This document shows positions 1 through 64,000 of a DNA stretch of 64,000 nucleotides, one piece after another. How positions within the stretch are numbered: the stretch's first letter is position 1; each line of letters begins with the position of its first letter. Origin of the DNA: a virus; the IMG/VR virus record IMGVR_UViG_3300044970_000539, positions 32,001-96,000 of that record; one strand, written 5' to 3'. A program made the translations under genes and the position numbers. The notes beneath the pieces are model-generated. The model was given only the letters and a program-made list of their open reading frames with translations. It made no database searches and was not told the DNA's origin.

Positions 1-2
1 CT

Positions 3-146
3 AAGGCTACAACTGATGCATTAAAGAAAAGTATGGATCCTGCTTTGATTATTGTGCTCGGTGAGGGTACACAAAAAGTACGCCTTGCTATAATAGAGTT
101 AGATATGTTAGAACAGTTAATAGAGGAGAACAAGAATGTCAAATGA
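3..146 (+). CDS. 3' end of a gene truncated by the window edge
   Basis: Open frame KATTDALKKSMDPALIIVLGEG...NKNVK* ending TGA 144-146 and overlapping the next start. Confidence 0.6.
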   Translation, partial: KATTDALKKSMDPALIIVLGEGTQKVRLAIIELDMLEQLIEENKNVK

Positions 147-450
147 GGGTCCACAAAAAACAACACTAGAGCAAGTAAATGGTTTGGCTGAGATTGCAGA
201 GTATATGAATGATGAAGAACTTACAGTTGCTCTTACAATGATTGCTAAAATAATCATTAAACCAGACATTCCAATTCAAGTTGCAAGTCTTGAGATTGTT
301 AGACTACAGGCAATTGCAGCAAAGATGTCATTAAAGGCTACATGGATGGCCAATGTTGATAAAAGTGACAGGGCAAAGAAAAATATTTACTATACCGCAG
401 CAGAATCAATCAATGATTTGGTATCAGCATTAAAATACATTATGCGCTAA
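136..450 (+). CDS. hypothetical phage protein
   Basis: 104 aa ORF with GAGGAG RBS. Confidence 0.75.
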   Translation: MSNEGPQKTTLEQVNGLAEIAEYMNDEELTVALTMIAKIIIKPDIPIQVASLEIVRLQAIAAKMSLKATWMANVDKSDRAKKNIYYTAAESINDLVSALKYIMR

Positions 451-475
451 CCTGCTATACTTATATAAACAAGGG

Positions 476-1291
476 ATGATAATGACTAAAAATTTACTAC
501 AGCAAATAATGATTAGAGAACCAAAGAAGATAGAGATTATAGACACTCAGGCATTGATTGAAAAGATTCAGTCAGGTTATACAGTTAAACGTGTAGATAA
601 ATTTCAAACAAAGAAAACTTTTGCACCATCAACAATTGCATACTCTCATGGTGAGTGCCCAAGATATTGGTACCTTGCATTTGAGGGTGCAGTCTTTGAG
701 GATAATGCAGATGCTTATGGAGCAGCAAATATGACTGCTGGTACTAAGTCACATGAACGCATTCAGCAGGCTATGATGGATTCTGGTATTGCAGAAATAT
801 ATGAATCAGATGAAGGTCCAACAACAGAGTTTAAGATTGTTAACAATGATCCACCTATCTTTGGTTATGGTGATGCCATGATTAATTGGGAGGGTGAACA
901 GATTGTTGGAGAAATTAAGACCATGCTCAATGAAGGTTTTGAGTATCGCAAGAAGGCGTTAAAACCAAAAACTGGCCACTTAATTCAATTACTTATTTAT
1001 ATGAAGATTCTTAAAAAATCAAAGGGTGTGTTGATTTATGAAAACAAGAATAATCATGAGTTGCTAGTTCTTCCAATAGAAGTAACAGATTATTATCGTC
1101 AATGGATTGACGAAACATTTCAATGGATGAGAGATGTTCGTAAAGCATGGACAGATAAAACACTACCTACAAAAAACTACAGATCAAATTCAAAAATCTG
1201 TAAGACATGTCCAATTCAAAAAGCATGTGAAGATGCTGGCACAGGGGTAGTAAAACTTAAATCCCTGGAGGGGCTCAGTGAAGTTATGTAG
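476..1291 (+). CDS. Cas4-like PD-(D/E)XK exonuclease with probable Fe-S cluster
   Basis: N-terminal CPRYWY, GT..HE, G.GD...GEIKT, QL..Y and C-terminal CKTCPIQKAC (1+3 Cys arrangement). Confidence 0.85.
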   Translation: MIMTKNLLQQIMIREPKKIEIIDTQALIEKIQSGYTVKRVDKFQTKKTFAPSTIAYSHGECPRYWYLAFEGAVFEDNADAYGAANMTAGTKSHERIQQAMMDSGIAEIYESDEGPTTEFKIVNNDPPIFGYGDAMINWEGEQIVGEIKTMLNEGFEYRKKALKPKTGHLIQLLIYMKILKKSKGVLIYENKNNHELLVLPIEVTDYYRQWIDETFQWMRDVRKAWTDKTLPTKNYRSNSKICKTCPIQKACEDAGTGVVKLKSLEGLSEVM

Positions 1292-1568
1292 TGTATGCGA
1301 TACATCATTTAAACCTAAAGTAACTTATCAAATTTACTGTACTAAGGTTTGTAGAGATATTGCAACCAGAGAAAAGATTGTGGAAAGATATAATGTCACA
1401 AAAAGACAAAAGCGAAAAGGCAAAAAGCGTTTATGTCTTGGCGGTTGTGCACAAGAACTTTCTATCTACAATGACTCTGGATTTTGTTCAAACTGTAATG
1501 TTAGTGAAAAAGCAGTTGCAAAAATGTTAAAAGAATTGAAAGGCTATATTCAGTATGAGCAAGACTAA
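1278..1568 (+). CDS. Cys-rich zinc-finger-like protein
   Basis: CSVC, YC..VC, CLGGC, CSNC. Confidence 0.7.
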   Translation: MKLCSVCDTSFKPKVTYQIYCTKVCRDIATREKIVERYNVTKRQKRKGKKRLCLGGCAQELSIYNDSGFCSNCNVSEKAVAKMLKELKGYIQYEQD

Positions 1569-2151
1569 GTGGGGAGCAGAGGCTGAGCCAAAGACTATTT
1601 GTGCTATTGATGCAAGCACTAATAGCCTTGCTTTTGCTTTGTTTGATACCCAACAAAAAACATTGGGCAGTATAGGTAAGATTTATTTTGAAGGAAACAA
1701 CATCTATGAAAAGGTTATGGATGCTGGTAAAAAGGTAAAAGCATTTATTGATTACTACGGTAGTTTTGATGCAATAGTAATTGAACATACAGTATTCATG
1801 AATAGCCCTAAAACTGCTGCAGATCTTGCATTAGTTCAAGGGGCTATTCTTGGAGCAGCAGGCCAGTCTGGAACAAAGCAAATAGGCAGGGTTTCTCCAA
1901 TAACTTGGCAAAACTTTATTGGAAACAAAAAGATTTCTAAAGAAGAACAGTTGGTTATTCGTGCACAAAACCCTGGAAAGTCTTTATCTTGGTATAAGGC
2001 TTATGAAAGAATGCTTCGTAAAGAAAGAACTATTAATTTTATTAATATTAATTATGACAGAACAATTACAGACAACGATGTTGCAGATGCCTGCGGTATT
2101 GGTCATTGGGCTGTAAAGAATTGGGATAAAGCGATAGGGGAAAGCAAATAA
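1555..2151 (+). CDS. ruvC: RuvC-like Holliday junction resolvase
   Basis: AIDAS..SLAFA, IVIEH and DVADACGI acidic catalytic pattern. Confidence 0.8.
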   Translation: MSKTKWGAEAEPKTICAIDASTNSLAFALFDTQQKTLGSIGKIYFEGNNIYEKVMDAGKKVKAFIDYYGSFDAIVIEHTVFMNSPKTAADLALVQGAILGAAGQSGTKQIGRVSPITWQNFIGNKKISKEEQLVIRAQNPGKSLSWYKAYERMLRKERTINFININYDRTITDNDVADACGIGHWAVKNWDKAIGESK

Positions 2152-2795
2152 TGCCTGAGTTAAATGCAAACATACCACCAATTGAATGCTATGTTCGTGG
2201 TAATTTTTTAAGAGATCAAGAAGATAGTCATGACAAATATTTTCCATGCGTTATCTTTGGTGTTTCAAGTATTAAGAGTAGAAGTCCACTGTTTCATTTT
2301 CTAATGGAAGATGGAGGAATTTGGTGGAGAATGCCAATCAATGCTTTTTGTACTAAGCCAGGAGTTCCAGAGGAGCCAATTCATAATCTTGTCTTATGGA
2401 ATTCTTTTAGCCCATATATTTCTGTTACAAAGTTTGAGAACTTAAGCAATATGAGAATGTCATACATTGACAGAACAAAAACAAGTATTCTTGGAACATA
2501 TTTATTTACTCTTGACTGGCATAATCCAGAAACAAACATACTAGATGATGGATACTCTGAAAATCCAGGGCAGCATAAATGTGGACATGTAATTCAAAGA
2601 GATGATGGAAACTTTGCTATTCAGCCTAACAATCGGGTAAGGCTAAAGGAACCCTCATTTGTAACAAAAAATGATCTAGTTATACAAAGACTCATTAATA
2701 CAAATAAGTGGGACGTTGAAAGTTATGACAAGTGGATGCTTGAAGACTCAAACGCCTACGACTATGAGGTTATTGACACAGGGGTTGACAAATAA
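2151..2795 (+). CDS. hypothetical phage protein
   Basis: 214 aa ORF, TAATG coupling, QHKCGH and QPNNR motifs. Confidence 0.75.
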   Translation: MPELNANIPPIECYVRGNFLRDQEDSHDKYFPCVIFGVSSIKSRSPLFHFLMEDGGIWWRMPINAFCTKPGVPEEPIHNLVLWNSFSPYISVTKFENLSNMRMSYIDRTKTSILGTYLFTLDWHNPETNILDDGYSENPGQHKCGHVIQRDDGNFAIQPNNRVRLKEPSFVTKNDLVIQRLINTNKWDVESYDKWMLEDSNAYDYEVIDTGVDK

Positions 2796-2799
2796 CACC

Positions 2800-2955
2800 A
2801 TGCCTGCTAAACTATATACATCAGAAGTCTATATGCGTAAGCGATATCTTATGGATAAAAAGACTCCAGAAGAGATTGCAAAGGAGTGCGGAGCCAGTGT
2901 TGAGACTATCTACGTATACCTTGCAAAATTTGGATTAAGGAAATCTAAAAGATGA
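2800..2955 (+). CDS. small helix-turn-helix protein
   Basis: TPEEIAKECGASVETIYVYLAKFGL HTH pattern; start uncertain (2800 or 2833). Confidence 0.7.
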   Translation: MPAKLYTSEVYMRKRYLMDKKTPEEIAKECGASVETIYVYLAKFGLRKSKR

Positions 2956-3089
2956 AAAAGATTAAATATTTTATGTCATTCATATCATTAGTAATGGCTG
3001 TTGGGCTTATAACTGCAATTGCTACACTTAAAAACATTCCAGAATCATTTGACTGGAACCTAGAGGAAGATGAAGATGAGAATTATTAA
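2952..3089 (+). CDS. small membrane protein
   Basis: MKKIKYFMSFISLVMAVGLITAIATL... 45 aa, ATGA overlap; below ORF-track cutoff. Confidence 0.6.
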   Translation: MKKIKYFMSFISLVMAVGLITAIATLKNIPESFDWNLEEDEDENY

Positions 3090-3237
3090 GCATTTTGTAG
3101 ATGTTGCAAAGGCACTTACACAAAGACTATTCTGTAAGCATACAGAGTCTTCAATATCATCTTGTCCCTTTACTGGTAGAACATATACAACATGCTTAAA
3201 TTGTTTTAAAAGATTAAAAGTTGAGGTAACTCCGTGA
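3076..3237 (+). CDS. small Cys-containing protein
   Basis: MRIIKHF...FCKH...CPFTG...CLNC 53 aa, overlaps both neighbours. Confidence 0.6.
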   Translation: MRIIKHFVDVAKALTQRLFCKHTESSISSCPFTGRTYTTCLNCFKRLKVEVTP

Positions 3238-3476
3238 GTGATAACCTACATATTACTGTTGATCAGGTAAACCACCCCGTTCATTACACATCAGATCCTT
3301 CTGGTGTTGAATGTATTCAAATTACTAGACATAGAAACTTTAATATTGGTAATGCATTCAAGTATTTGTGGAGAGCAGGGCTTAAAGATGAAGCAAAAAC
3401 AATTCAAGATTTAGAAAAAGCCATCTTCTATATTAAAGATGAAATAAATAGATTAGAGGGAAAGTATGTCAAGTGA
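3234..3476 (+). CDS. DUF3310 (SaV-like) protein
   Basis: DQVNHPVHY, ECI, GNAFKYLWRAGLK, DLEKA. Confidence 0.85.
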   Translation: MSDNLHITVDQVNHPVHYTSDPSGVECIQITRHRNFNIGNAFKYLWRAGLKDEAKTIQDLEKAIFYIKDEINRLEGKYVK

Positions 3477-4002
3477 GGCAGAACTTATTCAACATCTTGA
3501 TGAAGTTAATCAAGTAGTTACAGAATACCTTAAGGGTAATGATCCTACAGTTATTTCTAAAGAACTAGACATTCCAAGAACTCGTGTTGTATCTTTAATT
3601 AATGAGTGGAAGGTTATGGCATCTGCAAATGATGCTATTCGTGCCCGTGCAAAAGAGGCATTAGTAGGTGCTGACACACACTATACAAAGTTAATTACAA
3701 AGGCTTATGAAGTTATTGATGAGGCAAGCCTATCAACAAACCTTACTGCCAAGACTGCTGGCATTAAACTAGTTTTAGATATTGAGTCAAGAAGAATTGA
3801 TATGCTGCAAAAGGCTGGACTTCTTGAGAACAAAGAACTTGCAGAAGAAATGATTGAGATTGAAAGACGACAAGAAGTTCTTGTTGGAATACTAAGAGAC
3901 ATTGCTTCAGAGCATCCAGAAGTCCGTGATATTATTATGAAGAGGCTTTCTGCTATTGCAAAAGAAGGAGAAGTGATTACTGTTGTCCACGATGTTCAAT
4001 GA
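3466..4002 (+). CDS. probable terminase small subunit
   Basis: N-terminal HTH-like segment, helical, directly upstream of and overlapping TerL. Confidence 0.55.
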   Translation: MSSEAELIQHLDEVNQVVTEYLKGNDPTVISKELDIPRTRVVSLINEWKVMASANDAIRARAKEALVGADTHYTKLITKAYEVIDEASLSTNLTAKTAGIKLVLDIESRRIDMLQKAGLLENKELAEEMIEIERRQEVLVGILRDIASEHPEVRDIIMKRLSAIAKEGEVITVVHDVQ

Positions 4003-5767
4003 TTTTCTTGAGGTATTAAAAGAAAATCACTTTGTTGAAACTCCAGTTGATGTAAAGACATTTGTCCAGTCACCTGATTATCTTGGTCAACCACTTTTAT
4101 CTGATATTCAATATGAAATTGTAGAGGCAATGAGCCAGATATATCGTAAAGAAGATCTAATAGAGATTATGGGAGATGTTGAAGGCACCAAACACTTTAA
4201 CAAATATACCAAGAATGAACTAATTCTTCAACTTGGCAAGGGTAGCGGTAAAGATTTTATTTCAACTGTAGCATGTGCATATGTAGTATATAAACTGTTA
4301 TGTCTTAAAGACCCTGCAATTTATTATGGCAAGCCTGCAGGAGATGCTATTGATATTATTAACGTTGCTGTTAACGCACAACAGGCTAAAAACGTTTTCT
4401 TTAAAGGTTTTAAAACAAAGATTGAGAAGTCACCTTGGTTTGCTGGAAAGTATAATGCCAAGGCTGACTCAATTGAGTTTGACAAAGCAATTACTGTTTA
4501 CTCTGGACACTCAGAAAGAGAATCTCATGAGGGCTTGAACTTGCTTATGGCAGTACTTGATGAGATTTCTGGTTTTGCAAGTGAGGTTGTGTCTGGAAAT
4601 GAGCAAGGAAAGACTGCTGATAACATTTACAAAGCATTCCGTGGAACAGTAGACTCTCGTTTTCCAGACCTTGGAAAGGTTGTTTTGCTTTCTTTCCCAA
4701 GATATCAGGGCGACTTTATTTCTCAACGATATGAGTCTGTTATTGCTGACAAAGAAACTGTTGAGCGCAGACATACTTTTATTATGAATGAAGATTTGCC
4801 ACACGATGATCCTGGAAATCAGTTTGAAATTTCGTGGGATGAAGACAACATTCTCCAATATAAAATTCCAAGGGTATATGCATTTAAAAGACCTACATGG
4901 GAAGTAAACCCAACCCGTAAGATAGAAGACTTTAAAGTAGCGTTTTACACTGATCTTGGTGATGCCATGATGCGTTTTGCATGTATGCCAACCTATTCAT
5001 CTGATGCTTTCTTTAAGCAGATTGACAAGGTTGAGAAGTGTATGAACACTAGAAACCCGCTAGACTCATTTAGAAGGTTTGACGAAACGTTTGTACCAGA
5101 TCCAGATAAGACATATTATATTCATGCTGACCTTGCACAAAAGCACGATAAGTGTGCGGTAGCAATTGCTCACGTAGATAAATGGGTAAATATCCAAGTA
5201 ATCAAAGATTACGAGCAGGTAGCACCAATTGTAGTAGTAGATGCAGTTGCATGGTGGGAGCCGAGAGCAGAAGGACCTGTAAACCTATCTGAAGTTAAAC
5301 AATGGATTATGAACCTACGTAGACAAGGTTTTAATATTGGTATGGTTTCTTTTGACCGTTGGCAATCATTTGATATTCAAAATGAGTTACAAGCAGTTGG
5401 AATTAGAACTGAGACGGTCTCTGTTGCCAAGAAACACTATGAAGACCTTGCTATGATGATTTATGAAGAGCGTGTTTCTATTCCAAGAATACCTATCCTA
5501 TTAGAAGAAATGTCAGAACTTAAAATTATGAAGGGTAATCGTGTAGATCACCCAAGAAAAAAGTCTAAAGACTTAGCAGATGCCGTGACAGGCGCTGTAT
5601 TTGGTGCTATTTCTCATACACCAAAGAGTAATAATACTGAGATAGAAGTCCATACTTGGTCCTCTTCGGCAAGACTTGCAGAAAGAGAGCAGGGTATGGT
5701 AAAATTAGATAATCGAGAAATGCCTGACGACGTTAAGGACTTTCTTGACGGATTTAACTTAATTTAA
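3983..5767 (+). CDS. terL: terminase large subunit
   Basis: Walker A GKGSGKD, Walker B AVLDE, nuclease HADLA..HD, SFDRWQS, SKDLADA. Confidence 0.92.
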   Translation: MSTMFNDFLEVLKENHFVETPVDVKTFVQSPDYLGQPLLSDIQYEIVEAMSQIYRKEDLIEIMGDVEGTKHFNKYTKNELILQLGKGSGKDFISTVACAYVVYKLLCLKDPAIYYGKPAGDAIDIINVAVNAQQAKNVFFKGFKTKIEKSPWFAGKYNAKADSIEFDKAITVYSGHSERESHEGLNLLMAVLDEISGFASEVVSGNEQGKTADNIYKAFRGTVDSRFPDLGKVVLLSFPRYQGDFISQRYESVIADKETVERRHTFIMNEDLPHDDPGNQFEISWDEDNILQYKIPRVYAFKRPTWEVNPTRKIEDFKVAFYTDLGDAMMRFACMPTYSSDAFFKQIDKVEKCMNTRNPLDSFRRFDETFVPDPDKTYYIHADLAQKHDKCAVAIAHVDKWVNIQVIKDYEQVAPIVVVDAVAWWEPRAEGPVNLSEVKQWIMNLRRQGFNIGMVSFDRWQSFDIQNELQAVGIRTETVSVAKKHYEDLAMMIYEERVSIPRIPILLEEMSELKIMKGNRVDHPRKKSKDLADAVTGAVFGAISHTPKSNNTEIEVHTWSSSARLAEREQGMVKLDNREMPDDVKDFLDGFNLI

Positions 5768-5809
5768 CATTCTGGTCGTGGGATCAGATAAAACTAACAA
5801 GGAGAAAGA

Positions 5810-6982
5810 ATGAATTCATTTAAGAAAATCGCTCTTGCCGTGGTTGCAGCCATGACATTGGGCACAATCGTAGCAACACCTGCAAGTGCTGCCGTAATGA
5901 CAGTGGCTGTATCGCTAAACGGAACTGCAAATACAACAAATTCCGCTATTGCTACACCTGCTGCATTGCCAGTACCATCAGACAACAAGATTGATGCAAC
6001 AGATGCACTTAGATTTGTTGCAACTGTTGACACAGGAACAGCAGTTACTGTATCAGCAACCAACGCAACAATCGTGTCTGCTCTACACTCAGATGCAGCA
6101 CCAATTGGAGCATCGTCAGGATCATCATCTTTGACAATCGCAACAGGTACTGGAACAACTGCAACATTTTTTGTCTACACAAAGACAACAGCAATTGGTA
6201 CAGTTACAGTTACTAACCAGGGAACTACTTTTACATACTATGTACAGGGTACTGCTGGACTAATTAACAACCTATCAGTTTCTGCTCCAACAGCAGGTGC
6301 TGCTGGCACAAAGCATGATATTCTAGTTACAGCAACAGATGTATTTGGAAACAAGGTTTCTGGTAAGTCACTTACTGCAACAGTATTTGCTGCAACAGCA
6401 GTCATGGATACAGCAACAGCAACAACTGGTGCTACACTTTCAGACTTTGGAGTAGCAACATTTAAGGCAACACTTCCAGCAACTGGAAATCGTTCACTTA
6501 TTATGTTTGCTCCAACTACTGCTGGCGATGCATCAACTGCTGATGTGGTTGGTCTAACTGTTCGCACACTTGCACCATTTGCAGAAATTGCTGTTCGTGA
6601 TCTAGTATCAGAACTTGCTGCTGAAAAGGCTGCAAAGGATGCAGCAGTTGCTGCACTTGCTGCTGAGAAGGCTGCACATGATGCAACTAAGGCTGCAGAT
6701 GTTAAGGCTCTTGCAGATGCAAAGGTTGCTGCAGATAAAGCACTTGCTGATGCAAAGGTTGCTGCAGATGCAGCACTTGCTGCAGCAGTTAAGGTAGAAA
6801 CAGATAAGGCTGCTGCTGCTAAGTTAGCATCAGATGCTGCTCTTGCTGCTAAGGATGCTCAGATTGCTAAGTTAACAGCAGATAACGCTGCTGCTCTTGC
6901 ATCACTAAAGAAGGCATTTAACACACTTGCAAACAAGTGGAACAAAAAGAATCCAAAGGCTAAGGTTACTCTAGTTAAGTAA
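5810..6982 (+). CDS. secreted Ala/Thr-rich surface (S-layer-like) protein
   Basis: Sec signal MNSFKKIALAVVAAMTLGTIVATPASA-A, beta-rich body, Ala/Lys coiled coil, AAGGAG RBS. Confidence 0.7.
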   Translation: MNSFKKIALAVVAAMTLGTIVATPASAAVMTVAVSLNGTANTTNSAIATPAALPVPSDNKIDATDALRFVATVDTGTAVTVSATNATIVSALHSDAAPIGASSGSSSLTIATGTGTTATFFVYTKTTAIGTVTVTNQGTTFTYYVQGTAGLINNLSVSAPTAGAAGTKHDILVTATDVFGNKVSGKSLTATVFAATAVMDTATATTGATLSDFGVATFKATLPATGNRSLIMFAPTTAGDASTADVVGLTVRTLAPFAEIAVRDLVSELAAEKAAKDAAVAALAAEKAAHDATKAADVKALADAKVAADKALADAKVAADAALAAAVKVETDKAAAAKLASDAALAAKDAQIAKLTADNAAALASLKKAFNTLANKWNKKNPKAKVTLVK

Positions 6983-6999
6983 CAAAACCTTAAAAGTTT

Positions 7000-7030
7000 G
7001 GGAGTCAGGAAACTGGCTCCCTTTCTTTTT
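7000..7030 (+). terminator. intrinsic terminator
   Basis: GGGAGTCAG-GAAA-CTGGCTCCC followed by T-rich tract. Confidence 0.8.
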
Positions 7031-7085
7031 GTCCTCATGTCTAATTGAATAATTTGATATAATAGGTAAGAGGAGAGTCCACCAC

Positions 7086-9215
7086 TTGAAAAAACTCTTG
7101 CGTATATTTACAGTTTCTATACTTGCTTTTGCTTGGCTTTTAATAGCCCCTACAGAGGCTAATTCTGACGACCCTCTAACCGTTGCAGCCCAAGAAATAC
7201 AAGAACTTAATAGCAAAGTAAGCAATTTAGTTTATCAAGATGATTTTATAGATCTTATAGACATAGCAGAAAACAAGTTTGACTATGCCAAAAATGCGAT
7301 GGAACTTAGAGATGATGCAACCGATGCCCACGAAGATGCAGTAGAGGCAGAAGCCACAGCCTTAGAAGCAAAGAACCTTGCCCAGTCAAATGTGGATGGT
7401 CAGACAGCCACAGTAGCCTCGGCCCTTGAACATAAAGACAACGCTCTTGAAGAAAAGAATGATGCTCAAGATGCACTAAGCATAGCCAATATTAATGTTC
7501 AAACCACTCAATCAAATATGCAGGCTGCTGGAGGAACAGGTTTGGCATACACTGTTTATACTCTTGTTAGACAAGGTAATGTCGCTACCCCAGGATCTGT
7601 GCTTTGTTCTGGCACTTGGAACTCAAGCCACATGCAACTACCAGTTTGTGGTAACAGATACGAAAACTTTATAGTTAAGTTCACTGGTCAAATAACAGTA
7701 CCGTCTTGGTTCACATCAACATATTTTGCAGGATATACAGATGATGGATTTAGAATGTATGTAGACGGAAATCTTGCAATAGATCAATGGATAGAGCAAG
7801 GAACTACCTGGAGCGACTATTCACCAGTATATGATGTTAGCGAAGACAAAACATTTAGTGTAGAGATTTGGTGGTATAACGGTGGAGGCCCAGGATCTTA
7901 TCATCTTGGATGGGCAATTCCTGGAGGCTGGACTGGAGCAGGTTGTGACTATGCTGGAGATCCACGAGTATGGGGAGAAAATTTTAGTTGTAATCTTAAT
8001 ACATTTTCCTCTGGATCAGGACCAACCCAAGCACAGATAAATGCATATGATGAAGCACTTGCAGCAAGGACTACTGCACAAACAAATTATAATAATAAGT
8101 TAGAAGCATACAATGACAAACTAAGCGTATACAACTCTGAGAATGCAATACTATCATCAATGAATCAGGTTTTGCAAACCAAAACACAGGAACATCTTAA
8201 TGCAGTTGCAGATACAGAAGATGCTTTAGAGTTGAAGAATAGCAGAATAGAAATATACAATCAGTCAATCGTTGACTTAAATAATTCTATTAATGATGCA
8301 TGGGAATATTACTACGAGCAAGCACAAAGAGAACTTAATGCTGCTATTGCTCAAGCAGCAGCCAACGCTGCAGCCAATGAGCCTACCCCAGAACCCACAC
8401 CAGAGCCTTCTCCAGAACCAACTGAAGAACCAACAGATGACCCAAGCCCAGAGCCTTCACCAGACCCAACAGATGAACCAACTGAAGAACCTACTCCAGA
8501 GCCTACAGCAGACCCTACAGAGGAGCCTACACCTGAACCTACCCCAGAAGTTACCCCAGATCCAGAACCAACTGAAGAGCCAGTTGTAGAGCCTACTGAA
8601 GAGCCTACCCCAGAACCCACACCAGAGCCTGGACCAGAGCCAGAGCCAGAAGAGAATCCTTGGACTGAACCAGATGTAGAAATTACTGATGAGGTATTGG
8701 CAGCACTTGTTCCTGAAAAAGGAACTGGAACATCAGAAGATTTATCTGGAGTTATTGCCAACCTCACAAGCAAGGATAATAAGTTAGTTACACTTTCACC
8801 TGAGCAAGTAGCAGCAGTTAGCCAAACTCTTAAGTCTTTGACCCAAGAGGCAAAGTCAGAGATTTCTGAAGATCTTGGCATTAAAGCATCAGAAGTTGCA
8901 CAAATTGCTGAGCAGATGAAGGACAACCCAGCACTTGCTGCAGCATTTGTTGAGTTCGCAGATAGAGCAGAAGAAGCAGGGGATTCAGCAATGCCATTTA
9001 CATTAGCAGATGCAGTAACAGAGGTTCAAACAGAGGCATTTCTTGCTGACCCATTGGGAGCAATTACAGAGATAGATTTTGAAAAGGTTTTAAACCCAGC
9101 AGAATGGGGAAAGGATATGACTGACGACCAAAGAGAAAAGGTTCAGGAAGTCATAATTCCAGTAATTATAGTATCAAACATTATTAGTTCTGTTATGTCA
9201 ACAAGGAGGTTATAA
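7086..9215 (+). CDS. secreted/membrane-anchored PA14-domain protein with Pro/Glu/Thr linker
   Basis: Signal peptide, coiled coils, PA14 motifs (FTGQI, TDDGFRMYVDG, WYNGGG), EPTP repeats, C-terminal hydrophobic helix. Confidence 0.8.
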   Translation: MKKLLRIFTVSILAFAWLLIAPTEANSDDPLTVAAQEIQELNSKVSNLVYQDDFIDLIDIAENKFDYAKNAMELRDDATDAHEDAVEAEATALEAKNLAQSNVDGQTATVASALEHKDNALEEKNDAQDALSIANINVQTTQSNMQAAGGTGLAYTVYTLVRQGNVATPGSVLCSGTWNSSHMQLPVCGNRYENFIVKFTGQITVPSWFTSTYFAGYTDDGFRMYVDGNLAIDQWIEQGTTWSDYSPVYDVSEDKTFSVEIWWYNGGGPGSYHLGWAIPGGWTGAGCDYAGDPRVWGENFSCNLNTFSSGSGPTQAQINAYDEALAARTTAQTNYNNKLEAYNDKLSVYNSENAILSSMNQVLQTKTQEHLNAVADTEDALELKNSRIEIYNQSIVDLNNSINDAWEYYYEQAQRELNAAIAQAAANAAANEPTPEPTPEPSPEPTEEPTDDPSPEPSPDPTDEPTEEPTPEPTADPTEEPTPEPTPEVTPDPEPTEEPVVEPTEEPTPEPTPEPGPEPEPEENPWTEPDVEITDEVLAALVPEKGTGTSEDLSGVIANLTSKDNKLVTLSPEQVAAVSQTLKSLTQEAKSEISEDLGIKASEVAQIAEQMKDNPALAAAFVEFADRAEEAGDSAMPFTLADAVTEVQTEAFLADPLGAITEIDFEKVLNPAEWGKDMTDDQREKVQEVIIPVIIVSNIISSVMSTRRL
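8379..8660 (+). repeat. EPTP/EPSP low-complexity coding repeat
   Basis: Degenerate tetrapeptide repeats within the PA14 gene. Confidence 0.8.
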
Positions 9216-9219
9216 TAGG

Positions 9220-9690
9220 ATGGTTATGAATAAAGTTAAAGAAAGTATAAGGGTGATTTTAGGCAAAATAAAGATGCCTAAAATTGCAATCCCTAAAATA
9301 AAAATACCAAGCATTAAAATCCCAAGCATCAAAATGCCAAAGTTTAAGATGCCAAAAATGTATATGCCAAAGGTAAATATTCCAAAAATATCTATTCCAA
9401 AGATTAAAATGCCAAAAATAGATATGGAAAAACTAAAAGCATATGCTGCAAAGTATTTTCCCATTATTAAAAAAGTATTTGAAATTTTGGTAAAGATCGT
9501 TAAAGGATTTATCTCATGGCTTTGGAAAGCAGTTAAAGAAAGTATTGCTCAGGTTTGGACACTGCTTGGATTCTTTATTGCATGGCTTACGCTTACGGGA
9601 ACAGCACAACAGGTAGTTGGAGTGGCAACATTAATTGCTACTGCTATCTGGCTTATAACAATTCCATTGCGTGAAGAAAAAGAAGACTAA
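9220..9690 (+). CDS. membrane protein with pentapeptide repeats
   Basis: About ten KMPKI/KIPSI-type repeats followed by two hydrophobic helices. Confidence 0.75.
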   Translation: MVMNKVKESIRVILGKIKMPKIAIPKIKIPSIKIPSIKMPKFKMPKMYMPKVNIPKISIPKIKMPKIDMEKLKAYAAKYFPIIKKVFEILVKIVKGFISWLWKAVKESIAQVWTLLGFFIAWLTLTGTAQQVVGVATLIATAIWLITIPLREEKED

Positions 9691-9703
9691 GATAGTTACT
9701 GAT

Positions 9704-9913
9704 ATGAAAAAAATAGCAGCCCTTTTATCAGCAACAGTATTATCATTAATGTTAACATCTTGTGGTTTACTAGAAAATAGATATCGTTATGATTGCCATG
9801 ACCCTGAAAACTGGTATAATAAAGAGTGTAATCCACCAATCTGCCAAGCAGATGGATTATGCACTAAAGACATACTTGGTTTTGATCCTACGGAGGGTAG
9901 CGTAAATGAGTAA
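9704..9913 (+). CDS. small lipoprotein
   Basis: MKK + hydrophobic stretch + lipobox LTSC; four further Cys. Confidence 0.75.
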   Translation: MKKIAALLSATVLSLMLTSCGLLENRYRYDCHDPENWYNKECNPPICQADGLCTKDILGFDPTEGSVNE

Positions 9914-10238
9914 AAAAAGATATACATCAGATGAACTAGATGCACGACTAAAGTTTTTTCTTGGTATGACACTAGGAACAATCTTGTTGTTTACAACAAT
10001 GGGTATCTTGTATGCCCTTGTTTTTGTAACACAGCCAATTGGAGAGCAGTCAGAAAATGACAAGATGTTCTTCAATGTATTATCATCTGTTGCAACATTT
10101 ATTACTGGCACACTTGCTGGTATTTTAATTGGCAAAAATGGCGGGGGTTCAGATAACTCACAGCCTAATCAAGTATCTGAGCCTATGACTAATAGTGTTG
10201 TAGATGATCTTGATGACATTGATGATTTTATTGAATAA
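9906..10238 (+). CDS. two-TM membrane protein
   Basis: Two hydrophobic segments and an acidic tail. Confidence 0.7.
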   Translation: MSKKRYTSDELDARLKFFLGMTLGTILLFTTMGILYALVFVTQPIGEQSENDKMFFNVLSSVATFITGTLAGILIGKNGGGSDNSQPNQVSEPMTNSVVDDLDDIDDFIE

Positions 10239-10313
10239 ATAATACATTACTTGACGGCCCTCTTTGGGCAATGGTATACTTGATTATAACCTATCTGGAG
10301 AGGGCCTACAATT

Positions 10314-11030
10314 TTGTATAATCCGAATTCTGTTCCAAGTTTTTTTATTAAAGAAGCATCTTCTGGAACTGTAAAAATTGAAAAATATATGAATAGTTTT
10401 GGTCTTTATAATAATAACAAGCAATGGATGTGTTATCTTAACCATGACTCTGTTATTAAAGAAATGTATTCTTCTTATGATCTAGCACATGGAGACGTTA
10501 TTGTTTCTGGTTTAGGGTTTGGAATACTTGCTTTATGGCTTTGCAGTAAGGAAGAAGTAGATAGCGTTACAGTTATAGAATTTTCATCAGATGTTATAAA
10601 ATTATTTAAAGATTCAAACATTGTTCCAGATAAATTAAACATTGTTAATGCTGATATAAGAAGTTATAATACAGATATAAAGTATGACGTAATGTTGTTA
10701 GATCACCATGAACTGGAAGACTTTGATTTTAGGTTATTTGACATTGAAGAAATTTCTAACAGAATTAAACATAAGTATATGTGGTCTTGGTCTTTAGAAT
10801 TAATGTACATATTTAAAATGTATGCAAATGAAGATCATAAAGTCCAAGAGAGCCTATGGTACGATCTAACAATTAAATGCGAAAAAGACTTTAGTACACT
10901 CTGGAATGATTTTGTAGATAATTTTTTTCCTAAAGAAGAAATGCTAAAAAATATAAGCAATCAAAAAATAAATGAGTATGTGTATACATACTATAGCCCG
11001 AAATTTACCAAGTTTGACTTTTTAAAGTGA
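10314..11030 (+). CDS. SAM-dependent methyltransferase-like protein
   Basis: GDVIVSGLGFG motif I, VTVIE, IVNAD, YDVMLLD; TTG start. Confidence 0.65.
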   Translation: MYNPNSVPSFFIKEASSGTVKIEKYMNSFGLYNNNKQWMCYLNHDSVIKEMYSSYDLAHGDVIVSGLGFGILALWLCSKEEVDSVTVIEFSSDVIKLFKDSNIVPDKLNIVNADIRSYNTDIKYDVMLLDHHELEDFDFRLFDIEEISNRIKHKYMWSWSLELMYIFKMYANEDHKVQESLWYDLTIKCEKDFSTLWNDFVDNFFPKEEMLKNISNQKINEYVYTYYSPKFTKFDFLK

Positions 11031-11073
11031 GAACGGTATACTTAAATATACCTAATCTGGGAGGGGTTTTGTC

Positions 11074-11598
11074 ATGACTTGCATTGTCGCTCTGCGCCAT
11101 GAAGAAAAAGTTTATATGGCAGGAGATCGTGGAGCATCAGATGATGGAGTTATCCTTTCACTTGAATCGCCAAAGGTTTGGAAAGTTGGACCCTATCTAA
11201 TTGGATATGCTGGCTCAATGGACGGGGATAGAATAAGACACAACTTCAGACCATCAGCACCTAACATTAAAGACACAGATAGGTTTATGCACACAAAGTT
11301 TATTAAAGAACTTCGTGAATTCTATAATGAGTTCTGGATTGACACATCTAAAGAAGGTGAACTTAGTTTAATTATTGGTATTCGTGGAGAAATCTATGAG
11401 CATAGTTCTGGAGATATGTCTTTATCTAAATACTCTTTGCCATATATGTCTATTGGTTCTGGAGCAGAGTACGCTTATGGGGTTTTGTATGCAACAGATA
11501 AACAAAAAAATGCAAGGAACAGAGTAATTCAAGCAGTATCAGCAGCAATTAAATTTAACCCATCATGCATGGGTCCAATTGACATCATAAGTGCCTAG
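11074..11598 (+). CDS. HslV/proteasome-beta-like Ntn peptidase
   Basis: M-T-CIVA N-terminal Thr, AGD, PKV, IGYAGS, SIGSGA. Confidence 0.8.
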   Translation: MTCIVALRHEEKVYMAGDRGASDDGVILSLESPKVWKVGPYLIGYAGSMDGDRIRHNFRPSAPNIKDTDRFMHTKFIKELREFYNEFWIDTSKEGELSLIIGIRGEIYEHSSGDMSLSKYSLPYMSIGSGAEYAYGVLYATDKQKNARNRVIQAVSAAIKFNPSCMGPIDIISA

Positions 11599-11613
11599 GA
11601 GTATACTTAGTAT

Positions 11614-11835
11614 ATGAACGAAGAATTTGAAGAGATCCTAAAGGACATTCAGAATATAGAGTCAAATTTTGATGAGTTTGAAATTTGGCTTGAAAACGGA
11701 ATTGAACGGGGATGGGTAACTGAACCGTTCTGTAATACTCATGAGGGTGATCCCTATATGAATGAAGAAGAACAGAAGGAATGGGAAGAGGGCGGAGACC
11801 CTTGCCAAGTAGTAATTAAAATCAAAGAAAACTAA
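11614..11835 (+). CDS. acidic hypothetical protein (leaderless)
   Basis: TATACT-N6-ATG; C.TH.G...DPC motif. Confidence 0.7.
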   Translation: MNEEFEEILKDIQNIESNFDEFEIWLENGIERGWVTEPFCNTHEGDPYMNEEEQKEWEEGGDPCQVVIKIKEN

Positions 11836-11847
11836 CAAGGAGAAACA

Positions 11848-12726
11848 ATGAAGAAAATCGCAGTGGGAATTATTGCAGTACTTAGTTTAGTATTGCTACA
11901 ACCAGTACAAGCACAACCAAATAAATCAATTGTTATTATTGATACAGCAATTGATTCATCTATTCCACAACTAAAGGCAAAACTTGTACAGGAAGTTTGT
12001 ATTCTTGGAAGCATGGTTTGTCCAAATGGTCAAAAATTCCAAGAAGGTACTGGAGCAGCAACTCTTCCATCAGCACAAGCACTAAAGGGTGGATTTGAAC
12101 ATGGAACGATTATGGCACTTATTGCTAATAAGGTTAATCCAGATGTTGATCTTATCTTTATCAGAATTGCTGGTATGACAAAGCGTGGAACAATGGATAC
12201 ATATAGTATTACTGAAGTGGAAAAGGCTCTTACATGGGTAGTCAACAACAAGCAAAAGTACAATATTGTTTCAGTTTCTGCTTCACAAGGAAACCATAAT
12301 ATAAGAACTGGACTAAATTATTGCCCAATTAGAGCAACTCATTCACAACTTATTGGAAACATTGATAAGTTGTCTTCCGTTGGAGTTGCAACCATGTTTG
12401 CTGCTGGAAACCAAAGAGACTATTCAAGAATTAACTTTCCAGCATGTATTACACAGGCTGTAGCAGTAGGTGGAGCAACAGAAGATAATGCAATGGCTCC
12501 ATACTCAAATGCTGCACCAGAGGTAGACTTTTACGCTCTTGGAGCATTTGACACACAGGTTGGTAGGTCAGTTGGAACATCTGCAGCAACTGCAGCATTT
12601 TCTGCACACTGGGCTAAAAATTACAAGGGTACATATCAATCAACTTATGATTACTTTGTATCAGTATCTAAGTCAGCAGTAGGAAGATCAACTACAACTA
12701 ATAGGCTTGTAAGTCTTTTAGGTTAA
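11848..12726 (+). CDS. secreted subtilisin-like S8 serine peptidase
   Basis: Signal peptide; triad IIDTAID / HGT / GTSAA; oxyanion AAGN. Confidence 0.88.
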   Translation: MKKIAVGIIAVLSLVLLQPVQAQPNKSIVIIDTAIDSSIPQLKAKLVQEVCILGSMVCPNGQKFQEGTGAATLPSAQALKGGFEHGTIMALIANKVNPDVDLIFIRIAGMTKRGTMDTYSITEVEKALTWVVNNKQKYNIVSVSASQGNHNIRTGLNYCPIRATHSQLIGNIDKLSSVGVATMFAAGNQRDYSRINFPACITQAVAVGGATEDNAMAPYSNAAPEVDFYALGAFDTQVGRSVGTSAATAAFSAHWAKNYKGTYQSTYDYFVSVSKSAVGRSTTTNRLVSLLG

Positions 12727-12733
12727 TTGGTTT

Positions 12734-12806
12734 TGGTCTGTAACTCAGATGGTAGAGTGCCGAACTGTTAATTCGGATGTCGCAGGATCGATACCTGCCA
12801 GACCAG
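12734..12806 (+). tRNA. trnN: tRNA-Asn(GTT)
   Basis: Acceptor TGGTCTG/CAGACCA, anticodon arm CCGAA-CTGTTAA-TTCGG. Confidence 0.92.
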
Positions 12807-12811
12807 CAAAA

Positions 12812-12885
12812 GCGAGTGTTGCATAATGGTAGTGCTTCTGCCTTCCAAGCAGATGGTGCCAGTTCAATTCTGGTCACTCGCTCCA
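12812..12885 (+). tRNA. trnG: tRNA-Gly(TCC)
   Basis: GCGAGTG/CACTCGC, TCTGC-CTTCCAA-GCAGA, encoded CCA. Confidence 0.93.
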
Positions 12886-12886
12886 G

Positions 12887-12958
12887 GGCCCTATCTTCTA
12901 GTGGTTAGGATACCAGGCTTTCATCTTGGTGAGCAGAGTTCAATTCTCTGTAGGGCTA
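12887..12958 (+). tRNA. trnE: tRNA-Glu(TTC)
   Basis: GGCCCTA/TAGGGCT, CCAGG-CTTTCAT-CTTGG, GTTCAATT T-loop. Confidence 0.9.
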
Positions 12959-13032
12959 CAAAAGTTTGATATAATATATATGTACCTGCCAAATGGGGGT
13001 ACATTAACTTATTCGCTTGAAAGGGGAATAAA

Positions 13033-13461
13033 ATGGTAGTAACACATGCAATGGATCTATTCAATGATCCTTTTTTTATTGGGTTTAACAGAGAGTTAGC
13101 CCGTTTGAATACAGCACATAAAACAAATTCACAATCATACCCTCCGTATGATCTTCTTAAACTAGATGAAGATACATATAGAATCTCTTTGGCTGTTGCT
13201 GGATTTTCCAGGGAAAATATTGATATCTCAGTAGACAATGGAACTCTTATTATTAAGGGTGAGATTGTAGAGGTAGTAGACGCTGAAGTGGTTCATAAGG
13301 GCATTGCTGGTCGTAAATTTGTACGATCATTTGCTCTTGGAGAATATATGGAAGTAACTGGTGCAGAAATGAAGGATGGTATGCTGCATATTAATGTAGA
13401 TCGTATTATTCCTGAAGATAAAAAGCCAAAAACTATTGAAATCAAACTTGCTAAAAAGTAG
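13033..13461 (+). CDS. small heat shock protein (Hsp20/IbpA family)
   Basis: SYPPYDL, LAVAGF, HKGIAGRKFVRSFAL, A.MKDGML.I. Confidence 0.92.
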   Translation: MVVTHAMDLFNDPFFIGFNRELARLNTAHKTNSQSYPPYDLLKLDEDTYRISLAVAGFSRENIDISVDNGTLIIKGEIVEVVDAEVVHKGIAGRKFVRSFALGEYMEVTGAEMKDGMLHINVDRIIPEDKKPKTIEIKLAKK

Positions 13462-13482
13462 TATATAGGCTATAATTGTATA

Positions 13483-13512
13483 AGAGACCTAGGCATGTCT
13501 TTATAAACTGCC
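13483..13512 (+). ncRNA. H-type pseudoknot motif, copy at the 5' end of the endolysin transcript
   Basis: AGAGAC-CTAGGCAT-GTCTTT-ATAAAC-TGCC, directly after TATAAT 13471-13476. Confidence 0.55.
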
Positions 13513-13534
13513 CCTTAATATTAGGAGATAAAAA

Positions 13535-14338
13535 ATGGCAGCAAAGGGTAGTCTAGAAGCAATCATTGAGGTTGCAAAGAAAGAAGTAGGAACTATTGAA
13601 GGTCCTAAAGATAACGAGACAAAGTATGGTAAATGGACTGGAATGAACTTCCAACCGTGGTGCCAATCATTTGTTTCGTGGTGTGCATTCACATCTGGTT
13701 TAGATGCAAAGAAGTATCCAAAGTCTGCATCAACAGTAGCAGCATCAGATTGGTTTAAAAAGAATGATCGCTGGGCAGATGCTCGTAATGATGATCCAAC
13801 TCCAGGAGACTGGATTTATTTTGATTTTCCAGAAGATGGTGTAAACCGTATTTCACATGTTGGTATTTGTATTAAAAATAATGGAAACGGAACTATCCAA
13901 GTTATTGAAGGCAACACTTCAGGAACTGCAAAGGGAGACCAAAGAAATGGCGGAATGTGCGTAGAAAAGACTCGTGCATACGTTAAGGAAAATAAGTTAA
14001 AACTTATCAATGGAATTGTTGGTTGGGGTCGTCCAGTTTATGCTGGTGAAGAAAACCTTCCACTTCTTTCTAAGGTTGGATCATCTGATGCTCCAGTTAA
14101 AAAATCTGCTCCAGCCTCTTCAACACCTTCAGCACCTGCAGTTAAGAAAGAGTTTAAGCAGTTTAAAGAAGGAGCAAAAGGTTCACCTGTTAAAAAGATT
14201 CAAGAAGCACTTGGCTTAAAGGCTGATGGAGTTTTTGGTCCAGGAACATCTAAAGCAGTTAAAGATTTTCAATCTAAGTCTAAACTTCCAGCAACTGGAA
14301 TTGTAGATTTAAAAACATATAAGGCTATTTTGAAGTAA
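13535..14338 (+). CDS. CHAP amidase/endolysin with C-terminal peptidoglycan-binding domain
   Basis: PWCQSFVSW, SHVGI, IEGNT; C-terminal IQEALGL.ADGVFGP.T..AVK.FQ. Confidence 0.88.
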   Translation: MAAKGSLEAIIEVAKKEVGTIEGPKDNETKYGKWTGMNFQPWCQSFVSWCAFTSGLDAKKYPKSASTVAASDWFKKNDRWADARNDDPTPGDWIYFDFPEDGVNRISHVGICIKNNGNGTIQVIEGNTSGTAKGDQRNGGMCVEKTRAYVKENKLKLINGIVGWGRPVYAGEENLPLLSKVGSSDAPVKKSAPASSTPSAPAVKKEFKQFKEGAKGSPVKKIQEALGLKADGVFGPGTSKAVKDFQSKSKLPATGIVDLKTYKAILK

Positions 14339-14523
14339 TGCCAGTATATGAATACAAATGCACAGGACAATGTTCTGAAATTGTAATCAAACAAAGATCT
14401 ATTAAGGATAGCGATCCAGGGTATGAGTGTGAAACTTGCACTCTACCACTGGAACGTGTATACTCTAATGTAACAGCAGTATTCAACGGTAGTGGATTTT
14501 ATTCCACTGATAACAGAAAGTAG
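14338..14523 (+). CDS. FmdB-family zinc-ribbon protein
   Basis: MPVYEYKC..C...C..C...F.GSGFYSTD. Confidence 0.85.
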   Translation: MPVYEYKCTGQCSEIVIKQRSIKDSDPGYECETCTLPLERVYSNVTAVFNGSGFYSTDNRK

Positions 14524-14532
14524 CGGTATACT

Positions 14533-14787
14533 ATGAACATGACAATGACAAAAGAAGTTGTTCAAGAAGAGTGGATTTTAAATGCAACAGACAGATGTGA
14601 TGCTTGTGCAGCAGAAGCCCTTGTAAAGGTAACTGGATTATCTGGAGACTTAATGTTTTGTGGACATCACTACAACAAGATTATGGATAATAAAGAAGGG
14701 TATAAGAAGATGATTTCTTTTGCACTTTCAGTTGTTGATGAACGACATAAACTTATTGAAAACAAGTCAAAGGGGCAAGATTACTAA
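14533..14787 (+). CDS. hypothetical Zn-binding protein
   Basis: DRCDAC...FCGHH; probable leaderless start at 14539. Confidence 0.7.
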   Translation: MNMTMTKEVVQEEWILNATDRCDACAAEALVKVTGLSGDLMFCGHHYNKIMDNKEGYKKMISFALSVVDERHKLIENKSKGQDY

Positions 14788-15194
14788 TGTATGAATACTA
14801 TGTAAGAAAAGTAGAGAACGTAGTAGATGGAGACACTATTGACGTTATTATTGATTTAGGGTTTGATATCTTGTTTGCATCTCGTGTAAGGTTGGCTGGG
14901 ATCGATACCCCAGAGTCTCGCACAAAAGATCTTGCTGAAAAGGCTCTTGGACTTGAAGCCAAGGAGTACTTAAAGAAGTCTTTAAAGGACGCTAAGTCTG
15001 TTGTTATTAAGACTGAGAAGATGGACTCATCTGAAAAGTATGGTCGTATTTTAGGTTGGGTATATGTAGATGACAACACTGTTTCACTTAACGACATGAT
15101 GATTAATGATGGCTATGCCTGGGGATATCTTGGAGATACAAAGGTTAAAGATTTTACAGCCCTTGCAAAAGCCAGAAAAAAGTCTGGAAAATGA
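14787..15194 (+). CDS. thermonuclease (SNase-like)
   Basis: VVDGDT, RVRLAGIDTPE, KYGRILG. Confidence 0.9.
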   Translation: MYEYYVRKVENVVDGDTIDVIIDLGFDILFASRVRLAGIDTPESRTKDLAEKALGLEAKEYLKKSLKDAKSVVIKTEKMDSSEKYGRILGWVYVDDNTVSLNDMMINDGYAWGYLGDTKVKDFTALAKARKKSGK

Positions 15195-16048
15195 AAAAAA
15201 ATTTAACTTTGGCAAAAATAATAAAAGAAAATAGTTTTTCTAATTTTACAGAATTTGAAAAAATAATATCAATGAAATACACTAATTTTTTTAACGCCAA
15301 AATAAAAGAAAAAGAACTTAATAAAAATTTTATAGAACCAAATAATTTAATTTTTATGAATGATGGATATGCAGAAATAGACGAAAATGGTTATCCTTAC
15401 GATTCACAAAAAATAAAAAATATTTTATTAAATCCAAAATTTATTCAATTTAAATATCAAATAAATTTATACAAAAGATTATTAAATTTTGCTGATATTC
15501 AAAACAATAAAAATGTAAAAGTTTTAATAGATGTAGGTTGCGGTAAAGGTGGAGGAATTTCTTTTTATAAACAGTTTTATAATTTTGATAAATGTATTGG
15601 AATTGATTTAACTAAAATAAATATAGAGTTAGCAAAACAACACGAAAAAAATGTTTCTTTTTATGTTGCTTCTGCAACTAATCTTCCTATAAATGATAAA
15701 ACAGTAGATGTAATCACATCTGTTGAATCTTTGATGTATTACGACCCACTTATCAAATTTATTGAAGAGGCTAGGCGAGTTCTAAAAAACAATGGGAAAT
15801 TTTTAATATCAATGCCATTGACCGAACAAGAAGAAAATAACTTAGAAGAGTCATTTACTAACAATGGGTTTATATTAAGTAAAAAAGAAGATATAACAGA
15901 AAATGTAAGAATGGCTTGTGCAATATCAAAAAATAGGTTTAGAAATTCTTCATTTCAAGAATCAGAAATTATGAGAAATGATGAAGAGAGATATTTCAAC
16001 AAAACCGTATTTTACAAAAATTTTGTATTTATTAAAAAGGGCGATTAA
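15191..16048 (+). CDS. class I SAM-dependent methyltransferase (very AT-rich)
   Basis: LIDVGCGKGGG, GIDL, A.NLP....VDVI, RVLK..G. Confidence 0.85.
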   Translation: MKKNLTLAKIIKENSFSNFTEFEKIISMKYTNFFNAKIKEKELNKNFIEPNNLIFMNDGYAEIDENGYPYDSQKIKNILLNPKFIQFKYQINLYKRLLNFADIQNNKNVKVLIDVGCGKGGGISFYKQFYNFDKCIGIDLTKINIELAKQHEKNVSFYVASATNLPINDKTVDVITSVESLMYYDPLIKFIEEARRVLKNNGKFLISMPLTEQEENNLEESFTNNGFILSKKEDITENVRMACAISKNRFRNSSFQESEIMRNDEERYFNKTVFYKNFVFIKKGD

Positions 16049-16050
16049 AA

Positions 16051-16278
16051 TTGATGGATATAAAAAGTCAAGCCTTATTAGAGCATTTAATTATTCAAGG
16101 TGCAATTGAGATATCTGGTATTGATCAATCTGGTGAGATGACATACTCAATTACTGATAAGTTACAAGAGGTTCATCCAGAACTATACATGCAACTTAAA
16201 GATGAGTTTGAACATAACATGTTTGAAATGATAGATCAAGGACCAAAGGTTATGACGTGGAAGATTAGGACAAGATAA
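16051..16278 (+). CDS. hypothetical protein, paralog of 16529-16858
   Basis: LIIQGAIEISGID...YSITDKLQEVHPELY. Confidence 0.7.
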   Translation: MMDIKSQALLEHLIIQGAIEISGIDQSGEMTYSITDKLQEVHPELYMQLKDEFEHNMFEMIDQGPKVMTWKIRTR

Positions 16279-16536
16279 ATGAATATGATTCTTTATTTTA
16301 CTGCTGATTGGTGTAACCCTTGTAAAAAAACAAAGCCAATTGTTGAAGAGTTAAATCGTGAACAAATTATGGCTAAATTCTTTATAGTTGACGTTGATTC
16401 AGAGATTGAGATGACTAAAGATTTTGAGATTAGATCTGTTCCTACTTTTGTAGTAATGAAGGATAATACTGAGATTTATCGTGTAACTGGTGCACAAACA
16501 AGGCAACAGTTAGAGGAGTTAATTAGATATGAATAA
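16279..16536 (+). CDS. thioredoxin
   Basis: FTADWCNPCK, VDVD, IRSVPT. Confidence 0.9.
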   Translation: MNMILYFTADWCNPCKKTKPIVEELNREQIMAKFFIVDVDSEIEMTKDFEIRSVPTFVVMKDNTEIYRVTGAQTRQQLEELIRYE

Positions 16537-16858
16537 CAATGAAGATGAACTAATCAAAAATCTTATACTTGAAGGTGCCCTAGAAGTGGCTGGAGTAGAT
16601 TCAGAAACAAATGAACTTTTGTATACTATTACTCCAAAAATGCAAGAGGTCATGCCAGATATGTATGAAGACCACCTAACTCAAGTAAATAGGGATCTTT
16701 TAAATTTATGGGAAAAGGGTTATGTTAATATTGATTTTTTACTAGCAGATCCAGTAGTTACAATATCTGAAAAAGGTCTTGATAAGGCTGAGGTTGCTAA
16801 ATTAACCAAGCCAGAAATCTGGGCACTAGAAGAGGTAAAGAGATTACTAAAAAGGTAA
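16529..16858 (+). CDS. hypothetical protein, paralog of 16051-16278
   Basis: LILEGALEVAGVD...YTITPKMQEVMPDMY. Confidence 0.7.
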   Translation: MNNNEDELIKNLILEGALEVAGVDSETNELLYTITPKMQEVMPDMYEDHLTQVNRDLLNLWEKGYVNIDFLLADPVVTISEKGLDKAEVAKLTKPEIWALEEVKRLLKR

Positions 16859-16896
16859 AGTCTGATATAATCAGTATATAAACTAGGAGGATTGTT

Positions 16897-17646
16897 ATGC
16901 CATACAGAGTTGGAGCCAAAGGTTCTTTTGGGTGTTCTGGATACCCTGCACTAAAAGAAGGCACAAATGAAGTTATGGGTTGCCACACAACCCGTGCTGA
17001 GGCTGCTGCACAGATTTATGCAATCAATCGCTCTGAAGGCAACATAGGGAAAAGTATGAATGAAATTAAAGAGGGTGATTTCGTTATGGGAATGACCTCT
17101 GAAGGAATGGTTCACGGAATTGTTGAGCACATTATGATAGAAGGCGGAGTCTATGGGGTTCCTGGAACAGAATATGCAATTCAGTCTATGCCACCAGAAA
17201 ATCCAGCAATGGCTGTTAGAATTTATGAAGAAGAAGATGGTAAGTGGGAGCCAACCGCATATAGTATTGGAATGATGTACAAGGATGCACAGGTTGTAGA
17301 TATAAACAACCACACTATGGAAGATGATAAAGAAGAAATGGATTCAGAAGTTGCAATGGCAATGTATGATTCATCAATTGGAAAATCAGAAGAAAAGGAA
17401 GATGAAATGGAAAAAGCAAAAAAGCCTAACTATGGTGAAATGATTCAACCACGTCGTGGTGGATCAACACCTTCTAATCCAAGACTTTATGCAAGAGTTG
17501 TGCAGGCAGCAAAAGATAAATTTGATGTGTATCCATCTGCAGTTGCAAACTCTTGGGTTGTTCAAGAATACAAGCGTCGTGGTGGAACATATAAGTCTGA
17601 AAAATCAGCAGAGTTGGATAATTTTTGGAATGGATTTTTAAAATAA
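16897..17646 (+). CDS. hypothetical phage protein, possibly virion-associated
   Basis: AGGAGG RBS; C-terminal YPSAVAN.W...YKRRGG.Y motif. Confidence 0.7.
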   Translation: MPYRVGAKGSFGCSGYPALKEGTNEVMGCHTTRAEAAAQIYAINRSEGNIGKSMNEIKEGDFVMGMTSEGMVHGIVEHIMIEGGVYGVPGTEYAIQSMPPENPAMAVRIYEEEDGKWEPTAYSIGMMYKDAQVVDINNHTMEDDKEEMDSEVAMAMYDSSIGKSEEKEDEMEKAKKPNYGEMIQPRRGGSTPSNPRLYARVVQAAKDKFDVYPSAVANSWVVQEYKRRGGTYKSEKSAELDNFWNGFLK

Positions 17647-17780
17647 TGCCAAAGAAAAAAGCACAATCATTTAATGCAACACAAATCAAAGATGGAAAGA
17701 TTGTACGCATGAATAAAAACGGTACAGTTAAATCTATTATTGGTCCTTATGAAGTGAAGCATCCAAAGAAGGGTAAGTAA
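17646..17780 (+). CDS. small basic protein
   Basis: MPKKKAQSF...KKGK 44 aa, TAATG-coupled on both sides. Confidence 0.6.
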   Translation: MPKKKAQSFNATQIKDGKIVRMNKNGTVKSIIGPYEVKHPKKGK

Positions 17781-18151
17781 TGGCAGATACATATTCACCT
17801 AATGCAGGCATGAAGGCTGCTGCAAGACGTGCTTTGAAGTGGAAAGAAGATGGAAAGGCAACAGGGGCTGGAACTCCAGTAGGTTGGGGCAGAGCAACAG
17901 ATATTGTTAGCGGTGCATCTATGTCTCTTGATACTGTCAAAAGAATGTACTCTTTCTTTTCACGTCATGAAGTAGATAAAAAAGGTAAAGGTTTCTTTGA
18001 TGGACCAGAGTTTCCATCAAATGGAAGAATAATGTGGGACGCATGGGGCGGAGATGCAGGTTTTGCATGGAGTCGTGCTATCGTTGAACGTGAAAAAAAT
18101 AAAACAGAAAAGGTTTGGCAAGGAAGTCCATTTAGTTTTAAGGGGGAATAA
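17780..18151 (+). CDS. hypothetical phage protein
   Basis: TVKRMYSFFSRH...WDAWGGDAG..W motif. Confidence 0.75.
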   Translation: MADTYSPNAGMKAAARRALKWKEDGKATGAGTPVGWGRATDIVSGASMSLDTVKRMYSFFSRHEVDKKGKGFFDGPEFPSNGRIMWDAWGGDAGFAWSRAIVEREKNKTEKVWQGSPFSFKGE

Positions 18152-18153
18152 AT

Positions 18154-18333
18154 ATGGAAGATTTAACGATTGATGAATTAAGACAACTTCTGACATTCTA
18201 CAAGCAAAGAGCGTCAGACGTAGAGTTTACATTCTTACAGACACAGATAAAACTAAATAAGTTTATATCTGATCAATTAATTTCAGATCAAAATGTTTCA
18301 AAAAAAGAAACACCAGAAAAAACAACTAAATAA
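18154..18333 (+). CDS. small hypothetical protein
   Basis: MEDLTIDELRQLL... 59 aa with AGGGGG RBS. Confidence 0.6.
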   Translation: MEDLTIDELRQLLTFYKQRASDVEFTFLQTQIKLNKFISDQLISDQNVSKKETPEKTTK

Positions 18334-18345
18334 TTAGGAGAAAAG

Positions 18346-18762
18346 ATGCAGGCTATTTTGATTATCGGCTTGACATTGATCTCTTTTTCGTCTATAATTA
18401 TAGTAATGAACAAAAAAAGAAAAAACTCTTTTAATAAAATACTATATCGTCAAAGCGATATGCATAATATATTAAAGGATTTTTTCTTTAAAGATATTTT
18501 TGATGACAAGGTTGTTACATCTCAGTCTAAAATTTGGAAAGAGAAACAGACAACCAAGGTAGTCATAATAGATCAAAAGGCATATTGGGTATCAAATAAC
18601 ATGTTCTATGTTGGAGATACAGTAGATGGAAAGGTCAGACCAGAAACTGGAAGACCTTTAGATACAACCAAGATGTCAAAAAAAGAAGTAGATAAGATGT
18701 TATTCATCCTGGATAACTTAAAGAATGGGAAACTAAATGATAGTGGCAGTGCAGGGAACTAA
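18346..18762 (+). CDS. membrane-anchored hypothetical protein
   Basis: N-terminal hydrophobic helix, AGGAG RBS. Confidence 0.65.
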   Translation: MQAILIIGLTLISFSSIIIVMNKKRKNSFNKILYRQSDMHNILKDFFFKDIFDDKVVTSQSKIWKEKQTTKVVIIDQKAYWVSNNMFYVGDTVDGKVRPETGRPLDTTKMSKKEVDKMLFILDNLKNGKLNDSGSAGN

Positions 18763-19087
18763 TGAGTTTGATGACTATAATCTATTCCTTCGTGCTATAA
18801 GCGTTGCTTTATCTGGAATGAAAGAAGAAGAAAAAGATTTTATAATTTATTCTGTTGGTCCAACAAGGGTCAACTCTTTTGTTTCAGAGTTTTCAAACCT
18901 TTCAGAAAGAGGAATGAAAGCAAGGGGTCGTAAGATAAAGTTTTATAAAGTTCCAGAAAGTTGGGTACATGACAACATGGACAGCGTAAACTATTTTGCA
19001 TTTCTTAGCAAACCAAAAGAGCCAGTATCCAAACTAACTACTTTTGCAGAATCAAAAAATGTAGAAGTAGGAATATTCCGTTACTAA
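18737..19087 (+). CDS. hypothetical protein
   Basis: 116 aa ORF in operon. Confidence 0.7.
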   Translation: MIVAVQGTNEFDDYNLFLRAISVALSGMKEEEKDFIIYSVGPTRVNSFVSEFSNLSERGMKARGRKIKFYKVPESWVHDNMDSVNYFAFLSKPKEPVSKLTTFAESKNVEVGIFRY

Positions 19088-19100
19088 AAGAAAGAATACA

Positions 19101-19310
19101 ATGATAATTAATTCGTTAGCACAAATGGAAAAGATTGTTTCAAAGAACAAAGAACTTGAATGGGTTGGCTGGGATGTTGTTGAACGCAAGCGATCAGACC
19201 TTGCAAGAACATCACCAAGCGGAGTTCGTGTAAAAAATGCATGGTACCTACAAAAAACTTTTAACCTTAATCGTAATGGTTGGGATATTCCAAACAAATA
19301 CGGTCAGTAA
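19101..19310 (+). CDS. hypothetical protein
   Basis: 69 aa Trp-rich ORF in operon. Confidence 0.7.
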   Translation: MIINSLAQMEKIVSKNKELEWVGWDVVERKRSDLARTSPSGVRVKNAWYLQKTFNLNRNGWDIPNKYGQ

Positions 19311-19595
19311 ATGAAGCAACATTTATGGAAAGATCAAGCAGCGTGTCTTGGTCTTGATACTAATATCTTTTTTGATAAGTATGAAGACAATGTAGATGTG
19401 CGCCCAATTGTAGATTCAATGTGCCAAAGGTGTCCAGTATCAAAGGTTTGCTTTGCTAACGGTGTTTCTGGTAAAGAGTACGGTGTATGGGGTGGGGTGT
19501 TCCTTGAACTTGGAAATATATCTAGAGAGTTTAATAAACACAAAACCAAACAAGACTGGGCTAATACTTGGCAAGCATTGACAATGGAGAAATAA
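19311..19595 (+). CDS. whiB: WhiB-family transcription regulator
   Basis: W...AAC...FF...CQRCPV...C...GVWGG. Confidence 0.92.
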   Translation: MKQHLWKDQAACLGLDTNIFFDKYEDNVDVRPIVDSMCQRCPVSKVCFANGVSGKEYGVWGGVFLELGNISREFNKHKTKQDWANTWQALTMEK

Positions 19596-19826
19596 TTGTA
19601 CACTGATCAAATGCGTAGAGCCTTTCACTCTGTAGTACCTCCAAAGGGTTTTGCTATAGAGTTAATTGATAATGAACACTTTTTAACTATTAAGTTAAAT
19701 GAACTTAAGTTTGCAAACATGGTTCATGACGATAAAATACAGGCTCTTCAATATGTTTTAAATTTAAAGAAAGCATTGGAAATGGAAGGGGCTATCGTCC
19801 TAGTAACAAGAGAGGCAATAAAGTGA
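19596..19826 (+). CDS. hypothetical protein
   Basis: 76 aa ORF, TTG start. Confidence 0.65.
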   Translation: MYTDQMRRAFHSVVPPKGFAIELIDNEHFLTIKLNELKFANMVHDDKIQALQYVLNLKKALEMEGAIVLVTREAIK

Positions 19827-20737
19827 AAATCTTTGTATCTATTGCATCTTATCGTGATCCAGAACTTCAATGGACAATTAAAAGTGCTATTACAAATGCA
19901 AATAATCCAGACAATCTATATTTTGGTGTTGTTCATCAGGGAGTTGATTCAGAACTGTTTGATATTCAGGAAATTAAAAACATATCTATAACTAAAATGC
20001 ATCCAAAAGAAGCAAGAGGTGCAGGATATGCAAGAGCAAAAGCAATGGAGTTATACTCTGGACAAGAGTATTTTCTTCAAATTGATTCACATACTAGATT
20101 TGTTCCTGGTTGGGACTCTATATCTATTGATCAGTTGAATAGGGCTAAGAATATATCTGGCCATAGTCGTGTATTGTTATCATACTTTCCTGCCCCGTTT
20201 GAGCCAGAAAGAAATGGCGGTATGTATTTAATTACAAACAACCCAAAAGTAAAGCCATATCCAACTAGACAAAAGATATCATTAAATAAAAGAAAACAGT
20301 GGACAGCAGAAAGACTTGAGTTTAATAACAAACTAAAAGAAGATCCAGAACTTTCTGAAACAGTTCTTGGTGGCTTTATGTTTTCAGATGGTTCAATAGT
20401 TAGTGAAGTTCCTTATGATTCAGAAATTAGTTTCTTTGGTGAAGAGATTTGTTTTGCTATGAGATCATGGACAAGAGGATGGGATATATATTCTCCTTCA
20501 AAAAATATTGTATACCACTTTTATTCTCGTGGAGGATACAGTAAGATATGGAAAGATAGAAATCTACGTGGAATATCTTGGAAAGAGTTAGAAGAAATAT
20601 CATACAACAAACAAAAAAGAATTCTTTGTGGTGAAGAAGAAGGTGTGTTTGGTGCTGGAAACGTTAGAACCCTTGCCGAGTATGAGATCTTTACTAATAC
20701 TAACTTTAAAGATTTTTATAGTTTGACAAAACCTTAG
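19823..20737 (+). CDS. GT-A glycosyltransferase (GlcNAc-transferase-like)
   Basis: IFVSIASYRD, AR, LQIDSH.RF..GWD, FFGEE, RSWTRGWDIY.P. Confidence 0.85.
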   Translation: MKIFVSIASYRDPELQWTIKSAITNANNPDNLYFGVVHQGVDSELFDIQEIKNISITKMHPKEARGAGYARAKAMELYSGQEYFLQIDSHTRFVPGWDSISIDQLNRAKNISGHSRVLLSYFPAPFEPERNGGMYLITNNPKVKPYPTRQKISLNKRKQWTAERLEFNNKLKEDPELSETVLGGFMFSDGSIVSEVPYDSEISFFGEEICFAMRSWTRGWDIYSPSKNIVYHFYSRGGYSKIWKDRNLRGISWKELEEISYNKQKRILCGEEEGVFGAGNVRTLAEYEIFTNTNFKDFYSLTKP

Positions 20738-20757
20738 TGTTAGGATATAATTAAAAC

Positions 20758-21204
20758 ATGTGGAGTGGTGATATGAAAGATATTTTTATTGTTGTTTTTG
20801 CAACATTGTCAGTTTGCTTTGCAGCATCATATATTTTAGTCTTAGGACAGTCCATTAAACTTAAAAGAGATGTTTCAAAACTTTTTATTGAAAAGACTTT
20901 GCTTCAAGAATATGTTGATATAACTAAGTCTACAAAAATAAAAGAAGATTCAGATGACTCAATACACAAAGAAAACTTTATTAAGTTTCTTTCTGATTCT
21001 AGACTATGGGCATTTGAATATATTGAGAATGTACAAAAAGGTTTAACTAAATTTGTTAATGATGTTGATGCAGACATATCATACTTTGATGAATATGGAG
21101 AAGCCTTATCTATGTCAAGACCAGACTATCCATCTATGAAGAATATTTCAAAAGCATATAAAGAATTAAAAACACTATTACCAGAAGATGAAATAAAACA
21201 ATGA
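20758..21204 (+). CDS. membrane-anchored hypothetical protein (leaderless)
   Basis: TATAAT-N6-ATG; N-terminal TM. Confidence 0.7.
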   Translation: MWSGDMKDIFIVVFATLSVCFAASYILVLGQSIKLKRDVSKLFIEKTLLQEYVDITKSTKIKEDSDDSIHKENFIKFLSDSRLWAFEYIENVQKGLTKFVNDVDADISYFDEYGEALSMSRPDYPSMKNISKAYKELKTLLPEDEIKQ

Positions 21205-21359
21205 GAGATATATTGTTGTCAACACTAACAGGTTTTGGATGTGGTGTAGTATTTGCTGCATTCAAATTGCCAGTTCCAGCACCGCCAGTTTTTGCGGGAG
21301 TCGCAGGAATTGTAGGGCTGTGGGCTGGATATGCTATACTAATAAAGGTTCTATCCTAG
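21201..21359 (+). CDS. XapX/DUF1427-like small membrane protein
   Basis: MRDILLSTLTGFGCGVVFAAFKLPVPAPPVFAGVAGIVGLWAGY; missed by ORF track. Confidence 0.8.
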   Translation: MRDILLSTLTGFGCGVVFAAFKLPVPAPPVFAGVAGIVGLWAGYAILIKVLS

Positions 21360-21367
21360 GAGGAAAA

Positions 21368-21637
21368 ATGAACACAGAACAACTAAAGGCAGTACTTGCA
21401 TCATACGGACGTTCAGTCCTTGCATCAGGCCTTGCACTATACATGGCAGGCGTAACAGATCCAAAGGATCTATGGACTGCACTTGTTGCTGCAGTTGCGC
21501 CAGTTGCAATTAGAGCAATCAACCCTAATGACAAGGCGTTTGGCGTATTGCCAGATGCTAAGGAAGTAGAGAAGGCTCTTAAGGGTGCAAAGGCACCCGT
21601 AAAGAAGGCTGCTAAGAAGGCTGCTCCAAAGAAGTAA
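21368..21637 (+). CDS. holin-like membrane protein
   Basis: GGAGG RBS, two hydrophobic segments, RAINPND..FG, basic tail. Confidence 0.6.
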   Translation: MNTEQLKAVLASYGRSVLASGLALYMAGVTDPKDLWTALVAAVAPVAIRAINPNDKAFGVLPDAKEVEKALKGAKAPVKKAAKKAAPKK

Positions 21638-21654
21638 TATTTACTTACAGAATT

Positions 21655-21682
21655 GCCAGTCTAGAAATAGGCTGGCTTTTTT
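21655..21682. terminator. terminator between convergent blocks
   Basis: GCCAGTCTA-GAAA-TAGGCTGGC-TTTTTT. Confidence 0.8.
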
Positions 21683-21685
21683 GTT

Positions 21686-22720
21686 TTATGAATTAATTAA
21701 ATCAATATACTTTTGTTTTAGTGAGTCTATTGAAAAGTTATTGTTGCCAAGATCAAATGCTTTATCTTTTAACTTGGGAATATCTAAGCCATAATAATCA
21801 TCAACTAATTTACCAAGCATTTTAGCATTTCCATCATAAACATCAAGCATTGTTCTTGTCTGTAGTTCGTCAATCTTATTAGATTCAAATAACCACTCCT
21901 CTGGTAAAACCTTATTGTTTGGAGATATGTTAGTCATAAAAACAGGCAGGGAACTGATTAAAGCCTCATTCATAGGAAGACATAGGCCAGCATACCTTCT
22001 AGGCAATATCATAGCGTCAAAGCCCTCATACAGGCTCTGATGGCTATCTGGGTTTGATTTGTCAATGGTTAATCTTGGATCATTGCATTTTATGTCTAAA
22101 TTGCTCTGGGTTCTTATTACTAACTCATAATCACCGATAGAATAATTAAGCATTTCAATTACTGTGTCAGTACCGTTTCTATCTTTGGCTGCAGCCTTCC
22201 CAGCAATGTGTAATAATCTTTTATGTGTTTTGCTTGTATTTATTTCTCTTGCATTAGAAAATAAGTTAATGTCAGTCGGCGGCGGTATATGAACAACCCT
22301 TGTTTTATCTCCAAATTTACTAACAACATCTTCAAAGTTCCATAGACTAGGAGCAACAAGAACATCAGGCAATGTTTGATTAGGGTTTGCTAAATAATCT
22401 AAAAACTCATAGTTATACTGCAATATTGTTTTTATTCCACGACTTTTTGCAAGATCAACAAACTTTGGATTATAAAATAATTCACAACTAAGAACTACGT
22501 CAATGTCTTTTAAAAATTCTAAGATTTCATTTGTATTTGGAAAACCTTTGATTGTGGTTTGACAGTTGTATCCTTCGTACCATTCAGGATGCTGCTTGTT
22601 TTGATTAAAAAATCTTGAGTTAATAAGCATAATCTTATCAGGATTAAGCATGTTTACTAACTCTCTTGTTTGATTACCAAGACCTGTGTTGTCTGATCTT
22701 GCAATTATTCCTAGTCTCAT
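21686..22720 (-). CDS. GT-B (GT4-like) glycosyltransferase
   Basis: TGLG.QT, DAMILPRRYAGLCLPMNEAL...LPV. Confidence 0.82.
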   Translation of the reverse strand: MRLGIIARSDNTGLGNQTRELVNMLNPDKIMLINSRFFNQNKQHPEWYEGYNCQTTIKGFPNTNEILEFLKDIDVVLSCELFYNPKFVDLAKSRGIKTILQYNYEFLDYLANPNQTLPDVLVAPSLWNFEDVVSKFGDKTRVVHIPPPTDINLFSNAREINTSKTHKRLLHIAGKAAAKDRNGTDTVIEMLNYSIGDYELVIRTQSNLDIKCNDPRLTIDKSNPDSHQSLYEGFDAMILPRRYAGLCLPMNEALISSLPVFMTNISPNNKVLPEEWLFESNKIDELQTRTMLDVYDGNAKMLGKLVDDYYGLDIPKLKDKAFDLGNNNFSIDSLKQKYIDLINS

Positions 22721-23379
22721 GAGTCCATATCTTTATATAGTTGTTTTAATCCATTAAGCGTTCCTATGTCCATATACTTACCGCCAGGACTTACAGATCT
22801 AATATTAAGACTCATATCTATCCAATCCTGTATTTGTTTTCCTGGATGCTCTAGTAATGGATCAATATATCTAATAAGGTTTTTACGAAACAACATTGTC
22901 CCCCACATATCTGGGTAATCACAGTCAGATACTTTGTCTCTAGATGACATAACCTTGCCTTCAGATATTGATACTTGTCCAACTCTACCCTTAAGTTCTG
23001 GATCACAACTCCAGGTTCCAAGAACCAGATCTCCAGAAGTATCCATCATATCTTTATAAATATTGGTTTTGCATCCAAGAATATATGTGTCTGGCATTCC
23101 AATTAAAACGGTATCGTTATAATCTCCAACCATAAACTTAACAGCATCAGACATAGTTGAAGGTTCACGAACAACTAACTTTATATCCATATTCATATTT
23201 TGAATAATAGGAACCCATTCAGCCCTTGTTGAAACTCTAACTTCATCACATACCTCTAGCATTTGATTAACGTGCCATTGAAGTATAGATTCTTTTTCTG
23301 AAACTGGAAGACAAAACTTTGGAATACCACCTATTCTAGATGCTTTTCCTGATGCTGGTAGGATTCCTATTGTAGCCAT
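22717..23379 (-). CDS. sugar-phosphate nucleotidyltransferase
   Basis: GILPASGKASRI..IPK..LPV, GMPD, YMDIGT. Confidence 0.85.
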   Translation of the reverse strand: MATIGILPASGKASRIGGIPKFCLPVSEKESILQWHVNQMLEVCDEVRVSTRAEWVPIIQNMNMDIKLVVREPSTMSDAVKFMVGDYNDTVLIGMPDTYILGCKTNIYKDMMDTSGDLVLGTWSCDPELKGRVGQVSISEGKVMSSRDKVSDCDYPDMWGTMLFRKNLIRYIDPLLEHPGKQIQDWIDMSLNIRSVSPGGKYMDIGTLNGLKQLYKDMDS

Positions 23380-24167
23380 TACCTTAACCCATATTTTTTC
23401 TTTAATGTTGCTATATCATTTACTGGCCAATAGTCTAAAGATTTTGTTGGATCATTAAATGGGTTCTTATATTCTCCCCAACCTTCCCTTGTTCTATCCC
23501 CGCCCCACTTGGCCTTAAAGTAATCGTGAAGAGGTTCAATGTTAATTCTTAGTCCGTCTATTGTTGCGCCTCCGTCTATTTGACATGTTACATCAACTTC
23601 TGCAGCAGGTGCGTTTATTCTCATTACATAACTTATAGGTGCATTAGGATGTACAAACTGACTACGCCAAGAAACTGCAACATCTGAATCAGGATTATTT
23701 ATAACTTGTTCTTCAAGTATTCTGCACCTTTGATCCCAGTCACAATCATCAAAATTATATGGATAAAAATTTTCATCAAAATATCCAATTGCTTCAACCA
23801 ATTTTTTGTTTATTCCAGCCAAATGCCATCCATGCTGTGTTCTAAACATTAAACCATTAAAGCCATTAAGCATATCAACTATATGAGAAAAGGGTTGATT
23901 AAACAACATTGAAGACGAAACAAAAAAGGTCCAGTCGTGATTCTTTTTTAATCCTATGTTCCATGCTCTGGCTAAACCAATATTTTCTGATTGATACTCT
24001 ACCTGAAAGCCATACTTCTTCTCAAATACTTCACACTCTCTGTTGCCACTATTGTCTATAAGTAAAACATTTTTATCTTTTATAGACTCCATGCATTTGT
24101 AGATTCTTTCTGTTACCCTGTAAACAGGTATACAAATTAAATAATCAATCTCAGTATCTATTTGCAT
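23379..24167 (-). CDS. GT2-like glycosyltransferase
   Basis: IDNS, NIGLARAWNIG, IGYFDENFYP..FDDCD; start set at MQIDTE. Confidence 0.8.
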   Translation of the reverse strand: MQIDTEIDYLICIPVYRVTERIYKCMESIKDKNVLLIDNSGNRECEVFEKKYGFQVEYQSENIGLARAWNIGLKKNHDWTFFVSSSMLFNQPFSHIVDMLNGFNGLMFRTQHGWHLAGINKKLVEAIGYFDENFYPYNFDDCDWDQRCRILEEQVINNPDSDVAVSWRSQFVHPNAPISYVMRINAPAAEVDVTCQIDGGATIDGLRINIEPLHDYFKAKWGGDRTREGWGEYKNPFNDPTKSLDYWPVNDIATLKKKYGLR

Positions 24168-24846
24168 AAATATATCCTCCTCTTTCAGGGCTACCCAAAA
24201 TATCAATTCCAAACTGTTTTGAAAGTTTTTCAATCATTTGGCCAAATCTTCCATCAAAAGATTTATCAAATTCAAGAACTAATCTGTTTATCTTTGCTAA
24301 AGTTTCTGCGGGGGTATTTATAATAAGATCAAACTCTGCACCCTCTATATCAATCTTCATGACATCAACCTCTTTGATATCATAAGTTGAAAATAAGGTT
24401 TCTAAAGTTATTGCTAAGACTTCTGAATTATCTTCTTCTATGTCTACAATACTACTGTTGCCACCACGATTACTGATTGAAACCATCTTTTCTTCATACC
24501 AGATAGCATTATTTACTATAGTAATGTTTTCAGTAGGGTTATTTTCTATATTTTGACTAAGTAGATATAGGTTATTTGGCTCTGGTTCTACAGCGTATAC
24601 TTTGATTTTACTATCATCTGGTCTATCTTTATTAAAACTATCTACAAAAAGGCTAACTGCTCCAATATTTGCACCAACATCAACAAAAACACCACCACCA
24701 AAGAATTGGCCTTGATGTATTCTATATACATTTTCTATCCATGTTTCGTTAACTACTTTAAAGTCAAGGTTATGATCATAACTAGGATCTTCTGTATACT
24801 CTCTTATTTGAAAATTATAGTTTTCGTGGTTTAAGATAGATGTCAT
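24151..24846 (-). CDS. FkbM-family methyltransferase
   Basis: FVDVGANIG, AVEP, MKIDIEGAE. Confidence 0.9.
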   Translation of the reverse strand: MTSILNHENYNFQIREYTEDPSYDHNLDFKVVNETWIENVYRIHQGQFFGGGVFVDVGANIGAVSLFVDSFNKDRPDDSKIKVYAVEPEPNNLYLLSQNIENNPTENITIVNNAIWYEEKMVSISNRGGNSSIVDIEEDNSEVLAITLETLFSTYDIKEVDVMKIDIEGAEFDLIINTPAETLAKINRLVLEFDKSFDGRFGQMIEKLSKQFGIDILGSPERGGYIYANRY

Positions 24847-25784
24847 AGGTTTAATTCTTTCAATATGTTTTGCCATCTATTTTTATAAGTATAATTAGAC
24901 TTAACTAATTCATGACCTGCTTTTCTAATTGCTTCACGCTCTTCATCATGTTCTATATAGTAATCAATTAGTTCTTTTAGTTGATTGAAGTTGCCGTACT
25001 CATAAAATACCAAATGTTTTTTGTCTTCAAACTCTCTTTCCATACCTTGGACATATGGGTGAATCATAAAGCCACCACGACCCAAGGTTTCATAAACACG
25101 ATCAGACCAGTAATCTGGGTAATCAAAGTTTATACAAAGAGTATCACCAACAACAACTTTTGTAGACCAATAAAGTTTATTAAGTTTTAGTCCACGAATT
25201 GATGGCAATCCACCACTTCCATAATGCTTAAAGTTATTTCTATATTTATCTTCAAGCCAATTAATAAGTTCAGTTCTGTAGTTCCACTCTGGATGATACT
25301 TCTTGCTACCGACAAATATAACTTGGTTGTTTAATTCTGACTCTTTATATATACACTCTTGATCATAAACTCCAGCAGGTACATAATGACCAATTACATT
25401 TGTTTTTGCATTAAACCATTCAGACATTTTTTTGTCTACCGTAAAGAAGTGCCCAATGTGTTTATATACTGGGTGAGTATCTAGATCTTTTTGTCTTTGT
25501 AGTCCAAACCAAAGATCAAGGTGATATGTCATTGTTGGGATATTATAATCTCTAAGTGTTAGCAACACCTTGTCCATTTCAAACTTTCCAGGAGTCTTCC
25601 AACCGTGTGTGTGAATCCATATGAAAAGATCTGAGTCAACAGAAGACTTTAATATGTCTTCGCTCTTAGCCTCTGTTTCTTGTAATCTTATTACTTTGTG
25701 TCCCAAAGATTCCAGGGTATTGGCATGGTGACTTTCACTAGTATAATCAACACGAAAGTTACCAAGAAAAACTATTTTTGCCAC
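24843..25784 (-). CDS. CgeB-like (Glyco_trans_1_2) glycosyltransferase
   Basis: FVGS, YWSDRVYETLGRGGF, ERE.I...G...V...YTY..RW. Confidence 0.8.
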   Translation of the reverse strand: MAKIVFLGNFRVDYTSESHHANTLESLGHKVIRLQETEAKSEDILKSSVDSDLFIWIHTHGWKTPGKFEMDKVLLTLRDYNIPTMTYHLDLWFGLQRQKDLDTHPVYKHIGHFFTVDKKMSEWFNAKTNVIGHYVPAGVYDQECIYKESELNNQVIFVGSKKYHPEWNYRTELINWLEDKYRNNFKHYGSGGLPSIRGLKLNKLYWSTKVVVGDTLCINFDYPDYWSDRVYETLGRGGFMIHPYVQGMEREFEDKKHLVFYEYGNFNQLKELIDYYIEHDEEREAIRKAGHELVKSNYTYKNRWQNILKELNL

Positions 25785-25813
25785 AAATACCCCTTTGTTT
25801 TCATCTATTATAG

Positions 25814-25885
25814 CATCTCTGGTAGGATTTGAACCTACGACCTACACCTTAGAAGGGTGTCACTCTTCCGCTGAGTTACAGAGAT
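25814..25885 (-). tRNA. trnR: tRNA-Arg(TCT)
   Basis: ATCTCTG/CAGAGAT, ACACC-CTTCTAA-GGTGT, GTTCAAATC. Confidence 0.92.
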
Positions 25886-25889
25886 TTAG

Positions 25890-25960
25890 TAGACCTAGAA
25901 GGTAATGCTCCTTCTTCTCAGGATTAAAAGTCCTGAGCATCACTTTAATGCTTTAGGTCC
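25890..25960 (-). tRNA. trnK: tRNA-Lys(TTT), atypical T-loop
   Basis: GGACCTA/TAGGTCT, CAGGA-CTTTTAA-TCCTG; T-loop AGCATTA. Confidence 0.8.
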
Positions 25961-25964
25961 ATAG

Positions 25965-26038
25965 TACATCTGGAAGGACTTGAACCTTCGGCTCTCTGCA
26001 TATAAGGCAGGTACTCTAACCAACTGAGTTACAGATGC
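25965..26038 (-). tRNA. trnI: tRNA-Ile(TAT)
   Basis: GCATCTG/CAGATGT, CTGC-CTTATAT-GCAG, GTTCAAGTC. Confidence 0.85.
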
Positions 26039-26042
26039 TTAG

Positions 26043-26117
26043 TACACCAGGTAGGACTTGAACCTACGAATAGCCGAATTATGAGTTCGGTGCCTTAACC
26101 AACTTGGCTACTGGTGC
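26043..26117 (-). tRNA. tRNA(CAT): Ile2 or elongator Met
   Basis: GCACCAG/CTGGTGT, CCGAA-CTCATAA-TTCGG; no initiator features. Confidence 0.9.
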
Positions 26118-26133
26118 TTGCTTTATAAGTATA

Positions 26134-26574
26134 TTAAAATTCTTTATCAAAGTCAAGCCAGTACTGTTTAAAGTTATCTCTTGGTTCAAGATATCTAACC
26201 TCATCAATAATTTTATGTTTTAATGCAGTCTTAATCATGTTATCAGAATAACTTCCTGGTTCTGGTTTGGCAGAAAAATAAACAACATAGTATAAAACAT
26301 TAGAAGTTTTTATTAATGCACCATTAGCAATTGCTTTTTTAACATTGTCAGTTCTTTGTGCTCCTGGTCTTTTACCCTCACCAGAAAGGCCACCCTTTGC
26401 TTCAATATACTCAAAGGTTGTTTTAGAGTGTGCACGAAAGTCTACTTCACAACCAACATTCTCAAAGCAATAATTTCTATCAATAGGACCAAAACCCCTA
26501 CTAACCAAATCTGCGTATACAAGTTCTTCAAAAGCGTCTCCTGACTTTTTAGATTGTGATTGAAAGTTTTCCAT
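26134..26574 (-). CDS. PD-(D/E)XK restriction-endonuclease-like protein
   Basis: GDAFE...EVDF...YIEAKG...RTDNVKKA. Confidence 0.7.
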   Translation of the reverse strand: MENFQSQSKKSGDAFEELVYADLVSRGFGPIDRNYCFENVGCEVDFRAHSKTTFEYIEAKGGLSGEGKRPGAQRTDNVKKAIANGALIKTSNVLYYVVYFSAKPEPGSYSDNMIKTALKHKIIDEVRYLEPRDNFKQYWLDFDKEF

Positions 26575-26586
26575 ATGTTTATTGTA

Positions 26587-26808
26587 TCAGTTTACTGTTT
26601 CTTTAGACCAACGTAAAAATGACTTAATGTAAACGGCAGTGTATGCAAGAGCAGCAAATATAAATCCGTACTGCTCAGTGGCAAGTGCAAAAATGATCCA
26701 TAGACACTCATTAAATATAAGCCATAGCCAGGCCCATTTCTTTTTACGACCAACAAAGTAAATTCCAGACACACCTATCACTGCAAGAACCCATGAGTAC
26801 CACTCCAT
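26587..26808 (-). CDS. short PnuC-like membrane protein
   Basis: Three Trp-rich hydrophobic helices, G.K...AW. Confidence 0.55.
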   Translation of the reverse strand: MEWYSWVLAVIGVSGIYFVGRKKKWAWLWLIFNECLWIIFALATEQYGFIFAALAYTAVYIKSFLRWSKETVN

Positions 26809-27141
26809 ATTAGTCCTGCTTAACTTTATATGTCATAACAAGATAGCAAATTGAATACCCAGCAACAAATGTAGGGATCAAAAATAAAATATTAATCATC
26901 TTCTTCCTCAAATTCTCTAAGGGCGTTGCTATTATCATTACAATAATTACAATCGCCATATTCTACTCTATTACCACAGTAGTTACAAAACATTTATTAT
27001 TCTACCAAATTTTCTTTTATTTCTTTTAAAACATTATTTTTAATTTTAAACATGTTGTAATACTCATCAAGACTTCTTATTTTAACCCTTCTATTAGATT
27101 TTGAATTAATAACTAAGTCTTTATAATAATATAATTTATCA

Positions 27142-27834
27142 TTATTCATATGTTTTTTTAAACCACTTATTATTCTTATAGTTTCCATAAAAAACATTCA
27201 TAGATCTTGCTCTTTCATCATTATCCTCTTGTTGCATACTTAAATCTTTTTCTGCTTTCCAGTTTTCTCTTTTAAATGGAAGAATTTGTAAAATTGGAGT
27301 TCCCTTTTCTATTAAACCAGAAAACCCAGTTTTTAAGAAAAATGGAACTTGACCACCAAACATAATTTTTTCTGCATCAACAATTCCAGTGGAACTTAAA
27401 AATGGAAGTTCATATCTATTAAATGGATGAGAAATAAGCAAGGAGTATCCTGGAGGAGTTTTCATTGCATATGGCAATCTCCACATATAATGCATTGTTT
27501 CATCATATCCAGCAGGTGTTGGAACGTTTGTTGTTTCAGATTTTCTTTGTTGAAATGGTGGAACATTTCCAGCCCACTTAATTGACTTATCTTTTTCATC
27601 AAAAAATATATCACACCAAAGTTCAATTGTGTATCCAGATAGAAGAGTATCAAAAAATGGAATACAAGATTTTAGATTTTTTGCTGCATTATTATTTTTA
27701 TCAAAAACCATGTTTGATTTATTATATGCTTTTATGGATTTAAACCAGTCTGGAATATAATTTTTTGATGGACCTATATCATCAATTCCAGTATCTAATG
27801 GTGTATATTTAAAAATATTTTTGTTTTTCCACAT
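27142..27834 (-). CDS. DUF6065-like hypothetical protein (paralog family)
   Basis: PDWFK, KSCIPFFD, GY.I.LWCD, TPPGYS, GIVD, KGTPI.QI.PFKRE. Confidence 0.65.
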   Translation of the reverse strand: MWKNKNIFKYTPLDTGIDDIGPSKNYIPDWFKSIKAYNKSNMVFDKNNNAAKNLKSCIPFFDTLLSGYTIELWCDIFFDEKDKSIKWAGNVPPFQQRKSETTNVPTPAGYDETMHYMWRLPYAMKTPPGYSLLISHPFNRYELPFLSSTGIVDAEKIMFGGQVPFFLKTGFSGLIEKGTPILQILPFKRENWKAEKDLSMQQEDNDERARSMNVFYGNYKNNKWFKKTYE

Positions 27835-27928
27835 AGTTAAACCCTTCTTTATTGTTGACATTTTGTTTAGAATACCTTTTAATTGTATCATATTGAAAAA
27901 ATTTTTGCAAGTATGGTAGAATTATAAT

Positions 27929-28135
27929 ATGTGCACATTTTGCAAGGGTATATTAACCCCAATTGTATATTCACGGGTAGTTGACGATGTGCTTCTTGGT
28001 ATGCATAAAACGGGACAAATAATCTTATCAGGTCCATCAGAAAGATATTCAGACCACCCTAGATCATATTGTAGAGCCTGTCAAGAGCCAAGCACTATAG
28101 AAGTTTCCATTGATAACGCATTAGTTCTAGACTAA
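27929..28135 (+). CDS. small Zn-finger protein (leaderless)
   Basis: TAGAAT-N6-ATG; CTFC...CRAC. Confidence 0.6.
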   Translation: MCTFCKGILTPIVYSRVVDDVLLGMHKTGQIILSGPSERYSDHPRSYCRACQEPSTIEVSIDNALVLD

Positions 28136-28338
28136 TCTTTATCTGGTATCTCATCAAACCTACGATAGCCTTTTCTAACCAGAACCTTTGCTATTTGAAA
28201 TGTAGCAAGTAGATATCCAAATAGCATTCCGTATAATATATGTAAAAGCATCAATCAATCCTATCTAAATCTTCAAGACTATATACTCCATATAGATTTA
28301 TCATTTCTTCAACACTAAACTCTAAATCAAACTCTTCT

Positions 28339-28578
28339 TCAGTATCCACCTGTGCACTCATTTCTTGTATGATATAGTCTAATCTTTGTCATAATTTTGC
28401 GGGATGGAGCATAAAGATCTTCCTTACAAGTTAAACACTTATAAGACCATTCCCCAGTAAAGAAGTCATGAACATAACCTTTGGCATTAGCATACTTCTT
28501 GGCTACAAAGGTTTGAAAGGGATCAGGAATCTCTAGTGACTGGATCAAGTCTATCCCAAAACCCCATAGAATTCCCAA
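28339..28578 (-). CDS. small Zn-binding protein
   Basis: CLTC...HTR.EC; start uncertain. Confidence 0.55.
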   Translation of the reverse strand: MGILWGFGIDLIQSLEIPDPFQTFVAKKYANAKGYVHDFFTGEWSYKCLTCKEDLYAPSRKIMTKIRLYHTRNECTGGY

Positions 28579-28690
28579 CGAATACCTGACCAGTTTCTCT
28601 ATCTACAAGAAGATATTTTTCTGGACATCTAGTTTTAACTGTAAGACCAATTGGTTGTTCTAATTTTTCAAACTTTTTTGACTGTATCAT
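28523..28690 (-). CDS. small hypothetical protein
   Basis: MIQSKKFEK...TRCPEKYLLVDRETG. Confidence 0.5.
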   Translation of the reverse strand: MIQSKKFEKLEQPIGLTVKTRCPEKYLLVDRETGQVFVGNSMGFWDRLDPVTRDS

Positions 28691-28879
28691 TTTCTTCCTT
28701 TTCCCATATTTTTTTACCATCTTTGTAGACTGGCCAATAGCCCAAGGCTCTCCAGTCCATCTTCGTAATCTTAGGTTCTTTTGGCATACGCACACCAAAT
28801 TCTACCATCTGTCATTGTTTGATGTGTTTCCCAAAACAATGGATCTTTGTGTGACATCTTACACTTTACGCATTCATTC

Positions 28880-29041
28880 TTATTCAAAGTCTACCTGGCT
28901 TTCAAAGATGCTGTTCTCTCCTCTTGCTATTTTTGCAGCAGCAATACGCATACCAAGTGCATTTGTTACTCCTGTTTCAATTGGAATCAACTCAATAGCC
29001 TTGGCAATTTCTTCTCGCAAAATCATATCATCTATGCTCAT
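28880..29041 (-). CDS. small hypothetical protein
   Basis: MSIDDMILREEIAKAIE... 53 aa, coupled to the upstream gene. Confidence 0.5.
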   Translation of the reverse strand: MSIDDMILREEIAKAIELIPIETGVTNALGMRIAAAKIARGENSIFESQVDFE

Positions 29042-29484
29042 TTAACACCGTCCCAAGTTCCTATCTTTGTTGTAGGAATCTTATTGTCTTCCCACAATCT
29101 TATCACATTTGGGTTATCATCTACTGCATGTGTTACATCCCAGAGTTTAGTAATCTTATCAAGCATATCTTTCTTTGCTTCATAGTCTGGTCGGTTATCA
29201 TCGTCTGCTCTCATAAACAAGCCATGCGATCTAATATTGTTCTTTGCAAGCCACATGGATGTAAGACCACGGTATTTTTCTTTGCGTGATGTAACAACTA
29301 AAATAGAGTGTCCATCGCTAACAGAATTATTAAGCATTTCTAATACCTCAATATTTGGCAGGGCATCAATAGAGGCAGAATGAAAGGCATCGTAATCCCT
29401 ATCAGAGCCACGGACAAAATGTAAGTATGGGTCAACATTGGCAAGAGTGCCGTCTACGTCATATATATGTGCTGTTGGTTTCAT
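29038..29484 (-). CDS. HAD phosphatase (polynucleotide kinase phosphatase-domain-like)
   Basis: YDVDGTLA, VTSR, LFMR..DD.RPD...K, AVDD; leaderless. Confidence 0.85.
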   Translation of the reverse strand: MKPTAHIYDVDGTLANVDPYLHFVRGSDRDYDAFHSASIDALPNIEVLEMLNNSVSDGHSILVVTSRKEKYRGLTSMWLAKNNIRSHGLFMRADDDNRPDYEAKKDMLDKITKLWDVTHAVDDNPNVIRLWEDNKIPTTKIGTWDGVK

Positions 29485-29568
29485 ATATCAAGTATACAGT
29501 TCGGCGAAAAGTATGTCAAGTTCGGCGCAAAAATAGGAGTTAACAAACCTTCCCTTGAGTCTAACGAC

Positions 29569-30141
29569 TCACCCTTGGTTAGCAGGCTTCAACTTGCTCA
29601 AATAGTATTTATACTCTGAGACTAATCTAGATTTCTTACTGGAGTTACATTTCCTACAAAGAGGCTGAAGGTTTCCAATTGAATGGTTTCCCGACCTAGA
29701 TATGGGAATAATATGATCCATCGTAATCTTTTCTGTTGCCCCGCAGAAGGCACAGGGAGAGTTATAGAGACGTTTATACTCTTTATCTAATATCTTATAA
29801 CTCTTGGCATCTTTGGCTATCTTACGCTTGATATGGGAGTTGGCTACATGAAGGGTAAATCTTTCACGGTTTGCTTGATTCCAAGCCTTAGCAGTTGCTA
29901 CACGCCTTGCACTATTTTCTTGACGATAGATAGCCTTCTTAGTCATATAAACTTGATCTTGCTTTTGTTTTACCCAACGCTCTTTATTTTTCTTTTGCCA
30001 TTGCTTTTTATATTTCTCTGGATTAGCCTTTTGCCAAGCCTTAGAATACTCTTTGGCACATGGCTTACATTGTGACTGACCTTTATAAAAGTCTGTGACA
30101 AGGCAGGTCTTTTGACATTTTCTGCAAACCTTTGTATCCAT
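29569..30141 (-). CDS. HNH endonuclease
   Basis: CAFCG...DHIIP...G.H...NLQPLCRKCN..K; own TTGACA/TAGAAT promoter. Confidence 0.9.
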   Translation of the reverse strand: MDTKVCRKCQKTCLVTDFYKGQSQCKPCAKEYSKAWQKANPEKYKKQWQKKNKERWVKQKQDQVYMTKKAIYRQENSARRVATAKAWNQANRERFTLHVANSHIKRKIAKDAKSYKILDKEYKRLYNSPCAFCGATEKITMDHIIPISRSGNHSIGNLQPLCRKCNSSKKSRLVSEYKYYLSKLKPANQG

Positions 30142-30172
30142 ATACCTATTCTACCAATTTTGCCAGGGTATG

Positions 30173-30340
30173 TCAAGAATGCTCTTTACACACAGGCATA
30201 GGAATATCTTCTACTGGTATAAACATATGTCTAGGTTTGCGACATATATAGCATAGGCTCCAGGGGACTATGTTCTTGAATTTAATGTCATTAAAGTACT
30301 TTTGCTGTAGAGACTTTCGTTCATCATTAGATAGTCCCAT
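30173..30340 (-). CDS. small Cys/His protein (leaderless)
   Basis: TATAAT-N6-ATG; CYIC...CKEH. Confidence 0.55.
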   Translation of the reverse strand: MGLSNDERKSLQQKYFNDIKFKNIVPWSLCYICRKPRHMFIPVEDIPMPVCKEHS

Positions 30341-30367
30341 ATGCTGATTATAGCCTATAATGTATGC

Positions 30368-30685
30368 ATGGAGCAAGCCATACTATACCTACTATACAGT
30401 CCAGAGCATAAGGCTATTAAGATAGGCATATCAGATATCTCAGGTAAAAGGTTTGCAAGCCACAGGACCAAAGGTTGGATCTTGATTAAGTATTGGCATT
30501 TTTTTGAACGGTATAGGGCAAAAGAAGTAGAAACTACAGTACTAAGAACACTAAGGGATAGATACGGACACTATCTAACTAAAGAACAAATGCCTCATGG
30601 GGGATATACGGAGACATTTGATGCAAATAAAGTAACCAGGAGGATGTTGATCCGTATGGTTAATAAGGCGATTAAAGAGGTTTGA
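30368..30685 (+). CDS. GIY-YIG/T5orf172-like nuclease (leaderless)
   Basis: LYLL...AIKIGIS....R...H...E...GGYTETF. Confidence 0.65.
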   Translation: MEQAILYLLYSPEHKAIKIGISDISGKRFASHRTKGWILIKYWHFFERYRAKEVETTVLRTLRDRYGHYLTKEQMPHGGYTETFDANKVTRRMLIRMVNKAIKEV

Positions 30686-30827
30686 GACTATTGCTTTAAT
30701 GGCATAACAGCATCACATATACAGATGATTGACTCTGGCAATGTATGGACTTTAGTATTGATTGCAATAGTTGTTGCACACTCTGGACACTTGTATGTAT
30801 TCTTCATATACCCATCATATCATAGAG

Positions 30828-30880
30828 TTATCCACAGGTTTTATGTTAGAAATGTCATAGTTATCCACAAGTTATCCACA
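30828..30880 (+). promoter_or_regulatory. three perfect DnaA boxes (TTATCCACA)
   Basis: 30828-36, 30861-69, 30872-80. Confidence 0.8.
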
Positions 30881-30964
30881 ATTAAATGTTACTGATATTT
30901 TTTAGATTTATCCCAAAGTGGAGGAAAGTGGAGGATAGTGGTTTATGGAGCACTTTTATAGAGG

Positions 30965-31550
30965 GCGTTCGTAATGTCGCAGAGCGCCAAACCTCCTACC
31001 ATAAAACCTTTACATTGTCAAACCTTCATATTTGGATAGCGGATTATACTCCCAAACCTCTATATTGTCAAGTATATTTGATAACAATTTGATAACAAAC
31101 CCCTATATAAAACCTCTCAAAATGTGAGAAAAATGTAGAAAAACCTCTATAAAAATATATAAAGGTTTGATAAATATTCTAAAATCCAGGGAAAAATATA
31201 TGTCCTTCGTAATGTCTTTTATACTATAGGGTTTGGTATATCTTTTGATCCCCCGCTGCAGAATGTCTGATAATCCTGGGTTTCATTGCAGGGCGGGGGA
31301 TAAATAAAGAGAGTTCGTAATACCCCTATAGTAATAACAAACCATACATTCTGGTTTTTGGATATAGAGGTTTGAAAGATATGAGTTTATATGATATAAG
31401 GTTTGACAAACAAGGTTTGATATGCTAGAATCCTGGGAAATTTATAGGTCGTTCGTAATCTTTTTTATTGGGATATAAGGTTTGATCGAAAACCCTGCGA
31501 ATTTTTTAGAAGGTTCGTAATAAGGTTTGGTGTGTAAAAGGTTTTTCGAA
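30965..31550. repeat. iteron-rich non-coding region, putative replication origin
   Basis: AAACCT repeats invert to AGGTTT around 31155; TTCGTAAT x5; TTGATAACAA tandem; GC-rich hairpin 31248-31300. Confidence 0.6.
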
Positions 31551-31554
31551 AATC

Positions 31555-31833
31555 TCAGTCTTCAGCAGCAGAGATTTCCAAAACCTCATCAAGGGTCATG
31601 CCTTCAATGATGTCATCTTCAGTAAGTTTAATAGACTCAAGAAACATTTCAAATGTGTCAGCAATGTATCTGCGACCATCATCTGAAACCTCAACAACCA
31701 AACCCTGTGATGTTAGATATGCCAATGGCAATCCGAGATCGTTGTATTCTATAAAGGCTCTGAAGTCTTTCTCTTCTTTATAGTTTTCATACAACTCCCC
31801 CAGGATTACACACTGTGTTACAAAATCTGTCAC
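31555..31833 (-). CDS. acidic hypothetical protein
   Basis: 92 aa, DLGLPLAY motif. Confidence 0.7.
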   Translation of the reverse strand: MTDFVTQCVILGELYENYKEEKDFRAFIEYNDLGLPLAYLTSQGLVVEVSDDGRRYIADTFEMFLESIKLTEDDIIEGMTLDEVLEISAAED

Positions 31834-32108
31834 TCTTTAACTTCCTGTGCCCTGAAAAAGTCTAGAGCCGTGTCATACATAACTTCTGGGTCAAGGTCAC
31901 GCATCTCGCAAAGTTCTCTCCATGCATACTCTAACTCAAACTCACCAAGAGATGTAAGTGTTACCCACTCTGCTGCGACATACTCTGCTAACTTTAGTTC
32001 ATCTACAAGCCCTGCCCAAAAATCAATTGGTAGGTAAGACACCTCTACAAGGCTTTCAGCCTCAATACTAATGTAAGCCAAAATGTCTGCTATCTTGTTA
32101 TAATCCAT
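31830..32108 (-). CDS. acidic hypothetical protein
   Basis: 92 aa, coupled to neighbours. Confidence 0.65.
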   Translation of the reverse strand: MDYNKIADILAYISIEAESLVEVSYLPIDFWAGLVDELKLAEYVAAEWVTLTSLGEFELEYAWRELCEMRDLDPEVMYDTALDFFRAQEVKE

Positions 32109-32325
32109 GTCTCCACCGTTCCATTTGTAGTTTAGGGTCTAGAATACCTTCTTTTTCATACTCTGCACTTTCAATTATAGCAATTAAACGAGTGTATGTC
32201 AAGTGTGGCAATACCCTAGCAAGCATTATGCCTGTCTGTTCAAGGTCTAGATTTAAGTCCTCAATAATAGGTTTAATTCGCATAGCCACACGCTCTTCTG
32301 GCGTGATACCTCTACTAATTCTCAA
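32098..32325 (-). CDS. hypothetical protein
   Basis: 75 aa, TTG start, G-rich RBS. Confidence 0.6.
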   Translation of the reverse strand: MRISRGITPEERVAMRIKPIIEDLNLDLEQTGIMLARVLPHLTYTRLIAIIESAEYEKEGILDPKLQMERWRHGL

Positions 32326-32438
32326 AGCGTCCCCCTTCTATCCATTATACCAAAAGTATAGGGGGAGGGCAACCCACCACAGATGCCCTCCACCCTTTGG
32401 CATAGTCTGACCCTAGATCTATGCCTGCTCATTGTAAA

Positions 32439-32795
32439 CTAAACTAATGCTGGCAGATAGGCATTAATAAATAACTGCCAGTCAACCTGTAGGTCTTTGC
32501 CTGCTTCATAGATAGTTTCTTTAGCAATATCAATAACGACGGTGGTCTCGCCTAGTTCAAAGTTGGTACCCTTGATAGCATAAATGCCAAACCCTGTTTC
32601 TTCTAGCACGGAGTCTTGAATAAGATAACTAATCATCATACGGGTAAAGTAAGCATAGTCTTTCCACCTAGGCTTTGAATGCTGCAGAGCCATTGCTAGG
32701 TCCCGCTGCCATTCTGTCTCACCCCAGTGGCTATAGAGCACTACGTGTGCTTCATCCTCAACGTCTTTAAATACAAAATTAATACGGGCTCCCAT
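32439..32795 (-). CDS. hypothetical phage protein
   Basis: MGARINF...LYSHWG...Y.TRM. Confidence 0.7.
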   Translation of the reverse strand: MGARINFVFKDVEDEAHVVLYSHWGETEWQRDLAMALQHSKPRWKDYAYFTRMMISYLIQDSVLEETGFGIYAIKGTNFELGETTVVIDIAKETIYEAGKDLQVDWQLFINAYLPALV

Positions 32796-32941
32796 TACTC
32801 TTCTTCCTTCCAAGATACAATTGATAGTTGGTTTAATATTTCATTGACAAGGTCTGCTTCATTATCTGATTCAGCCTCGTATCTAAATGTCATGTAATCA
32901 CCTGTGGGTTCAAAGATGATTTCTACTTTATATTCGTTCAT
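32795..32941 (-). CDS. small acidic protein
   Basis: MNEYKVEIIFEPTG... 48 aa, coupled on both sides. Confidence 0.55.
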   Translation of the reverse strand: MNEYKVEIIFEPTGDYMTFRYEAESDNEADLVNEILNQLSIVSWKEEE

Positions 32942-33300
32942 AGGTCTATTCCTTCGCAGTCGTGGGTTTCTTCTTCAAGTGTATCACCGCAGAAATCACA
33001 TGTCAAGTCTGGTTCTCCTACCATGATTTGAATAATAGTATTATCAGGCACAGGCTTCTCACTAAGGAAATAGCCAATGCGATTAACAAATCCCCAGCCG
33101 CTCCAGATATAGGTACCGCCATCGTCTCCGTCGCCATACATCCAGATGCGGTTTTGTGGCTGGGACTTAATAAACTCTACCTCATCACCATAGGTCTCAT
33201 ACATCAAACCATCAAAGGAGGCATCTATGTCATATGAGTTAAGTATAAACTTAAACTGCTCATCTGCTTCTTCAAAGGTCATTTCAATAAGTTTATCCAT
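32938..33300 (-). CDS. hypothetical phage protein
   Basis: YETYG.E..F, IW...GD, GW.FVNRIGY. Confidence 0.7.
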   Translation of the reverse strand: MDKLIEMTFEEADEQFKFILNSYDIDASFDGLMYETYGDEVEFIKSQPQNRIWMYGDGDDGGTYIWSGWGFVNRIGYFLSEKPVPDNTIIQIMVGEPDLTCDFCGDTLEEETHDCEGIDL

Positions 33301-33538
33301 TGGCCTTGGTCCTATCTGCTATAGCAAATGCTAGTTGGTATGTTAGTTGGTATACATTAGCATATGCGTCAAGTACACCTTCTAAGTAATCTCTTGCAGG
33401 TCCGTCCTCAATACCAGAAAGACGTGTCTGTGTGTCATACATAAGGTTTTTAAGTTCACCGTGTAGGATATCAGTTCCTGACTCTCCCATATCAATTAGT
33501 TTCTGTAGGTTTGGTGCTAGTTTGTCTCCATTTGTCAT
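33293..33538 (-). CDS. hypothetical protein (leaderless)
   Basis: TATACT-N6-ATG. Confidence 0.65.
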   Translation of the reverse strand: MTNGDKLAPNLQKLIDMGESGTDILHGELKNLMYDTQTRLSGIEDGPARDYLEGVLDAYANVYQLTYQLAFAIADRTKANG

Positions 33539-33882
33539 TTATTAAGTATATCCTCTGCTACTGACAAAAGGTGGCGGGTAGCCTCAATTGCTCCAACATT
33601 ATAATGCCAGTCAATTGAATCCTCTCCTAACGATGACTGTTCAATTAGTTCCTTGTCTTGTTCAAGACTGATTAAATGAATCTTCATATACTCAATAAAC
33701 TGGGTCATTATCTATCCTTTCGTAAAGAGGTTTCTCGCAGGGCAGGGTCAAAGATTTCGCAGTAGCAGACATGGCATAGCATGAAGTTATCAGCCTCATC
33801 AACATTAAGTTTATTCTTGCATACTGTGCAGTCGTATTCAGTAAAGGTGGCAAATCGGGTGTAAATTACATTGGTCATAATA

Positions 33883-34098
33883 CTAATTATACGGGTTGGT
33901 GTTGATTTTCACAAGCCCACGGGGTGTGACCTTGCTCACATCTGTAATGATAGGGGCATTTCCATCTTCTTCTGATATTAGGACAACTATTCCATACCCT
34001 CCACAAATACAGGCAGGATCAAGAACCTTATCAGCACAAGCAGTGATTTGAATCAGCGCATCACAATCAGTACATAGATAATCATACTTAGTCCACAT
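33883..34098 (-). CDS. small Zn-ribbon protein
   Basis: CTDC...CICG. Confidence 0.6.
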   Translation of the reverse strand: MWTKYDYLCTDCDALIQITACADKVLDPACICGGYGIVVLISEEDGNAPIITDVSKVTPRGLVKINTNPYN

Positions 34099-34630
34099 TG
34101 ATTACTCCCCAGCACTTATCGCAGGTAAAGCCATTAGGTAGGGAAACATCATCAACTCTATCTCCTTCTACCCCATCCCAGCAGGGTACACAAATAACAC
34201 AATCATCTAAGTAAACACCAATAGTATTCATTAGTCAAAATACCCTTCTGCCCATAAGCCCTGGAGAAACTGTTGTGCCATTAAGATACCCTCTTTATCA
34301 TCAGGGTCAGTTATATACTTATATGAATTGTGTACAGCATTGCTCATCTTATCTAAATCATCAATGGTATAACCTAACATTATTCTCCCCAATATTCTAC
34401 TATAAGGTTTAATGCACTACAGATACGGCAATCACAAGGGTCTCCCCCCATGTTTTCCATAAATTCAATGTGAGAGAAATTATCCTCACAGATTTGTTCA
34501 ACAAGGTCTTTTACTGTGTAAGGTTTGAATGTGGTAGTCATATATTAATTATAGCCGAAATCCTAGAAAAATACAAATCCTTACGTAATCGTAAAGTGTG
34601 TTTAATATCACATTGTCGAAAAATTTCTTG

Positions 34631-34704
34631 CGATCCGTACGGGACTTGAACCCGTGACCTCCACCGTGACAGGGTGGCGAACTAACCAACTATTCTAACG
34701 GACC
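34631..34704 (-). tRNA. trnD: tRNA-Asp(GTC)
   Basis: GGTCCGT/ACGGATC, CCACC-CTGTCAC-GGTGG, GTTCAAGTC. Confidence 0.93.
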
Positions 34705-34707
34705 GTG

Positions 34708-34736
34708 TGAGCAGTTTTAATTCTTACTCAGGAATT
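34708..34736 (-). ncRNA. H-type pseudoknot motif copy
   Basis: AATTC-CTGAGTAA-GAATT-AAAAC-TGCTCA. Confidence 0.65.
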
Positions 34737-34743
34737 TTTTTAA

Positions 34744-35760
34744 TTATGCAATTTGCAAAGTGCTTTGCACAATCTTTAGCAAACGATTTTTTTCTGCATT
34801 AATAGCAGGGTCAAAACCACTTGCAGATGCAAGGATAGATTCGTTAGAACCACCACGAGCAGAACGGTACCAATCAAGGCGTTCAGTTAGTGCATTGAAA
34901 GCACCCCAAGCATTACCAGCAATCATGCCGTTAAACTCGCCTGTGTAGATGTCATTGATAACATCAACCTTGTTTTCCCACTTCTTGAAAGCACCCTTAG
35001 AATCTTTTTCTGGCTTAGGGTATGCAGCAAGAATGATGTCGTTAAATTGCTTAGCAGAAACTTCCTTCTCAATCATAGCCTTAGCCATGAGGTCAAAAGA
35101 ATCCATGTACTTGTGAGCCATGCCAAGAGTCTCACGAGCAACGGCAACCTTACCAGAAGCGGTCTGAGTGTGGCGAATCTTGAAAGATTGCTTGACACCA
35201 TTCTTTTTCTTAGTAGTGTTTAGTGCAAGATTAAGAGTGTTAGCGCACACAACACGAACAGGTGTAATGCTTGCTTGAATAGCGATTGAGCCGTCATGTG
35301 ATGTGTTGATAAGTAAATAAGTCTTTACCTTATCTGCAACACCGTTAGGGTCTAGGACAGTTTCACGCTCTAGTGCTAATGCACCGAATACGACACGACC
35401 ACCCTTGATTGAGCCAGCCGTTTCCCAACGACCTCCACCGTCAAGAATGTTGTCACCGAATGAGAATAAATCTTCATTCTGCATAACATGATAACGCTCA
35501 CCAACGACACCAAGAATGTCGGTCTGTGAGTTATCAGTAGGGTTAGTACGCAAAACATACTGGTATGCCTTGTCGCTTGTTAAGTGTGATGGGGTTTCCA
35601 AATCTTCCAGACGAACATTCCAATTATTTAGATTGGCAGCAGCAAGCATTTCGCTTGTTGTTTTTTCTTCTGTAAATACGGTACCCAATCCATGCCAAGC
35701 AGGTTCACGAAATGATGCAAAACTTGCTACGCCATTTTGTGATTCTAGTTCATGTGCCAT
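34744..35760 (-). CDS. DUF932-family (TIGR03299-like) protein
   Basis: MAHELE...REPAWHGLG, Y..MQN, ETAGS..GG, YLLI.TSHDGS, TPVRVVCANTL. Confidence 0.88.
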   Translation of the reverse strand: MAHELESQNGVASFASFREPAWHGLGTVFTEEKTTSEMLAAANLNNWNVRLEDLETPSHLTSDKAYQYVLRTNPTDNSQTDILGVVGERYHVMQNEDLFSFGDNILDGGGRWETAGSIKGGRVVFGALALERETVLDPNGVADKVKTYLLINTSHDGSIAIQASITPVRVVCANTLNLALNTTKKKNGVKQSFKIRHTQTASGKVAVARETLGMAHKYMDSFDLMAKAMIEKEVSAKQFNDIILAAYPKPEKDSKGAFKKWENKVDVINDIYTGEFNGMIAGNAWGAFNALTERLDWYRSARGGSNESILASASGFDPAINAEKNRLLKIVQSTLQIA

Positions 35761-35936
35761 GAGTTTTCTCCTTTTTGTTGTTGTTAATTTAAGTATACAC
35801 GGACGGTCTGACAAATGCAAATCGGGATAGTTAAACATAGGGCAATTCGGACATTTTTCTTGTGATCTTAAACACATGCTCGTAACTTGACATTGACTGG
35901 TCAGCCGTGTCGAAAAATTTTTCAAGGGATTGAGCG

Positions 35937-35964
35937 GAGCAGTTTTAAAACATGCTCAGGTTTT
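35937..35964 (-). ncRNA. H-type pseudoknot motif copy
   Basis: AAAAC-CTGAGCAT-GTTTT-AAAAC-TGCTC. Confidence 0.65.
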
Positions 35965-35979
35965 GTTAGTAGCCCCCTA

Positions 35980-36396
35980 CTAAATATCTACTCTGTCAAC
36001 ACTGGATGACAAATAAGTTACCTCTTCACCATATGAAACAGAATCAAAATCAATTTCATGAATTGCATTAATTGCTTCTTCTTCATTACGTGCATTGACT
36101 GTAATTGAATACTGAACTGAAACTTCCAATTCAAATTCTTTTGCTAATTCAAAACCACAGATGTCTGCAATTTCTTGTGCAGTGCTCTCATCAATGGTAC
36201 CGTTTTCCATTGTTTCCAAGGTCCACTCTTGCATTTCATTACGCATACGGGAGCGCTCTGCAGCCTCGCCGTATGAGCGCTGAGTTACTTCTTGAATGTG
36301 CTTTTCTAATTGCTCAATGCGTGTTTTGTTTTGTACTAGTTGTGACTCAAGAAACTCTCGTGTCATGTAGTGATTGTCTATTACTGGTTGGTCCAT
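35980..36396 (-). CDS. acidic hypothetical protein
   Basis: 138 aa, own promoter and RBS. Confidence 0.75.
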   Translation of the reverse strand: MDQPVIDNHYMTREFLESQLVQNKTRIEQLEKHIQEVTQRSYGEAAERSRMRNEMQEWTLETMENGTIDESTAQEIADICGFELAKEFELEVSVQYSITVNARNEEEAINAIHEIDFDSVSYGEEVTYLSSSVDRVDI

Positions 36397-36472
36397 GGGG
36401 GCCCTCTTTCTGTTAGTTGTTTAATTTAATTATACTGGGCACCACTGACAAATGTCAAGATCCCCTTACGGG

Positions 36473-36499
36473 GAGTAGTTTATACACATACTCAGGTGT
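36473..36499 (-). ncRNA. H-type pseudoknot motif copy
   Basis: ACAC-CTGAGTAT-GTGT-ATAAAC-TACTC. Confidence 0.65.
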
Positions 36500-36554
36500 C
36501 TCATCTCAGGCATACCTACGCATCATGGCATAGGGCTTAGCAGAGATAAATTAT

Positions 36555-36980
36555 TTAGAGATAACGAGCAATAGCGTTGTATGTAGAAGTATTAACTACT
36601 TCCTCATCTGTCATCTTGAGAATACGAATAGCGTTCTCAATTTCCTGCTTTTGCTCTAGGTATGAGTGACGACCCATTTGCTCAAACTCACGCTCAGGCT
36701 CTACTGGCAGACCTTCTTTAGATACTGTCAGGTCAAAGTCAATGTTGAGTTGGTTGTTCCATGAGCGATAGTTAGTGCGGAAGTTTTCTGCCTTCTTGAT
36801 GTTTGCTACTGCATACTCAACAAGTTCCTTCTGCCACTTCTCATAAGCCTTCTTATACTTTGCTTCGTTTGCTTCTTGTGAGGTGTAAGACTTTTCTAGT
36901 TCTGCTAAACGAGTTTCTAGTGCCTTAATTACCTTTGGTGTTGCGATTTTTACTGAGATTGATTTTCCGTTTCTTGCCAT
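36555..36980 (-). CDS. hypothetical phage protein
   Basis: 141 aa helical, EIENAIRILKMTDEE.V.TSTY. Confidence 0.75.
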   Translation of the reverse strand: MARNGKSISVKIATPKVIKALETRLAELEKSYTSQEANEAKYKKAYEKWQKELVEYAVANIKKAENFRTNYRSWNNQLNIDFDLTVSKEGLPVEPEREFEQMGRHSYLEQKQEIENAIRILKMTDEEVVNTSTYNAIARYL

Positions 36981-37025
36981 GTGTTTTCTCTTTTCTTTGG
37001 TGGTTTAATTGTTAGGGGGTTGTGT

Positions 37026-37054
37026 TGAGCAGTTTGTATTCATGCTCAGGAATA
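37026..37054 (-). ncRNA. H-type pseudoknot motif copy
   Basis: TATTC-CTGAGCAT-GAATA-CAAAC-TGCTCA. Confidence 0.65.
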
Positions 37055-37064
37055 AGCAATTAGA

Positions 37065-37229
37065 TTACTTAGCCGTCCAAGTTGTGTATCGGTGTGAGCC
37101 ATTGACATCTAACTTTACACGAACATTACCATTTGGTTGTGGGTTAATCTCTACGATTGTTCCTGTTACCTTTGACTTCTGTGTTGTGTATGTGTCGCCT
37201 ACCTTGTAGGTTGCTGTTGCTACTGACAT
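37065..37229 (-). CDS. small SH3/KOW-like beta protein
   Basis: YKVGD...TGTIVEI...VRVKL; AAGGAG RBS. Confidence 0.65.
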   Translation of the reverse strand: MSVATATYKVGDTYTTQKSKVTGTIVEINPQPNGNVRVKLDVNGSHRYTTWTAK

Positions 37230-37444
37230 TGTGTTTCTCCTTTTGTTTAGTGTGTTTTGCTTATGTATTAAGTGTAACATTTCCTACTGACATTATCAAC
37301 ATTTTTCTGAGATTTCTCACTATTTGAGACGCTCAGGGGGTGTGAGTTGAGTCACATTAGACAGATTGAGGGCTATTGTCCACCTGCCACGATTAGCATG
37401 ATTAGTAGCCCTATTCCTGTTGCTATTACTATTTCCATTTTTCC

Positions 37445-38167
37445 TCATTTCTTTGTTGCTGAGAATACTATGTCACTCTTTGAGTATACACAAAGTGAGC
37501 AAGAAACGCAAGCCGAACCCTTAGTGCTAATTAGTGGTATCTGCTTATTATTCTCAGGACACTTAGCGCCAGGTTTATTTGTTAGGGCTTTCATGTCTGC
37601 TTGTCCAATTAGAAAGTTTTTAGCAAGGTATGCTAATTTAACTCCATGATCTGTTTTTAATTCCACACCTGTATCTTTATTCTCGCTATCTGTGGAATAG
37701 TATAGTGAGAGATTATCAATACCCTTCAACATTAGGGCGGCACTTTTAACTCTAGTGTAAACCCAGAATTGAATATCAGGATTATTAAGGATGACATGCT
37801 TCCATGCGAATGTATAAGTATCGTTAAAGAAGTCTCCGTCCCAATGGATACGGAATAGCATAGGGGCTTCACGCTTTACACAATCAGCCTTGAAGTCTTT
37901 TATCATATCTTCAAGCAATGCTTCAATAGTATCGTGATCAGCGTCTTTAACTAATTCCCAATTGTGCAATAGGTTTTTCTTTACTGTTGGGAATACTTTT
38001 TCCAATTTGCCAGCATAACAAACACTCTCGCATACGCTAGTCGCTCCAGGGCATGAATAAGCCTTTCCTGCGGGTAATCCGAAAGTGTTGGCGATACTTG
38101 CTTGTTTTCCATTTGGTGTAACTGCATTTGCTACTTTCCTATCTTTGCTTCTTAGTAGTTTAGTCAT
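37445..38167 (-). CDS. GP88-like protein (Cys-rich, possible Fe-S enzyme)
   Basis: FGLPAG..SCPGAT..C..VCYA, FRIHWDGDF, FWVYTR, NLSLY.S.D. Confidence 0.75.
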   Translation of the reverse strand: MTKLLRSKDRKVANAVTPNGKQASIANTFGLPAGKAYSCPGATSVCESVCYAGKLEKVFPTVKKNLLHNWELVKDADHDTIEALLEDMIKDFKADCVKREAPMLFRIHWDGDFFNDTYTFAWKHVILNNPDIQFWVYTRVKSAALMLKGIDNLSLYYSTDSENKDTGVELKTDHGVKLAYLAKNFLIGQADMKALTNKPGAKCPENNKQIPLISTKGSACVSCSLCVYSKSDIVFSATKK

Positions 38168-38421
38168 GGTGGCTACTCTCTTTCTTTCTTTAATTCTAAC
38201 ATAAGGGACTGACATTTTTTTCTATCGTATTTTTTCTTATTGGGTACGGCAGAGGCAGCGTTAGACCTACGTAATTCCATAAGCCTACGTAATTCCTCTT
38301 TGCTTTTCTTCATACTTAATCTTAGCAGAATCGTGGAAAAATGTCAAATCTTACGTAAACACGACACGCCCGACTGCGTTCGAAAATTTTGTGCGGGGAA
38401 GCACACAAAATCTTTTTTTAA

Positions 38422-38664
38422 TTATTCGTCAGCGTCTACGTAAACGTAAAGAGAAACTGATTCATCATACTTAAATTGCACAATGTCTTTGTCACCAAAA
38501 TCGGTTTTATAAGCAACCGCATAGACATCGCCTGTTTCATCGGATGCAATTCCAAGTACTTCAACAACCTCACCATCAACCATGATTAGATCTTCAATCA
38601 TTAGTTGATCTGGTGTTAGGCTATCTGCAAATTTTAATTCCATATTAGATATTGTAACAGTCAT
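38422..38664 (-). CDS. small acidic beta protein
   Basis: ORF with GGGGG RBS. Confidence 0.6.
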   Translation of the reverse strand: MTVTISNMELKFADSLTPDQLMIEDLIMVDGEVVEVLGIASDETGDVYAVAYKTDFGDKDIVQFKYDESVSLYVYVDADE

Positions 38665-38727
38665 TTTAACGAGCCCCCGCAATCATTAGTAGGAATAAAA
38701 AGCAGCCTGCAACAAATAAGAATTCTA

Positions 38728-39048
38728 TCACTCAAGCCCCAATCCTAACTCATAGCCTGCATCCTCTTCGCCATAGTATTCATCTTGTGGCAACCAAAAA
38801 TCCAAGTGGTGTTGTTCAATGATAGCCCACGCTGGTGCATGACTCATGCCTTTATAGAATACGCCTTCTGGCATAGCAATAAATCGCATAGCGTCATTCT
38901 CATAGTATGCATCAATAGCATCAATGCAAGGTTGCACCATGCTTAGCGGTACTGGTGGATAGTGATTACCTTGCAAGTGATAACCAATAGCCTGTTCAAG
39001 TGGTAGATCTAAGTTTGTTGCTAGGTCAATTCCTGTCATGCTTCCCAT
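38728..39048 (-). CDS. hypothetical phage protein
   Basis: HLQGNHYPPVP...C..AI...HHL..W. Confidence 0.7.
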   Translation of the reverse strand: MGSMTGIDLATNLDLPLEQAIGYHLQGNHYPPVPLSMVQPCIDAIDAYYENDAMRFIAMPEGVFYKGMSHAPAWAIIEQHHLDFWLPQDEYYGEEDAGYELGLGLE

Positions 39049-39269
39049 TATCGTGTTGTTACCTTTCCCATGCGGTCAATAATTTTTGTGTGCATTTTGC
39101 CTGACGGCTCTGATAAATTAATTGTTGAGTACTCATTAGCAAACCCGACATCAACAAAGCGTTGGTATGCTTCCACGGCAGTTAAAGCATCTGAGTAACG
39201 ACCAACCCAATTAGGCTTAGTGCCTGAGTCATAGGTTACTGTTATTGAGTATAGGTATTCATTATTCAT
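39048..39269 (-). CDS. hypothetical protein
   Basis: 73 aa, coupled. Confidence 0.65.
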   Translation of the reverse strand: MNNEYLYSITVTYDSGTKPNWVGRYSDALTAVEAYQRFVDVGFANEYSTINLSEPSGKMHTKIIDRMGKVTTR

Positions 39270-39448
39270 TATGCATTCTCCAATGTGTATTCGTTTAATT
39301 CATTACTAGCGTACCATTCGCAATACTCATTTTCAAGTGTCATGCCTTTAACGCACTCACAAAACTCTGAGTCAAACTCCTCATGACCATTACCAAAAAA
39401 GAGGACACCCTCATCATAGCAATCATAGCAATCCCAATTATTCATTTA

Positions 39449-39658
39449 TTAGTCTCCAATCTTTACTGCAAGTATGCGGTATGTATCTTTTAAGTTAAGT
39501 GGTGCTGAGTAGTGGGGGCGTACCTGAACACGATAAGACTCGCAATCTTGATACCATACATCAGACTTTTCTGCTGAGATAATTTCTCCCGTAAGTGTGC
39601 GGGACTTATAAGTTTTTCCTACAAGTAGGTTTTCTATTGTATAGACATTTGCTGACAT
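39449..39658 (-). CDS. hypothetical protein
   Basis: 69 aa, AGAGG RBS, own promoter. Confidence 0.65.
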   Translation of the reverse strand: MSANVYTIENLLVGKTYKSRTLTGEIISAEKSDVWYQDCESYRVQVRPHYSAPLNLKDTYRILAVKIGD

Positions 39659-39915
39659 TTGCCAACCTCTTTCTTTTTGTTGATAATTCTATCCTACCAT
39701 AGGGGTCTGACATTTTCTGTTAGACACGCCCAAAGGTAATAGACTTTCTTTTATTTATTTTTTCTTACTATGTAAGTCTAGCCTATTAGACAAAAAATCT
39801 CAAGTTACTTATGAGTAATCTTAAATAGTGAGACGCTCAAGCCATGTGACAAATCTCACAAATCTAGCCTGTGGATAACTCTGTGGAAGACACGCCCGAA
39901 CGGGTCGAAAAAATT

Positions 39916-39944
39916 TAAGCAGTTTGAAATCATGCTTAGGATTT
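39916..39944 (-). ncRNA. H-type pseudoknot motif copy
   Basis: AAATC-CTAAGCAT-GATTT-CAAAC-TGCTTA. Confidence 0.65.
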
Positions 39945-39949
39945 TGATT

Positions 39950-40102
39950 TTACTTTTTAAGTCGCTCAGTTCGCAACGCAACCTGCAATCTGCGAATTTC
40001 TTTATGTTGCTCAACGTTTTGTTTCCAAAACGCAATCATCATTCCAACAGATCCAGCAAGTGCAATTACAATTGCGATAAGTGTTCCAGTGTCTAGAATC
40101 AT
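39950..40102 (-). CDS. small membrane protein
   Basis: MILDTGTLIAIVIALAGSVGMMIAFWK... 50 aa. Confidence 0.6.
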   Translation of the reverse strand: MILDTGTLIAIVIALAGSVGMMIAFWKQNVEQHKEIRRLQVALRTERLKK

Positions 40103-40284
40103 GCTTTCACCTCAACACCATCAACGCAAGCATCATAGAATTTATTTTCATCAAATCTAGGATTATCAGAAGCAAACCATTCGCTAAATTCAAAAACTAA
40201 TTGGTCAAAATCATTTGAGTCAATGTCATCAACGAATTTGTTTAGAATTTTTGCAGTTTCTACATAGTCTTTACGAGTCATCAT
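40099..40284 (-). CDS. hypothetical phage protein
   Basis: MTRKDY...A.I...F..DNPRFD..KF..AC. Confidence 0.75.
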   Translation of the reverse strand: MMTRKDYVETAKILNKFVDDIDSNDFDQLVFEFSEWFASDNPRFDENKFYDACVDGVEVKA

Positions 40285-40490
40285 TATTCGGCCACCTTTA
40301 GAATTGCATAAGAGCCACCTTCATTGATGTGGTCCAAGATTGGTTGAAGTTTAGAACCGACTAGGTCCTTGAGCATTGACTCAAGCATTGCAATTTGCAT
40401 TTCTTTTTCTAGTGCAAGAAGTTGCATTCCTACTGGATGAGTCTCGTCTACCTCTGTGACGAACTTTAGATTGTGTTCAATTTTTACCAT
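40284..40490 (-). CDS. hypothetical protein
   Basis: MVKIEHNLK..., AGGA RBS. Confidence 0.6.
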   Translation of the reverse strand: MVKIEHNLKFVTEVDETHPVGMQLLALEKEMQIAMLESMLKDLVGSKLQPILDHINEGGSYAILKVAE

Positions 40491-40509
40491 GTTTAGTTTT
40501 CCTATTCTT

Positions 40510-40707
40510 TTAGTTTGAGTTAGTAAGTGTACGAGTGCCACGAAGTACGCCACGAACGCCAAGGGCATCACATGACATTTTTACGGATACGCCAACAGGT
40601 AATTGTGTTGGGTAAGTTGATACGAATTGAGCAACCGCACCACGAGAGGCAAGGTTGATTTTTTTAGTTGAACCTGAAAAGGTTTCTAGTGTAACAGTGT
40701 AAGTCAT
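40510..40707 (-). CDS. hypothetical protein
   Basis: 65 aa, AAGGA RBS, own promoter. Confidence 0.65.
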   Translation of the reverse strand: MTYTVTLETFSGSTKKINLASRGAVAQFVSTYPTQLPVGVSVKMSCDALGVRGVLRGTRTLTNSN

Positions 40708-41563
40708 TGAGTGACTTCCTTTCTTTAAGTGATAAGACTATCCTATCATGGGGCACTGACAAATTGGGGCACTTATTCGCTAGGCTCACTGTGATACTGG
40801 TCACATTTATTTGCTAGGCTCATTGCCTTGTCTGTCCTTATTTAATTGTTATACTAGAAGTATAGCAAGGAAATGTCAAAAAGTCAAGTCCTGCATGGGC
40901 GTGTCGTGTGTGATTTACACCACACCTACCCTGTGGATAAGCCTGTGGATAACTTTTGTCGAAAATTTTTCAGGGGATCAATCCTGAAAAACTTTTCTAT
41001 TAACTATGAATTGCAATAACAAAAGCAAAACAAGTAATTGCGATTAGAATAACTAACATTAGTTTTCCTCAATTTCATTTAGTAGTTCCCATAGCACGGG
41101 TTCTAGTGCAAGGGCTGCTTCATCTAACTTTTCTTGTAAGGTTTTCATTTACTTACCTTCATTCTTTCTAATTATTGCAATGCATTCTCTAATTGCAGTA
41201 ACGCCATTCTGGTCGCCACGATACTCAATGATTAGGTTTTCTAATTCACGAATTGTTTTTTCCATTTATGCAATCTCCAATTCGTTATAGTCAATAACCT
41301 GAAAGTCATGTCTTTCTAGTGGCATAGCCTTTAGCCATGATAGTGCAGACTCAAAGTCCTCAGCCTCAATAGTAACCATTAGGTCAAAGTTAAATAGTGT
41401 CATTACTTTACCTCCTTGTATAAAAAGTCCCAAGCCTTACGGCATAACACAATTGATTTGCAATTGTCACAACAGATAACCCCATGAGGGTTAAGGTCTA
41501 GGTCATAGACATCTACGCTGGCAGATGTCGCCCCACATACTGAGGGGAGATTAACAAAGGTAC

Positions 41564-41764
41564 TCATCTTGTAAGTCCTTCCTTTCCATAAGTGTTAATA
41601 AAATCAGGGAGAGCCATTACGCCCTTGTAGTCTTTACATCTAGGGCAAAATCTATTCCACCCGTCAAATAGTGTTATGCAAAAAGCGCAAATGTTATCCA
41701 TAGCGCATAAGCCTTGCTCATCTATAAATTGCATAGTGTCTAAGAATTGATTAGTCTGGTTCAT
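41564..41764 (-). CDS. small Zn-finger protein
   Basis: CAFC...CPRC.DYKG. Confidence 0.65.
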   Translation of the reverse strand: MNQTNQFLDTMQFIDEQGLCAMDNICAFCITLFDGWNRFCPRCKDYKGVMALPDFINTYGKEGLTR

Positions 41765-42288
41765 TTAGTCACATACCAATCTGTCCACATAGGGAATTGC
41801 TCAGGGTCACTATCATAGTAGTAACGCTCAATGTTTTGTTCACAATCTACGCAGAAAGTGAATTGGTTATCCCCTACCTCGGAGATAGCGGAATACTGAG
41901 GATTATGCTCAGTGCATTTTGTTAGTGTAGTCATTTTGACCTACCTTTCGTTAAGGGATTTCTTTACCCTTGTTTTTCTTTATACTGTAAGTGTAGCATG
42001 GGGGTCTGACAAATTGCAAACCCAAAATGGTATCAAAACGGACATTGTGAGGCGTATCACATGAGACATAGGTCACATTTGAATGGTCAAAGATAAAAAT
42101 GACCATTTTCTACGGCGTGTCGCCTTGACAAAATCGGGTCGAAAAAAAGTTATCCACAACCCCTGTGTATAAACTATGTGACGGGTATCACAAAAATACT
42201 TTCCCGACACGCCCGAAAAACAGGCTAATTTGTCAGTGGTAGGTGCTAGAATACTATGTATAAAGATTAACAAAGAAAGGTGTTCCCA

Positions 42289-42694
42289 ATGAATACACTA
42301 GAAAGACTAAGAGCAGAACAACAGGCTCGTTACGCTATTGAGCGTGAAAAGAATAAGGCTAAGATTGAGGCTATGTTTGCCAATAACTCTCGCCCCCTAA
42401 ACAATGCCCACCTATTAGAAAAGGAGGAAAACTAATGAAAACCAATTTTGAGATTACACAAGAGATTAACACTCTTGCTAAGAAACACTATGGTGAGCAA
42501 GACCTTGCCTATGTATGGGGTTGCGCTCAAGCGTTGCTTTCAGTAAGTCAATTAGATTTGATTTTAGGAATACTAAAAGAAAAGGAAACTAATTAATGAA
42601 CGCTATGTATGCACACACTTGCGAATTCTGCGGTGATACGGGTATCATCATTTTCTCTGAAAAAGAGACACGCATAGACCCTTGCAAATGTTAG
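42289..42694 (+). CDS. operon of three micro-ORFs (42289-42435, 42435-42596, 42596-42694)
   Basis: TAATG-coupled, each with RBS, downstream of the rightward TGTCAG promoter; the last has CEFC...CKC. Confidence 0.6.
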
Positions 42695-42888
42695 GATAAA
42701 TCGGTGGCACTAGTGTTAGAATTATTGACGGCACTAGTGCTAAGATCTTTGCACCCACCACACTAGTGTGCTCACTAATTAAATTATTTATTCTACACAA
42801 ATGTATGTATCATACACTTATAAAAAATATTCAGATTTTGGGGGAAACCCCTTTTATAAAATTTTTCAGATTATGCTATAATTAAAAT

Positions 42889-43218
42889 ATGATTCTTACA
42901 GAAAAAGCAAAACAAAAAGTTTCGGAACTCATAGGAGACTCTCGCATATCTATCCCAGATAGAGAGATCTTCCTAAGAATCTCTGTTCAGCCTGGTGGAT
43001 GTTCTGGACTTAGATATCAAACCTTCTTTGACTATGAAAAGTTAGACGGAGATACGGATTATAACTTTGAAGACTTTACATTAAAGTTAGATAGAATGTC
43101 TGTTCCTTATTTACAAGGGGCTACGCTTGATTTCGTTGACACAATTGAAAAACAAGGTTTTGTACTTGACAATCCCAATGCTCAAGGATCTTGTGCATGC
43201 GGAGACAGTTTTAACTAA
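42889..43218 (+). CDS. iscA: HesB/IscA A-type Fe-S cluster carrier
   Basis: LRI.V.PGGCSG, LDF, F..DNPNA..SCACGDSF; leaderless. Confidence 0.92.
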   Translation: MILTEKAKQKVSELIGDSRISIPDREIFLRISVQPGGCSGLRYQTFFDYEKLDGDTDYNFEDFTLKLDRMSVPYLQGATLDFVDTIEKQGFVLDNPNAQGSCACGDSFN

Positions 43219-43234
43219 TTTCGAGGGGAATCAA

Positions 43235-43375
43235 ATGGCCATACTAGATAACGTAGACAACAATACATATCCTTTATTTGAGACAGAATCCACATCTCTG
43301 GCTGTAAAAATATTTTCAGAAACCTGTTGCAATGGATGTTCTTGCAAATCAGAGTCTGATCATATAAAAGAATAA
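43235..43375 (+). CDS. small Cys-rich protein
   Basis: GAGGGG RBS; CCNGCSC. Confidence 0.55.
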   Translation: MAILDNVDNNTYPLFETESTSLAVKIFSETCCNGCSCKSESDHIKE

Positions 43376-43382
43376 CGTTTTG

Positions 43383-44135
43383 TTACTCTTCTAACCTATC
43401 TCTAAGGTTTTCTAAAAATCCTTTTTTAGGTTTATCACGATCTCTTTGGTTTTTTCTGTAAATTCCAGTTGGTGTAAATCTTGCAAATGTATCGAGCATC
43501 TGTAAGTTAAACTTTTTTAATTCTTTTTCATTAGCATCTCCTACTTCTAGTTTATGCTTTTCTCTTTTAAACGGGATGTATAAAACAAAAGCCTCTCCAG
43601 CCTTTATAACAACCCTTTCTTTGTCGCTATGGAATAGTAGTTGCTGATTTAATTCGTGGTGTATATCTGTATCAACAATTCCAGGTAGCACTGTCCAATT
43701 TTTATTAAAGTTATAAAATATAGGCAACTGCAATACAGACCAACCAGGTTCAGTAATTGCATACCAAGGACATACAGACTTAAATATAAACTCAGATTTA
43801 ACTCCAAGGTTTGAAGCATCTGTATAATCTAAGAATTGTGAGTTTGGATGAATTGACCATTTATCAAAACCAGGAGATGATTTTGCAGAAAAAGAACGAG
43901 TCTCTTTATCATAAGCAAGATCTGAGTCCATCCACATGGGCAGAATATATCCTTGTGAAAAATAATCTGGCAATGCAGGACATACCCTAGCAGTACTAAC
44001 TGGACCGTCCTCTGTATTTACACTTGCAGGCATAGATTTAAACCATTCAGGTATAAACGCCTTTGCAGGTTTTGGCCTTGCCCATTCAAGTTCTGATAAA
44101 CCTGGAACCCTGCTAACAAATCTTATTTTACTCAT
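43383..44135 (-). CDS. DUF6065-like hypothetical protein
   Basis: PEWFK, CPAL.D...GY.LP.W.D, T.PGWS, PGIVDTD, IPFKRE. Confidence 0.65.
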   Translation of the reverse strand: MSKIRFVSRVPGLSELEWARPKPAKAFIPEWFKSMPASVNTEDGPVSTARVCPALPDYFSQGYILPMWMDSDLAYDKETRSFSAKSSPGFDKWSIHPNSQFLDYTDASNLGVKSEFIFKSVCPWYAITEPGWSVLQLPIFYNFNKNWTVLPGIVDTDIHHELNQQLLFHSDKERVVIKAGEAFVLYIPFKREKHKLEVGDANEKELKKFNLQMLDTFARFTPTGIYRKNQRDRDKPKKGFLENLRDRLEE

Positions 44136-44136
44136 C

Positions 44137-44334
44137 TTACCACTTTCCTATAGGACACCTAGCATTAGCCAACATTGATTTAGCAGCCATAAAACAACCA
44201 CACTTCTTGCATGTTTGGGTTTTTGGTCTAAAGAAATCACAACCTTTGCAAATCTCTAATCTATGTGCTGCTACCTCTTCAGGACTTCTAGGAGATCCAT
44301 TGAATAGATCCCAAGGCTTTACATCATCACTCAT
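44137..44334 (-). CDS. DUF6171-like Cys-rich protein
   Basis: KPWD...RLEICKGC...CKKCGCFM..K......CP..KW; leaderless. Confidence 0.7.
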   Translation of the reverse strand: MSDDVKPWDLFNGSPRSPEEVAAHRLEICKGCDFFRPKTQTCKKCGCFMAAKSMLANARCPIGKW

Positions 44335-44359
44335 ATATCTAGTATATCCTATCTTGCAA

Positions 44360-45100
44360 CTAATCTAGAAGGTTATTTTTTATTTCAAACAAGACTTTTT
44401 TATCTAAATCAACATCTTTAAATCGGTTGTACCTAGAAAACAAAGACTGCCCTCTGCCAAAAAGATGGGTTGAATCAACGCACTTTCTTGAATACTCATA
44501 CAGTTGCTCATTAATTTTAAACCTTTTTAATACAACCTTTTTGTTTGTTTTAAACTCAACATAGAATAAAGGCTCATTATCTTCAAACTTTATCTCTCCC
44601 TTATTTTTCCATGTTTGAATTTCAAAAAGATAGGGTCTAAACCACTTTCCAATATTGAACTCTCCTGGAATTACAGATCCATAGTTTGTATATGTTGGTT
44701 TATGAAAATATGGCGGAGTAAAAAATGCATCAACAGACTCTTCTGAAAAAAAATGATATTGCAGATCAAACAAAAATGTAGGGCCATAAGATAACATCGG
44801 GCTCCTATCATTTTTAAAATTATAATAGTTGCCATTAACGCTAGAAATAAGTCTTTTTCCATCTGAGAAATCATACCTATATTCGCAATCCATTGTTCCT
44901 TTAAATACAAATGTATTTTTTGCTTTGTTAGATATTGCAGGGCATGTAAAATAAGAGCCTGTATTTTCTCTTTGTACCTTATTTTCACGCATGTCATCAA
45001 ATAATGATTTTGGTTTTGGATAGAACAAAGGATTGTCATTTATTCCTTTACTTGTTGAACTATCGGACCAGTATATGACTATTTCATCTTTTTTTGACAT
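44360..45100 (-). CDS. DUF6065-like hypothetical protein
   Basis: IYWS, CPA, FFSEE, TPPY.H, PGEFNIGKWFRP, EPL.Y..F. Confidence 0.6.
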   Translation of the reverse strand: MSKKDEIVIYWSDSSTSKGINDNPLFYPKPKSLFDDMRENKVQRENTGSYFTCPAISNKAKNTFVFKGTMDCEYRYDFSDGKRLISSVNGNYYNFKNDRSPMLSYGPTFLFDLQYHFFSEESVDAFFTPPYFHKPTYTNYGSVIPGEFNIGKWFRPYLFEIQTWKNKGEIKFEDNEPLFYVEFKTNKKVVLKRFKINEQLYEYSRKCVDSTHLFGRGQSLFSRYNRFKDVDLDKKVLFEIKNNLLD

Positions 45101-45274
45101 TTTACCCTTTCTTTATTTTTAAAGCATACTACAATCCATTATAGCCCATATCCAGATATAAGTCCAATGTTTGACACTGTTAGGCATTGTATGCCTTATG
45201 TTGTCAAAGAGAGGTTTGTATACTCTATTTTCGGCTTAACTCGTATCCCGCCGAAATAATGCTATAATGACTAT

Positions 45275-45559
45275 ATGGCTGAACATTCATTAATAGCAGT
45301 TAGCAACTCCGCTGCGACTCGTTTAACACCTGGTGGAATCCATTCTGGTATGGATGTTACTATTCAAAATGTAAACGCATCTGGGTATATATATCTTGGC
45401 GTTGACGACACTGTTACCAGTTCAAATTACGGCTTTAGAATTATGCCAAACCACGCTATTTCTTTTGAACTTGCTGGCGGAGATATACTTTACGCAATTG
45501 CATCTGCCTCAGACATGAATGCTGCCGTTATTAAAATTAATTTAGAATCTGGATCATAA
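45275..45559 (+). CDS. small beta-rich virion-type protein (leaderless)
   Basis: IQN....YIYLG....T...YGF..P......L.....LYAIA. Confidence 0.7.
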   Translation: MAEHSLIAVSNSAATRLTPGGIHSGMDVTIQNVNASGYIYLGVDDTVTSSNYGFRIMPNHAISFELAGGDILYAIASASDMNAAVIKINLESGS

Positions 45560-46017
45560 TGGCACGGTTTACACACCCAGGAACAGATATATACGGAAAC
45601 ACTGTTGGATCAGTTGTTGACTTTACTGTTCAAGGTGGAGTAGTAAGCGGAACACAGCCAACATTTAACGGTGCACCACTATTTACAGGATCATACTCTA
45701 GAATTGGTGATTTAGTACACTTTCAAATTCAGGTAGACTTTGATAATATTACAAATTTTGGAGACGGTCAATATTATATAAACCTCCCATTCCCAGCAAG
45801 ATATGGCTATCAAATAAGAGAAGGCTGTGTTCACGACATTTCCACATCAAGACAATACTCTATTGGTGGACATGTTTTTGCTGGACAATCACAACTTGCA
45901 TTAAATTTTATAGACACAAATGGAAGAGATTCAGCATTTACACATAACACTCCATTTGCTTTAGCGGTACAAGATAATTTTCATACTTCAGGAACATACA
46001 TAGCACAGCCAATTTAA
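45559..46017 (+). CDS. fibre-head-like beta protein
   Basis: GSYSRIGDLVHF...NLPF...SGTY. Confidence 0.6.
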   Translation: MARFTHPGTDIYGNTVGSVVDFTVQGGVVSGTQPTFNGAPLFTGSYSRIGDLVHFQIQVDFDNITNFGDGQYYINLPFPARYGYQIREGCVHDISTSRQYSIGGHVFAGQSQLALNFIDTNGRDSAFTHNTPFALAVQDNFHTSGTYIAQPI

Positions 46018-46045
46018 TCTTAAATAATGATATAATAATCTCATT

Positions 46046-46300
46046 ATGACAATTCAAGACTGGGCTTCACTAATCGTAGCAATTCTCACAATTGTGTCTT
46101 CAATAGCATTTGGAATCAAGTGGCTCGTAAAGCATTATCTCATTGAACTTAAACCAAATTCTGGCTCGTCGCTAAAAGACCAAGTTTCAAGATTAGAAAG
46201 TCGCCTTAACGAAGCAGATGTAAAAAGAAAAGATATGGATCGCAAACTAGATCATATGTATGATATTCTATTACAGTATATTTCTAAAAATACTAAATAA
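46046..46300 (+). CDS. membrane protein (TM + coiled coil)
   Basis: N-terminal TM, ELKPNSGSSLKDQV.RLE. Confidence 0.7.
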   Translation: MTIQDWASLIVAILTIVSSIAFGIKWLVKHYLIELKPNSGSSLKDQVSRLESRLNEADVKRKDMDRKLDHMYDILLQYISKNTK

Positions 46301-46525
46301 CTACTATATATAATATATAAGATATCTTTTAAAAACTTAACTATAGTATATTCTTTTCTTATATATATTTAAGTATACACCAAAAGTTCTTTGTTTTAAC
46401 CTTTAATACCCTGGCTGATTGTAACTCTTTGATAACAATTTAATATATAACTTTTTGTTACCATATATGTAACGTTTTGTTATACTTCTATGTATGCTGG
46501 TATAAATTAATGTTATAATGTGAGT

Positions 46526-46581
46526 GCTGACACCCTAAGTTCTACCCCCACCCCACTGCGCTTAGGGTGTCCAGCCTTTTT
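46526..46581 (+). ncRNA. candidate ~55-nt hairpin small RNA with C-rich loop
   Basis: Extended -10 TGTTATAAT 46511-19; stem GCTG-ACACCCTAAG/CTTAGGGTGT-C-CAGC; T tract. Confidence 0.5.
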
Positions 46582-46597
46582 ATGATACAATCATTAG

Positions 46598-47371
46598 GTG
46601 AAAATAAAAAATAAAAAAGAATCTAAAGACTATGTTGACATTTATTGGTCTTCATATGGGGAAAAAAATCAAAACTTTCACAGAATGTTGATGGATGTTG
46701 CTCCAGAAAAAATGACAGCCGATCTAATAAAAAACAAGGCTATCTCTCCAAAAATACCAAAAGTTGAAACATTTCAGGCAAACGGATATCAACAATGTTC
46801 TGCTCTACATACACTTTCAAAAAATATGTTTGTTATAAAGTCTCCAATTTCTGCAAAAATACAATTTAATGAAAATGGAGAAATAATAAAAAACACTAAA
46901 GACTCTATCTTCTTTAATGAAAGAGCATCTTCACTAAAAGATTCTTTTTCATTTGATTTTAATTTTGGATATTTATTTTTTACAGATGAAGAAAATGTCA
47001 ATATTACACTAACGCCAGCATATATACATAAAACTTCATACAGAAATGATGCCTTTCTTGCCCCTGCAAAATTTAGCATATCTTCATGGTTAAGGCCAGT
47101 TACTTTTATTTTTCAGATGTGGGAAGAATCAAAAACGTTTGAGTTAAATCAAGGAGATGCCATAGGATATATTTCTTTTGATACAGAAAAACCTATCAGA
47201 TTTCATCAATTTATGGTAACTGACGATATTGTAGATCAGGTGTCTGCCTGTATAAACTATAAATATTTTAAAAAGTTTGTTCCAATGAAGGACCTATATG
47301 ATTTATTTAAAAGAACATCTTTAAAAAATGTAGTTTTAAAGGAAATAAAGAAAAATGTTATATCTGATTAA
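46598..47371 (+). CDS. DUF6065-like hypothetical protein, paralog of 44360-45100
   Basis: IYWS, C.A, FFTDE, TPAY.H, F.ISSWLRP; leaderless GTG. Confidence 0.6.
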   Translation: MKIKNKKESKDYVDIYWSSYGEKNQNFHRMLMDVAPEKMTADLIKNKAISPKIPKVETFQANGYQQCSALHTLSKNMFVIKSPISAKIQFNENGEIIKNTKDSIFFNERASSLKDSFSFDFNFGYLFFTDEENVNITLTPAYIHKTSYRNDAFLAPAKFSISSWLRPVTFIFQMWEESKTFELNQGDAIGYISFDTEKPIRFHQFMVTDDIVDQVSACINYKYFKKFVPMKDLYDLFKRTSLKNVVLKEIKKNVISD

Positions 47372-47396
47372 AGACTTTGTGGTATAATCTAGTATT

Positions 47397-47813
47397 ATGT
47401 GCTCTCCTTTAATTGAAAAACTCGGTGCCTCACCAGCCAATATCCAATGGACAGTGGTCCGTGGAGACACTGCAAACCTTAGAGTAGATTTTCTTGAAGA
47501 TGATGAAGTAACAGCCTACGATACAAGTGGATGGACATTTTCTGCTTCAGCCTATGATCCAGCAGGAGATTTTGTAGATGAACTAGTCGTTGAATCATAT
47601 GACGATGGAACAGTTTTTATTATTGCTAGTCAAGATATAACTGCTAACTGGGGTATTGCTAAGTATAAGCCTATTGTTGCAGAGTTGAGATTTGACCTTA
47701 CCGCCACAATTCCTGGAGATGGAGTATCTGGCGGTGGAGGAGATCTTGAAACAGTTTGGACTCCAGTTGTTGGAACAATCTGTGTTCTTGGAGATGTTAG
47801 TGGCACATTATGA
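47397..47813 (+). CDS. small tail/baseplate-type protein (RGDT family)
   Basis: WTVVRGDT...FDL...WT...GTI.V..DV. Confidence 0.6.
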   Translation: MCSPLIEKLGASPANIQWTVVRGDTANLRVDFLEDDEVTAYDTSGWTFSASAYDPAGDFVDELVVESYDDGTVFIIASQDITANWGIAKYKPIVAELRFDLTATIPGDGVSGGGGDLETVWTPVVGTICVLGDVSGTL

Positions 47814-47899
47814 TTGTTAAAGTAACTTCAAATAAAGTAAACCTTCCACCTGCAATTAAAGTTGGAACAAAGATCTATAAAGTAAAGTAAAATAGATCC

Positions 47900-48637
47900 A
47901 TGGCAACTAGCATGGAACCACCTCAACCTTTAAAGAAAAAAAACTATTTAGACGCAGTTAAATCTTCAAACCCACAAGAACTAGATAAACAATATATTGC
48001 AGTTCCTGGACTACAAGGAGAAACTGGATTAACAGGTCCCAAAGGAGATAAGGGTGATAAGGGTGATACAGGCCCTCAAGGACCACAAGGAGAACGTGGT
48101 AGGCCTGGACCGCAGGGAGAGCGTGGCGAGCCTGGTAGAGGAGGAGAAGGATATGATTCACTTTCAGGACAATATCCAGGTTGGGTATATTATAAAAATA
48201 AACTAGACACTGCCAGCCTTTTAGGACCACAAAGAGGAGATGACGGATGGGTATCTCTTAATTTTTATCCAAACCTTGAATTATCAAATAAAGACTACAA
48301 TGTAAAAAATAATCCAGAACTTTGGTTATCAGATAACAACATGTTTAATTTTAAATCATTAAAACTAGGTGCTAAAGTTGACATAAGGTATGACTTTACA
48401 ATAACTACTGAATCAAACTACACAGAGTTATGGATTAGAACCTTTAATGAAAAATATTTAAATTCTCCTACCTCTTATGTAGCAAACCTTAAATACCAGT
48501 ATTCTTACGATATGTCATTTTTTCAAACCCTGTATATTGACGATCAAAGAATTAAGGGGTATGGGGCAAAAGCACAAGCAAGAACTGATTCAGAAAGTGC
48601 CTTATTATTAAATGGCATCTATATATCAGTCTGTTAA
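47900..48637 (+). CDS. collagen-like repeat virion protein
   Basis: G-X-Y run GLQGETGLTGPKGDKGDKGDTGPQGPQGERGRPGPQGERGEPG. Confidence 0.8.
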   Translation: MATSMEPPQPLKKKNYLDAVKSSNPQELDKQYIAVPGLQGETGLTGPKGDKGDKGDTGPQGPQGERGRPGPQGERGEPGRGGEGYDSLSGQYPGWVYYKNKLDTASLLGPQRGDDGWVSLNFYPNLELSNKDYNVKNNPELWLSDNNMFNFKSLKLGAKVDIRYDFTITTESNYTELWIRTFNEKYLNSPTSYVANLKYQYSYDMSFFQTLYIDDQRIKGYGAKAQARTDSESALLLNGIYISVC

Positions 48638-48661
48638 TGGTATAATAAAGCAGGAGGAATA

Positions 48662-49015
48662 ATGGCATTTCCAGGTACATATAATTTTAGTTACTATCGT
48701 GGGGACACGTATCAATTTGTAATCCGTCCAAAAAATGCAAATGGAACAACCTTTGCACTTGATGCTTATGCAGGCAATGCAGACTTTACTATAGCAAATG
48801 TCCGTGGAAGCACTGGAACTCAGATTGCTGCAACTGCAACGGTAGATACAGCAAATGACATTATTACATGCACTATTACGGGCAGTCAAGGAAGACAACT
48901 AGTTGGCGGAACTACATATGTTTATGACGTTCAAATTGATAACGGTGCAGGTATTATTTATACACTTCTAACTGGTTCTATTTCAGTAACAAACGATATC
49001 ACTGGAGCCGTATAG
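48662..49015 (+). CDS. small tail/baseplate-type protein (RGDT family)
   Basis: YYRGDT...YVYDVQI...TLLTG.I.V..DIT. Confidence 0.65.
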   Translation: MAFPGTYNFSYYRGDTYQFVIRPKNANGTTFALDAYAGNADFTIANVRGSTGTQIAATATVDTANDIITCTITGSQGRQLVGGTTYVYDVQIDNGAGIIYTLLTGSISVTNDITGAV

Positions 49016-49578
49016 TGGCAGATGTTGTTTTATCAAATGATGATTTAACTGTTTTATCTGGACCATCAACAGTAGAATTGCTTGTGGACATTGGTCCAAC
49101 AGGAACTCGTGGCAGTAAGTTTTTTGTGGGTATTGGAAATCCAAATTTAATTTCTGGACTAGGCCAAATACTAAATGACATGTATATTAATACAGCACCT
49201 GGAGAAGACTATGGATACCTATATCAATATGTATCTGAGCCTGGAGGAAACTCTTGGGTTGAGGTTTTAAAGATTAATCCAACAATTTATTCTAAACTTC
49301 ATACAGTAACTTTTGCTTCAGGAACAAGTGCATATGCTGGAAATGGATCTATACTTATTCCAATAACAGATATATCAACTGCTGCAGGACTTACGGCTGA
49401 AAACTTTAATGTGCAATATTCAATTCAAAATGCAAACCCATTAGCATCTTCTATTTCATCTATTCAGATATCTGGAACAGATTTAATTATAAATCTTGAG
49501 GCTTCTGAATATGATGGAACTTGGGGTCCACTTGATGCAGAGGTTTCTGTTAATATTTTTGTATCGGTCATGATATAA
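49015..49578 (+). CDS. minor tail protein
   Basis: GP.G.RGS..F.G.G.P...DMYIN motif. Confidence 0.6.
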   Translation: MADVVLSNDDLTVLSGPSTVELLVDIGPTGTRGSKFFVGIGNPNLISGLGQILNDMYINTAPGEDYGYLYQYVSEPGGNSWVEVLKINPTIYSKLHTVTFASGTSAYAGNGSILIPITDISTAAGLTAENFNVQYSIQNANPLASSISSIQISGTDLIINLEASEYDGTWGPLDAEVSVNIFVSVMI

Positions 49579-49596
49579 TGAATGAGGTGAAATGAC

Positions 49597-50625
49597 ATGG
49601 CAGCAGAATCAATAGGAGCAATATACTCCACAAAAATTCCAGGGTATGCAGACAATGCTGATATTCAGGCTGCCTTTAAATTATATCATTACGGATCAGC
49701 AGAATACAATAGTGCTAATGCTAATACCGCAAACCTAGTAAACCCATCTATTGCATATACCTTAAATGACATTCAATCACAAATTACAGCACTTGATCCA
49801 GCAGGTGGAATATCAAAATCTATAATTGATGCCAAGGGTGATTTGTTAGTAGGCTCTGCAAATGATACAGTAGATAATCTTACAGTAGGAAGTAATAACT
49901 TTATATTAACTGCAGACTCTTCACAAACACTTGGAATTAAGTGGGCTGCGCCAGAAATTACTGCTACCAATACGGTTACTTTTACAAATAAGTCAGTTTC
50001 TCTTGCAACTAACACATTGACAGGTACAATTGCACAATTTAACACAGCAGTATCTGATGCTGACTTTGCAACACTAGCAGGTACTGAGACCCTCACAAAC
50101 AAGTCAATTTCTCTTACAAATAACACATTAACAGGAACTAAGGCACAATTTAATACTGCAATGTCAGATGCAGATTTTGCAACAATTGCAGGAGCAGAAA
50201 CTTTAACAAACAAGACTTTAACTAGCCCAATAATCAATACAGCAACAATAAGTTTAGGAGCACAGATAGATGGTGGTGGATATACTTACAAGAATCTTCA
50301 TCCATCTACAACTGTTGCCACAGCATCTGCAACTCCATCAATTGCAGTAAATACAGATTCATATTATGTTTTAAATAACTCTGCAAACACTGTCTCAGCA
50401 ATGACAATTACCTTTACGGGTTTTGCAACAAGCGGAACAGCACATGCTTGGCAAGTAGAAGTAGACCGTGGATCTGGAACTTTGGCATTAACATGGCCAG
50501 CAGCAGTGGTTTGGGATGGTGGAACTGCACCATCAACAACGGCAAGCAAAAAAACAGTCTTTACATTTTTAACTCGTGACGGTGGAACAACTATTTATGG
50601 TGGAACAGCATTTGGAGCAATCTAA
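49597..50625 (+). CDS. tail fibre with 37-aa tandem repeat and WP..V.W.GG.AP tip domain
   Basis: DAKGDLLVG, two copies of TNKS.SL..NTLTGT.AQFNTA.SDADFAT.AG.ETL, tip WPAAVVWDGGTAP...DGGTTIYG. Confidence 0.75.
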   Translation: MAAESIGAIYSTKIPGYADNADIQAAFKLYHYGSAEYNSANANTANLVNPSIAYTLNDIQSQITALDPAGGISKSIIDAKGDLLVGSANDTVDNLTVGSNNFILTADSSQTLGIKWAAPEITATNTVTFTNKSVSLATNTLTGTIAQFNTAVSDADFATLAGTETLTNKSISLTNNTLTGTKAQFNTAMSDADFATIAGAETLTNKTLTSPIINTATISLGAQIDGGGYTYKNLHPSTTVATASATPSIAVNTDSYYVLNNSANTVSAMTITFTGFATSGTAHAWQVEVDRGSGTLALTWPAAVVWDGGTAPSTTASKKTVFTFLTRDGGTTIYGGTAFGAI

Positions 50626-51536
50626 TGCTTCCACACATTATTCTATTAACTAGAAAACAAAAATCACTACCACTGAGTGCAACATGGTCTACTGGATTTG
50701 TAGGTGGATCAAGCCAGTATTGGACAAACGCATATGGAGTAGTTTCTGTTACAGATGGAACAAATCTACTTTCTGGATTAGACTATAATGGTTCAACATT
50801 AAGTGGAACCAATATGTTTTATTTATCACCATCGACTGGCTATGCTTGGACCGCTGGTACAACCTATCCATTAGCAGCAGATGTTCAAGTCGCTGAATTT
50901 TTAACTCCATATTTTTATTTTATTGGAGGGGGAACTGCTTCAGCAACTTCATATATAACAAATGGAACTGCAAGTAGTTGGACAGCAATTGCAAGCACAA
51001 ATAAAGGAAGAAGGCAAGGTGGATTAGCAAAAATTGGATCAACTTTATATGCTTTTGGTGGCCTTGGTAATGGCTCCAATGAAGGGGGTACTAACTGGGA
51101 ATCATATAACGGATCTTCATGGATAAATGGAGGAAATACTCCAGCATTCATTGCAAATACATCAAATGCGGCAAAAACAATTGGAAGCAATATTTATTTA
51201 TTGAGTTTTCTTGCATTTTATAAATTTGATGGAGTCAATTTTACTGCATTAACAAGTCCTCCAGTAACTGCTAGATATTCAGCAAATACTGTTCTTAATG
51301 GTAGGTTTTATATTATGGGCGGACAAGGTGTTTCAGATTTTTTTCCACACGCTTTAGTTCATTCAACAGATGCAAATGGAGCAACTTGGCAAGTAGAAAC
51401 ACCTCTTCCATACGGAAGATATTTTGGATCTGCAGTAACATATCTTAATCAAATTTTTAATTTTGCAGGACAAGGTACTGGTCCAGATACAGGAGTAAGT
51501 TACCAAAGAACAATTTATAGAAACAACCAAACATAA
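50625..51536 (+). CDS. Kelch-like beta-propeller, putative fibre-tip adhesin
   Basis: Repeats FYFIGG, LYAFGG, FYIMGG, IFNFAG with Y..W spacing. Confidence 0.75.
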   Translation: MLPHIILLTRKQKSLPLSATWSTGFVGGSSQYWTNAYGVVSVTDGTNLLSGLDYNGSTLSGTNMFYLSPSTGYAWTAGTTYPLAADVQVAEFLTPYFYFIGGGTASATSYITNGTASSWTAIASTNKGRRQGGLAKIGSTLYAFGGLGNGSNEGGTNWESYNGSSWINGGNTPAFIANTSNAAKTIGSNIYLLSFLAFYKFDGVNFTALTSPPVTARYSANTVLNGRFYIMGGQGVSDFFPHALVHSTDANGATWQVETPLPYGRYFGSAVTYLNQIFNFAGQGTGPDTGVSYQRTIYRNNQT

Positions 51537-51545
51537 GGAGAAAAA

Positions 51546-51845
51546 ATGAGAGAATATACAGTAAGAGTAACTCAAGAAGAAGGAAAGCATGTAGCCTGGA
51601 TTGACATTGATGGAAGTCCAGTTATCAAACAACTTTCTAGACCTGGGTCACAAGAAGGTGAATTCTTTGAAAGTTCTGCAGATGCTAATTCATGGGCAGA
51701 TTCACATGTGCTAGAAATTCAGGCATCAGAACAAGCACAACTAGAAGAAGTTGCTAGACAAGAAGCCTTAGTTGCACAAGCACAGGCAGATTCAGAGAGA
51801 CTTTTAAGAATTGAAGAAAAGTTAGATCAGTTATTAAATCCTTAA
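51546..51845 (+). CDS. small acidic partner protein
   Basis: I.Q...P....F.S...A..WA; AAGGAG RBS. Confidence 0.65.
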   Translation: MREYTVRVTQEEGKHVAWIDIDGSPVIKQLSRPGSQEGEFFESSADANSWADSHVLEIQASEQAQLEEVARQEALVAQAQADSERLLRIEEKLDQLLNP

Positions 51846-51889
51846 ACAAAATAATGTTATAATGAAAACAACATAAGGAGTTTTATAAA

Positions 51890-52798
51890 ATGCCATTGCT
51901 GGGTGCTCGTGGAGGTGGATCTGTAAGAGGGTTTGGTCGTTTTGGCAAAGCCTTGCTTTTATCCTTTATAGACAACCTTAATAGATCAACCTCTGGAACT
52001 TTGGGAACATCAAGTGATGGCAAGGGAATATGGTCAAATATAAGAGGAGCCTGGATTGGAAATGGCTCTTCTGCAATTAACGCAGATGCAGCATCTAATA
52101 ATAGTATTACAACAATAACTCTTGATGGATCAACAATTACAAATGCACAAGTTGATGTTAATGCAAGCGGAGGAGTAGGGTTATCTTTCTGGGTAACAGA
52201 TGCTAATAACTACTATGCTATTTTTCCATCTTATAATTTAACAACTTCTTCATCTACAACATGCTCTTTAGCATCAACAAATTCTGGACAGAATAATTAT
52301 TCTGGATTTTGTGCAAATGGAAATTCTTACAGTGTTCCAGAGTGGGAATGCTACGGACCAGGCTTTGGTCAATATGCATATTGCTCGGGCAATAACTGTT
52401 GTTATAATTTTGGATCAGGCTGGAATCCAGGAGTACAATGGAGCACCTCCTTTTACACAAATGGTACTAGAAATCAAACAATTGTTACATCAAACTATAC
52501 ATCAAGAGTAAATTTAAAAAAAGTTGAATCTGGATCAGAAACTGAATTAATAAGTTCAAACTATAACTCTAGCAGTTCAGCCTATTCTAAGACTAACTCA
52601 ATTGCAATTAGTACATCAGGTGACACAATATCTTATAGTTTTTACAGCGGTACAGGAAAAAGTGGATCCCTACTCGCATCTGGATCAAATACTCCATCTA
52701 GTCCAATAAAAGGAAATAAGATAGGTCTATTTAAAGGAACATCTATAACAGAACAAGGCAGCACATTAAATAATATTGAAGTAACCGTAACCGCATAA
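51890..52798 (+). CDS. MPLLGARGGG-family protein 1 with Cys-rich variable insert
   Basis: Conserved ends shared with 53245 and 61319; 6 Cys confined to the middle. Confidence 0.8.
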   Translation: MPLLGARGGGSVRGFGRFGKALLLSFIDNLNRSTSGTLGTSSDGKGIWSNIRGAWIGNGSSAINADAASNNSITTITLDGSTITNAQVDVNASGGVGLSFWVTDANNYYAIFPSYNLTTSSSTTCSLASTNSGQNNYSGFCANGNSYSVPEWECYGPGFGQYAYCSGNNCCYNFGSGWNPGVQWSTSFYTNGTRNQTIVTSNYTSRVNLKKVESGSETELISSNYNSSSSAYSKTNSIAISTSGDTISYSFYSGTGKSGSLLASGSNTPSSPIKGNKIGLFKGTSITEQGSTLNNIEVTVTA

Positions 52799-52846
52799 AA
52801 CTTTAATGATAGAACTTAACTACTAGGAAATATAGGGAGAATACAT

Positions 52847-53191
52847 ATGAGTGAGATGACAGAAGAAGAAATAAATCAACTAACACCAAAAAAGGTAGCA
52901 TTTATAATTGATGGTGAGGTTGTTGACATTGTAGGTACAGATGAAAGGCTTGCTGCAATATTTTTAAGCCAACCAACTATGGTTGATGTTACTGGACCAG
53001 ATGGAAGTTCAACAACGGACATAGGTTACAGTTATGATCAAATAACTGGAGAATTTAGAGAACCAAAACCATATGAGTCTTGGATTTTTGATCAAGAAAG
53101 AAGTCGCTGGAGAGCACCAGTAGAGTTTCCAATAGATGGAAGAAGTTATACTTGGGATGAGGAAACAATTTCTTGGAATTTACAGTCCTAG
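52847..53191 (+). CDS. TDERLA-family partner (possible assembly chaperone)
   Basis: PKKVAFIIDG.VVD...TDERLAAIFLSQP...PKPY.SW. Confidence 0.75.
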   Translation: MSEMTEEEINQLTPKKVAFIIDGEVVDIVGTDERLAAIFLSQPTMVDVTGPDGSSTTDIGYSYDQITGEFREPKPYESWIFDQERSRWRAPVEFPIDGRSYTWDEETISWNLQS

Positions 53192-53244
53192 TTTATTTTA
53201 AAATAAATTATGATATAATAAAAACAACATAAGGAGATTTATAA

Positions 53245-54183
53245 ATGCCAATGATGGGTTCTCGTGGTGGGGGTTCCATAAGAGGTTTTGGCCGTTTTGG
53301 CAAGAACATATTACTTGCTTTTCTTGATTCTTTAAATAGAACAACCTCTGGCTCCCTTGGAACATCAAGCGATGGTAAGGCTGTGTGGAAAAATGTTAGA
53401 GGAACCTGGCAAGGAAATGGAAGTGCTGGTTCTTCAAACGCCGCAGCATCAGGAAACAATATTGCTGTTGTAGACTTAGATGCAACAGTTATTTCAAATC
53501 TTCAGGTTGATACAGGAAACACTTCAGGAGTTGGACTAGCATTTTGGGTAACAGATGCTAACAACTGGTGGGCATCAACAACATCAAACTCAACTAGTTC
53601 TTATAACTATTCAACTTGCACTGGAGGAGGATCTGGCCTACAGGCAGGTGGTTGTCCAGGAAGTTGTTTTGGAGCATGTGGTGGTTGTAACCAATCATCA
53701 AGTTACTACGTTTGGTATGTTTATTGCAATTATGGTCGTGGCTATCAGACATGGACTACAACATCAAATACATTTCAGGTTGCTGAAATTGGACAGGGTG
53801 CTTGCCAATACTATGGTGGGCAGCCTAATTACAGAGACTCAGTTACTGCATATGGATGTTCGTCAACTACCCAGTCATTTTCAGGAACTAACTACCTTTC
53901 TAACTTTAAGTTACTAAATAATTCAGGAACGGTAGTAAATACAGAGTACAATACAAACACATCTGCATTTGCTTCTGCAGGATCAATAGCAATTTCAACT
54001 GTAGGAAACGTAATTACATACTCAGTATATTCTGCAGCAAATAAAGGTGGCAGTTTATTACATACTGGAGCATATACAGCAACAACCCCAACTAAGGGTC
54101 CTGGAGTTGGAATCTTTCATAGTGATGGTGGATCAAACCAAGGCTCTTCTGTAAGTAATTTTAGTGTAACGACAGTACTATAG
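53245..54183 (+). CDS. MPLLGARGGG-family protein 2 with Cys-rich variable insert
   Basis: 8 Cys confined to the middle. Confidence 0.8.
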   Translation: MPMMGSRGGGSIRGFGRFGKNILLAFLDSLNRTTSGSLGTSSDGKAVWKNVRGTWQGNGSAGSSNAAASGNNIAVVDLDATVISNLQVDTGNTSGVGLAFWVTDANNWWASTTSNSTSSYNYSTCTGGGSGLQAGGCPGSCFGACGGCNQSSSYYVWYVYCNYGRGYQTWTTTSNTFQVAEIGQGACQYYGGQPNYRDSVTAYGCSSTTQSFSGTNYLSNFKLLNNSGTVVNTEYNTNTSAFASAGSIAISTVGNVITYSVYSAANKGGSLLHTGAYTATTPTKGPGVGIFHSDGGSNQGSSVSNFSVTTVL

Positions 54184-54195
54184 GAGATAAAACAA

Positions 54196-54483
54196 GTGTC
54201 AGAAAATAATAATAATCTTACACCAAACAAGTTAGCAGTTATTACAGATAACGTTGTAATGGATGTTTTACATACAGATGAAAGATTGGCTGCAATATTG
54301 TTAAGTCAGCCCACAGTCCTAGAGTTAACAGAAGAATATGAAGAAGTAAATTCAAGAATTGGAAATGTTTATGATGAATCTACTCAAAAATTTATGCCAC
54401 CATCTCCAGGGCCATCACATGTTTGGAATGAAGACATTAAAGGTTGGGTTATCCGAGAAATTTTTGATACTCTTGAGCCTTAA
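54196..54483 (+). CDS. TDERLA-family partner
   Basis: PNKLAVI.DNVVMDVLHTDERLAAILLSQP; GTG start with AGGAG. Confidence 0.75.
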   Translation: MSENNNNLTPNKLAVITDNVVMDVLHTDERLAAILLSQPTVLELTEEYEEVNSRIGNVYDESTQKFMPPSPGPSHVWNEDIKGWVIREIFDTLEP

Positions 54484-54521
54484 GTAAATTTCAATAAAAA
54501 ATAAAACAAAATATAAATAAT

Positions 54522-54557
54522 AAAAACCCCCAAGGATTTCTCCAAGGGGGTATTTTA
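54522..54557. terminator. bidirectional terminator
   Basis: A-tract, CCCCC-..-GGA-TTTC-TCC-..-GGGGG, T-tract between convergent genes. Confidence 0.65.
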
Positions 54558-54568
54558 TTTGTATAAAA

Positions 54569-55114
54569 CTATTTAGGAAATTTATTCATCCACATTCTAG
54601 TTTTAGGTGTTATGCCTTTCCAAGAAGACCAATCTTCTCCACCCCTAGACATATAGTATGCAATCTCAGCATTTTTTACTGGATTAAATAATTCAGCGTT
54701 AGAGTCAAGATCAAACTTATCTCGTCTGTCTGGACCCAAGTTATCAATCATATTAATTTGAAACACCCCGTAGGATGAGTCCCCAGTCTTATGGTTTCCG
54801 TTAAATGCTAAAGGACGACCATTAGATTCTTTCTTGGCAATAGCCCAAGCCACTACTAAATCATTACCTCTAAACCCAACAAGGTGAAGAAGGTCTTTTA
54901 ATTCAACATCTGTAAGATGTGTTTTGTTTTCATAACGTTCTAACATTTTTGCTTTAGAAACAACAAAAGCCACCTTGTGGGTGGCAGCAGGGTTTTCAGC
55001 CTGTTTAATTAGTAAGTTATTTTCCGTACTTGACGCATTGGCAAAGTTGCTAAATGGTGCAACAACCCCTACCAATGCTAGGATTCCAATCCAAGCCTTT
55101 AAATCTCTTCTCAT
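54569..55114 (-). CDS. secreted lysozyme-like/SLT transglycosylase
   Basis: Signal peptide; AIAKKES.G, SYGVFQIN, LFNP..NA..AY, W..W. Confidence 0.85.
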   Translation of the reverse strand: MRRDLKAWIGILALVGVVAPFSNFANASSTENNLLIKQAENPAATHKVAFVVSKAKMLERYENKTHLTDVELKDLLHLVGFRGNDLVVAWAIAKKESNGRPLAFNGNHKTGDSSYGVFQINMIDNLGPDRRDKFDLDSNAELFNPVKNAEIAYYMSRGGEDWSSWKGITPKTRMWMNKFPK

Positions 55115-55260
55115 AATAAAAACCTCCTAGAGACTAAAAATGCTACTTGTTAGTAGCATGTATTAATTATAACATGAATTTGGCTTTAAAGTCAAACTTT
55201 GGATAACATTTTAATAACTTTTTAATTTTTATGCGGGGAAGTGGTATAATAATAAGTACT

Positions 55261-55788
55261 ATGGCTACTGGTGCAACTACAACTTATGATCTTCCTTACC
55301 CCCTTTTAACTGACCCTGTAAATGTCCATGAGGATATTCAGTCATTAGCAGAAAAAATAGAAGATGTTATTTCAAACGTTGGTCTTCCTTTTATTTCACT
55401 TGAAGTTAGAAATACAACAGGTGCAACAATTGCAAAAGGAACTCCTGTATATATTTCAGGGTATTCAACAAAACCATTAATTGCAAAATCTGACTCAGAT
55501 GATCTAGCAACATTTCCAGTGGTAGGAATAACACAAGCATCAATTGCAAATAACGCAAATGGAGTAATTATTATCTCTGGAGTGTTTGAGGACATTGACA
55601 CTTCTTCTTATACCGCTGGAGAAATATTATATGTTGCAAATGGTGGAGGACTTACAGATACGATCCCAGCAGGTGGATCAGGTGCGGTAGCAGTAGTTGC
55701 TAAATCAAATGCATCAACTGGAATAATTATTGTTGGACAACCAAAAGGCAATGGAACGTGGGGATCAATGAAAGCAGGTTTGGCATAA
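55261..55788 (+). CDS. minor tail/virion protein
   Basis: TT.YDLPYP...D.VNV..DIQ.LA; RNTTG.TIAKG.PVY; G..LYV...GGLT. Confidence 0.7.
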   Translation: MATGATTTYDLPYPLLTDPVNVHEDIQSLAEKIEDVISNVGLPFISLEVRNTTGATIAKGTPVYISGYSTKPLIAKSDSDDLATFPVVGITQASIANNANGVIIISGVFEDIDTSSYTAGEILYVANGGGLTDTIPAGGSGAVAVVAKSNASTGIIIVGQPKGNGTWGSMKAGLA

Positions 55789-56201
55789 TGGCAACTTTAA
55801 GAGGTCAAGGCGCATCTACATACGACATTGGTGAAAAGCCACCATTTGTTAACTGGACTATCGTAAAAGGCGATACAGCATCATTTAAGATCTACCTAAC
55901 AGATGATACAAAGCAGCCTTTAACTATTTCTGATTGGACAATAGAGGCAGAGTTTAAGAGACCAACCACAATAGTTGATCCTCAAATAATTACGGACACT
56001 GCAACATTAATTTTTACAATTAATCCAGCACAAGACCAAGATGATGAAGACGGAGAGTTTAAGGTTAATCTAACTGCAGCACAAACTGCACAGTTAAGAA
56101 CAGATGACATATTTGACATTGAACTACGTCTTCCACAAAATACCCTTGTATGGACAGTTGCTCAAGGCAAGATTACCCTGATTGAGGATGTTACAAACTA
56201 A
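55788..56201 (+). CDS. small tail/baseplate-type protein (RGDT family)
   Basis: WTIVKGDT...FDIEL...WTVAQG.I..IEDVT. Confidence 0.65.
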   Translation: MATLRGQGASTYDIGEKPPFVNWTIVKGDTASFKIYLTDDTKQPLTISDWTIEAEFKRPTTIVDPQIITDTATLIFTINPAQDQDDEDGEFKVNLTAAQTAQLRTDDIFDIELRLPQNTLVWTVAQGKITLIEDVTN

Positions 56202-56422
56202 TGGCAACGGTTACTATAAATAGTAACAATCCCGTTGCTACAAAAATTATTGAAAGAGTTTCTTTTCCAAAAGCAGAGATTGTTGATTTAAATCGTGGTA
56301 TAAGTATAAACTCAGTATTGCCATTTAGAATAAGATTCACGGCAATACAGATACCCAACAGTATTGGAAATGTACCAGCAATTCCTTTGCAGGTCATTGG
56401 TTTCTCTAACTATATACTTTAA
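56201..56422 (+). CDS. hypothetical virion-region protein
   Basis: 73 aa, TAATG-coupled. Confidence 0.6.
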   Translation: MATVTINSNNPVATKIIERVSFPKAEIVDLNRGISINSVLPFRIRFTAIQIPNSIGNVPAIPLQVIGFSNYIL

Positions 56423-56443
56423 AATATATGATATAATTCAGAC

Positions 56444-56884
56444 ATGGCGAAAATATCATTAGCAAACGTAAAGGCCCTGTTTCAGACAGGTGATAGACCA
56501 ACCGAAGCAAACTATGTTGACTTAATTGACACCTCTGCAGCCCAGGCAACAGATCTGGGTACTGCTGGTAACAACGAAGTAACAATCACTGGTATTGAGA
56601 ACAGCACAATCTTTGATAATTTTACTGCCTCAGAATGGAGATCCGTTAAGTACGTGGTCACATTAAAGAAGAGCACTGGAGACAAGTTCTTCACAACAGA
56701 GTTAACCATAGTCCCTGATGGTACAAATGATAACGTCAGTGAATATGGAACAGTAGACAATGATGGGAATATTGGCACCATTAGCGTCTCTAGGGCAGGA
56801 GGCACAGTTAACCTAACTGTAGTTCCCGTGGTGGGTCAGACCCCGATTACCTTACGCTACATGCGTACTGGTTTGAAGGCTTAA
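56444..56884 (+). CDS. virion structural protein (leaderless)
   Basis: FQTGDRPT...Y.DLID; C-terminal domain SVKY...SEYG related to the C-terminus of 56900. Confidence 0.7.
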   Translation: MAKISLANVKALFQTGDRPTEANYVDLIDTSAAQATDLGTAGNNEVTITGIENSTIFDNFTASEWRSVKYVVTLKKSTGDKFFTTELTIVPDGTNDNVSEYGTVDNDGNIGTISVSRAGGTVNLTVVPVVGQTPITLRYMRTGLKA

Positions 56885-56899
56885 CCAAGGAGATAATAA

Positions 56900-59023
56900 A
56901 TGGCAACAATAACAAAAGACTTTAGAGTAAAGGCTGGATTAGTAGTTGAGGGAGCAACCGCAACCGTTGAAGGCCACGATATTCTTACAAAGAAGATTGC
57001 AGATGCAAAAGGTGATTTGCTAGTTGGTACTGCAGATAATGCAATATCTAAATTAAGCGTTGGAACAAACGGACACGTCCTTACAGCAGATTCTGCTGAA
57101 GCAAGCGGAGTCAAGTGGGCAGCCCCTGCAGCAGTTGGAGTATTTGATACATCAATTACTTTTGAAGGTGCAACAGCAGATGATTATGAGACAACTCTTA
57201 CAGTAGTAGATCCAACAGCAGACCGCACAATTACACTTCCTAACGTATCAGGTACTGTAGTTACATCTGGTGATACTGGTACAGTTACAGCAACAATGCT
57301 TGCTTCAGATTCAGTAACTACAGTAAAGATTGCAGATGCAAACGTGACTGCAGCAAAACTTGCTACAGACTCTGTAGAAACAGCAAAGATTAAAGATGCT
57401 AACGTAACTGCTGCTAAACTTGCTGCAGATTCTGTAGAAACAGCAAAGATTGTTGACTCAAATGTTACAGCAGCAAAGTTGGCTGCAGACTCAGTTACAA
57501 CTTCAAAAATTCTTGATGCAAATGTTACAGATGCAAAACTTGCTTCAAACTCAGTTACAAACGCTAAAATTGCAGATTCAGCAGTAAATACAGCCGAAAT
57601 TGCAGACAATGCAGTTACAGCAGCAAAACTTGGTACAGATGCAGTTGAAACATTAAAGATTAAAGATGCAAACGTAACTGCTGCTAAACTTGCTTCAGAC
57701 TCTGTAGAAACAGTAAAGATTCTAAATGGAGCAGTAACAGAAGCAAAGATTGCAGACGGAGCAGTAACTTCAGCAAAGATTCTAGATGGAACCATTGTTA
57801 ATGGGGACATTAATGCAGCAGCAGCAATTGATCAATCAAAGATTTCAGGATTGACAACAGACCTTTCTAATAAACTAGCACTTGCTGGTGGAACAATGAC
57901 TGGCGCAATTGCAATGGGTACAAACAAGATCACAGGTCTTGGAACACCAACTGATGGAACAGATGCAGCAACAAAGTCTTATGTAGACACAACAGTTCAA
58001 GGAATTGACTGGAAAGCGTCTGTAAAGGCAGCAACAACTGCAAACCTAACACTAGCATCTGATCTTGAAAATGGAGACACACTTGACGGTGTAACTCTTG
58101 CTACTGGAGATCGTGTTCTTGTTAAGGATCAGTCAACTGGTTCACAAAATGGTATCTATGTAGTTAAGGAATCTGGTGCTCCAGATCGTTCTACAGATGC
58201 AGATGAGGGTGCAGAAGTAACTGCAAACTTTGCGGTATTCGTAGAGCAAGGAACAGTAAACGCTGACTCAGGATTTACATTAACAAATAACGGTTCAGTT
58301 ACAATTGGAACTACAGCACTTGCTTTCACACAGTTTACTGGCCTTGGACAAATTATTGCTGGTACAGGATTAGACAAGACTGGAAACACTCTTGATATTG
58401 ATTCAACTGTAACAACAAACGATGGAGTTCAAACCCTTACTAACAAAACTATCAATGGTTCAAGTAATACTATTACAAATGTTTCTTTAACTACTGGAGT
58501 TACAGGAACACTTCCTGTTGCTAACGGAGGTACTGGAATAACATCACTTGGAACAGGTATTGCAACATTCCTTGAAACTCCATCTTCTGCAAATCTTGCA
58601 GCAGCATTAACCGATGAAGCAGGAACTGGAACAGTAGCATTTACTGATAGTCCAACCTTTACTACACCAACACTTGGTGCAGCAGCAGCGACAAGCATTG
58701 CTTTTGCAGATGCTCTTGTTGGTTCTGCTCTAGCAACTGCTGGAACATCAGCAACTACAATTGATACATGGTCAGCAACAACATACTCTGCTGCTAAGTA
58801 CATTGTTCAAATGAAAAAGGGCAATGACATTGAAGTAATTGAAGTTCTTGTTGCAGTCAACGGAAGCAATGATGTTTACTTAACAGAGTACGCAAATGTA
58901 CAAAGTAATACAGAACTTGGAACAACAAATGCTGTCTACTCAGGTGGTAATGTTCTTCTACAGGTAACTGGAGCAGCAGCAGATACTGTTGTTAAGGTTC
59001 ACAAGACTTATATCGAAGCATAA
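56900..59023 (+). CDS. long tail fibre with 10-aa VT.AK repeats
   Basis: Many VTAAKLATDS/VETAKIKDAN repeats; DAATKSYVD; GDRVLVKDQ...NGIY. Confidence 0.85.
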   Translation: MATITKDFRVKAGLVVEGATATVEGHDILTKKIADAKGDLLVGTADNAISKLSVGTNGHVLTADSAEASGVKWAAPAAVGVFDTSITFEGATADDYETTLTVVDPTADRTITLPNVSGTVVTSGDTGTVTATMLASDSVTTVKIADANVTAAKLATDSVETAKIKDANVTAAKLAADSVETAKIVDSNVTAAKLAADSVTTSKILDANVTDAKLASNSVTNAKIADSAVNTAEIADNAVTAAKLGTDAVETLKIKDANVTAAKLASDSVETVKILNGAVTEAKIADGAVTSAKILDGTIVNGDINAAAAIDQSKISGLTTDLSNKLALAGGTMTGAIAMGTNKITGLGTPTDGTDAATKSYVDTTVQGIDWKASVKAATTANLTLASDLENGDTLDGVTLATGDRVLVKDQSTGSQNGIYVVKESGAPDRSTDADEGAEVTANFAVFVEQGTVNADSGFTLTNNGSVTIGTTALAFTQFTGLGQIIAGTGLDKTGNTLDIDSTVTTNDGVQTLTNKTINGSSNTITNVSLTTGVTGTLPVANGGTGITSLGTGIATFLETPSSANLAAALTDEAGTGTVAFTDSPTFTTPTLGAAAATSIAFADALVGSALATAGTSATTIDTWSATTYSAAKYIVQMKKGNDIEVIEVLVAVNGSNDVYLTEYANVQSNTELGTTNAVYSGGNVLLQVTGAAADTVVKVHKTYIEA

Positions 59024-59043
59024 TTTAGGGACGGGAGTCAACT

Positions 59044-59502
59044 ATGGCAACAGTAAATAAAGACTTTAAGGTAAAACATGGGCTTAATGTAGCCGAAGGT
59101 GGTACTTTTGGTCAAGCAGTCGTAGTTGGCACCCCAACCGAAAATACACATGCCGCTACTAAGGCATATGTAGACGGTAGAGAACTTCTTGTAGCGCAAG
59201 GCTCTACACCACCAAGCGATCAAAATTCATCAAATGGTGAACTTTTTATTGATACTGCTGAAAATAGACTTTTGTTTTATTACAATGGTCAGTGGAACAC
59301 TCTTGCACTATTAAATGACACAATTGAAATAGCGCAACACATCCACGATACATCAATTGGTGGAACTGGTTTGATTGTTTCAACATTTAAAGATGCAGGA
59401 TTCTATAACGAGGCTGGCGCAGAAGAAGATGCTGGTTTTTATAATACTAACAGTTGGTCTGCCACATATGATGGTGGAATTGCAACAGAAGTATATAATT
59501 AA
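59044..59502 (+). CDS. short fibre/virion protein
   Basis: KDFKVK.GL, HAATKAYVD. Confidence 0.7.
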   Translation: MATVNKDFKVKHGLNVAEGGTFGQAVVVGTPTENTHAATKAYVDGRELLVAQGSTPPSDQNSSNGELFIDTAENRLLFYYNGQWNTLALLNDTIEIAQHIHDTSIGGTGLIVSTFKDAGFYNEAGAEEDAGFYNTNSWSATYDGGIATEVYN

Positions 59503-59544
59503 AAACTGATATAATATGATCATACACCAATGGAGGAGTAAATA

Positions 59545-60996
59545 ATGGCAACAAGAATGCAACAGCGTAGAGGTACCGCATCACAGTGGACATCTTCTAA
59601 CGATGGCGATGGTCCAATCCTAAATGCTGGAGAAATCGGCTGGGAATCAGACACAAATAAATTTAAGATTGGCGATGGAGTAACTTATTGGGTTGACCTT
59701 AAGTATTTCGTAGACGCAGAAGATGTTATTGCAGCATCTCTTGGATCATACCTCCAGGATTCAGACGTTGGAGCAATCTCTGGTGTAGCAGGACTTGATG
59801 CAAGCAAGAATCTAGTGGTTCCTGGAACATCTATCCACATAGAGGGCGCAACAGATAATGCAAACGAAACAACTTTAACTGTAGTAGACCCAACTGCTGA
59901 CAGAACAATCACTTTCCCTGACGCAACAGGAACTGTTCAACTTAGAGTTACAGATGTTGATGATACAGAAATTGGATACCTAAATGGTGTTACTTCTGCA
60001 ATCCAGACACAGATGGATGCAAAGGCTCCACTAGCAGGCCCAGCACTTACTGGAGATGCAACAGCAGTTAACTTGACAATTTCTGGCAACCTAACAGTTA
60101 ATGGAACGACAACAAATATTAACTCAACCAACCTTGTAGTAGAAGATAAGAATATCGTTCTTGGAGATACAGCATCACCTACTGACACAACAGCAGATGG
60201 TGGCGGTATCACAATCAAGGGTGCAACAGATAAGACTTTTAACTGGGTAGACGCTACAGATGCATTTACGTCTTCTGAGCATATCAACCTTGCTTCAGGT
60301 AAGTCTTATTATGTAAACGGAACACTTCTAAAGGATGTTTCAGAGACTCTTACCAACAAAACTCTTACTAGCCCAACTTTGACAACACCAGCACTTGGTA
60401 CTCCAGCATCTGGAACTCTTACAAATGCAACTGGGTTGCCAGTAGACACAGGTATATCAGGTCTTGGTACAGGAGTAGCAACATTCCTTGCAACTCCATC
60501 ATCTTCAAACCTTGCCTCAGCAGTTACAGATGAAACAGGTTCAGGAGCACTTGTATTTGGAACATCTCCAAGCATTGCCTCACCAACTGTTACAGGTACT
60601 ACAAAGATTGCACAAATTCTTGAAACTACAACGGTATCAGCAACTGCAGCAACAGGTACAATTAACTATAACGTACTAACAAACGGAGCAGTAACATACT
60701 ACACATCAAATTCAAGCGGTAACTGGACATTAAACCTACGTGGAGATGGTTCTACAACGCTTAACTCAATCATGGCAACTGGACAGTCTCTAACTATAGC
60801 ATTTTTAGTTACAAACTCTACAGCCTACTATCAGAGTGGATTCCAGATTGACGGATCATCAGTTACTCCAAAGTGGCAAGGTGGAACAGCCCCTTCTGCA
60901 GGAAATGCTTCATCAATTGATATTTATACAATAACTGTAATTAAAACAGGAGATGCAGCATTTACTGCATTTGCTGCTCAAACAAAGTTTGCATAA
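59545..60996 (+). CDS. tail fibre with Mtd_N/hyaluronidase-like N-terminus and WQGGTAP tip domain
   Basis: QRRGT..QW...GEIG.E.DT.KFKIGDG; C-terminal [20 protein letters not shown]...IKT...FA. Confidence 0.85.
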
Positions 60997-61047
60997 ATAG
61001 TATATAATGAAGTAGTAGTAAAACATTATATAGAATAGAGGAGAAGC

Positions 61048-61263
61048 ATGACCACAGAACCAGAGACTATAGAGATGCCACCAATCAAGGTAGCATTTGT
61101 TATAGACAATACAATTGTTGATATCTTGCATACAGATCGTCGCCTGGCTGATATATTTTTAAGTAATGGCGTTGTAGTAGATATAACCTCAAATACCGAA
61201 AGCATTCAGTTTGGCTGGATCTATAACCCAGAAACTGGACAGTTTTCAGAACCAGCATTATAA
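61048..61263 (+). CDS. TDERLA-family partner (orphan, short)
   Basis: PIKVAFVIDN.IVDILHTDRRLA.IFLS. Confidence 0.7.
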   Translation: MTTEPETIEMPPIKVAFVIDNTIVDILHTDRRLADIFLSNGVVVDITSNTESIQFGWIYNPETGQFSEPAL

Positions 61264-61318
61264 GTAAATACTTATATCATTTCATGCTATAATGAAAACA
61301 ACATAAGGAGATTTATAA

Positions 61319-62242
61319 ATGCCATTGCTAGGTGCTCGTGGAGGCGGATCTGTAAGAGGGTTTGGTCGTTTCGGCAAGAACTTGCTTTTAGCATTAATTG
61401 ACTCATTTAACAGAACAACATCTGGAAATCTTGGAACATCAAGTGATGGTAAGGGTCTTTGGAAAAACGTTGTAGGAACTTGGCAAGCAAATGGAAGTTC
61501 TAGTGTTTCTAACGCTCTAGCATCAGGAAATAACGTTGCTGTTGTTGATTTAGATGGAACAAACATCACCAATCTTCAGGTAGATACTGGCTCAAATGGT
61601 GGTTCTGGGCTATCCTTTTGGGTAACAGATGCTAATAACTACTATGCTTTCTATCCATCATACACATCCTCTTCAGCAACAAACACAACATGTTCATTAC
61701 AACAAACAAGACAGGGTGTTGGTTGTGCAGGCTTAGGGTTTTGTGGTGGATGTAGTAGCCCATTTACTATTACTTATTATGAGTGTATTGAAAATCGAAA
61801 CTCACCTAATGATCCAGTTGTCGGCTATCAGGTGTGCTGCAGCCCTAACAACTGTGCACCTAGAGGGTATTCTTCAGGTGCCTCTGAGACTCTATATTAT
61901 GTTACAGGAAATATAAATCAAACTATAACAACTACCACTTATAATTCTATAGCCAATTTAAGAAAAGTTGAAAGTGGATCTGCTACCGATTTAGTTACCA
62001 ATACATACAATACAAACAATTCTGGATTTTCAAAAGCCCAATCTATTGCAATCAGCACTTCAGGAAGTACAATTTCTTATACTCTTTACAGTGCTGCAAA
62101 TAAGGGTGGATCTACTATAGGCAGTGGTTCAAATACTCCATCTAGCCCAGTAAAGGGCCAAGGGGTTGGACTATTCCACGGTACATCAATTGTTGATCAA
62201 GGTTCAACATTATCAAACTTTAGTGTTACAGTTACGCCTTAA
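61319..62242 (+). CDS. MPLLGARGGG-family protein 3 with Cys-rich variable insert
   Basis: 8 Cys confined to the middle. Confidence 0.8.
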   Translation: MPLLGARGGGSVRGFGRFGKNLLLALIDSFNRTTSGNLGTSSDGKGLWKNVVGTWQANGSSSVSNALASGNNVAVVDLDGTNITNLQVDTGSNGGSGLSFWVTDANNYYAFYPSYTSSSATNTTCSLQQTRQGVGCAGLGFCGGCSSPFTITYYECIENRNSPNDPVVGYQVCCSPNNCAPRGYSSGASETLYYVTGNINQTITTTTYNSIANLRKVESGSATDLVTNTYNTNNSGFSKAQSIAISTSGSTISYTLYSAANKGGSTIGSGSNTPSSPVKGQGVGLFHGTSIVDQGSTLSNFSVTVTP

Positions 62243-62253
62243 AGGGGGAAAGA

Positions 62254-62496
62254 GTGTCAGAAACAAAAAAAGCAAGACCTTGGGATATTTTTAATAAAAA
62301 TATAAAAAAAGTAGAAGATGTTGTATCAGAAGAAAGAATGAAAATTTGCAAGTCCTGTCCAGAACTACTTCCTACAGGAAATTGCAAGAAGTGTGGATGT
62401 TTTATGTCTTTAAAAACAAAACTTCCACATGCATTTTGTCCTTTACATAAGTGGGGGGTTGTGGAAGTAGGATACAAGGAGGAAACTAATGAGTGA
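62254..62496 (+). CDS. DUF6171-like Cys-rich protein, paralog of 44137
   Basis: RPWD...RMKICKSC...CKKCGCFM..K..L....CP..KW. Confidence 0.7.
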   Translation: MSETKKARPWDIFNKNIKKVEDVVSEERMKICKSCPELLPTGNCKKCGCFMSLKTKLPHAFCPLHKWGVVEVGYKEETNE

Positions 62497-62782
62497 AGAT
62501 ATACAAGAAGAGATGTTAAACTTAGTACCAAAAAAAATAGCATTTGTTGTTGATAATATGGTAGTAGACGTTTTACATACAGATGAAAGATTGGCTGTTA
62601 TTTTTTTAAGCCAACCTTTAGTTCTGGACGTGACAGAAACATATGAAGAATCACAGCCAATGCCTGGGTATGTTTATTACGAAGATACTCAAACATTTTT
62701 ACCACAATCTCCAGATCCATCCTATGTTTGGAATGAAGAGTATAAGTCTTGGCTTCCACCAATAGATGTTATTCCTGAATAA
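62489..62782 (+). CDS. TDERLA-family partner
   Basis: PKKIAFVVDN.VVDVLHTDERLAVIFLSQP. Confidence 0.75.
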   Translation: MSEDIQEEMLNLVPKKIAFVVDNMVVDVLHTDERLAVIFLSQPLVLDVTETYEESQPMPGYVYYEDTQTFLPQSPDPSYVWNEEYKSWLPPIDVIPE

Positions 62783-62810
62783 AAATACATAACTTTATTA
62801 AACTTAAAGT

Positions 62811-62842
62811 GCTATACCTTAACATTAGGTATAGCCTTTTTG
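62811..62842 (+). terminator. intrinsic terminator
   Basis: GCTATACCT-TAACATT-AGGTATAGC followed by T-run. Confidence 0.75.
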
Positions 62843-62937
62843 TTTTACGCTTAAAATAGTTAAATATTTGTGATATACTTAAGACCACTTTGGAAAACTC
62901 AAAGCACTCATCTAAATTTGCTTAGAAAGGTAAATAA

Positions 62938-64000
62938 ATGTCAGAAGTTTTTTCATTTCGTCTATCAGAAGAATTTGTAAATAAATATAATAATGTTCCA
63001 GCGCCATTTGGATTTTCAGATGCTGGATCTAACTCATTAGGAGAGATTACATTTATTCGTACATATTCTCGTGTTAAGGAAGACGGTACAAAAGAACGTT
63101 GGCATGAAGTTTGTCGTCGTGTAATTGAGGGCATGTATTCAGTTCAAAAAAACCATGCTAAGGATAATCGTTTACCATGGAATGATAACAAAGCACAAAA
63201 GTCTGCACAAGAAGCATTCCAAAGAATGTTTGAATTAAAGTGGACACCACCAGGTCGTGGGCTATGGGCATTTGGAACTCCTATGACTATGGAAAAGCGT
63301 AACTCAGCATCTCTTCAAAATTGTGCAATGGTTTCAACAAGAGACATTGATCGTAATGATCCTGGTGCTTTATTTGCTTGGGTAATGGATGCATTAATGC
63401 TGGGTATTGGAGTTGGATTTGACACCCTTGGACAAGACAAGCAAATGTCTATTTATGCTCCTACTGAACCAGCATCTATTTATGAAATCCCAGATACCCG
63501 TGAAGGCTGGGTTGAATCAGTTCGTCTTTTGATCAACTCTTTTCTTCGTCAAAACCAGTCTATTCAAGAGTTTAACTATGACCTTATCCGTCCTCTAGGG
63601 GCACCCATTAAGGGCTTTGGAGGGGTAGCAAGCGGTCCAGCACCACTTATTGATCTGCATACTCGTATCAAAAATGTAATTGGCTCTAGGGCTGGAGAAA
63701 TACTAGATAGCCGTGCTATTGTTGATATTGTTAATCTTATTGGCACCTGCGTAGTATCAGGAAATGTTCGTCGTTCTGCAACTCTTGCACTTGGAACACC
63801 AGAAGATGAAGGCTTTATTAATCTTAAAAATCCAGAAGTATTTCCAGATCGTAACTCATATGATCCAGAAAAACCAGGATGGGCTTGGATGTCAAACAAC
63901 TCTATTTCAGCAACTGTTGGAACAAAATATGAAGACTATGTAGATTTAATTGCAGATAATGGAGAGCCAGGTTTTATTTGGCTTGATGTTGCTCGTAATT
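62938..64000 (+). CDS. nrdJ: class II (B12-dependent) ribonucleoside-triphosphate reductase, 5' part
   Basis: RTYSR..E.W.EV..RV, PPGRGLW, SLQNC, LMLG.GVGFD, GFGGVASGP, CVVSGNVRRSA; runs off the window. Confidence 0.92.
   Translation, partial: MSEVFSFRLSEEFVNKYNNVPAPFGFSDAGSNSLGEITFIRTYSRVKEDGTKERWHEVCRRVIEGMYSVQKNHAKDNRLPWNDNKAQKSAQEAFQRMFELKWTPPGRGLWAFGTPMTMEKRNSASLQNCAMVSTRDIDRNDPGALFAWVMDALMLGIGVGFDTLGQDKQMSIYAPTEPASIYEIPDTREGWVESVRLLINSFLRQNQSIQEFNYDLIRPLGAPIKGFGGVASGPAPLIDLHTRIKNVIGSRAGEILDSRAIVDIVNLIGTCVVSGNVRRSATLALGTPEDEGFINLKNPEVFPDRNSYDPEKPGWAWMSNNSISATVGTKYEDYVDLIADNGEPGFIWLDVARN

What the first reader, a model, noticed from the sequence alone, without database searches (positions are those of the whole stretch)
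13483..39944. Six copies of a ~30-nt H-type RNA pseudoknot with covariation in both stems
Seen: consensus [S1]C-CT(G/A)(A/G)G(C/T)A(T/A)-G[S1']-AAAC-[S2'] at 13483(+), 34708, 35937, 36473, 37026, 39916 (-), always on the transcribed strand. Stem 1 differs in every copy yet pairs (AGAGAC/GTCTTT, AATTC/GAATT, AAAAC/GTTTT, ACAC/GTGT, TATTC/GAATA, AAATC/GATTT). Stem 2 covaries (GAGCA/TGCTC, GAGTA/TACTC, TAAGCA/TGCTTA, GGCA/TGCC) and the AAAC linker is invariant. Four copies start 5-15 nt after a stop codon, one of them ending 3 nt before tRNA-Asp; the 13483 copy begins at the predicted TSS of the endolysin mRNA. I do not recognise it as a named riboswitch or ribozyme. Inference: an exonuclease-blocking end structure, processing or antitermination signal, or protein/ligand-binding RNA.
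Basis: partly seen in the sequence, partly recalled or inferred. Interest (0 to 1): 0.8.

Follow-up and report, generated by a model that had tools for sequence, protein, structure and literature searches.

The report
Coremin-like RNA pseudoknot capping phage genes
The six repeats are real copies of a tiny (about 28-base) interlocked RNA fold that phages of many bacterial phyla place a few bases after a gene's stop codon or just before a tRNA. It is in no RNA catalogue I could search. It closely resembles the plant-virus 'coremin' knot that stops RNA-degrading enzymes and ribosomes. Its job in phages is untested.

Summary
Observation confirmed. All six copies exist as described, and they are the only six in the 105-kb phage genome. 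The degenerate pattern gives 5 matches against 0.24 expected by chance.

The same motif recurs in at least 119 viral contigs, about 64 bacterial or MAG loci, and named phages of Staphylococcus, Lactobacillus, Geobacillus, Mycobacterium, Arthrobacter, Nostoc, Synechococcus, Paracoccus and Vibrio. On 141 distinct copies both stems covary (score 0.463 against 0.164 when shuffled, 0 of 500 shuffles as high). G·U pairs and gene-strand orientation show that it acts as RNA.

The fold is:
- S1 of 4 bp, closed by a C-G pair
- L1 = CU
- S2 of 5 bp (RRRYA:URYYY)
- a junction U
- L3 = NNAAAC

No Rfam family matches.

The context is general rather than gene-specific. S1 starts 5–11 nt after the upstream stop codon, with a sharp onset at 5 nt. 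A tRNA follows the motif 19 times and never precedes it. A U-tract follows in 13–19% of copies against 2% in controls.

The closest known relatives are the coremin xrRNA (xrRNA-C and its Watson-Crick variant WCC) and BWYV-type frameshifter pseudoknots. Some copies share GUC…GAC-GUUAAACUAC with coremin letter for letter, but the phage motif has no hp2 hairpin.

My best reading (confidence about 0.45) is a protein-independent mechanical roadblock that marks cistron ends. The function is untested. This scan has reported the same motif before, on other genomes.

The parts
13483..13512 (+). Copy 1. S1 AGAGAC/GUCUUU (6 bp, includes a G·U), loop CUAGGCAU, L3 AUAAAC, S2 GGCA/UGCC (4 bp). It lies 21 nt after the Hsp20 stop codon and begins at the predicted transcription start of the endolysin mRNA.
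   Evidence: 25.4 bits; promoter 13448-13476; promoter conserved in L082, L083 and L093.
34709..34736 (-). Copy 2. S1 AAUUC/GAAUU, loop CUGAGUAA, L3 AAAAC, S2 GAGUA/UGCUC (includes a G·U). It lies 7 nt after the DUF932 gene's stop codon and 4 nt before tRNA-Asp.
   Evidence: 43.4 bits. The orthologous DUF932→motif→tRNA-Asp arrangement occurs in 10 other loci.
35937..35964 (-). Copy 3. S1 AAAAC/GUUUU, loop CUGAGCAU, L3 AAAAC, S2 GAGCA/UGCUC. It lies 15 nt after the stop codon of the 138-aa ORF and upstream of the DUF932 gene.
   Evidence: 41.3 bits.
36473..36499 (-). Copy 4. S1 ACAC/GUGU, loop CUGAGUAU, L3 AUAAAC, S2 GAGUA/UACUC. It is followed directly by the hairpin CCCCGUAAGGGG and then by a perfect sigma-70 consensus promoter (36458→36429).
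   Evidence: (40.3 bits). The same motif–hairpin–promoter layout occurs in L109.
37027..37054 (-). Copy 5. S1 UAUUC/GAAUA, loop CUGAGCAU, L3 CAAAC, S2 GAGCA/UGCUC. It lies 10 nt after the stop codon of the 71-aa ORF and 46 nt before the start of the 141-aa ORF.
   Evidence: 42.2 bits.
39916..39944 (-). Copy 6. S1 AAAUC/GAUUU, loop CUAAGCAU, L3 CAAAC, S2 UAAGCA/UGCUUA. It lies 5 nt after the stop codon of the 50-aa ORF and is followed by AAAUUUUUU.
   Evidence: (42.1 bits).

Best explanation
The motif is a cis-acting, self-contained RNA element: a compact H-type pseudoknot of the coremin / BWYV kind. S1 has 4 bp closed by a C-G pair. L1 (CU) crosses the deep groove of a 5-bp S2. A single junction U lies between the stems, and an A-rich L3 ending in AAAC lies along S1.

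Phages and other mobile elements put it at the end of a cistron. It starts 5-11 nt after the stop codon, so the terminating ribosome can sit next to it without unwinding it.

I infer that it works without any dedicated protein, as a mechanical roadblock for machines that move along RNA. These would be exoribonucleases coming from either side, and ribosomes that slide or read on after termination. The result would be stable RNA ends and insulation of the neighbouring unit, whether that is the next cistron, a tRNA or the start of the next transcript. Where a U-tract follows, the knot probably also serves as the structured half of an intrinsic terminator.

Shown here: the fold, its RNA nature, its distribution, its anchoring to stop codons, and its sequence likeness to coremin.

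Inferred only: that it blocks anything, and in which direction.
For: Fold and RNA level:
- On 141 distinct copies, 89.9% of cells are paired, against 73.8% when shuffled and at most 39.8% when partners are slid.
- The covariation score is 0.463 against 0.164, with 0 of 500 shuffles as high.
- S2 is 98.6% paired, with GC↔AU and CG↔UA/UG exchanges. Many G·U pairs occur, which the DNA complement could not form.
- Divergent copies add GGACA/UGUCC, AGACA/UGUCU and GGGCA/UGCCC.
- Compensatory changes occur at orthologous sites.

Orientation: 124 of 135 intergenic copies have a same-strand gene upstream.

Anchoring to the stop codon: the distance from stop codon to S1 begins abruptly at 5 nt (26 cases). 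It stays at 7-13 cases per position for 6-11 nt, falls to 1-2 per position beyond that, and is never 0-3 nt. By established knowledge this matches the 5-nt reach of the ribosome's mRNA entry channel past the A site, and the spacers of -1 frameshift signals. The leaky stop codon TGA is under-used upstream: 8 observed against 24 expected, p about 0.001.

General rather than gene-specific:
- The flanking gene families are diverse.
- Hosts span Firmicutes, Actinobacteria, Cyanobacteria, Proteobacteria, Bacteroidota and CPR bacteria.
- The phages include Autographiviridae, which by established knowledge use their own RNA polymerase.
This argues for a mechanism that needs no phage-specific partner.

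Boundary positions:
- A tRNA follows the motif within 200 nt 19 times (11 of them within 13 nt) and never precedes it.
- A U-tract follows in 13-19% of copies against 2% of controls.
- In four related loci, including this window, a conserved promoter places the transcription start at the edge of the knot.

Likeness to a proven roadblock: coremin is GUCCGAAGACGUUAAACUAC. It needs a 3-4-bp hp1 with a C-G closing pair, and the AAA and CU of its spacer; the spacer's UU is tolerant. Its authors model it as a BWYV-like pseudoknot. It stalls Xrn1, blocks scanning ribosomes and drives -1 frameshifting, including in an E. coli screen. The phage motif conserves and varies the same positions. Some copies contain GUC…GAC-GUUAAACUAC letter for letter.
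Against:
- Coremin needs a second hairpin (hp2) to resist Xrn1. The phage motif has none: an adjacent hairpin occurs in 9.3% of copies against 8-15% of controls.
- Bacteria have no Xrn1. The motif also occurs in hosts that by established knowledge largely lack RNase J: a Vibrio phage and a Polynucleobacter contig.
- The direction of protection is unresolved. Some contexts fit a 3' cap of the upstream message, such as convergent gene ends with a U-tract. Others fit a 5' cap of the downstream one, such as a transcription start at the knot, or a position after a terminator in phage phiEF-1.1.
- The very strong conservation of S2 sequence and purine/pyrimidine orientation could equally reflect recognition by a factor.
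- Counts include related phages, so the statistics are not phylogenetically independent.
Confidence: 0.45

Rival explanations
1. Processing signal for a universal endoribonuclease, most plausibly RNase P. The stacked S1-S2 helix would mimic a tRNA acceptor arm, as the TYMV tRNA-like pseudoknot does. L1 U would sit at position -1, the S2 G at +1, and the A after S2' would act as discriminator. Cleavage would cut polycistronic RNA at cistron ends, a phage version of tRNA punctuation.
For: - The motif sits directly before tRNAs in several unrelated lineages: the G000 group (tRNA-Asp), L086 (tRNA-Gly), Arthrobacter phage Molivia (tRNA-Gly) and Nostoc phage NMeng1.
- U before S2 is invariant among the pattern-selected copies, G or A opens S2, and A follows S2' in 67% of copies.
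- The host range is universal, which fits a universal enzyme.
- From established knowledge, not tested here: RNase P cleaves pseudoknotted tRNA-like structures and some intercistronic mRNA sites.
Against: - The stack is only 9 bp, against 12 in tRNA, and there is no T-loop mimic.
- No CCA is conserved after the A.
- The motif never follows a tRNA or sits inside a tRNA cluster, as a true tRNA mimic might.
- It always follows protein genes.
- No cleavage data exist.
Confidence: 0.14
2. Transcription element. The knot replaces the hairpin of an intrinsic terminator or pause site, so its main job is to end or punctuate transcription units.
For: - A U-tract (at least 6 T in 9 nt) directly follows S2' in 13% of viral and 19% of bacterial copies, against 2% of controls.
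- In CPR bacteria the motif plus U-tract is the only structure between convergent genes (L132, L152, L157).
- Copy 4 in the window is followed by a hairpin and then a perfect promoter, which marks the end of a unit.
Against: - About 80-85% of copies have no U-tract and lie 20-40 nt before the next co-directional gene.
- Five copies lie within 5 kb of one co-directional gene block in this window.
- The motif also occurs in Autographiviridae, which by established knowledge use a different polymerase.
- In phage phiEF-1.1 the motif lies just downstream of a canonical hairpin terminator.
Confidence: 0.12
3. Binding site for a trans-acting protein, from phage or host. This could be a translational repressor or activator, an RNA chaperone, or a defence or counter-defence protein, for example a decoy resembling type III antitoxin pseudoknots.
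For: - S2 sequence and purine/pyrimidine orientation, L1, L2 and AAAC are far more conserved than pairing alone requires.
- Copies cluster among early genes in this phage.
- Rare tandem arrays occur: L195 with a 32-nt period and L036.
Against: - No protein family co-occurs in the flanks; the commonest family is present in only 19 of 120 loci.
- The phages carrying it are unrelated, ranging from 40-kb podoviruses to 233-kb myoviruses, and mostly have one copy each.
- The conserved positions are the same ones that coremin needs for a protein-free fold.
Confidence: 0.08
4. Recoding or termination-control signal. The knot would make ribosomes read through or frameshift at the preceding stop codon, or would control re-initiation on the next gene.
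For: - The spacing of 5-11 nt from the stop codon equals the spacers of frameshift and readthrough signals (the spacer lengths are established knowledge).
- Coremin-type knots drive up to about 30% -1 frameshifting in vitro.
Against: - No slippery sequence precedes the stop codons.
- In-frame extensions are short, with a median of about 9 codons and many of 0-5.
- The downstream gene shows no preferred frame relative to the stop codon (32, 26 and 20 cases).
- The tightest stop codon, TAA, is preferred, and the leaky TGA is avoided.
- Downstream genes have their own Shine-Dalgarno sequences.
Confidence: 0.05
5. Small-molecule riboswitch aptamer with a preQ1-I-like architecture, or a very small self-cleaving ribozyme.
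For: - The size and topology resemble preQ1-I (from my own knowledge).
- The conserved unpaired nucleotides cluster at the helical junction.
- Small ribozymes are common in phage intergenic DNA (from my own knowledge).
Against: - There is no association with any gene function.
- There are up to six copies per genome.
- No expression platform or conserved flank exists.
- The junction nucleotide L2 varies (U > A > C).
- Copies sit before tRNAs and between convergent genes.
- No Rfam riboswitch or ribozyme family matches, even at E≤10 on an 81-nt slice.
Confidence: 0.05
6. A DNA-level site, such as a protein-binding, nicking or replication signal, rather than an RNA.
For: The motif is short, dispersed and highly conserved. 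DnaA-box-like sequences lie near copy 6.
Against: - Its orientation follows the gene strand.
- Both stems covary, and G·U pairs are tolerated; these would be A·C mismatches on the other strand.
- The pseudoknot pairing has no known double-stranded DNA counterpart.
- The motif is anchored to stop codons.
Confidence: 0.02

Closest known systems
Coremin motif (xrRNA-C) and its Watson-Crick variant (xrRNA-WCC) of beny-, cucumo- and other eukaryotic RNA viruses (Dilweg et al.; PMC6546385, PMC10520033, PMC10321173)
   Same: - A short 5' hairpin of 3-5 bp whose stem sequence is free but whose loop-closing pair is C-G.
- A loop that begins with a pyrimidine and contains GA.
- A spacer in which the first two bases are tolerant and AAAC-U is essential.
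- Loop-to-spacer pairing that gives a BWYV-like H-type pseudoknot, with A-rich L3 adenosines predicted to lie on S1.
- Some phage copies read GUC…GAC-GUUAAACUAC, identical to coremin outside the loop.
- Both occur after coding regions and sometimes in tandem.
   Different: - The phage loop has 8 nt (CUGAGCAU), not YGAD or YGNNAD.
- S2 has 5 canonical pairs with clear covariation, not 3 non-canonical or 3 Watson-Crick pairs.
- L1 has 2 nt.
- There is no hp2 hairpin, which coremin needs to resist Xrn1.
- The carriers are DNA phages and bacterial mobile elements, whose hosts have no Xrn1.
- The motif is anchored 5-11 nt after a stop codon.
- Nuclease resistance is untested.
Luteovirus/enamovirus -1 frameshifting pseudoknots (BWYV, PLRV, ScYLV, PEMV-1)
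   Same: - A compact H-type knot: a short S1, a 2-nt L1 beginning with C, a single junction U, and an A-rich L3 ending next to S2. The BWYV details are from established knowledge; the resemblance is also noted by the coremin authors.
- The distance from the A-site codon (5-11 nt) is like a frameshift spacer.
   Different: - No slippery heptamer precedes the motif.
- A stop codon, not a sense codon, precedes it.
- No extended or shifted reading frame follows.
- S2 has 5 bp rather than 3.
- There are many copies per genome, in unrelated genes.
preQ1-I riboswitch aptamer (Rfam RF00522)
   Same: A roughly 30-nt H-type pseudoknot with an A-rich 3' tail lying in the S1 groove (from my own knowledge).
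   Different: - No Rfam match, even at E≤10.
- No queuosine-related or other consistent downstream gene.
- No sequestered Shine-Dalgarno sequence or terminator.
- A variable junction nucleotide.
Intercistronic mRNA stabilisers and processing sites of bacteria and phages (REP elements, T7 RNase III sites, 5'-terminal stem-loops such as the T7 gene 10 or ompA leaders)
   Same: Short structures placed between co-transcribed genes or at transcript ends, which set segmental mRNA stability (from established knowledge). This is the functional analogy I favour.
   Different: - Those are simple hairpins, specific to a lineage, and recognised or bounded by known enzymes.
- This motif is a sequence-conserved pseudoknot shared across bacterial phyla and anchored to stop codons.

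Membership tests
Coremin / xrRNA-C | A 5' hairpin (hp1) of 3-5 bp with free stem sequence and a loop-closing pair that is pyrimidine-purine (C-G; G-C is inactive). | tested here: met
   S1 is 4 bp. The closing C-G pair was fixed by the search pattern that selected these 141 copies. The next pair is A-U or U-A, and the outer pairs covary freely.
Coremin / xrRNA-C | Loop consensus YGAD (4 nt) or YGNNAD (6 nt). | tested here: not met
   The phage loop is 8 nt, C-U-R-R-R-Y-A-W. It starts with a pyrimidine and ends in A-D, but position 2 is U, not G, and five loop bases form Watson-Crick pairs.
Coremin / xrRNA-C | A conserved spacer in which AAA and CU are essential and the preceding UU is tolerant. 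| tested here: met
   In the phage motif NN is variable, and AAAC-U is constant in the 141 copies, where it was part of the search pattern. In copies found with the covariance model only a few deviate (AAAAA, AAAAAGG).
Coremin / xrRNA-C | A second hairpin (hp2) directly after the spacer, required for Xrn1 resistance. | tested here: not met
   A hairpin of at least 4 bp starting within 4 nt of S2' occurs in 9.3% of 258 copies. Controls give 11.2%, 15.1% and 7.9%. The 30 nt downstream are less structured than the controls.
Coremin / xrRNA-C | Stalls a 5'→3' exoribonuclease in vitro without protein. | not testable with these tools
   This needs an Xrn1 or RNase J1 digestion assay.
xrRNA-WCC (Watson-Crick coremin) | Canonical antiparallel pairing between loop and spacer (S2), supported by compensatory changes. 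| tested here: met
   S2 has 5 bp and is 98.6% paired, with GC↔AU and CG↔UA exchanges. WCC itself has 3 bp and a 1-nt L1 that must be G, so the details differ.
BWYV-type -1 frameshift signal | A slippery heptamer 5-9 nt upstream, and an overlapping -1 reading frame. | tested here: not met
   A stop codon, not a slippery site, precedes the motif. No frame preference or extension is seen.
preQ1-I riboswitch | A match to the Rfam model, and location upstream of queuosine or preQ1 genes with an expression platform. | tested here: not met
   No Rfam match at the gathering threshold or at E≤10. The neighbouring genes are diverse.
Intrinsic terminator | A stable structure followed immediately by a U-tract. 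| tested here: inconclusive
   A U-tract is present in 13-19% of copies (2% in controls) and absent from the rest.
Rfam GP20-a / GP20-b motifs (upstream of scaffold genes) | A match to RF02991 or RF03003. | tested here: not met
   No match in the Staphylococcus, Lactobacillus or Geobacillus phage loci, where the motif precedes GP20-type scaffold genes.

The most novel reading that the evidence does not exclude
This is the first nuclease- and ribosome-resistant RNA ('xrRNA') class of the prokaryotic world. It would be a protein-free, roughly 28-nt triplex pseudoknot, structurally akin to the coremin knot of plant RNA viruses. DNA phages across bacterial phyla would use it as a universal 'full stop' after cistrons, to fix RNA ends and to insulate neighbouring genes and tRNAs. 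This would imply either deep convergence or exchange of one fold between eukaryotic RNA viruses and phages.
Probability: 0.35. Interest if true: 0.85.

Novelty: new variant of a known kind. Interest (0 to 1): 0.78.

Why it matters
A 28-nt RNA fold conserved almost letter for letter in phages of Firmicutes, Actinobacteria, Cyanobacteria, Proteobacteria, Bacteroidota and CPR bacteria must be doing something basic in RNA biology. Yet it is not in Rfam, and I found it in no paper that I could search.

If it is a roadblock, it would:
- extend exoribonuclease-resistant RNAs from eukaryotic RNA viruses to bacteria;
- help explain how phages give different stability and expression to genes in long polycistronic transcripts, and how they release tRNAs;
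- give synthetic biology a very small, host-independent insulator or stabiliser part.

If it is not a roadblock, its exact anchoring to stop codons points to an unknown link between translation termination and RNA structure.

It is directly testable. S. aureus Phietavirus phages (80, phiETA, phiNM4) carry a single copy between the minor head and scaffold genes.

Tried and rejected
- Rfam: searched at the gathering threshold on the whole window, at E≤10 on 5.5 kb and on an 81-nt slice, and at E≤1 on eight named-phage loci. Only tRNAs and noise were found.
- Literature search by sequence strings: only primer-like chance hits.
- Megablast of the region, and tblastn of the 141-aa flanking protein, against named phages: no match.
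- The nearest named relatives of this phage, Streptomyces phages BillNye and NootNoot (DnaE polymerase about 55% identical), have no copy.
- A seventh copy at 33233-33264 (+): rejected.
- A giant 3198-aa ORF raised the idea of an N4-like virion RNA polymerase. It is a tape-measure protein.
- A promoter placing the transcription start at the knot is not general: about 7 of 258 copies.
- A partner protein encoded nearby: no family is shared by more than 19 of 120 loci.
- A correlation with hosts that have RNase J: suggestive among the named phages, but broken by a Vibrio phage and a Polynucleobacter contig.
- The blastn search of E. coli genomes found nothing, but it could only have found one S1 variant, so it says little.
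- The supplementary tables of the 10,006-csRNA survey (PMC10690425) are not held, so I could not check whether one of its unnamed candidates is this motif.
- Tandem arrays (L036, L195) prompted a type III antitoxin idea. No toxin gene was visible on those short contig ends.

Full report
**The observation.** A degenerate pattern with a 5-nt variable stretch matches five times on the minus strand, against 0.24 expected from shuffles. A 7-nt version finds the plus-strand copy at 13483.

The window is bases 32001-96000 of a 105,135-bp viral genome with direct terminal repeats and 36.9% G+C. The genome encodes a 3198-aa tape-measure protein and a DnaE-type polymerase. Its endolysin has CHAP and peptidoglycan-binding domains, so I infer a large tailed phage of a low-G+C Gram-positive host.

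A pattern search of the whole genome, a structural scan and a covariance model find only these six copies. A 19-bit model match at 33233 has no stem 1 and lies antisense inside an ORF, so I reject it.

**The motif is widespread.** Of 140 matches, 131 have all five S2 pairs, including two positions that the pattern left free; chance would give about 14%. In addition, 105 have an S1 of at least four pairs.

The same scan of one genome per prokaryotic species returned 120 loci. About 64 of these hold properly folding copies, and about 41 are plain chance matches with neither stem, which serves as an internal control. The true copies lie in Saccharibacteria and other CPR bacteria, Firmicutes, Bacteroidota, Chloroflexota, Proteobacteria and other phyla. 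They sit next to DUF7249, DUF3768 and GIY-YIG genes, which is mobile or phage-like DNA.

A 30-nt query against named phages found the motif in many of them:
- S. aureus Phietavirus phages (80, phiETA, phiNM4, 55, 88, 92, B236 and others)
- Lactobacillus phiEF-1.1
- Geobacillus D6E
- Mycobacterium Labelle
- Arthrobacter Molivia
- Nostoc NMeng1 and Paracoccus ParMal1 (both Autographiviridae)
- Synechococcus S-EIVl
- Microcystis Mwe-JY13
- a crAss-like phage
- Vibrio phages

Five of these records, searched whole with the model, hold one strong copy each. The nearest named relatives of this window's phage, two Streptomyces phages, have none.

**The structure.** I scored 141 distinct copies against the pseudoknot.
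- 89.9% of cells pair, against 73.8% after shuffling and at most 39.8% when partners are slid.
- The covariation score is 0.463 against 0.164, with 0 of 500 shuffles as high.
- S1 is really 4 bp.
- The closing C-G pair was fixed by the search pattern. The next pair is A-U or U-A, and the two outer pairs take any Watson-Crick or wobble pair.
- S2 is 98.6% paired, with G-C↔A-U at its first pair and C-G↔U-A/U·G at its fourth.

Copies found only by the covariance model add GGACA/UGUCC, AGACA/UGUCU and GGGCA/UGCCC. They show L2 as U > A > C, and one copy has a 30-nt hairpin inserted at L2. At the orthologous site after the DUF932 gene, related phages carry different, compensated versions of S1 and S2.

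Nothing outside about 28 nt is conserved. G·U pairs in both stems, and the gene-strand orientation, mean the pairing is selected in RNA and not in DNA.

**The context.** I used a crude ORF caller, so individual cases can be wrong.
- 135 of 163 viral copies are intergenic.
- 124 of those have a same-strand gene upstream, and 104 are flanked by co-directional genes on both sides.
- The flanking gene families are diverse and none dominates. This is not a gene-specific regulator.

The most telling number is the distance from the stop codon to the first S1 base. It is never 0-3 nt. It jumps to 26 cases at exactly 5 nt, stays at 7-13 cases per position through 11 nt, then falls to 1-2. Five nucleotides is what the ribosome's mRNA entry channel covers past the A-site codon, and 5-9 nt is the spacer of frameshift signals (established knowledge). 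So the knot sits as close as it can to a terminating ribosome without being unwound.

Upstream stop codons avoid the leaky TGA: 8 observed against 24 expected from each locus's own usage, p about 0.001, not corrected for relatedness.

Downstream, the next start codon is typically 20-40 nt away and has its own Shine-Dalgarno sequence.

A tRNA gene follows the motif within 200 nt in 19 cases, 11 of them within 13 nt, and never precedes it. The close cases come from the G000 group and L086. Arthrobacter phage Molivia and Nostoc phage NMeng1 add two more.

A U-tract directly follows S2' in 13% of viral and 19% of bacterial copies, against 2% of controls. In some CPR loci it is the only structure between convergent genes.

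In three unrelated Firmicute phages the motif lies between the portal or minor-head gene and the scaffold and major capsid genes.

In this window and three relatives, a conserved -35/-10 promoter puts the transcription start at the 5' edge of the knot. This arrangement is rare overall.

In the window, copy 4 is followed by a small hairpin and a perfect consensus promoter.

**What it resembles.** No Rfam family matches at any threshold tried.

Earlier reports of this scan on other genomes describe the same motif and name the plant-virus coremin motif as the closest relative. I checked that lead in the primary papers. Coremin is GUCCGAAGACGUUAAACUAC. It needs:
- a 3-4-bp hairpin whose stem sequence is free but whose closing pair must be C-G (or U-A; G-C is dead);
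- a YGAD loop;
- a spacer whose UU tolerates change but whose AAA and CU do not;
- a second hairpin, hp2.

Its authors model it as a BWYV-like H-type pseudoknot. They found a Watson-Crick variant. They showed that it stalls Xrn1, blocks scanning ribosomes and drives -1 frameshifting.

The phage motif keeps the same positions constant and the same ones free. In copies whose S1 happens to be GUC/GAC it reads GUC-(loop)-GAC-GUUAAACUAC, identical to coremin outside the loop.

It also differs:
- The loop has 8 nt.
- S2 has five canonical pairs.
- L1 has two bases.
- There is no hp2.

It is therefore not a member of the coremin family as defined, but it is a close structural relative. Its L1 starting with C, its single junction U and its A-rich L3 also match BWYV-type frameshifter knots (established knowledge). 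There is no slippery site, no extended frame and no frame preference, so recoding is unlikely.

**How it most likely works.** Four facts together point to a self-contained physical property rather than a dedicated partner:
- the motif is used across phyla, and in phages that carry their own RNA polymerase;
- it has no partner protein in the flanks;
- it sits at boundaries (ORF to ORF, ORF to tRNA, ORF to terminator, promoter to ORF);
- it looks like a proven protein-free roadblock.

I therefore favour a mechanical barrier at cistron ends. It would stop exoribonucleases, and perhaps post-termination or read-through ribosomes. That would fix RNA ends and insulate neighbours. The knot would double as the structured part of a terminator where a U-tract follows.

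The direction is open. Convergent-gene and U-tract cases, and the RNA end left when RNase P frees a downstream tRNA, fit a 3' cap for the upstream message. A transcription start at the knot, the position after a terminator in phiEF-1.1 and the position before highly expressed capsid genes fit a 5' cap for the downstream RNA.

None of this is shown.

The main rivals, each given with its evidence in the report sections, are:
- an RNase P (tRNA-acceptor-like) processing signal
- a terminator or pause element
- a protein-binding site
- recoding
- a riboswitch or ribozyme
- a DNA site

**Novelty and caveats.** I found the motif in no RNA catalogue and in no searchable paper. A 2023 survey of 10,006 unnamed viral RNA candidates may include it, but its tables are not held. 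This scan has reported the same motif before on other genomes. That neither raises nor lowers my assessment.

Counts include related phages and rest on simple ORF calling.

Noticed in passing
window 39870-39890 (- strand): Two DnaA-box-like 9-mers lie about 30-45 nt downstream of copy 6: TTATCCACA (a perfect consensus, 39878-39870) and TCTTCCACA (39890-39882). They follow a small hairpin, CGACCCGTTCGGGCG. This may be a replication origin or a DnaA-titrating site.
   Followed up: no
window 36429-36458 (- strand): A perfect sigma-70 consensus promoter (TTGACA-18-TATAAT, 12 of 12 matches) lies directly after copy 4 and the hairpin CCCCGTAAGGGG. The same motif–hairpin–promoter layout occurs in locus L109.
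   Followed up: partly
window about 35905-35925 and 39905-39915 (- strand); also L009, L053, L109: A recurrent box resembling AAAAATTTTTCGAC(C/A)CG lies a few to about 25 nt downstream of copies 3 and 6 and of their orthologues in related phages. It could be an operator, a promoter element or another binding site.
   Followed up: no
window 25890-25960 (- strand): Rfam calls an eighth tRNA here (44 bits), inside the Arg/Ile/Met tRNA cluster. ARAGORN does not report it, so it may be a divergent or degenerate tRNA.
   Followed up: no
L195:2782-2884 (Saprospiraceae MAG contig end) and L036:3795-3900: Head-to-tail arrays of the motif: three or more exact 32-nt units in L195, and four degenerate units of about 28 nt after a stop codon in L036. 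They recall the tandem coremin copies of some plant viruses and type III antitoxin repeats. No toxin gene is visible on these short contigs.
   Followed up: partly
L048:3082-3146 (- strand): A copy with a 30-nt insertion at the L2 position. The insertion can form its own hairpin (AAGGAA…TTCCTT), which shows that the junction tolerates an extra arm.
   Followed up: no
L097, L102, L114, L115, L060, L027 (about 60 nt upstream of the motif after Hsp20): In these relatives a TATAAT box is followed by two conserved hairpins and then by the knot, all ahead of the next gene. This forms a structured leader of about 90 nt that differs from the arrangement in this window.
   Followed up: no
G000 (L126:5224-14820): A very long tape-measure protein (3198 aa), which implies an unusually long tail.
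   Followed up: partly
L042:2947, L011:11355 and 12079, L053:4529: A sub-variant of the motif ends in …AAAAAGGCUC instead of …AAACUGCUC. S2 would then be 4 bp, and the C of AAAC is replaced.
   Followed up: no

Follow-up and report, generated by a model that had tools for sequence, protein, structure and literature searches.

The operators of actinobacterial Crp/GlxR regulators, such as Mycobacterium tuberculosis CRP (Rv3676) and Corynebacterium glutamicum GlxR, are 16-bp TGTGA-N6-TCACA elements. In class I (lac type) promoters of Escherichia coli the CRP site is centered near -61.5, -71.5, -82.5, or -92.5. The sites of the E. coli and M. tuberculosis proteins (CRPEc and CRPMt) share the 5-N6-5 palindrome, and in CRPMt sites the core positions 2, 3, 14, and 15 and the discriminators G4/C13 are constrained, the outer and inner positions being degenerate (PMC5758884). 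PafBC-dependent (RecA-NDp) promoters, which are read by "sigma adaptation", follow the consensus tGTCgg(N10)tA(N3)T, whose upstream element spans -28 to -23; no upstream Crp site at these promoters is described in that work (PMC8635444).

The phage considered here is uncultured, about 105 kb in size, originates from a lake and infects actinobacteria. Scanning of the window, a stretch of 64,000 nt (positions 32,001 to 96,000 of IMG/VR record IMGVR_UViG_3300044970_000539), revealed six perfect TGTGA-N6-TCACA sites (33925, 37341, 39845, 40790, 42046, and 42177) and four with one mismatch (34597, 35861, 40909, and 42062), reproducing the count given for 33925–42192 by the sequence-only reading. 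Each box is a 16-bp inverted repeat with the exact N6 spacing of CRP/GlxR-type sites. Shuffled windows contained 0.08 perfect boxes on average, and none of 100 shuffles reached the six observed. Within the window, the only one-mismatch site beyond the 33925–42192 cluster is at 23729. The scan of the entire 105,135-bp genome yielded no further perfect box, all of them being confined to 8.3 kb, and only two one-mismatch sites outside the box region.

Genes between about 21.6 and 42.27 kb lie on the minus strand. Among them, a block of about 32 small genes (33500–42280, minus strand) codes mostly for acidic or Cys-rich proteins, each short group of genes having its own promoter and terminator. 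This block, marked by genes for DUF932 (34744–35760) and GP88 (37445–38167) proteins, shows synteny with the terminal-repeat region of Streptomyces BE phages, which is probably an early region; most of the early proteins have a pI of 4–5. Neither an integrase nor a resolvase was found anywhere in the phage genome, so that the earlier remark of no visible integrase holds beyond the window. For a phage lacking an integrase there is no obvious second state to choose, and the "commitment switch" proposed together with that remark is unsupported.

Distances were taken from the box center to the first base of the -10 element, on the minus strand for leftward genes. All ten values reported earlier were obtained again, nine by computation and the tenth (51.5 bp, box 34597) by reading TATAAT at 34553–34548. 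The perfect box TGTGACCTTGCTCACA (33925–33940) lies within the 3'-terminal part of a minus-strand ORF of 71 aa (33883–34098), 41.5 bp upstream of the -10 of a TTGTGA-N17-TATAAT promoter (33914–33886, minus strand); with an ATG at 33878, 7 nt past the -10, this promoter appears to give a leaderless transcript. The one-mismatch box TGTGTTTAATATCACA (34597–34612), located directly downstream of tRNA-Asp (34630–34704), precedes the minus-strand TATAAT named above, and an ATG occurs at 34541, 6 nt past it. The perfect box TGTGACAAATCTCACA (39845–39860), with a DnaA-box-like TTATCCACA 10 bp upstream (39870–39878), is 72.5 bp from the -10 of TTGAGA-17-TAGACT (39803–39775, minus strand), a weaker sigma-70-like match, the nearest TGTCAG-type promoter (-10 at 39696) being 156.5 bp off. 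The one-mismatch box TGTGATTTACACCACA (40909–40924) adjoins two TTATCCACA boxes (40932 and 40944) and is 52.5 bp from the -10 of TTGACT-17-TATACT (40887–40859, minus strand); a second, equally good, overlapping promoter, TTGACA-17-TAGTAT (40879–40851, minus strand), gives 60.5 bp rather than 52.5. Box distances at sigma-70-like promoters are 41.5, 51.5, 52.5, and 72.5 bp.

Other boxes are paired with TGTCAG-type promoters. The one-mismatch box TGTGATCTTAAACACA (35861–35876) is 71.5 bp from the -10 TATACT (35797–35792, minus strand) of the promoter driving the DUF932 gene (TGTCAG at 35813–35808, minus strand), and the spacer between them holds a ATGTCCGAATT element. The perfect box TGTGAGTTGAGTCACA (37341–37356), followed by TGAGCGTCTCA, is 72.5 bp from the -10 TACACT (37276–37271, minus strand), with the TGTCAG element at 37292–37287. 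The perfect box TGTGATACTGGTCACA (40790–40805), flanked by direct repeats GAGCCTAGC, is 52.5 bp from the -10 TAGGAT (40745–40740, minus strand; TGTCAG at 40761–40756), and the same arrangement recurs in relatives (L079). In the divergent region, the perfect box TGTGACGGGTATCACA (42177–42192) is 62.5 bp from the -10 TAGAAT (42247–42252, plus strand) of a promoter that starts the rightward genes at 42280 (TGTCAG at 42231–42236, plus strand).

The box family is a very large group of freshwater WhiB-encoding phages, comprising at least 599 IMG/VR contigs, and 80 related loci, ascertained by their proteins, contain 404 perfect boxes in 1.32 Mb (about 0.3 per kb). Both pentamers are fixed in the 321 distinct perfect sites of relatives while N6 and the flanks vary freely; A/T is preferred at the box center and A at position 6 is avoided (9 of 321 boxes). 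Among 143 in-phase boxes with one or two mismatches, the changes fall at positions 1 (41), 5 (64), 12 (30), and 16 (15), the remaining ones being at 2 (17), 3 (1), 4 (1), 13 (1), 14 (5), and 15 (2), where the numbers refer to sequences rather than independent events. Variants therefore alter positions 1, 5, 12, and 16 and almost never 3, 4, 13, 14, or 15; the core and G4/C13 are fixed as in CRPMt sites, and the proposed match to the CRP/GlxR consensus extends down to the change-tolerant positions. Relatives with TerL only 55–58% identical have the identical box and spacings, and those with few perfect boxes have in-phase one-mismatch boxes instead, with no different palindrome. In Streptomyces phage NootNoot, the nearest cultured relative, the boxes are missing, and their use is therefore lineage-specific. 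These data support the view that the boxes are real, family-conserved predicted protein-binding sites. Unlike actinobacterial Crp/GlxR operators, they are phage-borne, nearly all perfect, and present one per promoter at quantized distances.

The promoters of the family, TGTCAG-N10-TAnnnT with no -35 element, occur 654 times on the coding strand versus 52 times on the other strand of 81 loci. Their geometry, including the upstream element, is that of PafBC-type promoters; the element itself differs, being TGTCAG and not TGTCGG, and that the phage employs PafBC is a sequence-based prediction. Perfect boxes were found at 52.5 bp (89), 62.5 bp (75), and 71.5–73.5 bp (98) from the -10 of 985 distinct TGTCAG promoters, and at 47.5, 67.5, or 77.5 bp from none of them; a box is absent from about 60% of the TGTCAG promoters. 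An independent search for the pattern in IMG/VR, in which the gap was free to vary from 20 to 50, showed the same three peaks. Spacers unrelated in sequence have identical lengths, and in a Rayleigh test of 39 spacer clusters the strongest period was 9.5–10 bp (p ~2e-5). Among 154 boxes of relatives without a TGTCAG promoter, 43 are followed, at exactly 41.5 bp, by a -10 close to the consensus. The boxes exist, are conserved and are strictly spaced, and the helical phasing first noticed in a single phage is kept at hundreds of promoters in its relatives.

The restriction to one helical face with a periodicity of about 10–11 bp, the single upstream CRP-type site and the empty half-turn positions are shared with E. 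coli class I promoters. If the -10 spans -12 to -7, the predicted box centers are at about -54, -64.5, -74.5, and -84.5, with an error of ±1–2 bp because the start sites are themselves predicted; this register departs from the E. coli positions by about 3 bp. Of the class I-type phasing claimed earlier, the periodicity therefore stands and the register does not. The phage promoters also differ from class I in that most have the -26 TGTCAG element instead of a -35 and that cAMP dependence of their boxes is doubtful.

The phage encodes WhiB and an Fe-S carrier closest to that of Actinomycetota, its -10 elements are TAnnnT, and placement of the host among actinobacteria, at the phylum level, is supported; Nanopelagicales is the most plausible candidate order. 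Crp is present in all 41 Nanopelagicales genomes, and its recognition helix GASRETVNKALADFA (SRETVNK), the same as in M. tuberculosis CRP, holds the CRPMt contact residues R-E-x-x-x-K. Class III (PF00211) and CYTH (PF01928) cyclase domains were found in none of these 41 genomes, and no cyclase is encoded by the phage. Gating of early expression by the cAMP, carbon or energy state of the host, as envisaged in the sequence-only reading, is consequently not supported, and a cAMP link of the boxes is doubtful; mycobacterial CRP is able to bind DNA without cAMP. The perfect palindrome occurs in 7 of 61 Nanopelagicales genomes, at most once in each and not above the reversed control. One-mismatch sites likewise show no excess over this control in 61 and 41 genomes of the candidate order, whole-genome counts being a blunt measure, and the conserved near-matches inspected are inside rpoA and tuf coding sequence. 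Unlike in Crp/GlxR regulons, the motif is thus not enriched in the candidate host genomes, and any host regulon using it is hypothetical.

The box is identical to a CRP-type site and lies at whole-turn distances from the promoter, which makes it probable that early infection is driven in part by a global regulator of the host. To a host Crp/GlxR-type protein acting as a phased upstream co-activator we assign an about even chance; both the identity of the binder as Crp and its activating effect are what we infer from these patterns. A dimeric winged-helix regulator of the CRP/FNR family would occupy the box, one per promoter, and from one helix face, 4 to 7 turns upstream of the -10, would most likely contribute to recruiting or positioning the host RNA polymerase in a class I-like manner. 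It would act at the PafBC-type promoters (TGTCAG-N10-TAnnnT) and a few sigma-70-like ones, resulting in a stronger first wave of phage transcription. In a cyclase-less acI-type host Crp may be largely cAMP-independent, the boxes then being a constitutive recruitment platform and not a nutrient sensor. The lack of motif enrichment in Nanopelagicales, the class I register and the boxless NootNoot count against a role of host Crp.

The absence of motif enrichment in candidate hosts, together with the lack of boxes in the closest cultured relative, would also fit a phage-encoded dimeric binder, delivered with the virion or expressed from box-less promoters, that activates the box promoters or later shuts them off, the CRP likeness being coincidence or mimicry. 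We regard this as conceivable but doubtful. A first transcription wave from the boxless TGTCAG promoters could yield such a regulator, and most ORFs of the phage lack an assigned function, which leaves room for it among them; the few basic early proteins (37065–37229, 40510–40707, and GP88) and a 180-aa ORF with a weak HTH_17 match (genome positions 22455–22997) may be considered. Nevertheless, a domain search of the phage genome gave no match to HTH_Crp_2, cNMP_binding or HTH_3, none of 20 small early ORFs has a DNA-binding Pfam match, and the early proteins are nearly all acidic. Dense TGTGAA-W4-TTCACA arrays in unrelated IMG/VR contigs (L315, L362, L354, L331, L330, L303, L310, and L345) have the same outer pentamers and N6 and resemble iterons or operators of phage proteins, indicating that proteins besides host CRP can use the palindrome. 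These arrays, however, are spaced at 20–60 bp and carry A at position 6 and only A/T in the center, whereas the phage family has single boxes spread over promoters and rarely A at position 6. Phage operator/repressor pairs usually co-diverge, but here the motif stays the same, tolerating change where CRP sites do, in relatives down to 55% TerL identity, and the boxes, at -54 to -85, occupy activator positions and not those of operators over the promoter core.

Host Crp might also bind mainly to damp or time early transcription, or be drawn off the chromosome by the boxes, as high-affinity decoys, while the phage DNA replicates. Actinobacterial Crp is both an activator and a repressor, and box 40790 lies about 54 bp downstream of the predicted start of the upstream promoter at 40887–40851; moreover, the phage has six perfect boxes versus none or one per sampled Nanopelagicales chromosome, so replicating phage DNA could out-compete host sites. 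However, a pure decoy needs neither strict helical phasing to the -10 nor one box per promoter, and a location 4–7 turns upstream of the -10 is not typical of repressors, making such a role unlikely. Another host factor, either a second CRP/FNR-family paralog or an unrelated dimer, is a very improbable binder: some Nanopelagicales genomes have two to four HTH_Crp_2 matches, and M. tuberculosis provides a precedent of two CRP-family proteins with overlapping motifs (PMC5758884), but the additional host matches score under the family cut-off and the boxes retain G4/C13, the discriminator favoring CRPMt over Cmr.

With host Crp as the co-activator, the phage would read a global regulator of its host at its first promoters, tying infection success to host physiology. 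The literature searched contained no such use of a host regulator by actinophages or uncultured freshwater phages, and few cases are documented overall. Lake metagenomes contain this phage family very frequently, and the bacteria it likely infects rank among the most numerous in fresh water. As no recognizable cyclases occur in the candidate host, one may also ask what its Crp senses. Quantized spacing over hundreds of natural promoter variants represents a natural experiment on the geometry of actinobacterial activation, PafBC-type promoters included.

A more elaborate picture, which we offer tentatively and hold at less than even odds, is that this abundant, global lineage of ~105-kb lytic freshwater actinophages may have assembled its early promoters as composites of two switches taken from the host, a PafBC-type -26 element and a Crp box locked on one face. 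Crp would be cAMP-free in cyclase-less acI hosts and the box a constitutive high-affinity landing pad out-competing the chromosome, while an ATGTCY element might bring in a third factor that re-phases off-ladder promoters. Throughout the family, spacers free of ATGTCY are almost purely on the ladder and off-ladder spacers hold this additional element. Such is the case of the perfect box TGTGAGGCGTATCACA (42046–42061), which is directly followed by ATGTCCG and lies at an off-ladder distance, 58.5 bp, from the -10 TACACT (41995–41990, minus strand) of a TGTCAG-type promoter (TGTCAG at 42011–42006, minus strand). The one-mismatch box TGAGACATAGGTCACA (42062–42077) abuts it, 74.5 bp from the same -10, and tandem 58.5/74.5 pairs of this kind recur in relatives.

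Six perfect copies of the CRP/GlxR-type palindrome TGTGA-N6-TCACA, hereafter called boxes and named by their start coordinates, are present in the window (33925, 37341, 39845, 40790, 42046 and 42177). Four one-mismatch boxes (34597, 35861, 40909 and 42062) are located within the same 8.3 kb, while the rest of the window contains one. In 100 dinucleotide-preserving shuffles the mean number of perfect boxes was 0.08, and no shuffle reached six; no further perfect box is present in the whole 105,135-bp genome, an IMG/VR virus record with terminal repeats of which the window covers bases 32001–96000. The six perfect and four one-mismatch sites noticed in the sequence-only reading are confirmed by these data. 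A candidate at about 38390, TGTGC-N6-GCACA, was rejected as a terminator stem. Minus-strand genes occupy approximately 21.6–42.27 kb, with a divergent control region at 42.0–42.28 kb, and each of the ten boxes is located in, or borders on, a spacer that precedes a transcription unit. Six of them serve TGTCAG-type promoters (35861, 37341, 40790, the pair 42046/42062, and 42177), and the other four (33925, 34597, 39845 and 40909) serve sigma-70-like promoters.

The TGTCAG-N10-TAnnnT promoter is strongly strand-specific, with 654 occurrences on the coding strand and 52 on the other strand of 81 loci. Its geometry is the same as that of the PafBC consensus, tGTCgg(N10)tA(N3)T, in which an upstream element at -28 to -23 takes the place of the -35 element (PMC8635444). 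A few sigma-70-like promoters are present beside those of the TGTCAG type. Two consensus TATAAT elements (33878–33891 and 34541–34553) are located 6–7 nt before an ATG lacking a Shine-Dalgarno sequence, an arrangement that looks like that of leaderless mRNAs, which are common in Actinobacteria.

The ten distances proposed earlier between a box centre and the first nucleotide of the -10 element were all reproduced once read on the correct strand, and the phasing is kept in relatives. There the distances pile up at 52.5, 62.5 and 71.5–73.5 bp, with minor groups at 57.5–58.5 and 87.5–90.5 bp. Upstream of 985 distinct TGTCAG promoters, 89 perfect boxes are located at 52.5 bp, 75 at 62.5 bp and 98 at 71.5–73.5 bp, and none at 47.5, 67.5 or 77.5 bp. 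A pattern scan of IMG/VR with the gap left free over 20–50 bp revealed the same three peaks. Spacers of one distance class include some with no sequence relationship to one another, which means that length is what is kept, not sequence. The Rayleigh test on 39 spacer clusters, defined by greedy clustering within each length class (single-linkage gave one cluster only), placed the peak period at 9.5–10 bp (p ~2e-5). Where a box has no TGTCAG promoter, a -10 element close to the consensus is often present at exactly 41.5 bp, as at 33925. If the -10 element spans -12 to -7, the box centres fall near -54, -64.5, -74.5 and -84.5; the boxes thus share the periodicity of class I activation, but their register is displaced by about 3 bp from that of E. 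coli.

Spacers lacking the element ATGTCY show box distances of almost only 52.5, 61.5–63.5 and 71.5–73.5 bp, whereas spacers containing it account for the off-ladder groups at 57.5/58.5 and 87.5–90.5 bp. As far as can be told, this division of on-ladder and off-ladder cases by ATGTCY is new. Box 42046 is directly followed by ATGTCCG, which explains the single off-ladder exception of the sequence-only reading. In its longer form, ATGTCCGAWTT, the element is conserved between the box and TGTCAG in a subset of the cassettes, at 35840–35850 and 42039–42045 in the window and in related loci L030, L035, L044 and L064; its start has preferred distances of 23, 33–34 and 41 bp to TGTCAG.

Eighty related loci, gathered through a protein and therefore independently of the motif, contain 404 perfect boxes in 1.32 Mb, with about 1.5 expected from base composition. 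The pentamers of the 321 distinct perfect sites are invariant by definition, whereas the sequence flanking the sites is uninformative. The inner positions follow a CRP-like pattern: A is almost absent from position 6, which is occupied by T, C or G, position 11 shows the mirror image of this preference, and the centre favours A/T. When 16-mers are picked solely by their distance upstream of promoters, they have at most two or at least four mismatches, a bimodal distribution that marks the boxes as discrete sites. Box variants differ at positions 1, 5, 12 and 16, sometimes at 2, and almost never at 3, 4, 13, 14 and 15. The same degenerate, core and discriminator positions were reported for the mycobacterial CRP, CRPMt, which contacts DNA via Arg188, Glu189 and Lys193 (PMC5758884).

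The large terminase (TerL) and a DUF932 protein of the phage are about 53–55% identical to their counterparts in Streptomyces phages of cluster BE, whose DUF932 gene is surrounded by small genes within the long terminal repeat. TerL of the nearest cultured relative, the cluster BE phage NootNoot, is about 54% identical. The 131 kb of NootNoot contain no perfect box, and its early region lacks TGTCAG promoters, so that cultured relatives give no footprint; a megablast search of the box region against cultured phages returned no match. The phage genome encodes a WhiB protein (19311–19595), an A-type Fe-S carrier (PF01521; window 42889–43218, plus strand), the closest homologues of which all belong to Actinomycetota (about 60% identity), a GP88-family protein, glycosyltransferases, an endolysin and tail fibres. 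Lake metagenomes contain a great many relatives, and at least 599 IMG/VR contigs encode a GP88 homologue. Neither integrase nor resolvase was found in the genome, which bears out the earlier remark that no integrase is visible. This gene content and distribution, together with a GC content of about 36–40%, define a lytic, low-GC freshwater actinophage. Within the rightward unit the Fe-S carrier gene is one of the first, and WhiB, also encoded by the phage, is an Fe-S protein as well. On the minus strand, about 32 small early ORFs (window 31555–41934) code for nearly exclusively strongly acidic products (pI 4–5); about ten of them are Cys-rich, with 4–5 Cys per 45–70 aa, which suggests zinc-ribbon-like host-takeover proteins.

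The obvious candidate host is an actinobacterium of the low-GC acI lineage, order Nanopelagicales (PMC6802176). The host markers carried by the phage are not discriminating, as the Fe-S carrier has about 60% identity to proteins of many Actinomycetota orders, and WhiB about 40% across 401 Actinomycetota genomes (unlabelled). Each of the 41 sampled Nanopelagicales genomes (G002–G042) contains a gene of the Crp family that scores above the Pfam threshold. The two encoded proteins that were inspected contain GASRETVNKALADFA, with the R-E-x-x-x-K DNA-contact pattern described for CRPMt (PMC5758884), and retain the FGELS...RTS motif of the cyclic-nucleotide pocket. The surroundings of the host crp gene revealed nothing notable. 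None of the 41 genomes gave a match to the class III cyclase (PF00211) or CYTH (PF01928) domain in searches that were positive in controls, C. glutamicum among them, but could miss an unknown cyclase class, and no cyclase gene was found in the phage genome. If the host belongs to Nanopelagicales, its Crp may function independently of cAMP or use a different ligand, and the nutrient-sensing commitment switch governed by cAMP, as proposed earlier, is unsupported for such a host.

The palindrome is also used by unrelated viruses. Pairs of boxes 60–90 bp apart occur in at least 118 stretches of IMG/VR compared to 10 for the reversed palindrome, being at least 12 times commoner, and unrelated contigs with TGTGA-N6-TCACA arrays range from 26 to 68% GC. 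Many of these (L315, L362, L354, L331, L330, L303, L310, L341, L345 and L342; 26–46% GC, one of 176 kb) carry dense arrays of TGTGAA-(A/T)4-TTCACA, with 5–17 copies spaced by 20–60 bp, which look like iterons or operators of another protein sharing the outer pentamers. Because of these arrays, the use of the palindrome by unrelated phages was discounted as support for host Crp. In another unrelated virus, L339 (50% GC), four of five boxes are followed 5–6 nt on by a conserved GGGTGGC, forming a different composite element.

The chances are roughly even that a host protein of the Crp/GlxR type binds the boxes and co-activates the early promoters from phased upstream positions. Against this reading, genome-wide counts in a host-regulon search revealed no excess of the palindrome in Nanopelagicales, where the conserved near-matches inspected proved to be coding sequence of rpoA and tuf; both boxes and TGTCAG promoters are missing from NootNoot; and the dense A/T-centred clusters of unrelated contigs look like targets of phage proteins. 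Binding by a protein of the phage itself is conceivable but rather doubtful. The only helix-turn-helix hint in the phage genome is an HTH_17 match of 19–20 bits, below the cut-off, in a basic 180-aa ORF outside the window (genome 22455–22997; L294:1291–1833). No matches to HTH_Crp_2, cNMP_binding or HTH_3 were found in the genome, scans with Pfam and PHROGs, covering 20 small ORFs of the early region and some 30 larger ones, yielded no other DNA-binding candidate, with no DNA-binding family among the twenty small ones, and the acidity of nearly all early proteins also argues against a phage binder. Moreover, a co-evolving repressor/operator pair would be expected to drift, but relatives with TerL only 55–58% identical (contigs found through the motif) keep both the box and its spacings, and relatives poor in perfect boxes have in-phase one-mismatch boxes instead of a different palindrome.

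Crp might also bind the boxes in a mainly repressive or decoy role. That a phage genome carries six perfect boxes and a candidate host chromosome at most one is consistent with a decoy, but the phasing would be left unexplained, and this role is unlikely. Binding of another host factor is highly improbable.

Several other motifs accompany the boxes. The cassettes have the order terminator, TTTTCGAC, GGCGTGTC, DnaA-like box, CRP-type box and promoter. Perfect copies of the DnaA-box-like TTATCCACA are located in the window at 39870, 40932, 40944 and 42150, and also at 30828, 30861 and 30872; this motif immediately precedes boxes 39845, 40909 and 42177. Two further motifs recur, GACACGCC(CGA) at 38363, 39723, 39889, 40898, 42114 and 42206, and GTCGAAAA(ATTT) at 34615, 35909, 39904, 40958 and 42138, the latter always after a terminator hairpin and on one strand only. 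Box 40790 is flanked by direct repeats GAGCCTAGC (40781–40789 and 40808–40816), and the same flanks are present in relative L079. A near-palindrome, TGAGCGTCTCA (37325–37335 and 39829–39839), follows boxes 37341 and 39845 at equal offset and is kept in the 73.5-bp class of the relatives.

Follow-up and report, generated by a model that had tools for sequence, protein, structure and literature searches.

Repeated intergenic cassettes in the early region of an apparently actinobacterial phage as probable composite units of terminator, operator sites and promoter

In T4-type phages, promoter-early stem-loop cassettes (PeSLs; PMC2839356, PMC4122927) are small composite units in which a stem-loop terminator is coupled to a strong early promoter. 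They recur among the small, mostly unknown early genes of a variable region, and where close relatives differ by an inserted or replaced gene, the change stops at such a cassette. In mycobacteria, PafBC (RecA-NDp) promoters without a -35 box follow the consensus tGTCgg(N10)tA(N3)T (PMC8635444), and the WhiA/WhiB-activated promoters of Streptomyces have a GACAC core, on one strand or the other, close in front of the -35 region (PMC10243135). CRP/GlxR activator sites are 16-bp palindromes of the form TGTGA-N6-TCACA, which in class I and class II promoters are spaced 10-12 bp apart upstream of the -10 box, with one class at about -41.5. The stoperators of cluster A mycobacteriophages are asymmetric, lie in short intergenic gaps and point along transcription.

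The window analyzed here comprises 64,000 nucleotides (positions 32,001 to 96,000 of IMG/VR record IMGVR_UViG_3300044970_000539) from the 105-kb genome of what is apparently an uncultured freshwater phage of actinobacteria. The phage looks lytic; neither a repressor nor an integrase was seen in it. It carries the actinobacterial host markers WhiB, GP88 and DUF932, its large terminase shares 55% identity with those of Streptomyces phages, and its Fe-S assembly gene is 53-69% identical to actinobacterial counterparts. The host is probably a freshwater, low-GC actinobacterium and is assumed to possess CRP, PafBC and WhiA. Searches of the phage for a CRP HTH, a DnaA C-terminal domain, a WhiA HTH and a WYL domain found none, and the cassette sites are therefore most likely read by host factors. 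The cassette motifs are almost confined to a leftward early-gene block at 33.5-42.3 kb, whose cassette genes lie on the minus strand (Table 1).

Read along transcription, the parts run from a gene-end pseudoknot or hairpin through TTTTCGAC, then GGGCGTGTC and DnaA boxes, then CRP-type palindromes to one or more promoters. The earlier note had correctly given the plus-strand order, which is the reverse of the direction of transcription. Its shared order stands insofar as the motifs recur, but parts are missing in some blocks: those near 34545 and 35790 have neither GACACGCCC nor perfect DnaA boxes. Every motif was found where it had been placed, and most are well above chance when counted against shuffles. 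The window holds four exact copies of TCGAAAAWTTT (34616, 35910, 38380 and 40959; 0.16 expected), with the variants TCGAAAAAATTT at 39905 and TCGAAAAAAAG, without the TTT, at 42139. GACACGCCC occurs five times (0.10 expected), its copies in the genome all falling within 38363-42214, and has a reversed 8-of-9 copy at 42114; the DnaA box TTATCCACA occurs seven times (0.76 expected), four times in the span first noted (34545-42260) and three times at 30828-30880. Genome-wide, six perfect TGTGA-N6-TCACA palindromes stand against 0.22 expected, all in 33925-42177, and 11 copies of TGTCAG-N10-TANNNT against 1.6, ten of them in 33545-42231. TTACGTAA alone is not enriched (two copies against 0.8 expected; 19 of 100 shuffles reach two), and TGAGACGCTCA has two copies; both had been listed as separate motifs and were corrected to parts of promoter cores. 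Repeats between blocks are motif-sized only (at most 42 nt, 60-85% identity), which supports maintained motifs, as had been proposed, over a recent duplication.

Table 1. Features of the phage DNA, with the parts of each cassette
Feature	Position	Strand	Parts and remarks
WhiB-family gene	19326..19499	+	PF02467, 47 bits; actinobacterial-host marker (context)
Cassette A	34542..34629	-	Downstream of tRNA-Asp; shares repeat family D11 with the cassette F promoter; -10 TATAAT 6 bases before ATG at 34541, looks leaderless; TTACGTAA 34581-34588; near-CRP TGTGT-N6-TCACA 34597-34612; TCGAAAAATTT 34616-34626, adjoining the tRNA
tRNA-Asp	34630..34704	-	3' end runs straight into the TTTTCGAC motif, here and in relatives
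Gene-end pseudoknot, copy 1	34707..34733	-	Repeat family D2
Cassette B	35752..35979	-	TGTCAG-type promoter 35792-35813; ATGTCCG motif; near-CRP 35861-35876; TCGAAAAATTT 35910-35920; pseudoknot copy 35935-35961
Cassette C	36397..36554	-	Consensus TTGACA-18-TATAAT promoter, TGTCAG box included, 36429-36458; GC hairpin 36461-36474; pseudoknot variant with compensated stem 36471-36497; no TCGAAAA motif
Block D pseudoknot copy	37025..37051	-	Between two genes, no promoter between; z -3.0
Cassette E	37271..37444	-	TGTCAG-type promoter 37271-37292; TGAGACGCTCA 37325-37335; perfect CRP-type site 37341-37356
Small basic ORF, 46 aa	38173..38313	-	Starts 5 nt past the -10 of the upstream promoter
Cassette F	38216..38421	-	Hairpin 38388-38412 (z -3.2); TCGAAAATTTT 38380-38390; GACACGCCC 38363-38371; TTACGTAA 38351-38358; TTGACA-17-TAAGAT 38319-38347
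Cassette G	39659..39949	-	Pseudoknot 39915-39941; TCGAAAAAATTT 39905; GACACGCCC 39889-39897; DnaA box 39870-39878; perfect CRP-type site 39845-39860, class II-like placement; TGAGACGCTCA spacer 39829-39839; second GACACGCCC 39723-39731; TGTCAG-type promoter 39691-39712
Cassette H	40708..41010	-	Hairpin 40966-40991 (z -3.5); TCGAAAATTTT 40959-40969; DnaA boxes 40932, 40944; near-CRP 40909-40924; reversed GACACGCCC 40897-40905, 9 nt upstream of TTGACT-17-TATACT promoter (40859-40887); perfect CRP-type site 40790-40805; TGTCAG-type promoter 40740-40761
Cassette I, divergent control region	41935..42279	.	Leftward TGTCAG promoter 41990-42011; CRP-type sites 42046-42061, 42177-42192; reversed GACACGCC 42114-42121; TCGAAAAAAAG 42139; DnaA box 42150-42158; GACACGCCC 42206-42214, 16 nt upstream of rightward TGTCAG promoter (42231-42252)

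The motif set is shared by more than 80 related phage contigs. Across a comparison set of 80 related IMG/VR loci (892 kb) we counted 683 copies of TGTCAG-N10-TANNNT, 403 perfect CRP-type palindromes, 244 of TTATCCACA and 105 of GGGCGTGTC, numbers that are inflated by shared ancestry; contexts were dereplicated. The most enriched 9-mer in the relatives is CGACACGCC, with 193 distinct contexts and 113 times the expectation, and ATGTCCGatTTG is carried as well. Lack of conservation in relatives had been named as the finding that would speak against the proposal; the motifs are clearly conserved, family-wide, which upholds the view of maintained multi-part regulatory modules. Motif types co-occur in single upstream regions above independence (odds ratios 4-6), but they also replace one another: one orthologous promoter has, depending on the relative, a CRP site, GACACGCC, ATGTCC or DnaA boxes. 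In view of such replacement, the integrating logic module that the earlier note had imagined is unproven. Streptomyces phage Yaboi, the closest cultured phage by terminase, lacks the motif vocabulary. In 596 Gb of cellular genomes, the composite CGACACGCC-N17-TGTCAG-N10-TANNNT turned up only 16 times against about 17 by chance (our own estimate), and thus no host regulon with such a layout was found.

The sites keep fixed distances to the promoter. Relative to the TGTCAG box, CRP-type sites in relatives start at -44, -54, -65 and -82, GACACGCC exactly at -25 (34 non-redundant cases) and ATGTCCG at -41, -34 and -24, with DnaA boxes at -63 to -105. The distances from CRP-type sites to the -10 box (37, 49, 60, 70 and 81 nt) are in helical phase; with the -10 box assumed to start at -12, they put the CRP centres at about -41.5, -53.5, -64.5, -74.5 and -85.5. 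The steps and the class at -41.5 are those of CRP/GlxR class I/II promoters, whereas the four outer centres, counted from assumed start sites, would be about 3 bp off E. coli class I. The identities suggested for the CRP-type sites and DnaA boxes agree with their logos, TGTGAt.ta.aTCACA and aaGTTATCCACAgg, which fit the consensus, for the palindrome in its inner preferences too.

The gene-proximal promoters resemble the PafBC type in their GTC-containing box at about -26, followed by ten bases and a TANNNT -10 box, with the -35 box often absent. They differ in having A, not G, as the fifth base, in their phage setting with no DNA-damage regulon and in the phased CRP-type sites that precede them; some of them also include a good -35 box. 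The phage lacks a WYL protein, and dependence on PafBC is putative here. GACAC, which had been equated with the WhiA core, is indeed present, but the conserved word is 9-10 nt long rather than 5 nt: among 378 GACAC in upstream regions, 237 belong to GACACGCC, and across the family the consensus reads CGACACGCC(g). As at WhiA/WhiB promoters, the core closely precedes the -35 region, whichever strand it is on, and a WhiB-family protein is available, here phage-encoded and possibly the partner of a GACAC-binding factor. In contrast to those promoters, spacing here is exact and orientation-specific, with GGCGTGTC 3 nt upstream of a -35-like hexamer in 70 of 265 contexts and GACACGCC at a distance of 10 nt in 39 of 267. 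WhiA counts as a candidate for reading the CGACACGCC motif, its reading of the extra bases being conjecture; we know of no nameable factor that fits CGACACGCC or ATGTCCGatTTG.

The pseudoknots and hairpins described earlier are real. Among relatives, 90 distinct copies preserve a fold of two crossing stems, with 92% of cells paired, and two pairs of stem 2 covary with four and three pair types and zero unpaired sequences. The hairpins of cassettes F and H draw their 3' arm from the A/T run in the TCGAAAA motif. Immediately past the stem, the pseudoknots lack a classic U-tract, for which reason we only infer that they terminate transcription, and the copy in block D, with no promoter behind it, is a point against reading the cassettes as terminator-bearing units. 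TCGAAAAATTT, present in only 23 of the 80 loci, was reassigned as a clade-specific flank: it lies on the 3' side of the hairpin, pseudoknot or tRNA that comes before it.

We consider it rather probable that the cassettes are composite terminator-operator-promoter units of the early small-gene region, similar to the PeSLs of T4 and served by host factors. Each would open with an RNA fold terminating or protecting the message before it, namely a 30-nt H-type pseudoknot, an A/U-flanked hairpin or tRNA-Asp, followed in one clade by a T-run ending CGAC(CCG). Next would come a row of short predicted protein-binding sites at fixed promoter distances, comprising CGACACGCC, TTATCCACA DnaA boxes (often paired) and putative CRP/GlxR-type palindromes on one helix face. 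One or two promoters for the host RNA polymerase would close the unit: a sigma-A type with a TTACG upstream element, two of which appear to drive leaderless messages, and the presumed gene-proximal type without a -35 box, TGTCAG-N10-TANNNT in PafBC-dependent geometry. For each unit separately, host factors would increase or gate the recruitment of polymerase. The cassettes share with PeSLs their small composite build, their repetition among small, mostly unknown early genes and the gene insertions and replacements, seen between close relatives, that stop at them. There is no sequence relation, however, and the host is from another phylum; the row of several distinct predicted sites between fold and promoter, the often tandem promoters, one of the -26-box type, and the frequent pseudoknot are features of the cassettes here, whereas mini-circles and a proven recombination role belong to PeSLs, the present cassettes being known from sequence.

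Because short conserved stretches are common to the cassettes, they may also serve as joints at which relatives exchange genes and site modules; turnover of site modules is observed, as is gene replacement beside an unchanged cassette. Taken further, the cassettes might be mainly homology patches, PeSL-like, that shuffle small genes between co-infecting relatives, with regulation secondary. The same pseudoknot, TTTTCGACCCG and site row follow different upstream genes (L001/L004 against L003; the window against L018), the same upstream gene precedes a different site row right after TTTTCGACCCG (L099 against L037; L002/L005 against the window), and one divergent-promoter segment is inverted in L023/L008/L088, with its end at 42135. 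Similarity also breaks inside cassettes, at 36550-36574 (52), 38350-38374 (45), 34600-34649 (40) and 40875-40899 (30), but plain gene junctions without cassettes break equally, at 40275-40299 (46) and 41750-41774 (40), and alignment breaks are expected in non-coding DNA anyway. Some exchange junctions do fall at TCGAAAAATTT, which the earlier note had suggested may be a recombination site, yet the flank-discordance test did not single the motif out (0.08 for TTTTCGAM against 0.06-0.35 in controls). Exact promoter-relative positions need a regulatory role, and we judge a mainly recombinational function distinctly unlikely. The same positions weigh on another reading, in which the non-canonical motifs CGACACGCC, ATGTCCGatTTG and TTTTCGACCCG are operators for phage early proteins that act as a shut-off or timing switch, with the oriented TTTTCGAC stoperator-like. 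Restriction of the motifs to the phage early region, the chance-level count of the composite in cellular genomes, the absence of the vocabulary from Yaboi and the orientation of TTTTCGAM along transcription in 80 of 96 cases are all in keeping with it, and DNA binders could be among the roughly 20 small early proteins without a Pfam match. No HTH or other DNA-binding domain was found among the early proteins, however, and CGACACGCC occupies promoter-fixed positions in either orientation, as an activator site would. TTTTCGAC is asymmetric, lies in short intergenic gaps and is oriented with transcription, as stoperators are; unlike them, it numbers only about nine copies in a single region and is lacking in most relatives. 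It also shares bases with the 3' arm or T-run of a fold that resembles a terminator, and no immunity repressor was seen in the phage. We therefore regard phage-protein operators as unlikely.

Two further readings concern mainly the DnaA boxes. The boxes are paired 11-12 bp apart beside A/T runs, the phage itself encodes no DnaA domain, and an 850-bp non-coding stretch at 30.7-31.56 kb combines three DnaA boxes with about eight TCAAACCTT-type repeats and three TCGAAAA copies, all of which would suit transcription-activated replication origins with the other motifs as accessory sites. We hold this to be very unlikely, considering that the boxes spread over at least four separate cassettes at fixed promoter distances, that some relatives have CRP or GACACGCC instead at the same promoter, and that GC skew tracks gene direction with no origin signal in the early region. 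A decoy array had been offered as an alternative. In such an array, DnaA and CRP-type sites would soak up host regulators as phage DNA multiplies and so shut down host replication initiation or catabolite control. It could draw on the perfect sites of each genome, eight DnaA boxes and six of CRP type that often form close pairs, and on their abundance over the 80 loci (244 and 403). Strict, helically phased promoter distances are unneeded by a sink and fit a pure decoy poorly; the sites are moreover limited to early control regions instead of being spread genome-wide and swap with unrelated motifs at one orthologous promoter, which leaves titration extremely improbable.

At cassette F, the TGTCAG box of the next gene sits within the 46-aa ORF, and the peptide is preserved in relatives through synonymous codon changes (Arg CGT/AGA/AGG/CGA; Ser TCC/AGC).

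Judged from the sequence, the intergenic control units of the early-gene block (blocks A to I, at about 33.5–42.3 kb) are best described as terminator-promoter cassettes of composite make-up that also carry a row of factor sites, and together they form a real and conserved regulatory architecture. The earlier note had described a series of motifs shared among these blocks, and counts against expectation bear out the observation, whereas its interpretation turned out to be right in part. In the window, TCGAAAAWTTT occurs in four exact copies against 0.16 expected, with two variants besides, and the DnaA-box 9-mer TTATCCACA in seven against 0.76. The GACAC-containing GACACGCCC is present five times (0.10 expected), with one more copy matching at eight of nine positions. 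Perfect TGTGA-N6-TCACA palindromes number six in the genome against 0.22 expected, and TGTCAG-N10-TANNNT was found 11 times (1.6 expected), ten of them in the early-gene block. Only TTACGTAA, taken alone, showed no significant enrichment. The repeats between blocks are only motif-sized, which supports the view that the motifs are maintained rather than recently duplicated. The left-to-right order described earlier is also correct on the plus strand; since the genes lie on the minus strand, transcription meets the elements in reverse, namely gene end, RNA fold, TTTTCGAC, GGGCGTGTC with DnaA boxes, CRP-type site, promoter, and finally the ribosome site with the next gene. With minus-strand genes to its left and plus-strand genes to its right, block I is a divergent control region.

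Coordinates of the features discussed, in window positions
Feature	Position	Strand	Remark
Stretch with no convincing gene	30700–31560		850 bp
DnaA boxes in this stretch	30828, 30861, 30872		
Small ORFs	33.3–42.3 kb	−	about 35
Perfect TGTGA-N6-TCACA	33925–42177		range of all genome copies
ATG after −10 box, block A	34541		
27-nt gene-end element	34707–34733, 35935–35961, 36471–36497, 37025–37051, 39915–39941	−	five copies
aaATGTCCGatTTg regions	35848, 42030		
46-aa basic ORF	38173–38313	−	
ATG after −10 box, block F	38313		
GACACGCCC	38363–42214		range of all genome copies
50-aa membrane-like ORF	39950–40102	−	
Block I	41935–42279		divergent control region
Rightward promoter and first plus-strand genes	42135–42446		inverted in L023, L008 and L088
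TCGAAAAATTT copy in block I	42139		no hairpin before it
Plus-strand genes	from 42280	+	
HesB/IscA-type Fe-S cluster assembly gene	42889–43218	+	

Relatives were gathered by a protein search with GP88, which the phage encodes as well as a DUF932 protein, yielding 80 IMG/VR loci (77–98% protein identity, 892 kb). Counted after dereplication, irrespective of the tree, TGTCAG-N10-TANNNT reached 683 copies and the perfect CRP-type palindrome 403, both in all 80 loci, followed by TTATCCACA with 244 copies in 77 loci, GGGCGTGTC with 105 in 52, and TTTTCGAM with 96 in 23. An unbiased 9-mer count scoring distinct flanks only ranked CGACACGCC at the top (193 contexts, 113 times the expectation), with promoter box, pseudoknot, and DnaA box next in line. 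The family logos read CGACACGCCg, aaaaaTTTTTCGACccg, aaGTTATCCACAgg, TGTGAt.ta.aTCACA, and aaATGTCCGatTTg, the last being an extra motif beyond those described earlier. Among the relatives L001–L080, aaATGTCCGatTTg occurs in 183 distinct contexts, often as TGTCC repeated directly at a spacing of about 10 bp, and no matching factor could be named for it.

The positions of these sites relative to the promoters are exact. With the start of the TGTCAG box as reference point, and across 555 non-redundant contexts, CRP-type sites begin at −44, −54, −65, and −82, GACACGCC at exactly −25 (34 contexts), and ATGTCCG at −41, −34, or −24, which are also the distances of aaATGTCCGatTTg. DnaA boxes range from −63 to −105, with TTTTCGAM and the forward GGGCGTGTC placed furthest upstream. 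The distance from the CRP-type site to the −10-like hexamer peaks at 37, 49, 60, 70, and 81 nt, which, assuming that the −10 box begins at −12, places the centres near −41.5, −53.5, −64.5, −74.5, and −85.5 on one helix face; the 37-nt class is orthologous to block G, with TGAGACGCTCA as its conserved spacer. We distinguished three promoter types. One is sigma-A-like and combines a −35 box with an upstream TTACG element, another has its CRP-type site centred near −41.5, and the third is the gene-proximal TGTCAG-N10-TANNNT. TTACGTAA is one variant of the TTACG-type element and sits directly upstream of the −35 box in the sigma-A-like type. In 70 of 265 contexts, GGCGTGTC precedes a −35-like hexamer by 3 nt, and in 39 of 267, GACACGCC does so by 10 nt. 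A simple promoter/terminator scan rose barely above shuffles.

The geometry of TGTCAG-N10-TANNNT equals the PafBC consensus tGTCgg(N10)tA(N3)T, reported for promoters devoid of a −35 box (PMC8635444), whereas some of the phage copies do have one. The likeness suggests that the virus uses the actinobacterial DNA-damage-response promoter type for its early genes. The palindromes match the 16-bp CRP/GlxR site, and their enrichment and helical phasing upstream of promoters make them candidate sites. Likewise, the copies of TTATCCACA, clustered and with pairs 11–12 bp apart, are candidate DnaA boxes, although the preference of the host may differ. In blocks A and F, the −10 box of the sigma-A-like type ends only 5–6 nt before an ATG and no ribosome site is present, which suggests that these promoters may drive leaderless messages; such messages are common in actinobacteria. 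The 46-aa basic ORF at block F, which starts 5 nt past the −10 box and is probably leaderless, keeps its peptide in the relatives through synonymous codon changes, and the TGTCAG box of the following gene sits within its coding sequence.

The earlier note had also placed a pseudoknot or hairpin in the blocks, and both kinds of fold were found. The 27-nt gene-end element has five copies in the window. It belongs to an H-type pseudoknot of 27–30 nt directly following stop codons, which is present as well at gene junctions that lack a downstream promoter. We tested the crossing two-stem structure on 90 distinct copies from relatives, with the first stem inside the selection pattern and the second outside it. 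The crossing structure is kept in 92% of the cells, whereas slid controls were about 30% paired, and none of 500 shuffles reached the observed covariation. In the second stem, two of the pairs occur in four and three pair types, and every sequence is paired there. Because the covariation exceeds all shuffles and the second stem is independent of the selection, the pseudoknot is real. It is absent from Rfam, where only the tRNA was matched. Blocks F and H carry A/U-flanked hairpins (z −3.2 and −3.5), and the TCGAAAA motif supplies their 3′ arm with its A/T run. As for intrinsic terminator features, the U-run of these hairpins lies partly inside the stem, and the pseudoknot copies are weak as plain hairpins.

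The role of the oriented motif TCGAAAAATTT could be read in several ways. In the window it is always oriented with transcription, as is TTTTCGAM in 80 of 96 copies in the relatives, and it sits after a pseudoknot, a hairpin, or the 3′ end of tRNA-Asp and before the row of sites. Most relatives are devoid of it, and there GC-rich hairpins directly adjoin the CRP-type site. We give an even chance to the reading that TCGAAAAATTT would serve, in one clade, as T-run and boundary for the terminator before it; the main observation against it is the copy in the divergent region, before which no hairpin lies. A protein site is a possible but less likely function. The earlier suggestion of a stoperator-like element stands insofar as the motif is, like stoperators, asymmetric, intergenic, and co-oriented with transcription. 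However, stoperators number dozens genome-wide, whereas only 11 TCGAAAA copies occur in 105 kb, nine of them within 31.4–42.2 kb, the motif is present in only 23 of 80 loci, and a Pfam search of the early proteins found no immunity repressor. TTTTCGAC was also considered as a LexA box, an UP element, or a promoter element and rejected because its spacing is unfit.

That TCGAAAAATTT is a preferred exchange joint, close to the recombination role that the earlier note had proposed, seems to us still more doubtful. Some exchange junctions do fall at TTTTCGACCCG: among close relatives, the cassette may be constant while the upstream gene differs, and in others the gene is kept and the row of sites changes right after TTTTCGACCCG. 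Many similarity breaks lie within cassettes, but as many lie at plain gene junctions, and TTTTCGAM did not stand out in the flank-discordance test. The blocks also resemble the promoter-early stem-loop (PeSL) cassettes of T4-type phages in that a predicted fold and a sigma-70-like promoter are adjacent, with nine blocks among the small ORFs and a gene content varying among relatives. Given the equal breaks at plain junctions and the indiscriminate flank test, a gene-shuffling role as in the PeSL model (PMC2839356, PMC4122927) is plausible only. The locus carries the concept of mobile promoter-terminator cassettes beyond T4-type phages, to a group unrelated to them. The 50-aa membrane-like ORF is absent in the close relatives L001 and L004, and the pseudoknot edge of block G marks where the indel ends. 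The inverted segment at block I has one end at 42135, by the TCGAAAA copy.

The window (bases 32001–96000) comes from a virus record of 105,135 bp that has direct terminal repeats, shows a GC content of about 37%, and carries seven tRNA genes. The phage encodes a WhiB-family protein, described in the literature as a marker of freshwater actinophages (PMC10914622). Its large terminase shares 55% identity with Streptomyces phage terminases and its Fe-S assembly protein 53–69% with three actinobacterial MAGs. On the basis of the WhiB marker and these actinobacterial-like proteins, the host is taken to be an actinobacterium. The Fe-S assembly gene is missing in the closest relatives, whose alignments jump from 42875 to 43229–43235, and looks like a recent gain; a class-wide search returned no closer donor. 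Cultured phages gave no nucleotide match in near or distant searches. The nearest of them by terminase, Streptomyces phage Yaboi, has neither the promoter box nor CRP-type sites, leaving no cultured model at hand. Sixteen of 20 small early proteins tested had no Pfam match above the curated cut-off, and no DNA-binding domain was found among them. WYL, Crp-type HTH, DnaA C-terminal, and WhiA HTH domains were not found in the phage, so any such readers would be host proteins. In cellular genomes, CGACACGCC-N17-TGTCAG-N10-TANNNT gave 16 matches, about the number expected by chance and several of them short lake-MAG contigs that resemble mis-binned phage, and the scan found no host regulon with the composite GACACGCC-promoter layout. 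Three Lake Baikal MAG contigs of 1–2 kb (L131, L132, and L135), assigned to bins of Flavobacteriaceae or Proteobacteria, have the GACACGCC-TGTCAG promoter of the phage type and are probably phage fragments placed in the wrong bin. We guess a freshwater origin from the IMG/VR relatives and the lake-MAG contigs.

The earlier note had taken GACAC for the WhiA core. WhiA sites are described as an asymmetric GACAC immediately ahead of the −35 region, on either strand and at variable spacing, read together with WhiB (PMC10243135), and both the position of the phage GACAC and the phage-encoded WhiB fit this description. However, the specificity does not reside in the 5-nt core alone. GCC follows in 237 of 378 upstream GACAC words (63%), C precedes the word, and the family consensus is CGACACGCC(g), so that the conserved word spans 9–10 nt, which the core leaves unexplained. 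We regard WhiA as a candidate reader rather than an identification. GACACGCC as an MtrA-like site was rejected, having no match to the MtrA motif.

At least two motif types occur in 249 of the 555 upstream regions, and CRP-GACACGCC, CRP-DnaA, and GACACGCC-DnaA pairs have odds ratios of 4–6, inflated by shared ancestry. Distinct variants of the orthologous promoter before the small ORF and GP88 gene carry a CRP-type site (16), GACACGCC (17), ATGTCC (12), DnaA boxes (3), or none (9). The varied modules at one orthologous promoter, together with the co-occurrence, indicate that modules are interchangeable and combinable. The exact phasing disfavours a pure decoy array, which had been offered as the alternative to an integrating logic module. 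In its fullest form, which we consider rather improbable, the logic reading would have several actinobacterial master regulators act together on each early transcription unit through a row of sites resembling an enhancer. These would be cAMP-CRP/GlxR, DnaA, a WhiA that reads GACAC and is brought in by the phage WhiB, and, at the −26 box, a PafBC-like adaptor. If true, the phage would sense its host's energy status, replication, division, and DNA damage, and relatives would retune by swapping site modules.

Freshwater actinobacteria are abundant, but their phages are known almost only from metagenomes, and to our knowledge nothing is known about their gene control. The locus presents a complete control grammar kept in more than 80 related contigs; its elements are promoters of three types, CRP-type sites in phase, DnaA boxes, two motifs that remain unassigned, and the gene-end pseudoknot. 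To the left of the blocks, the stretch with no convincing gene contains, in addition to its DnaA boxes, TCGAAAA in three copies, about eight repeats of the TCAAACCTT(T/A)TAT type, and several promoter-like units of the ATTACGAA type. It is kept in the relatives L002 and L005 and is a candidate for a replication origin or a small-RNA region.
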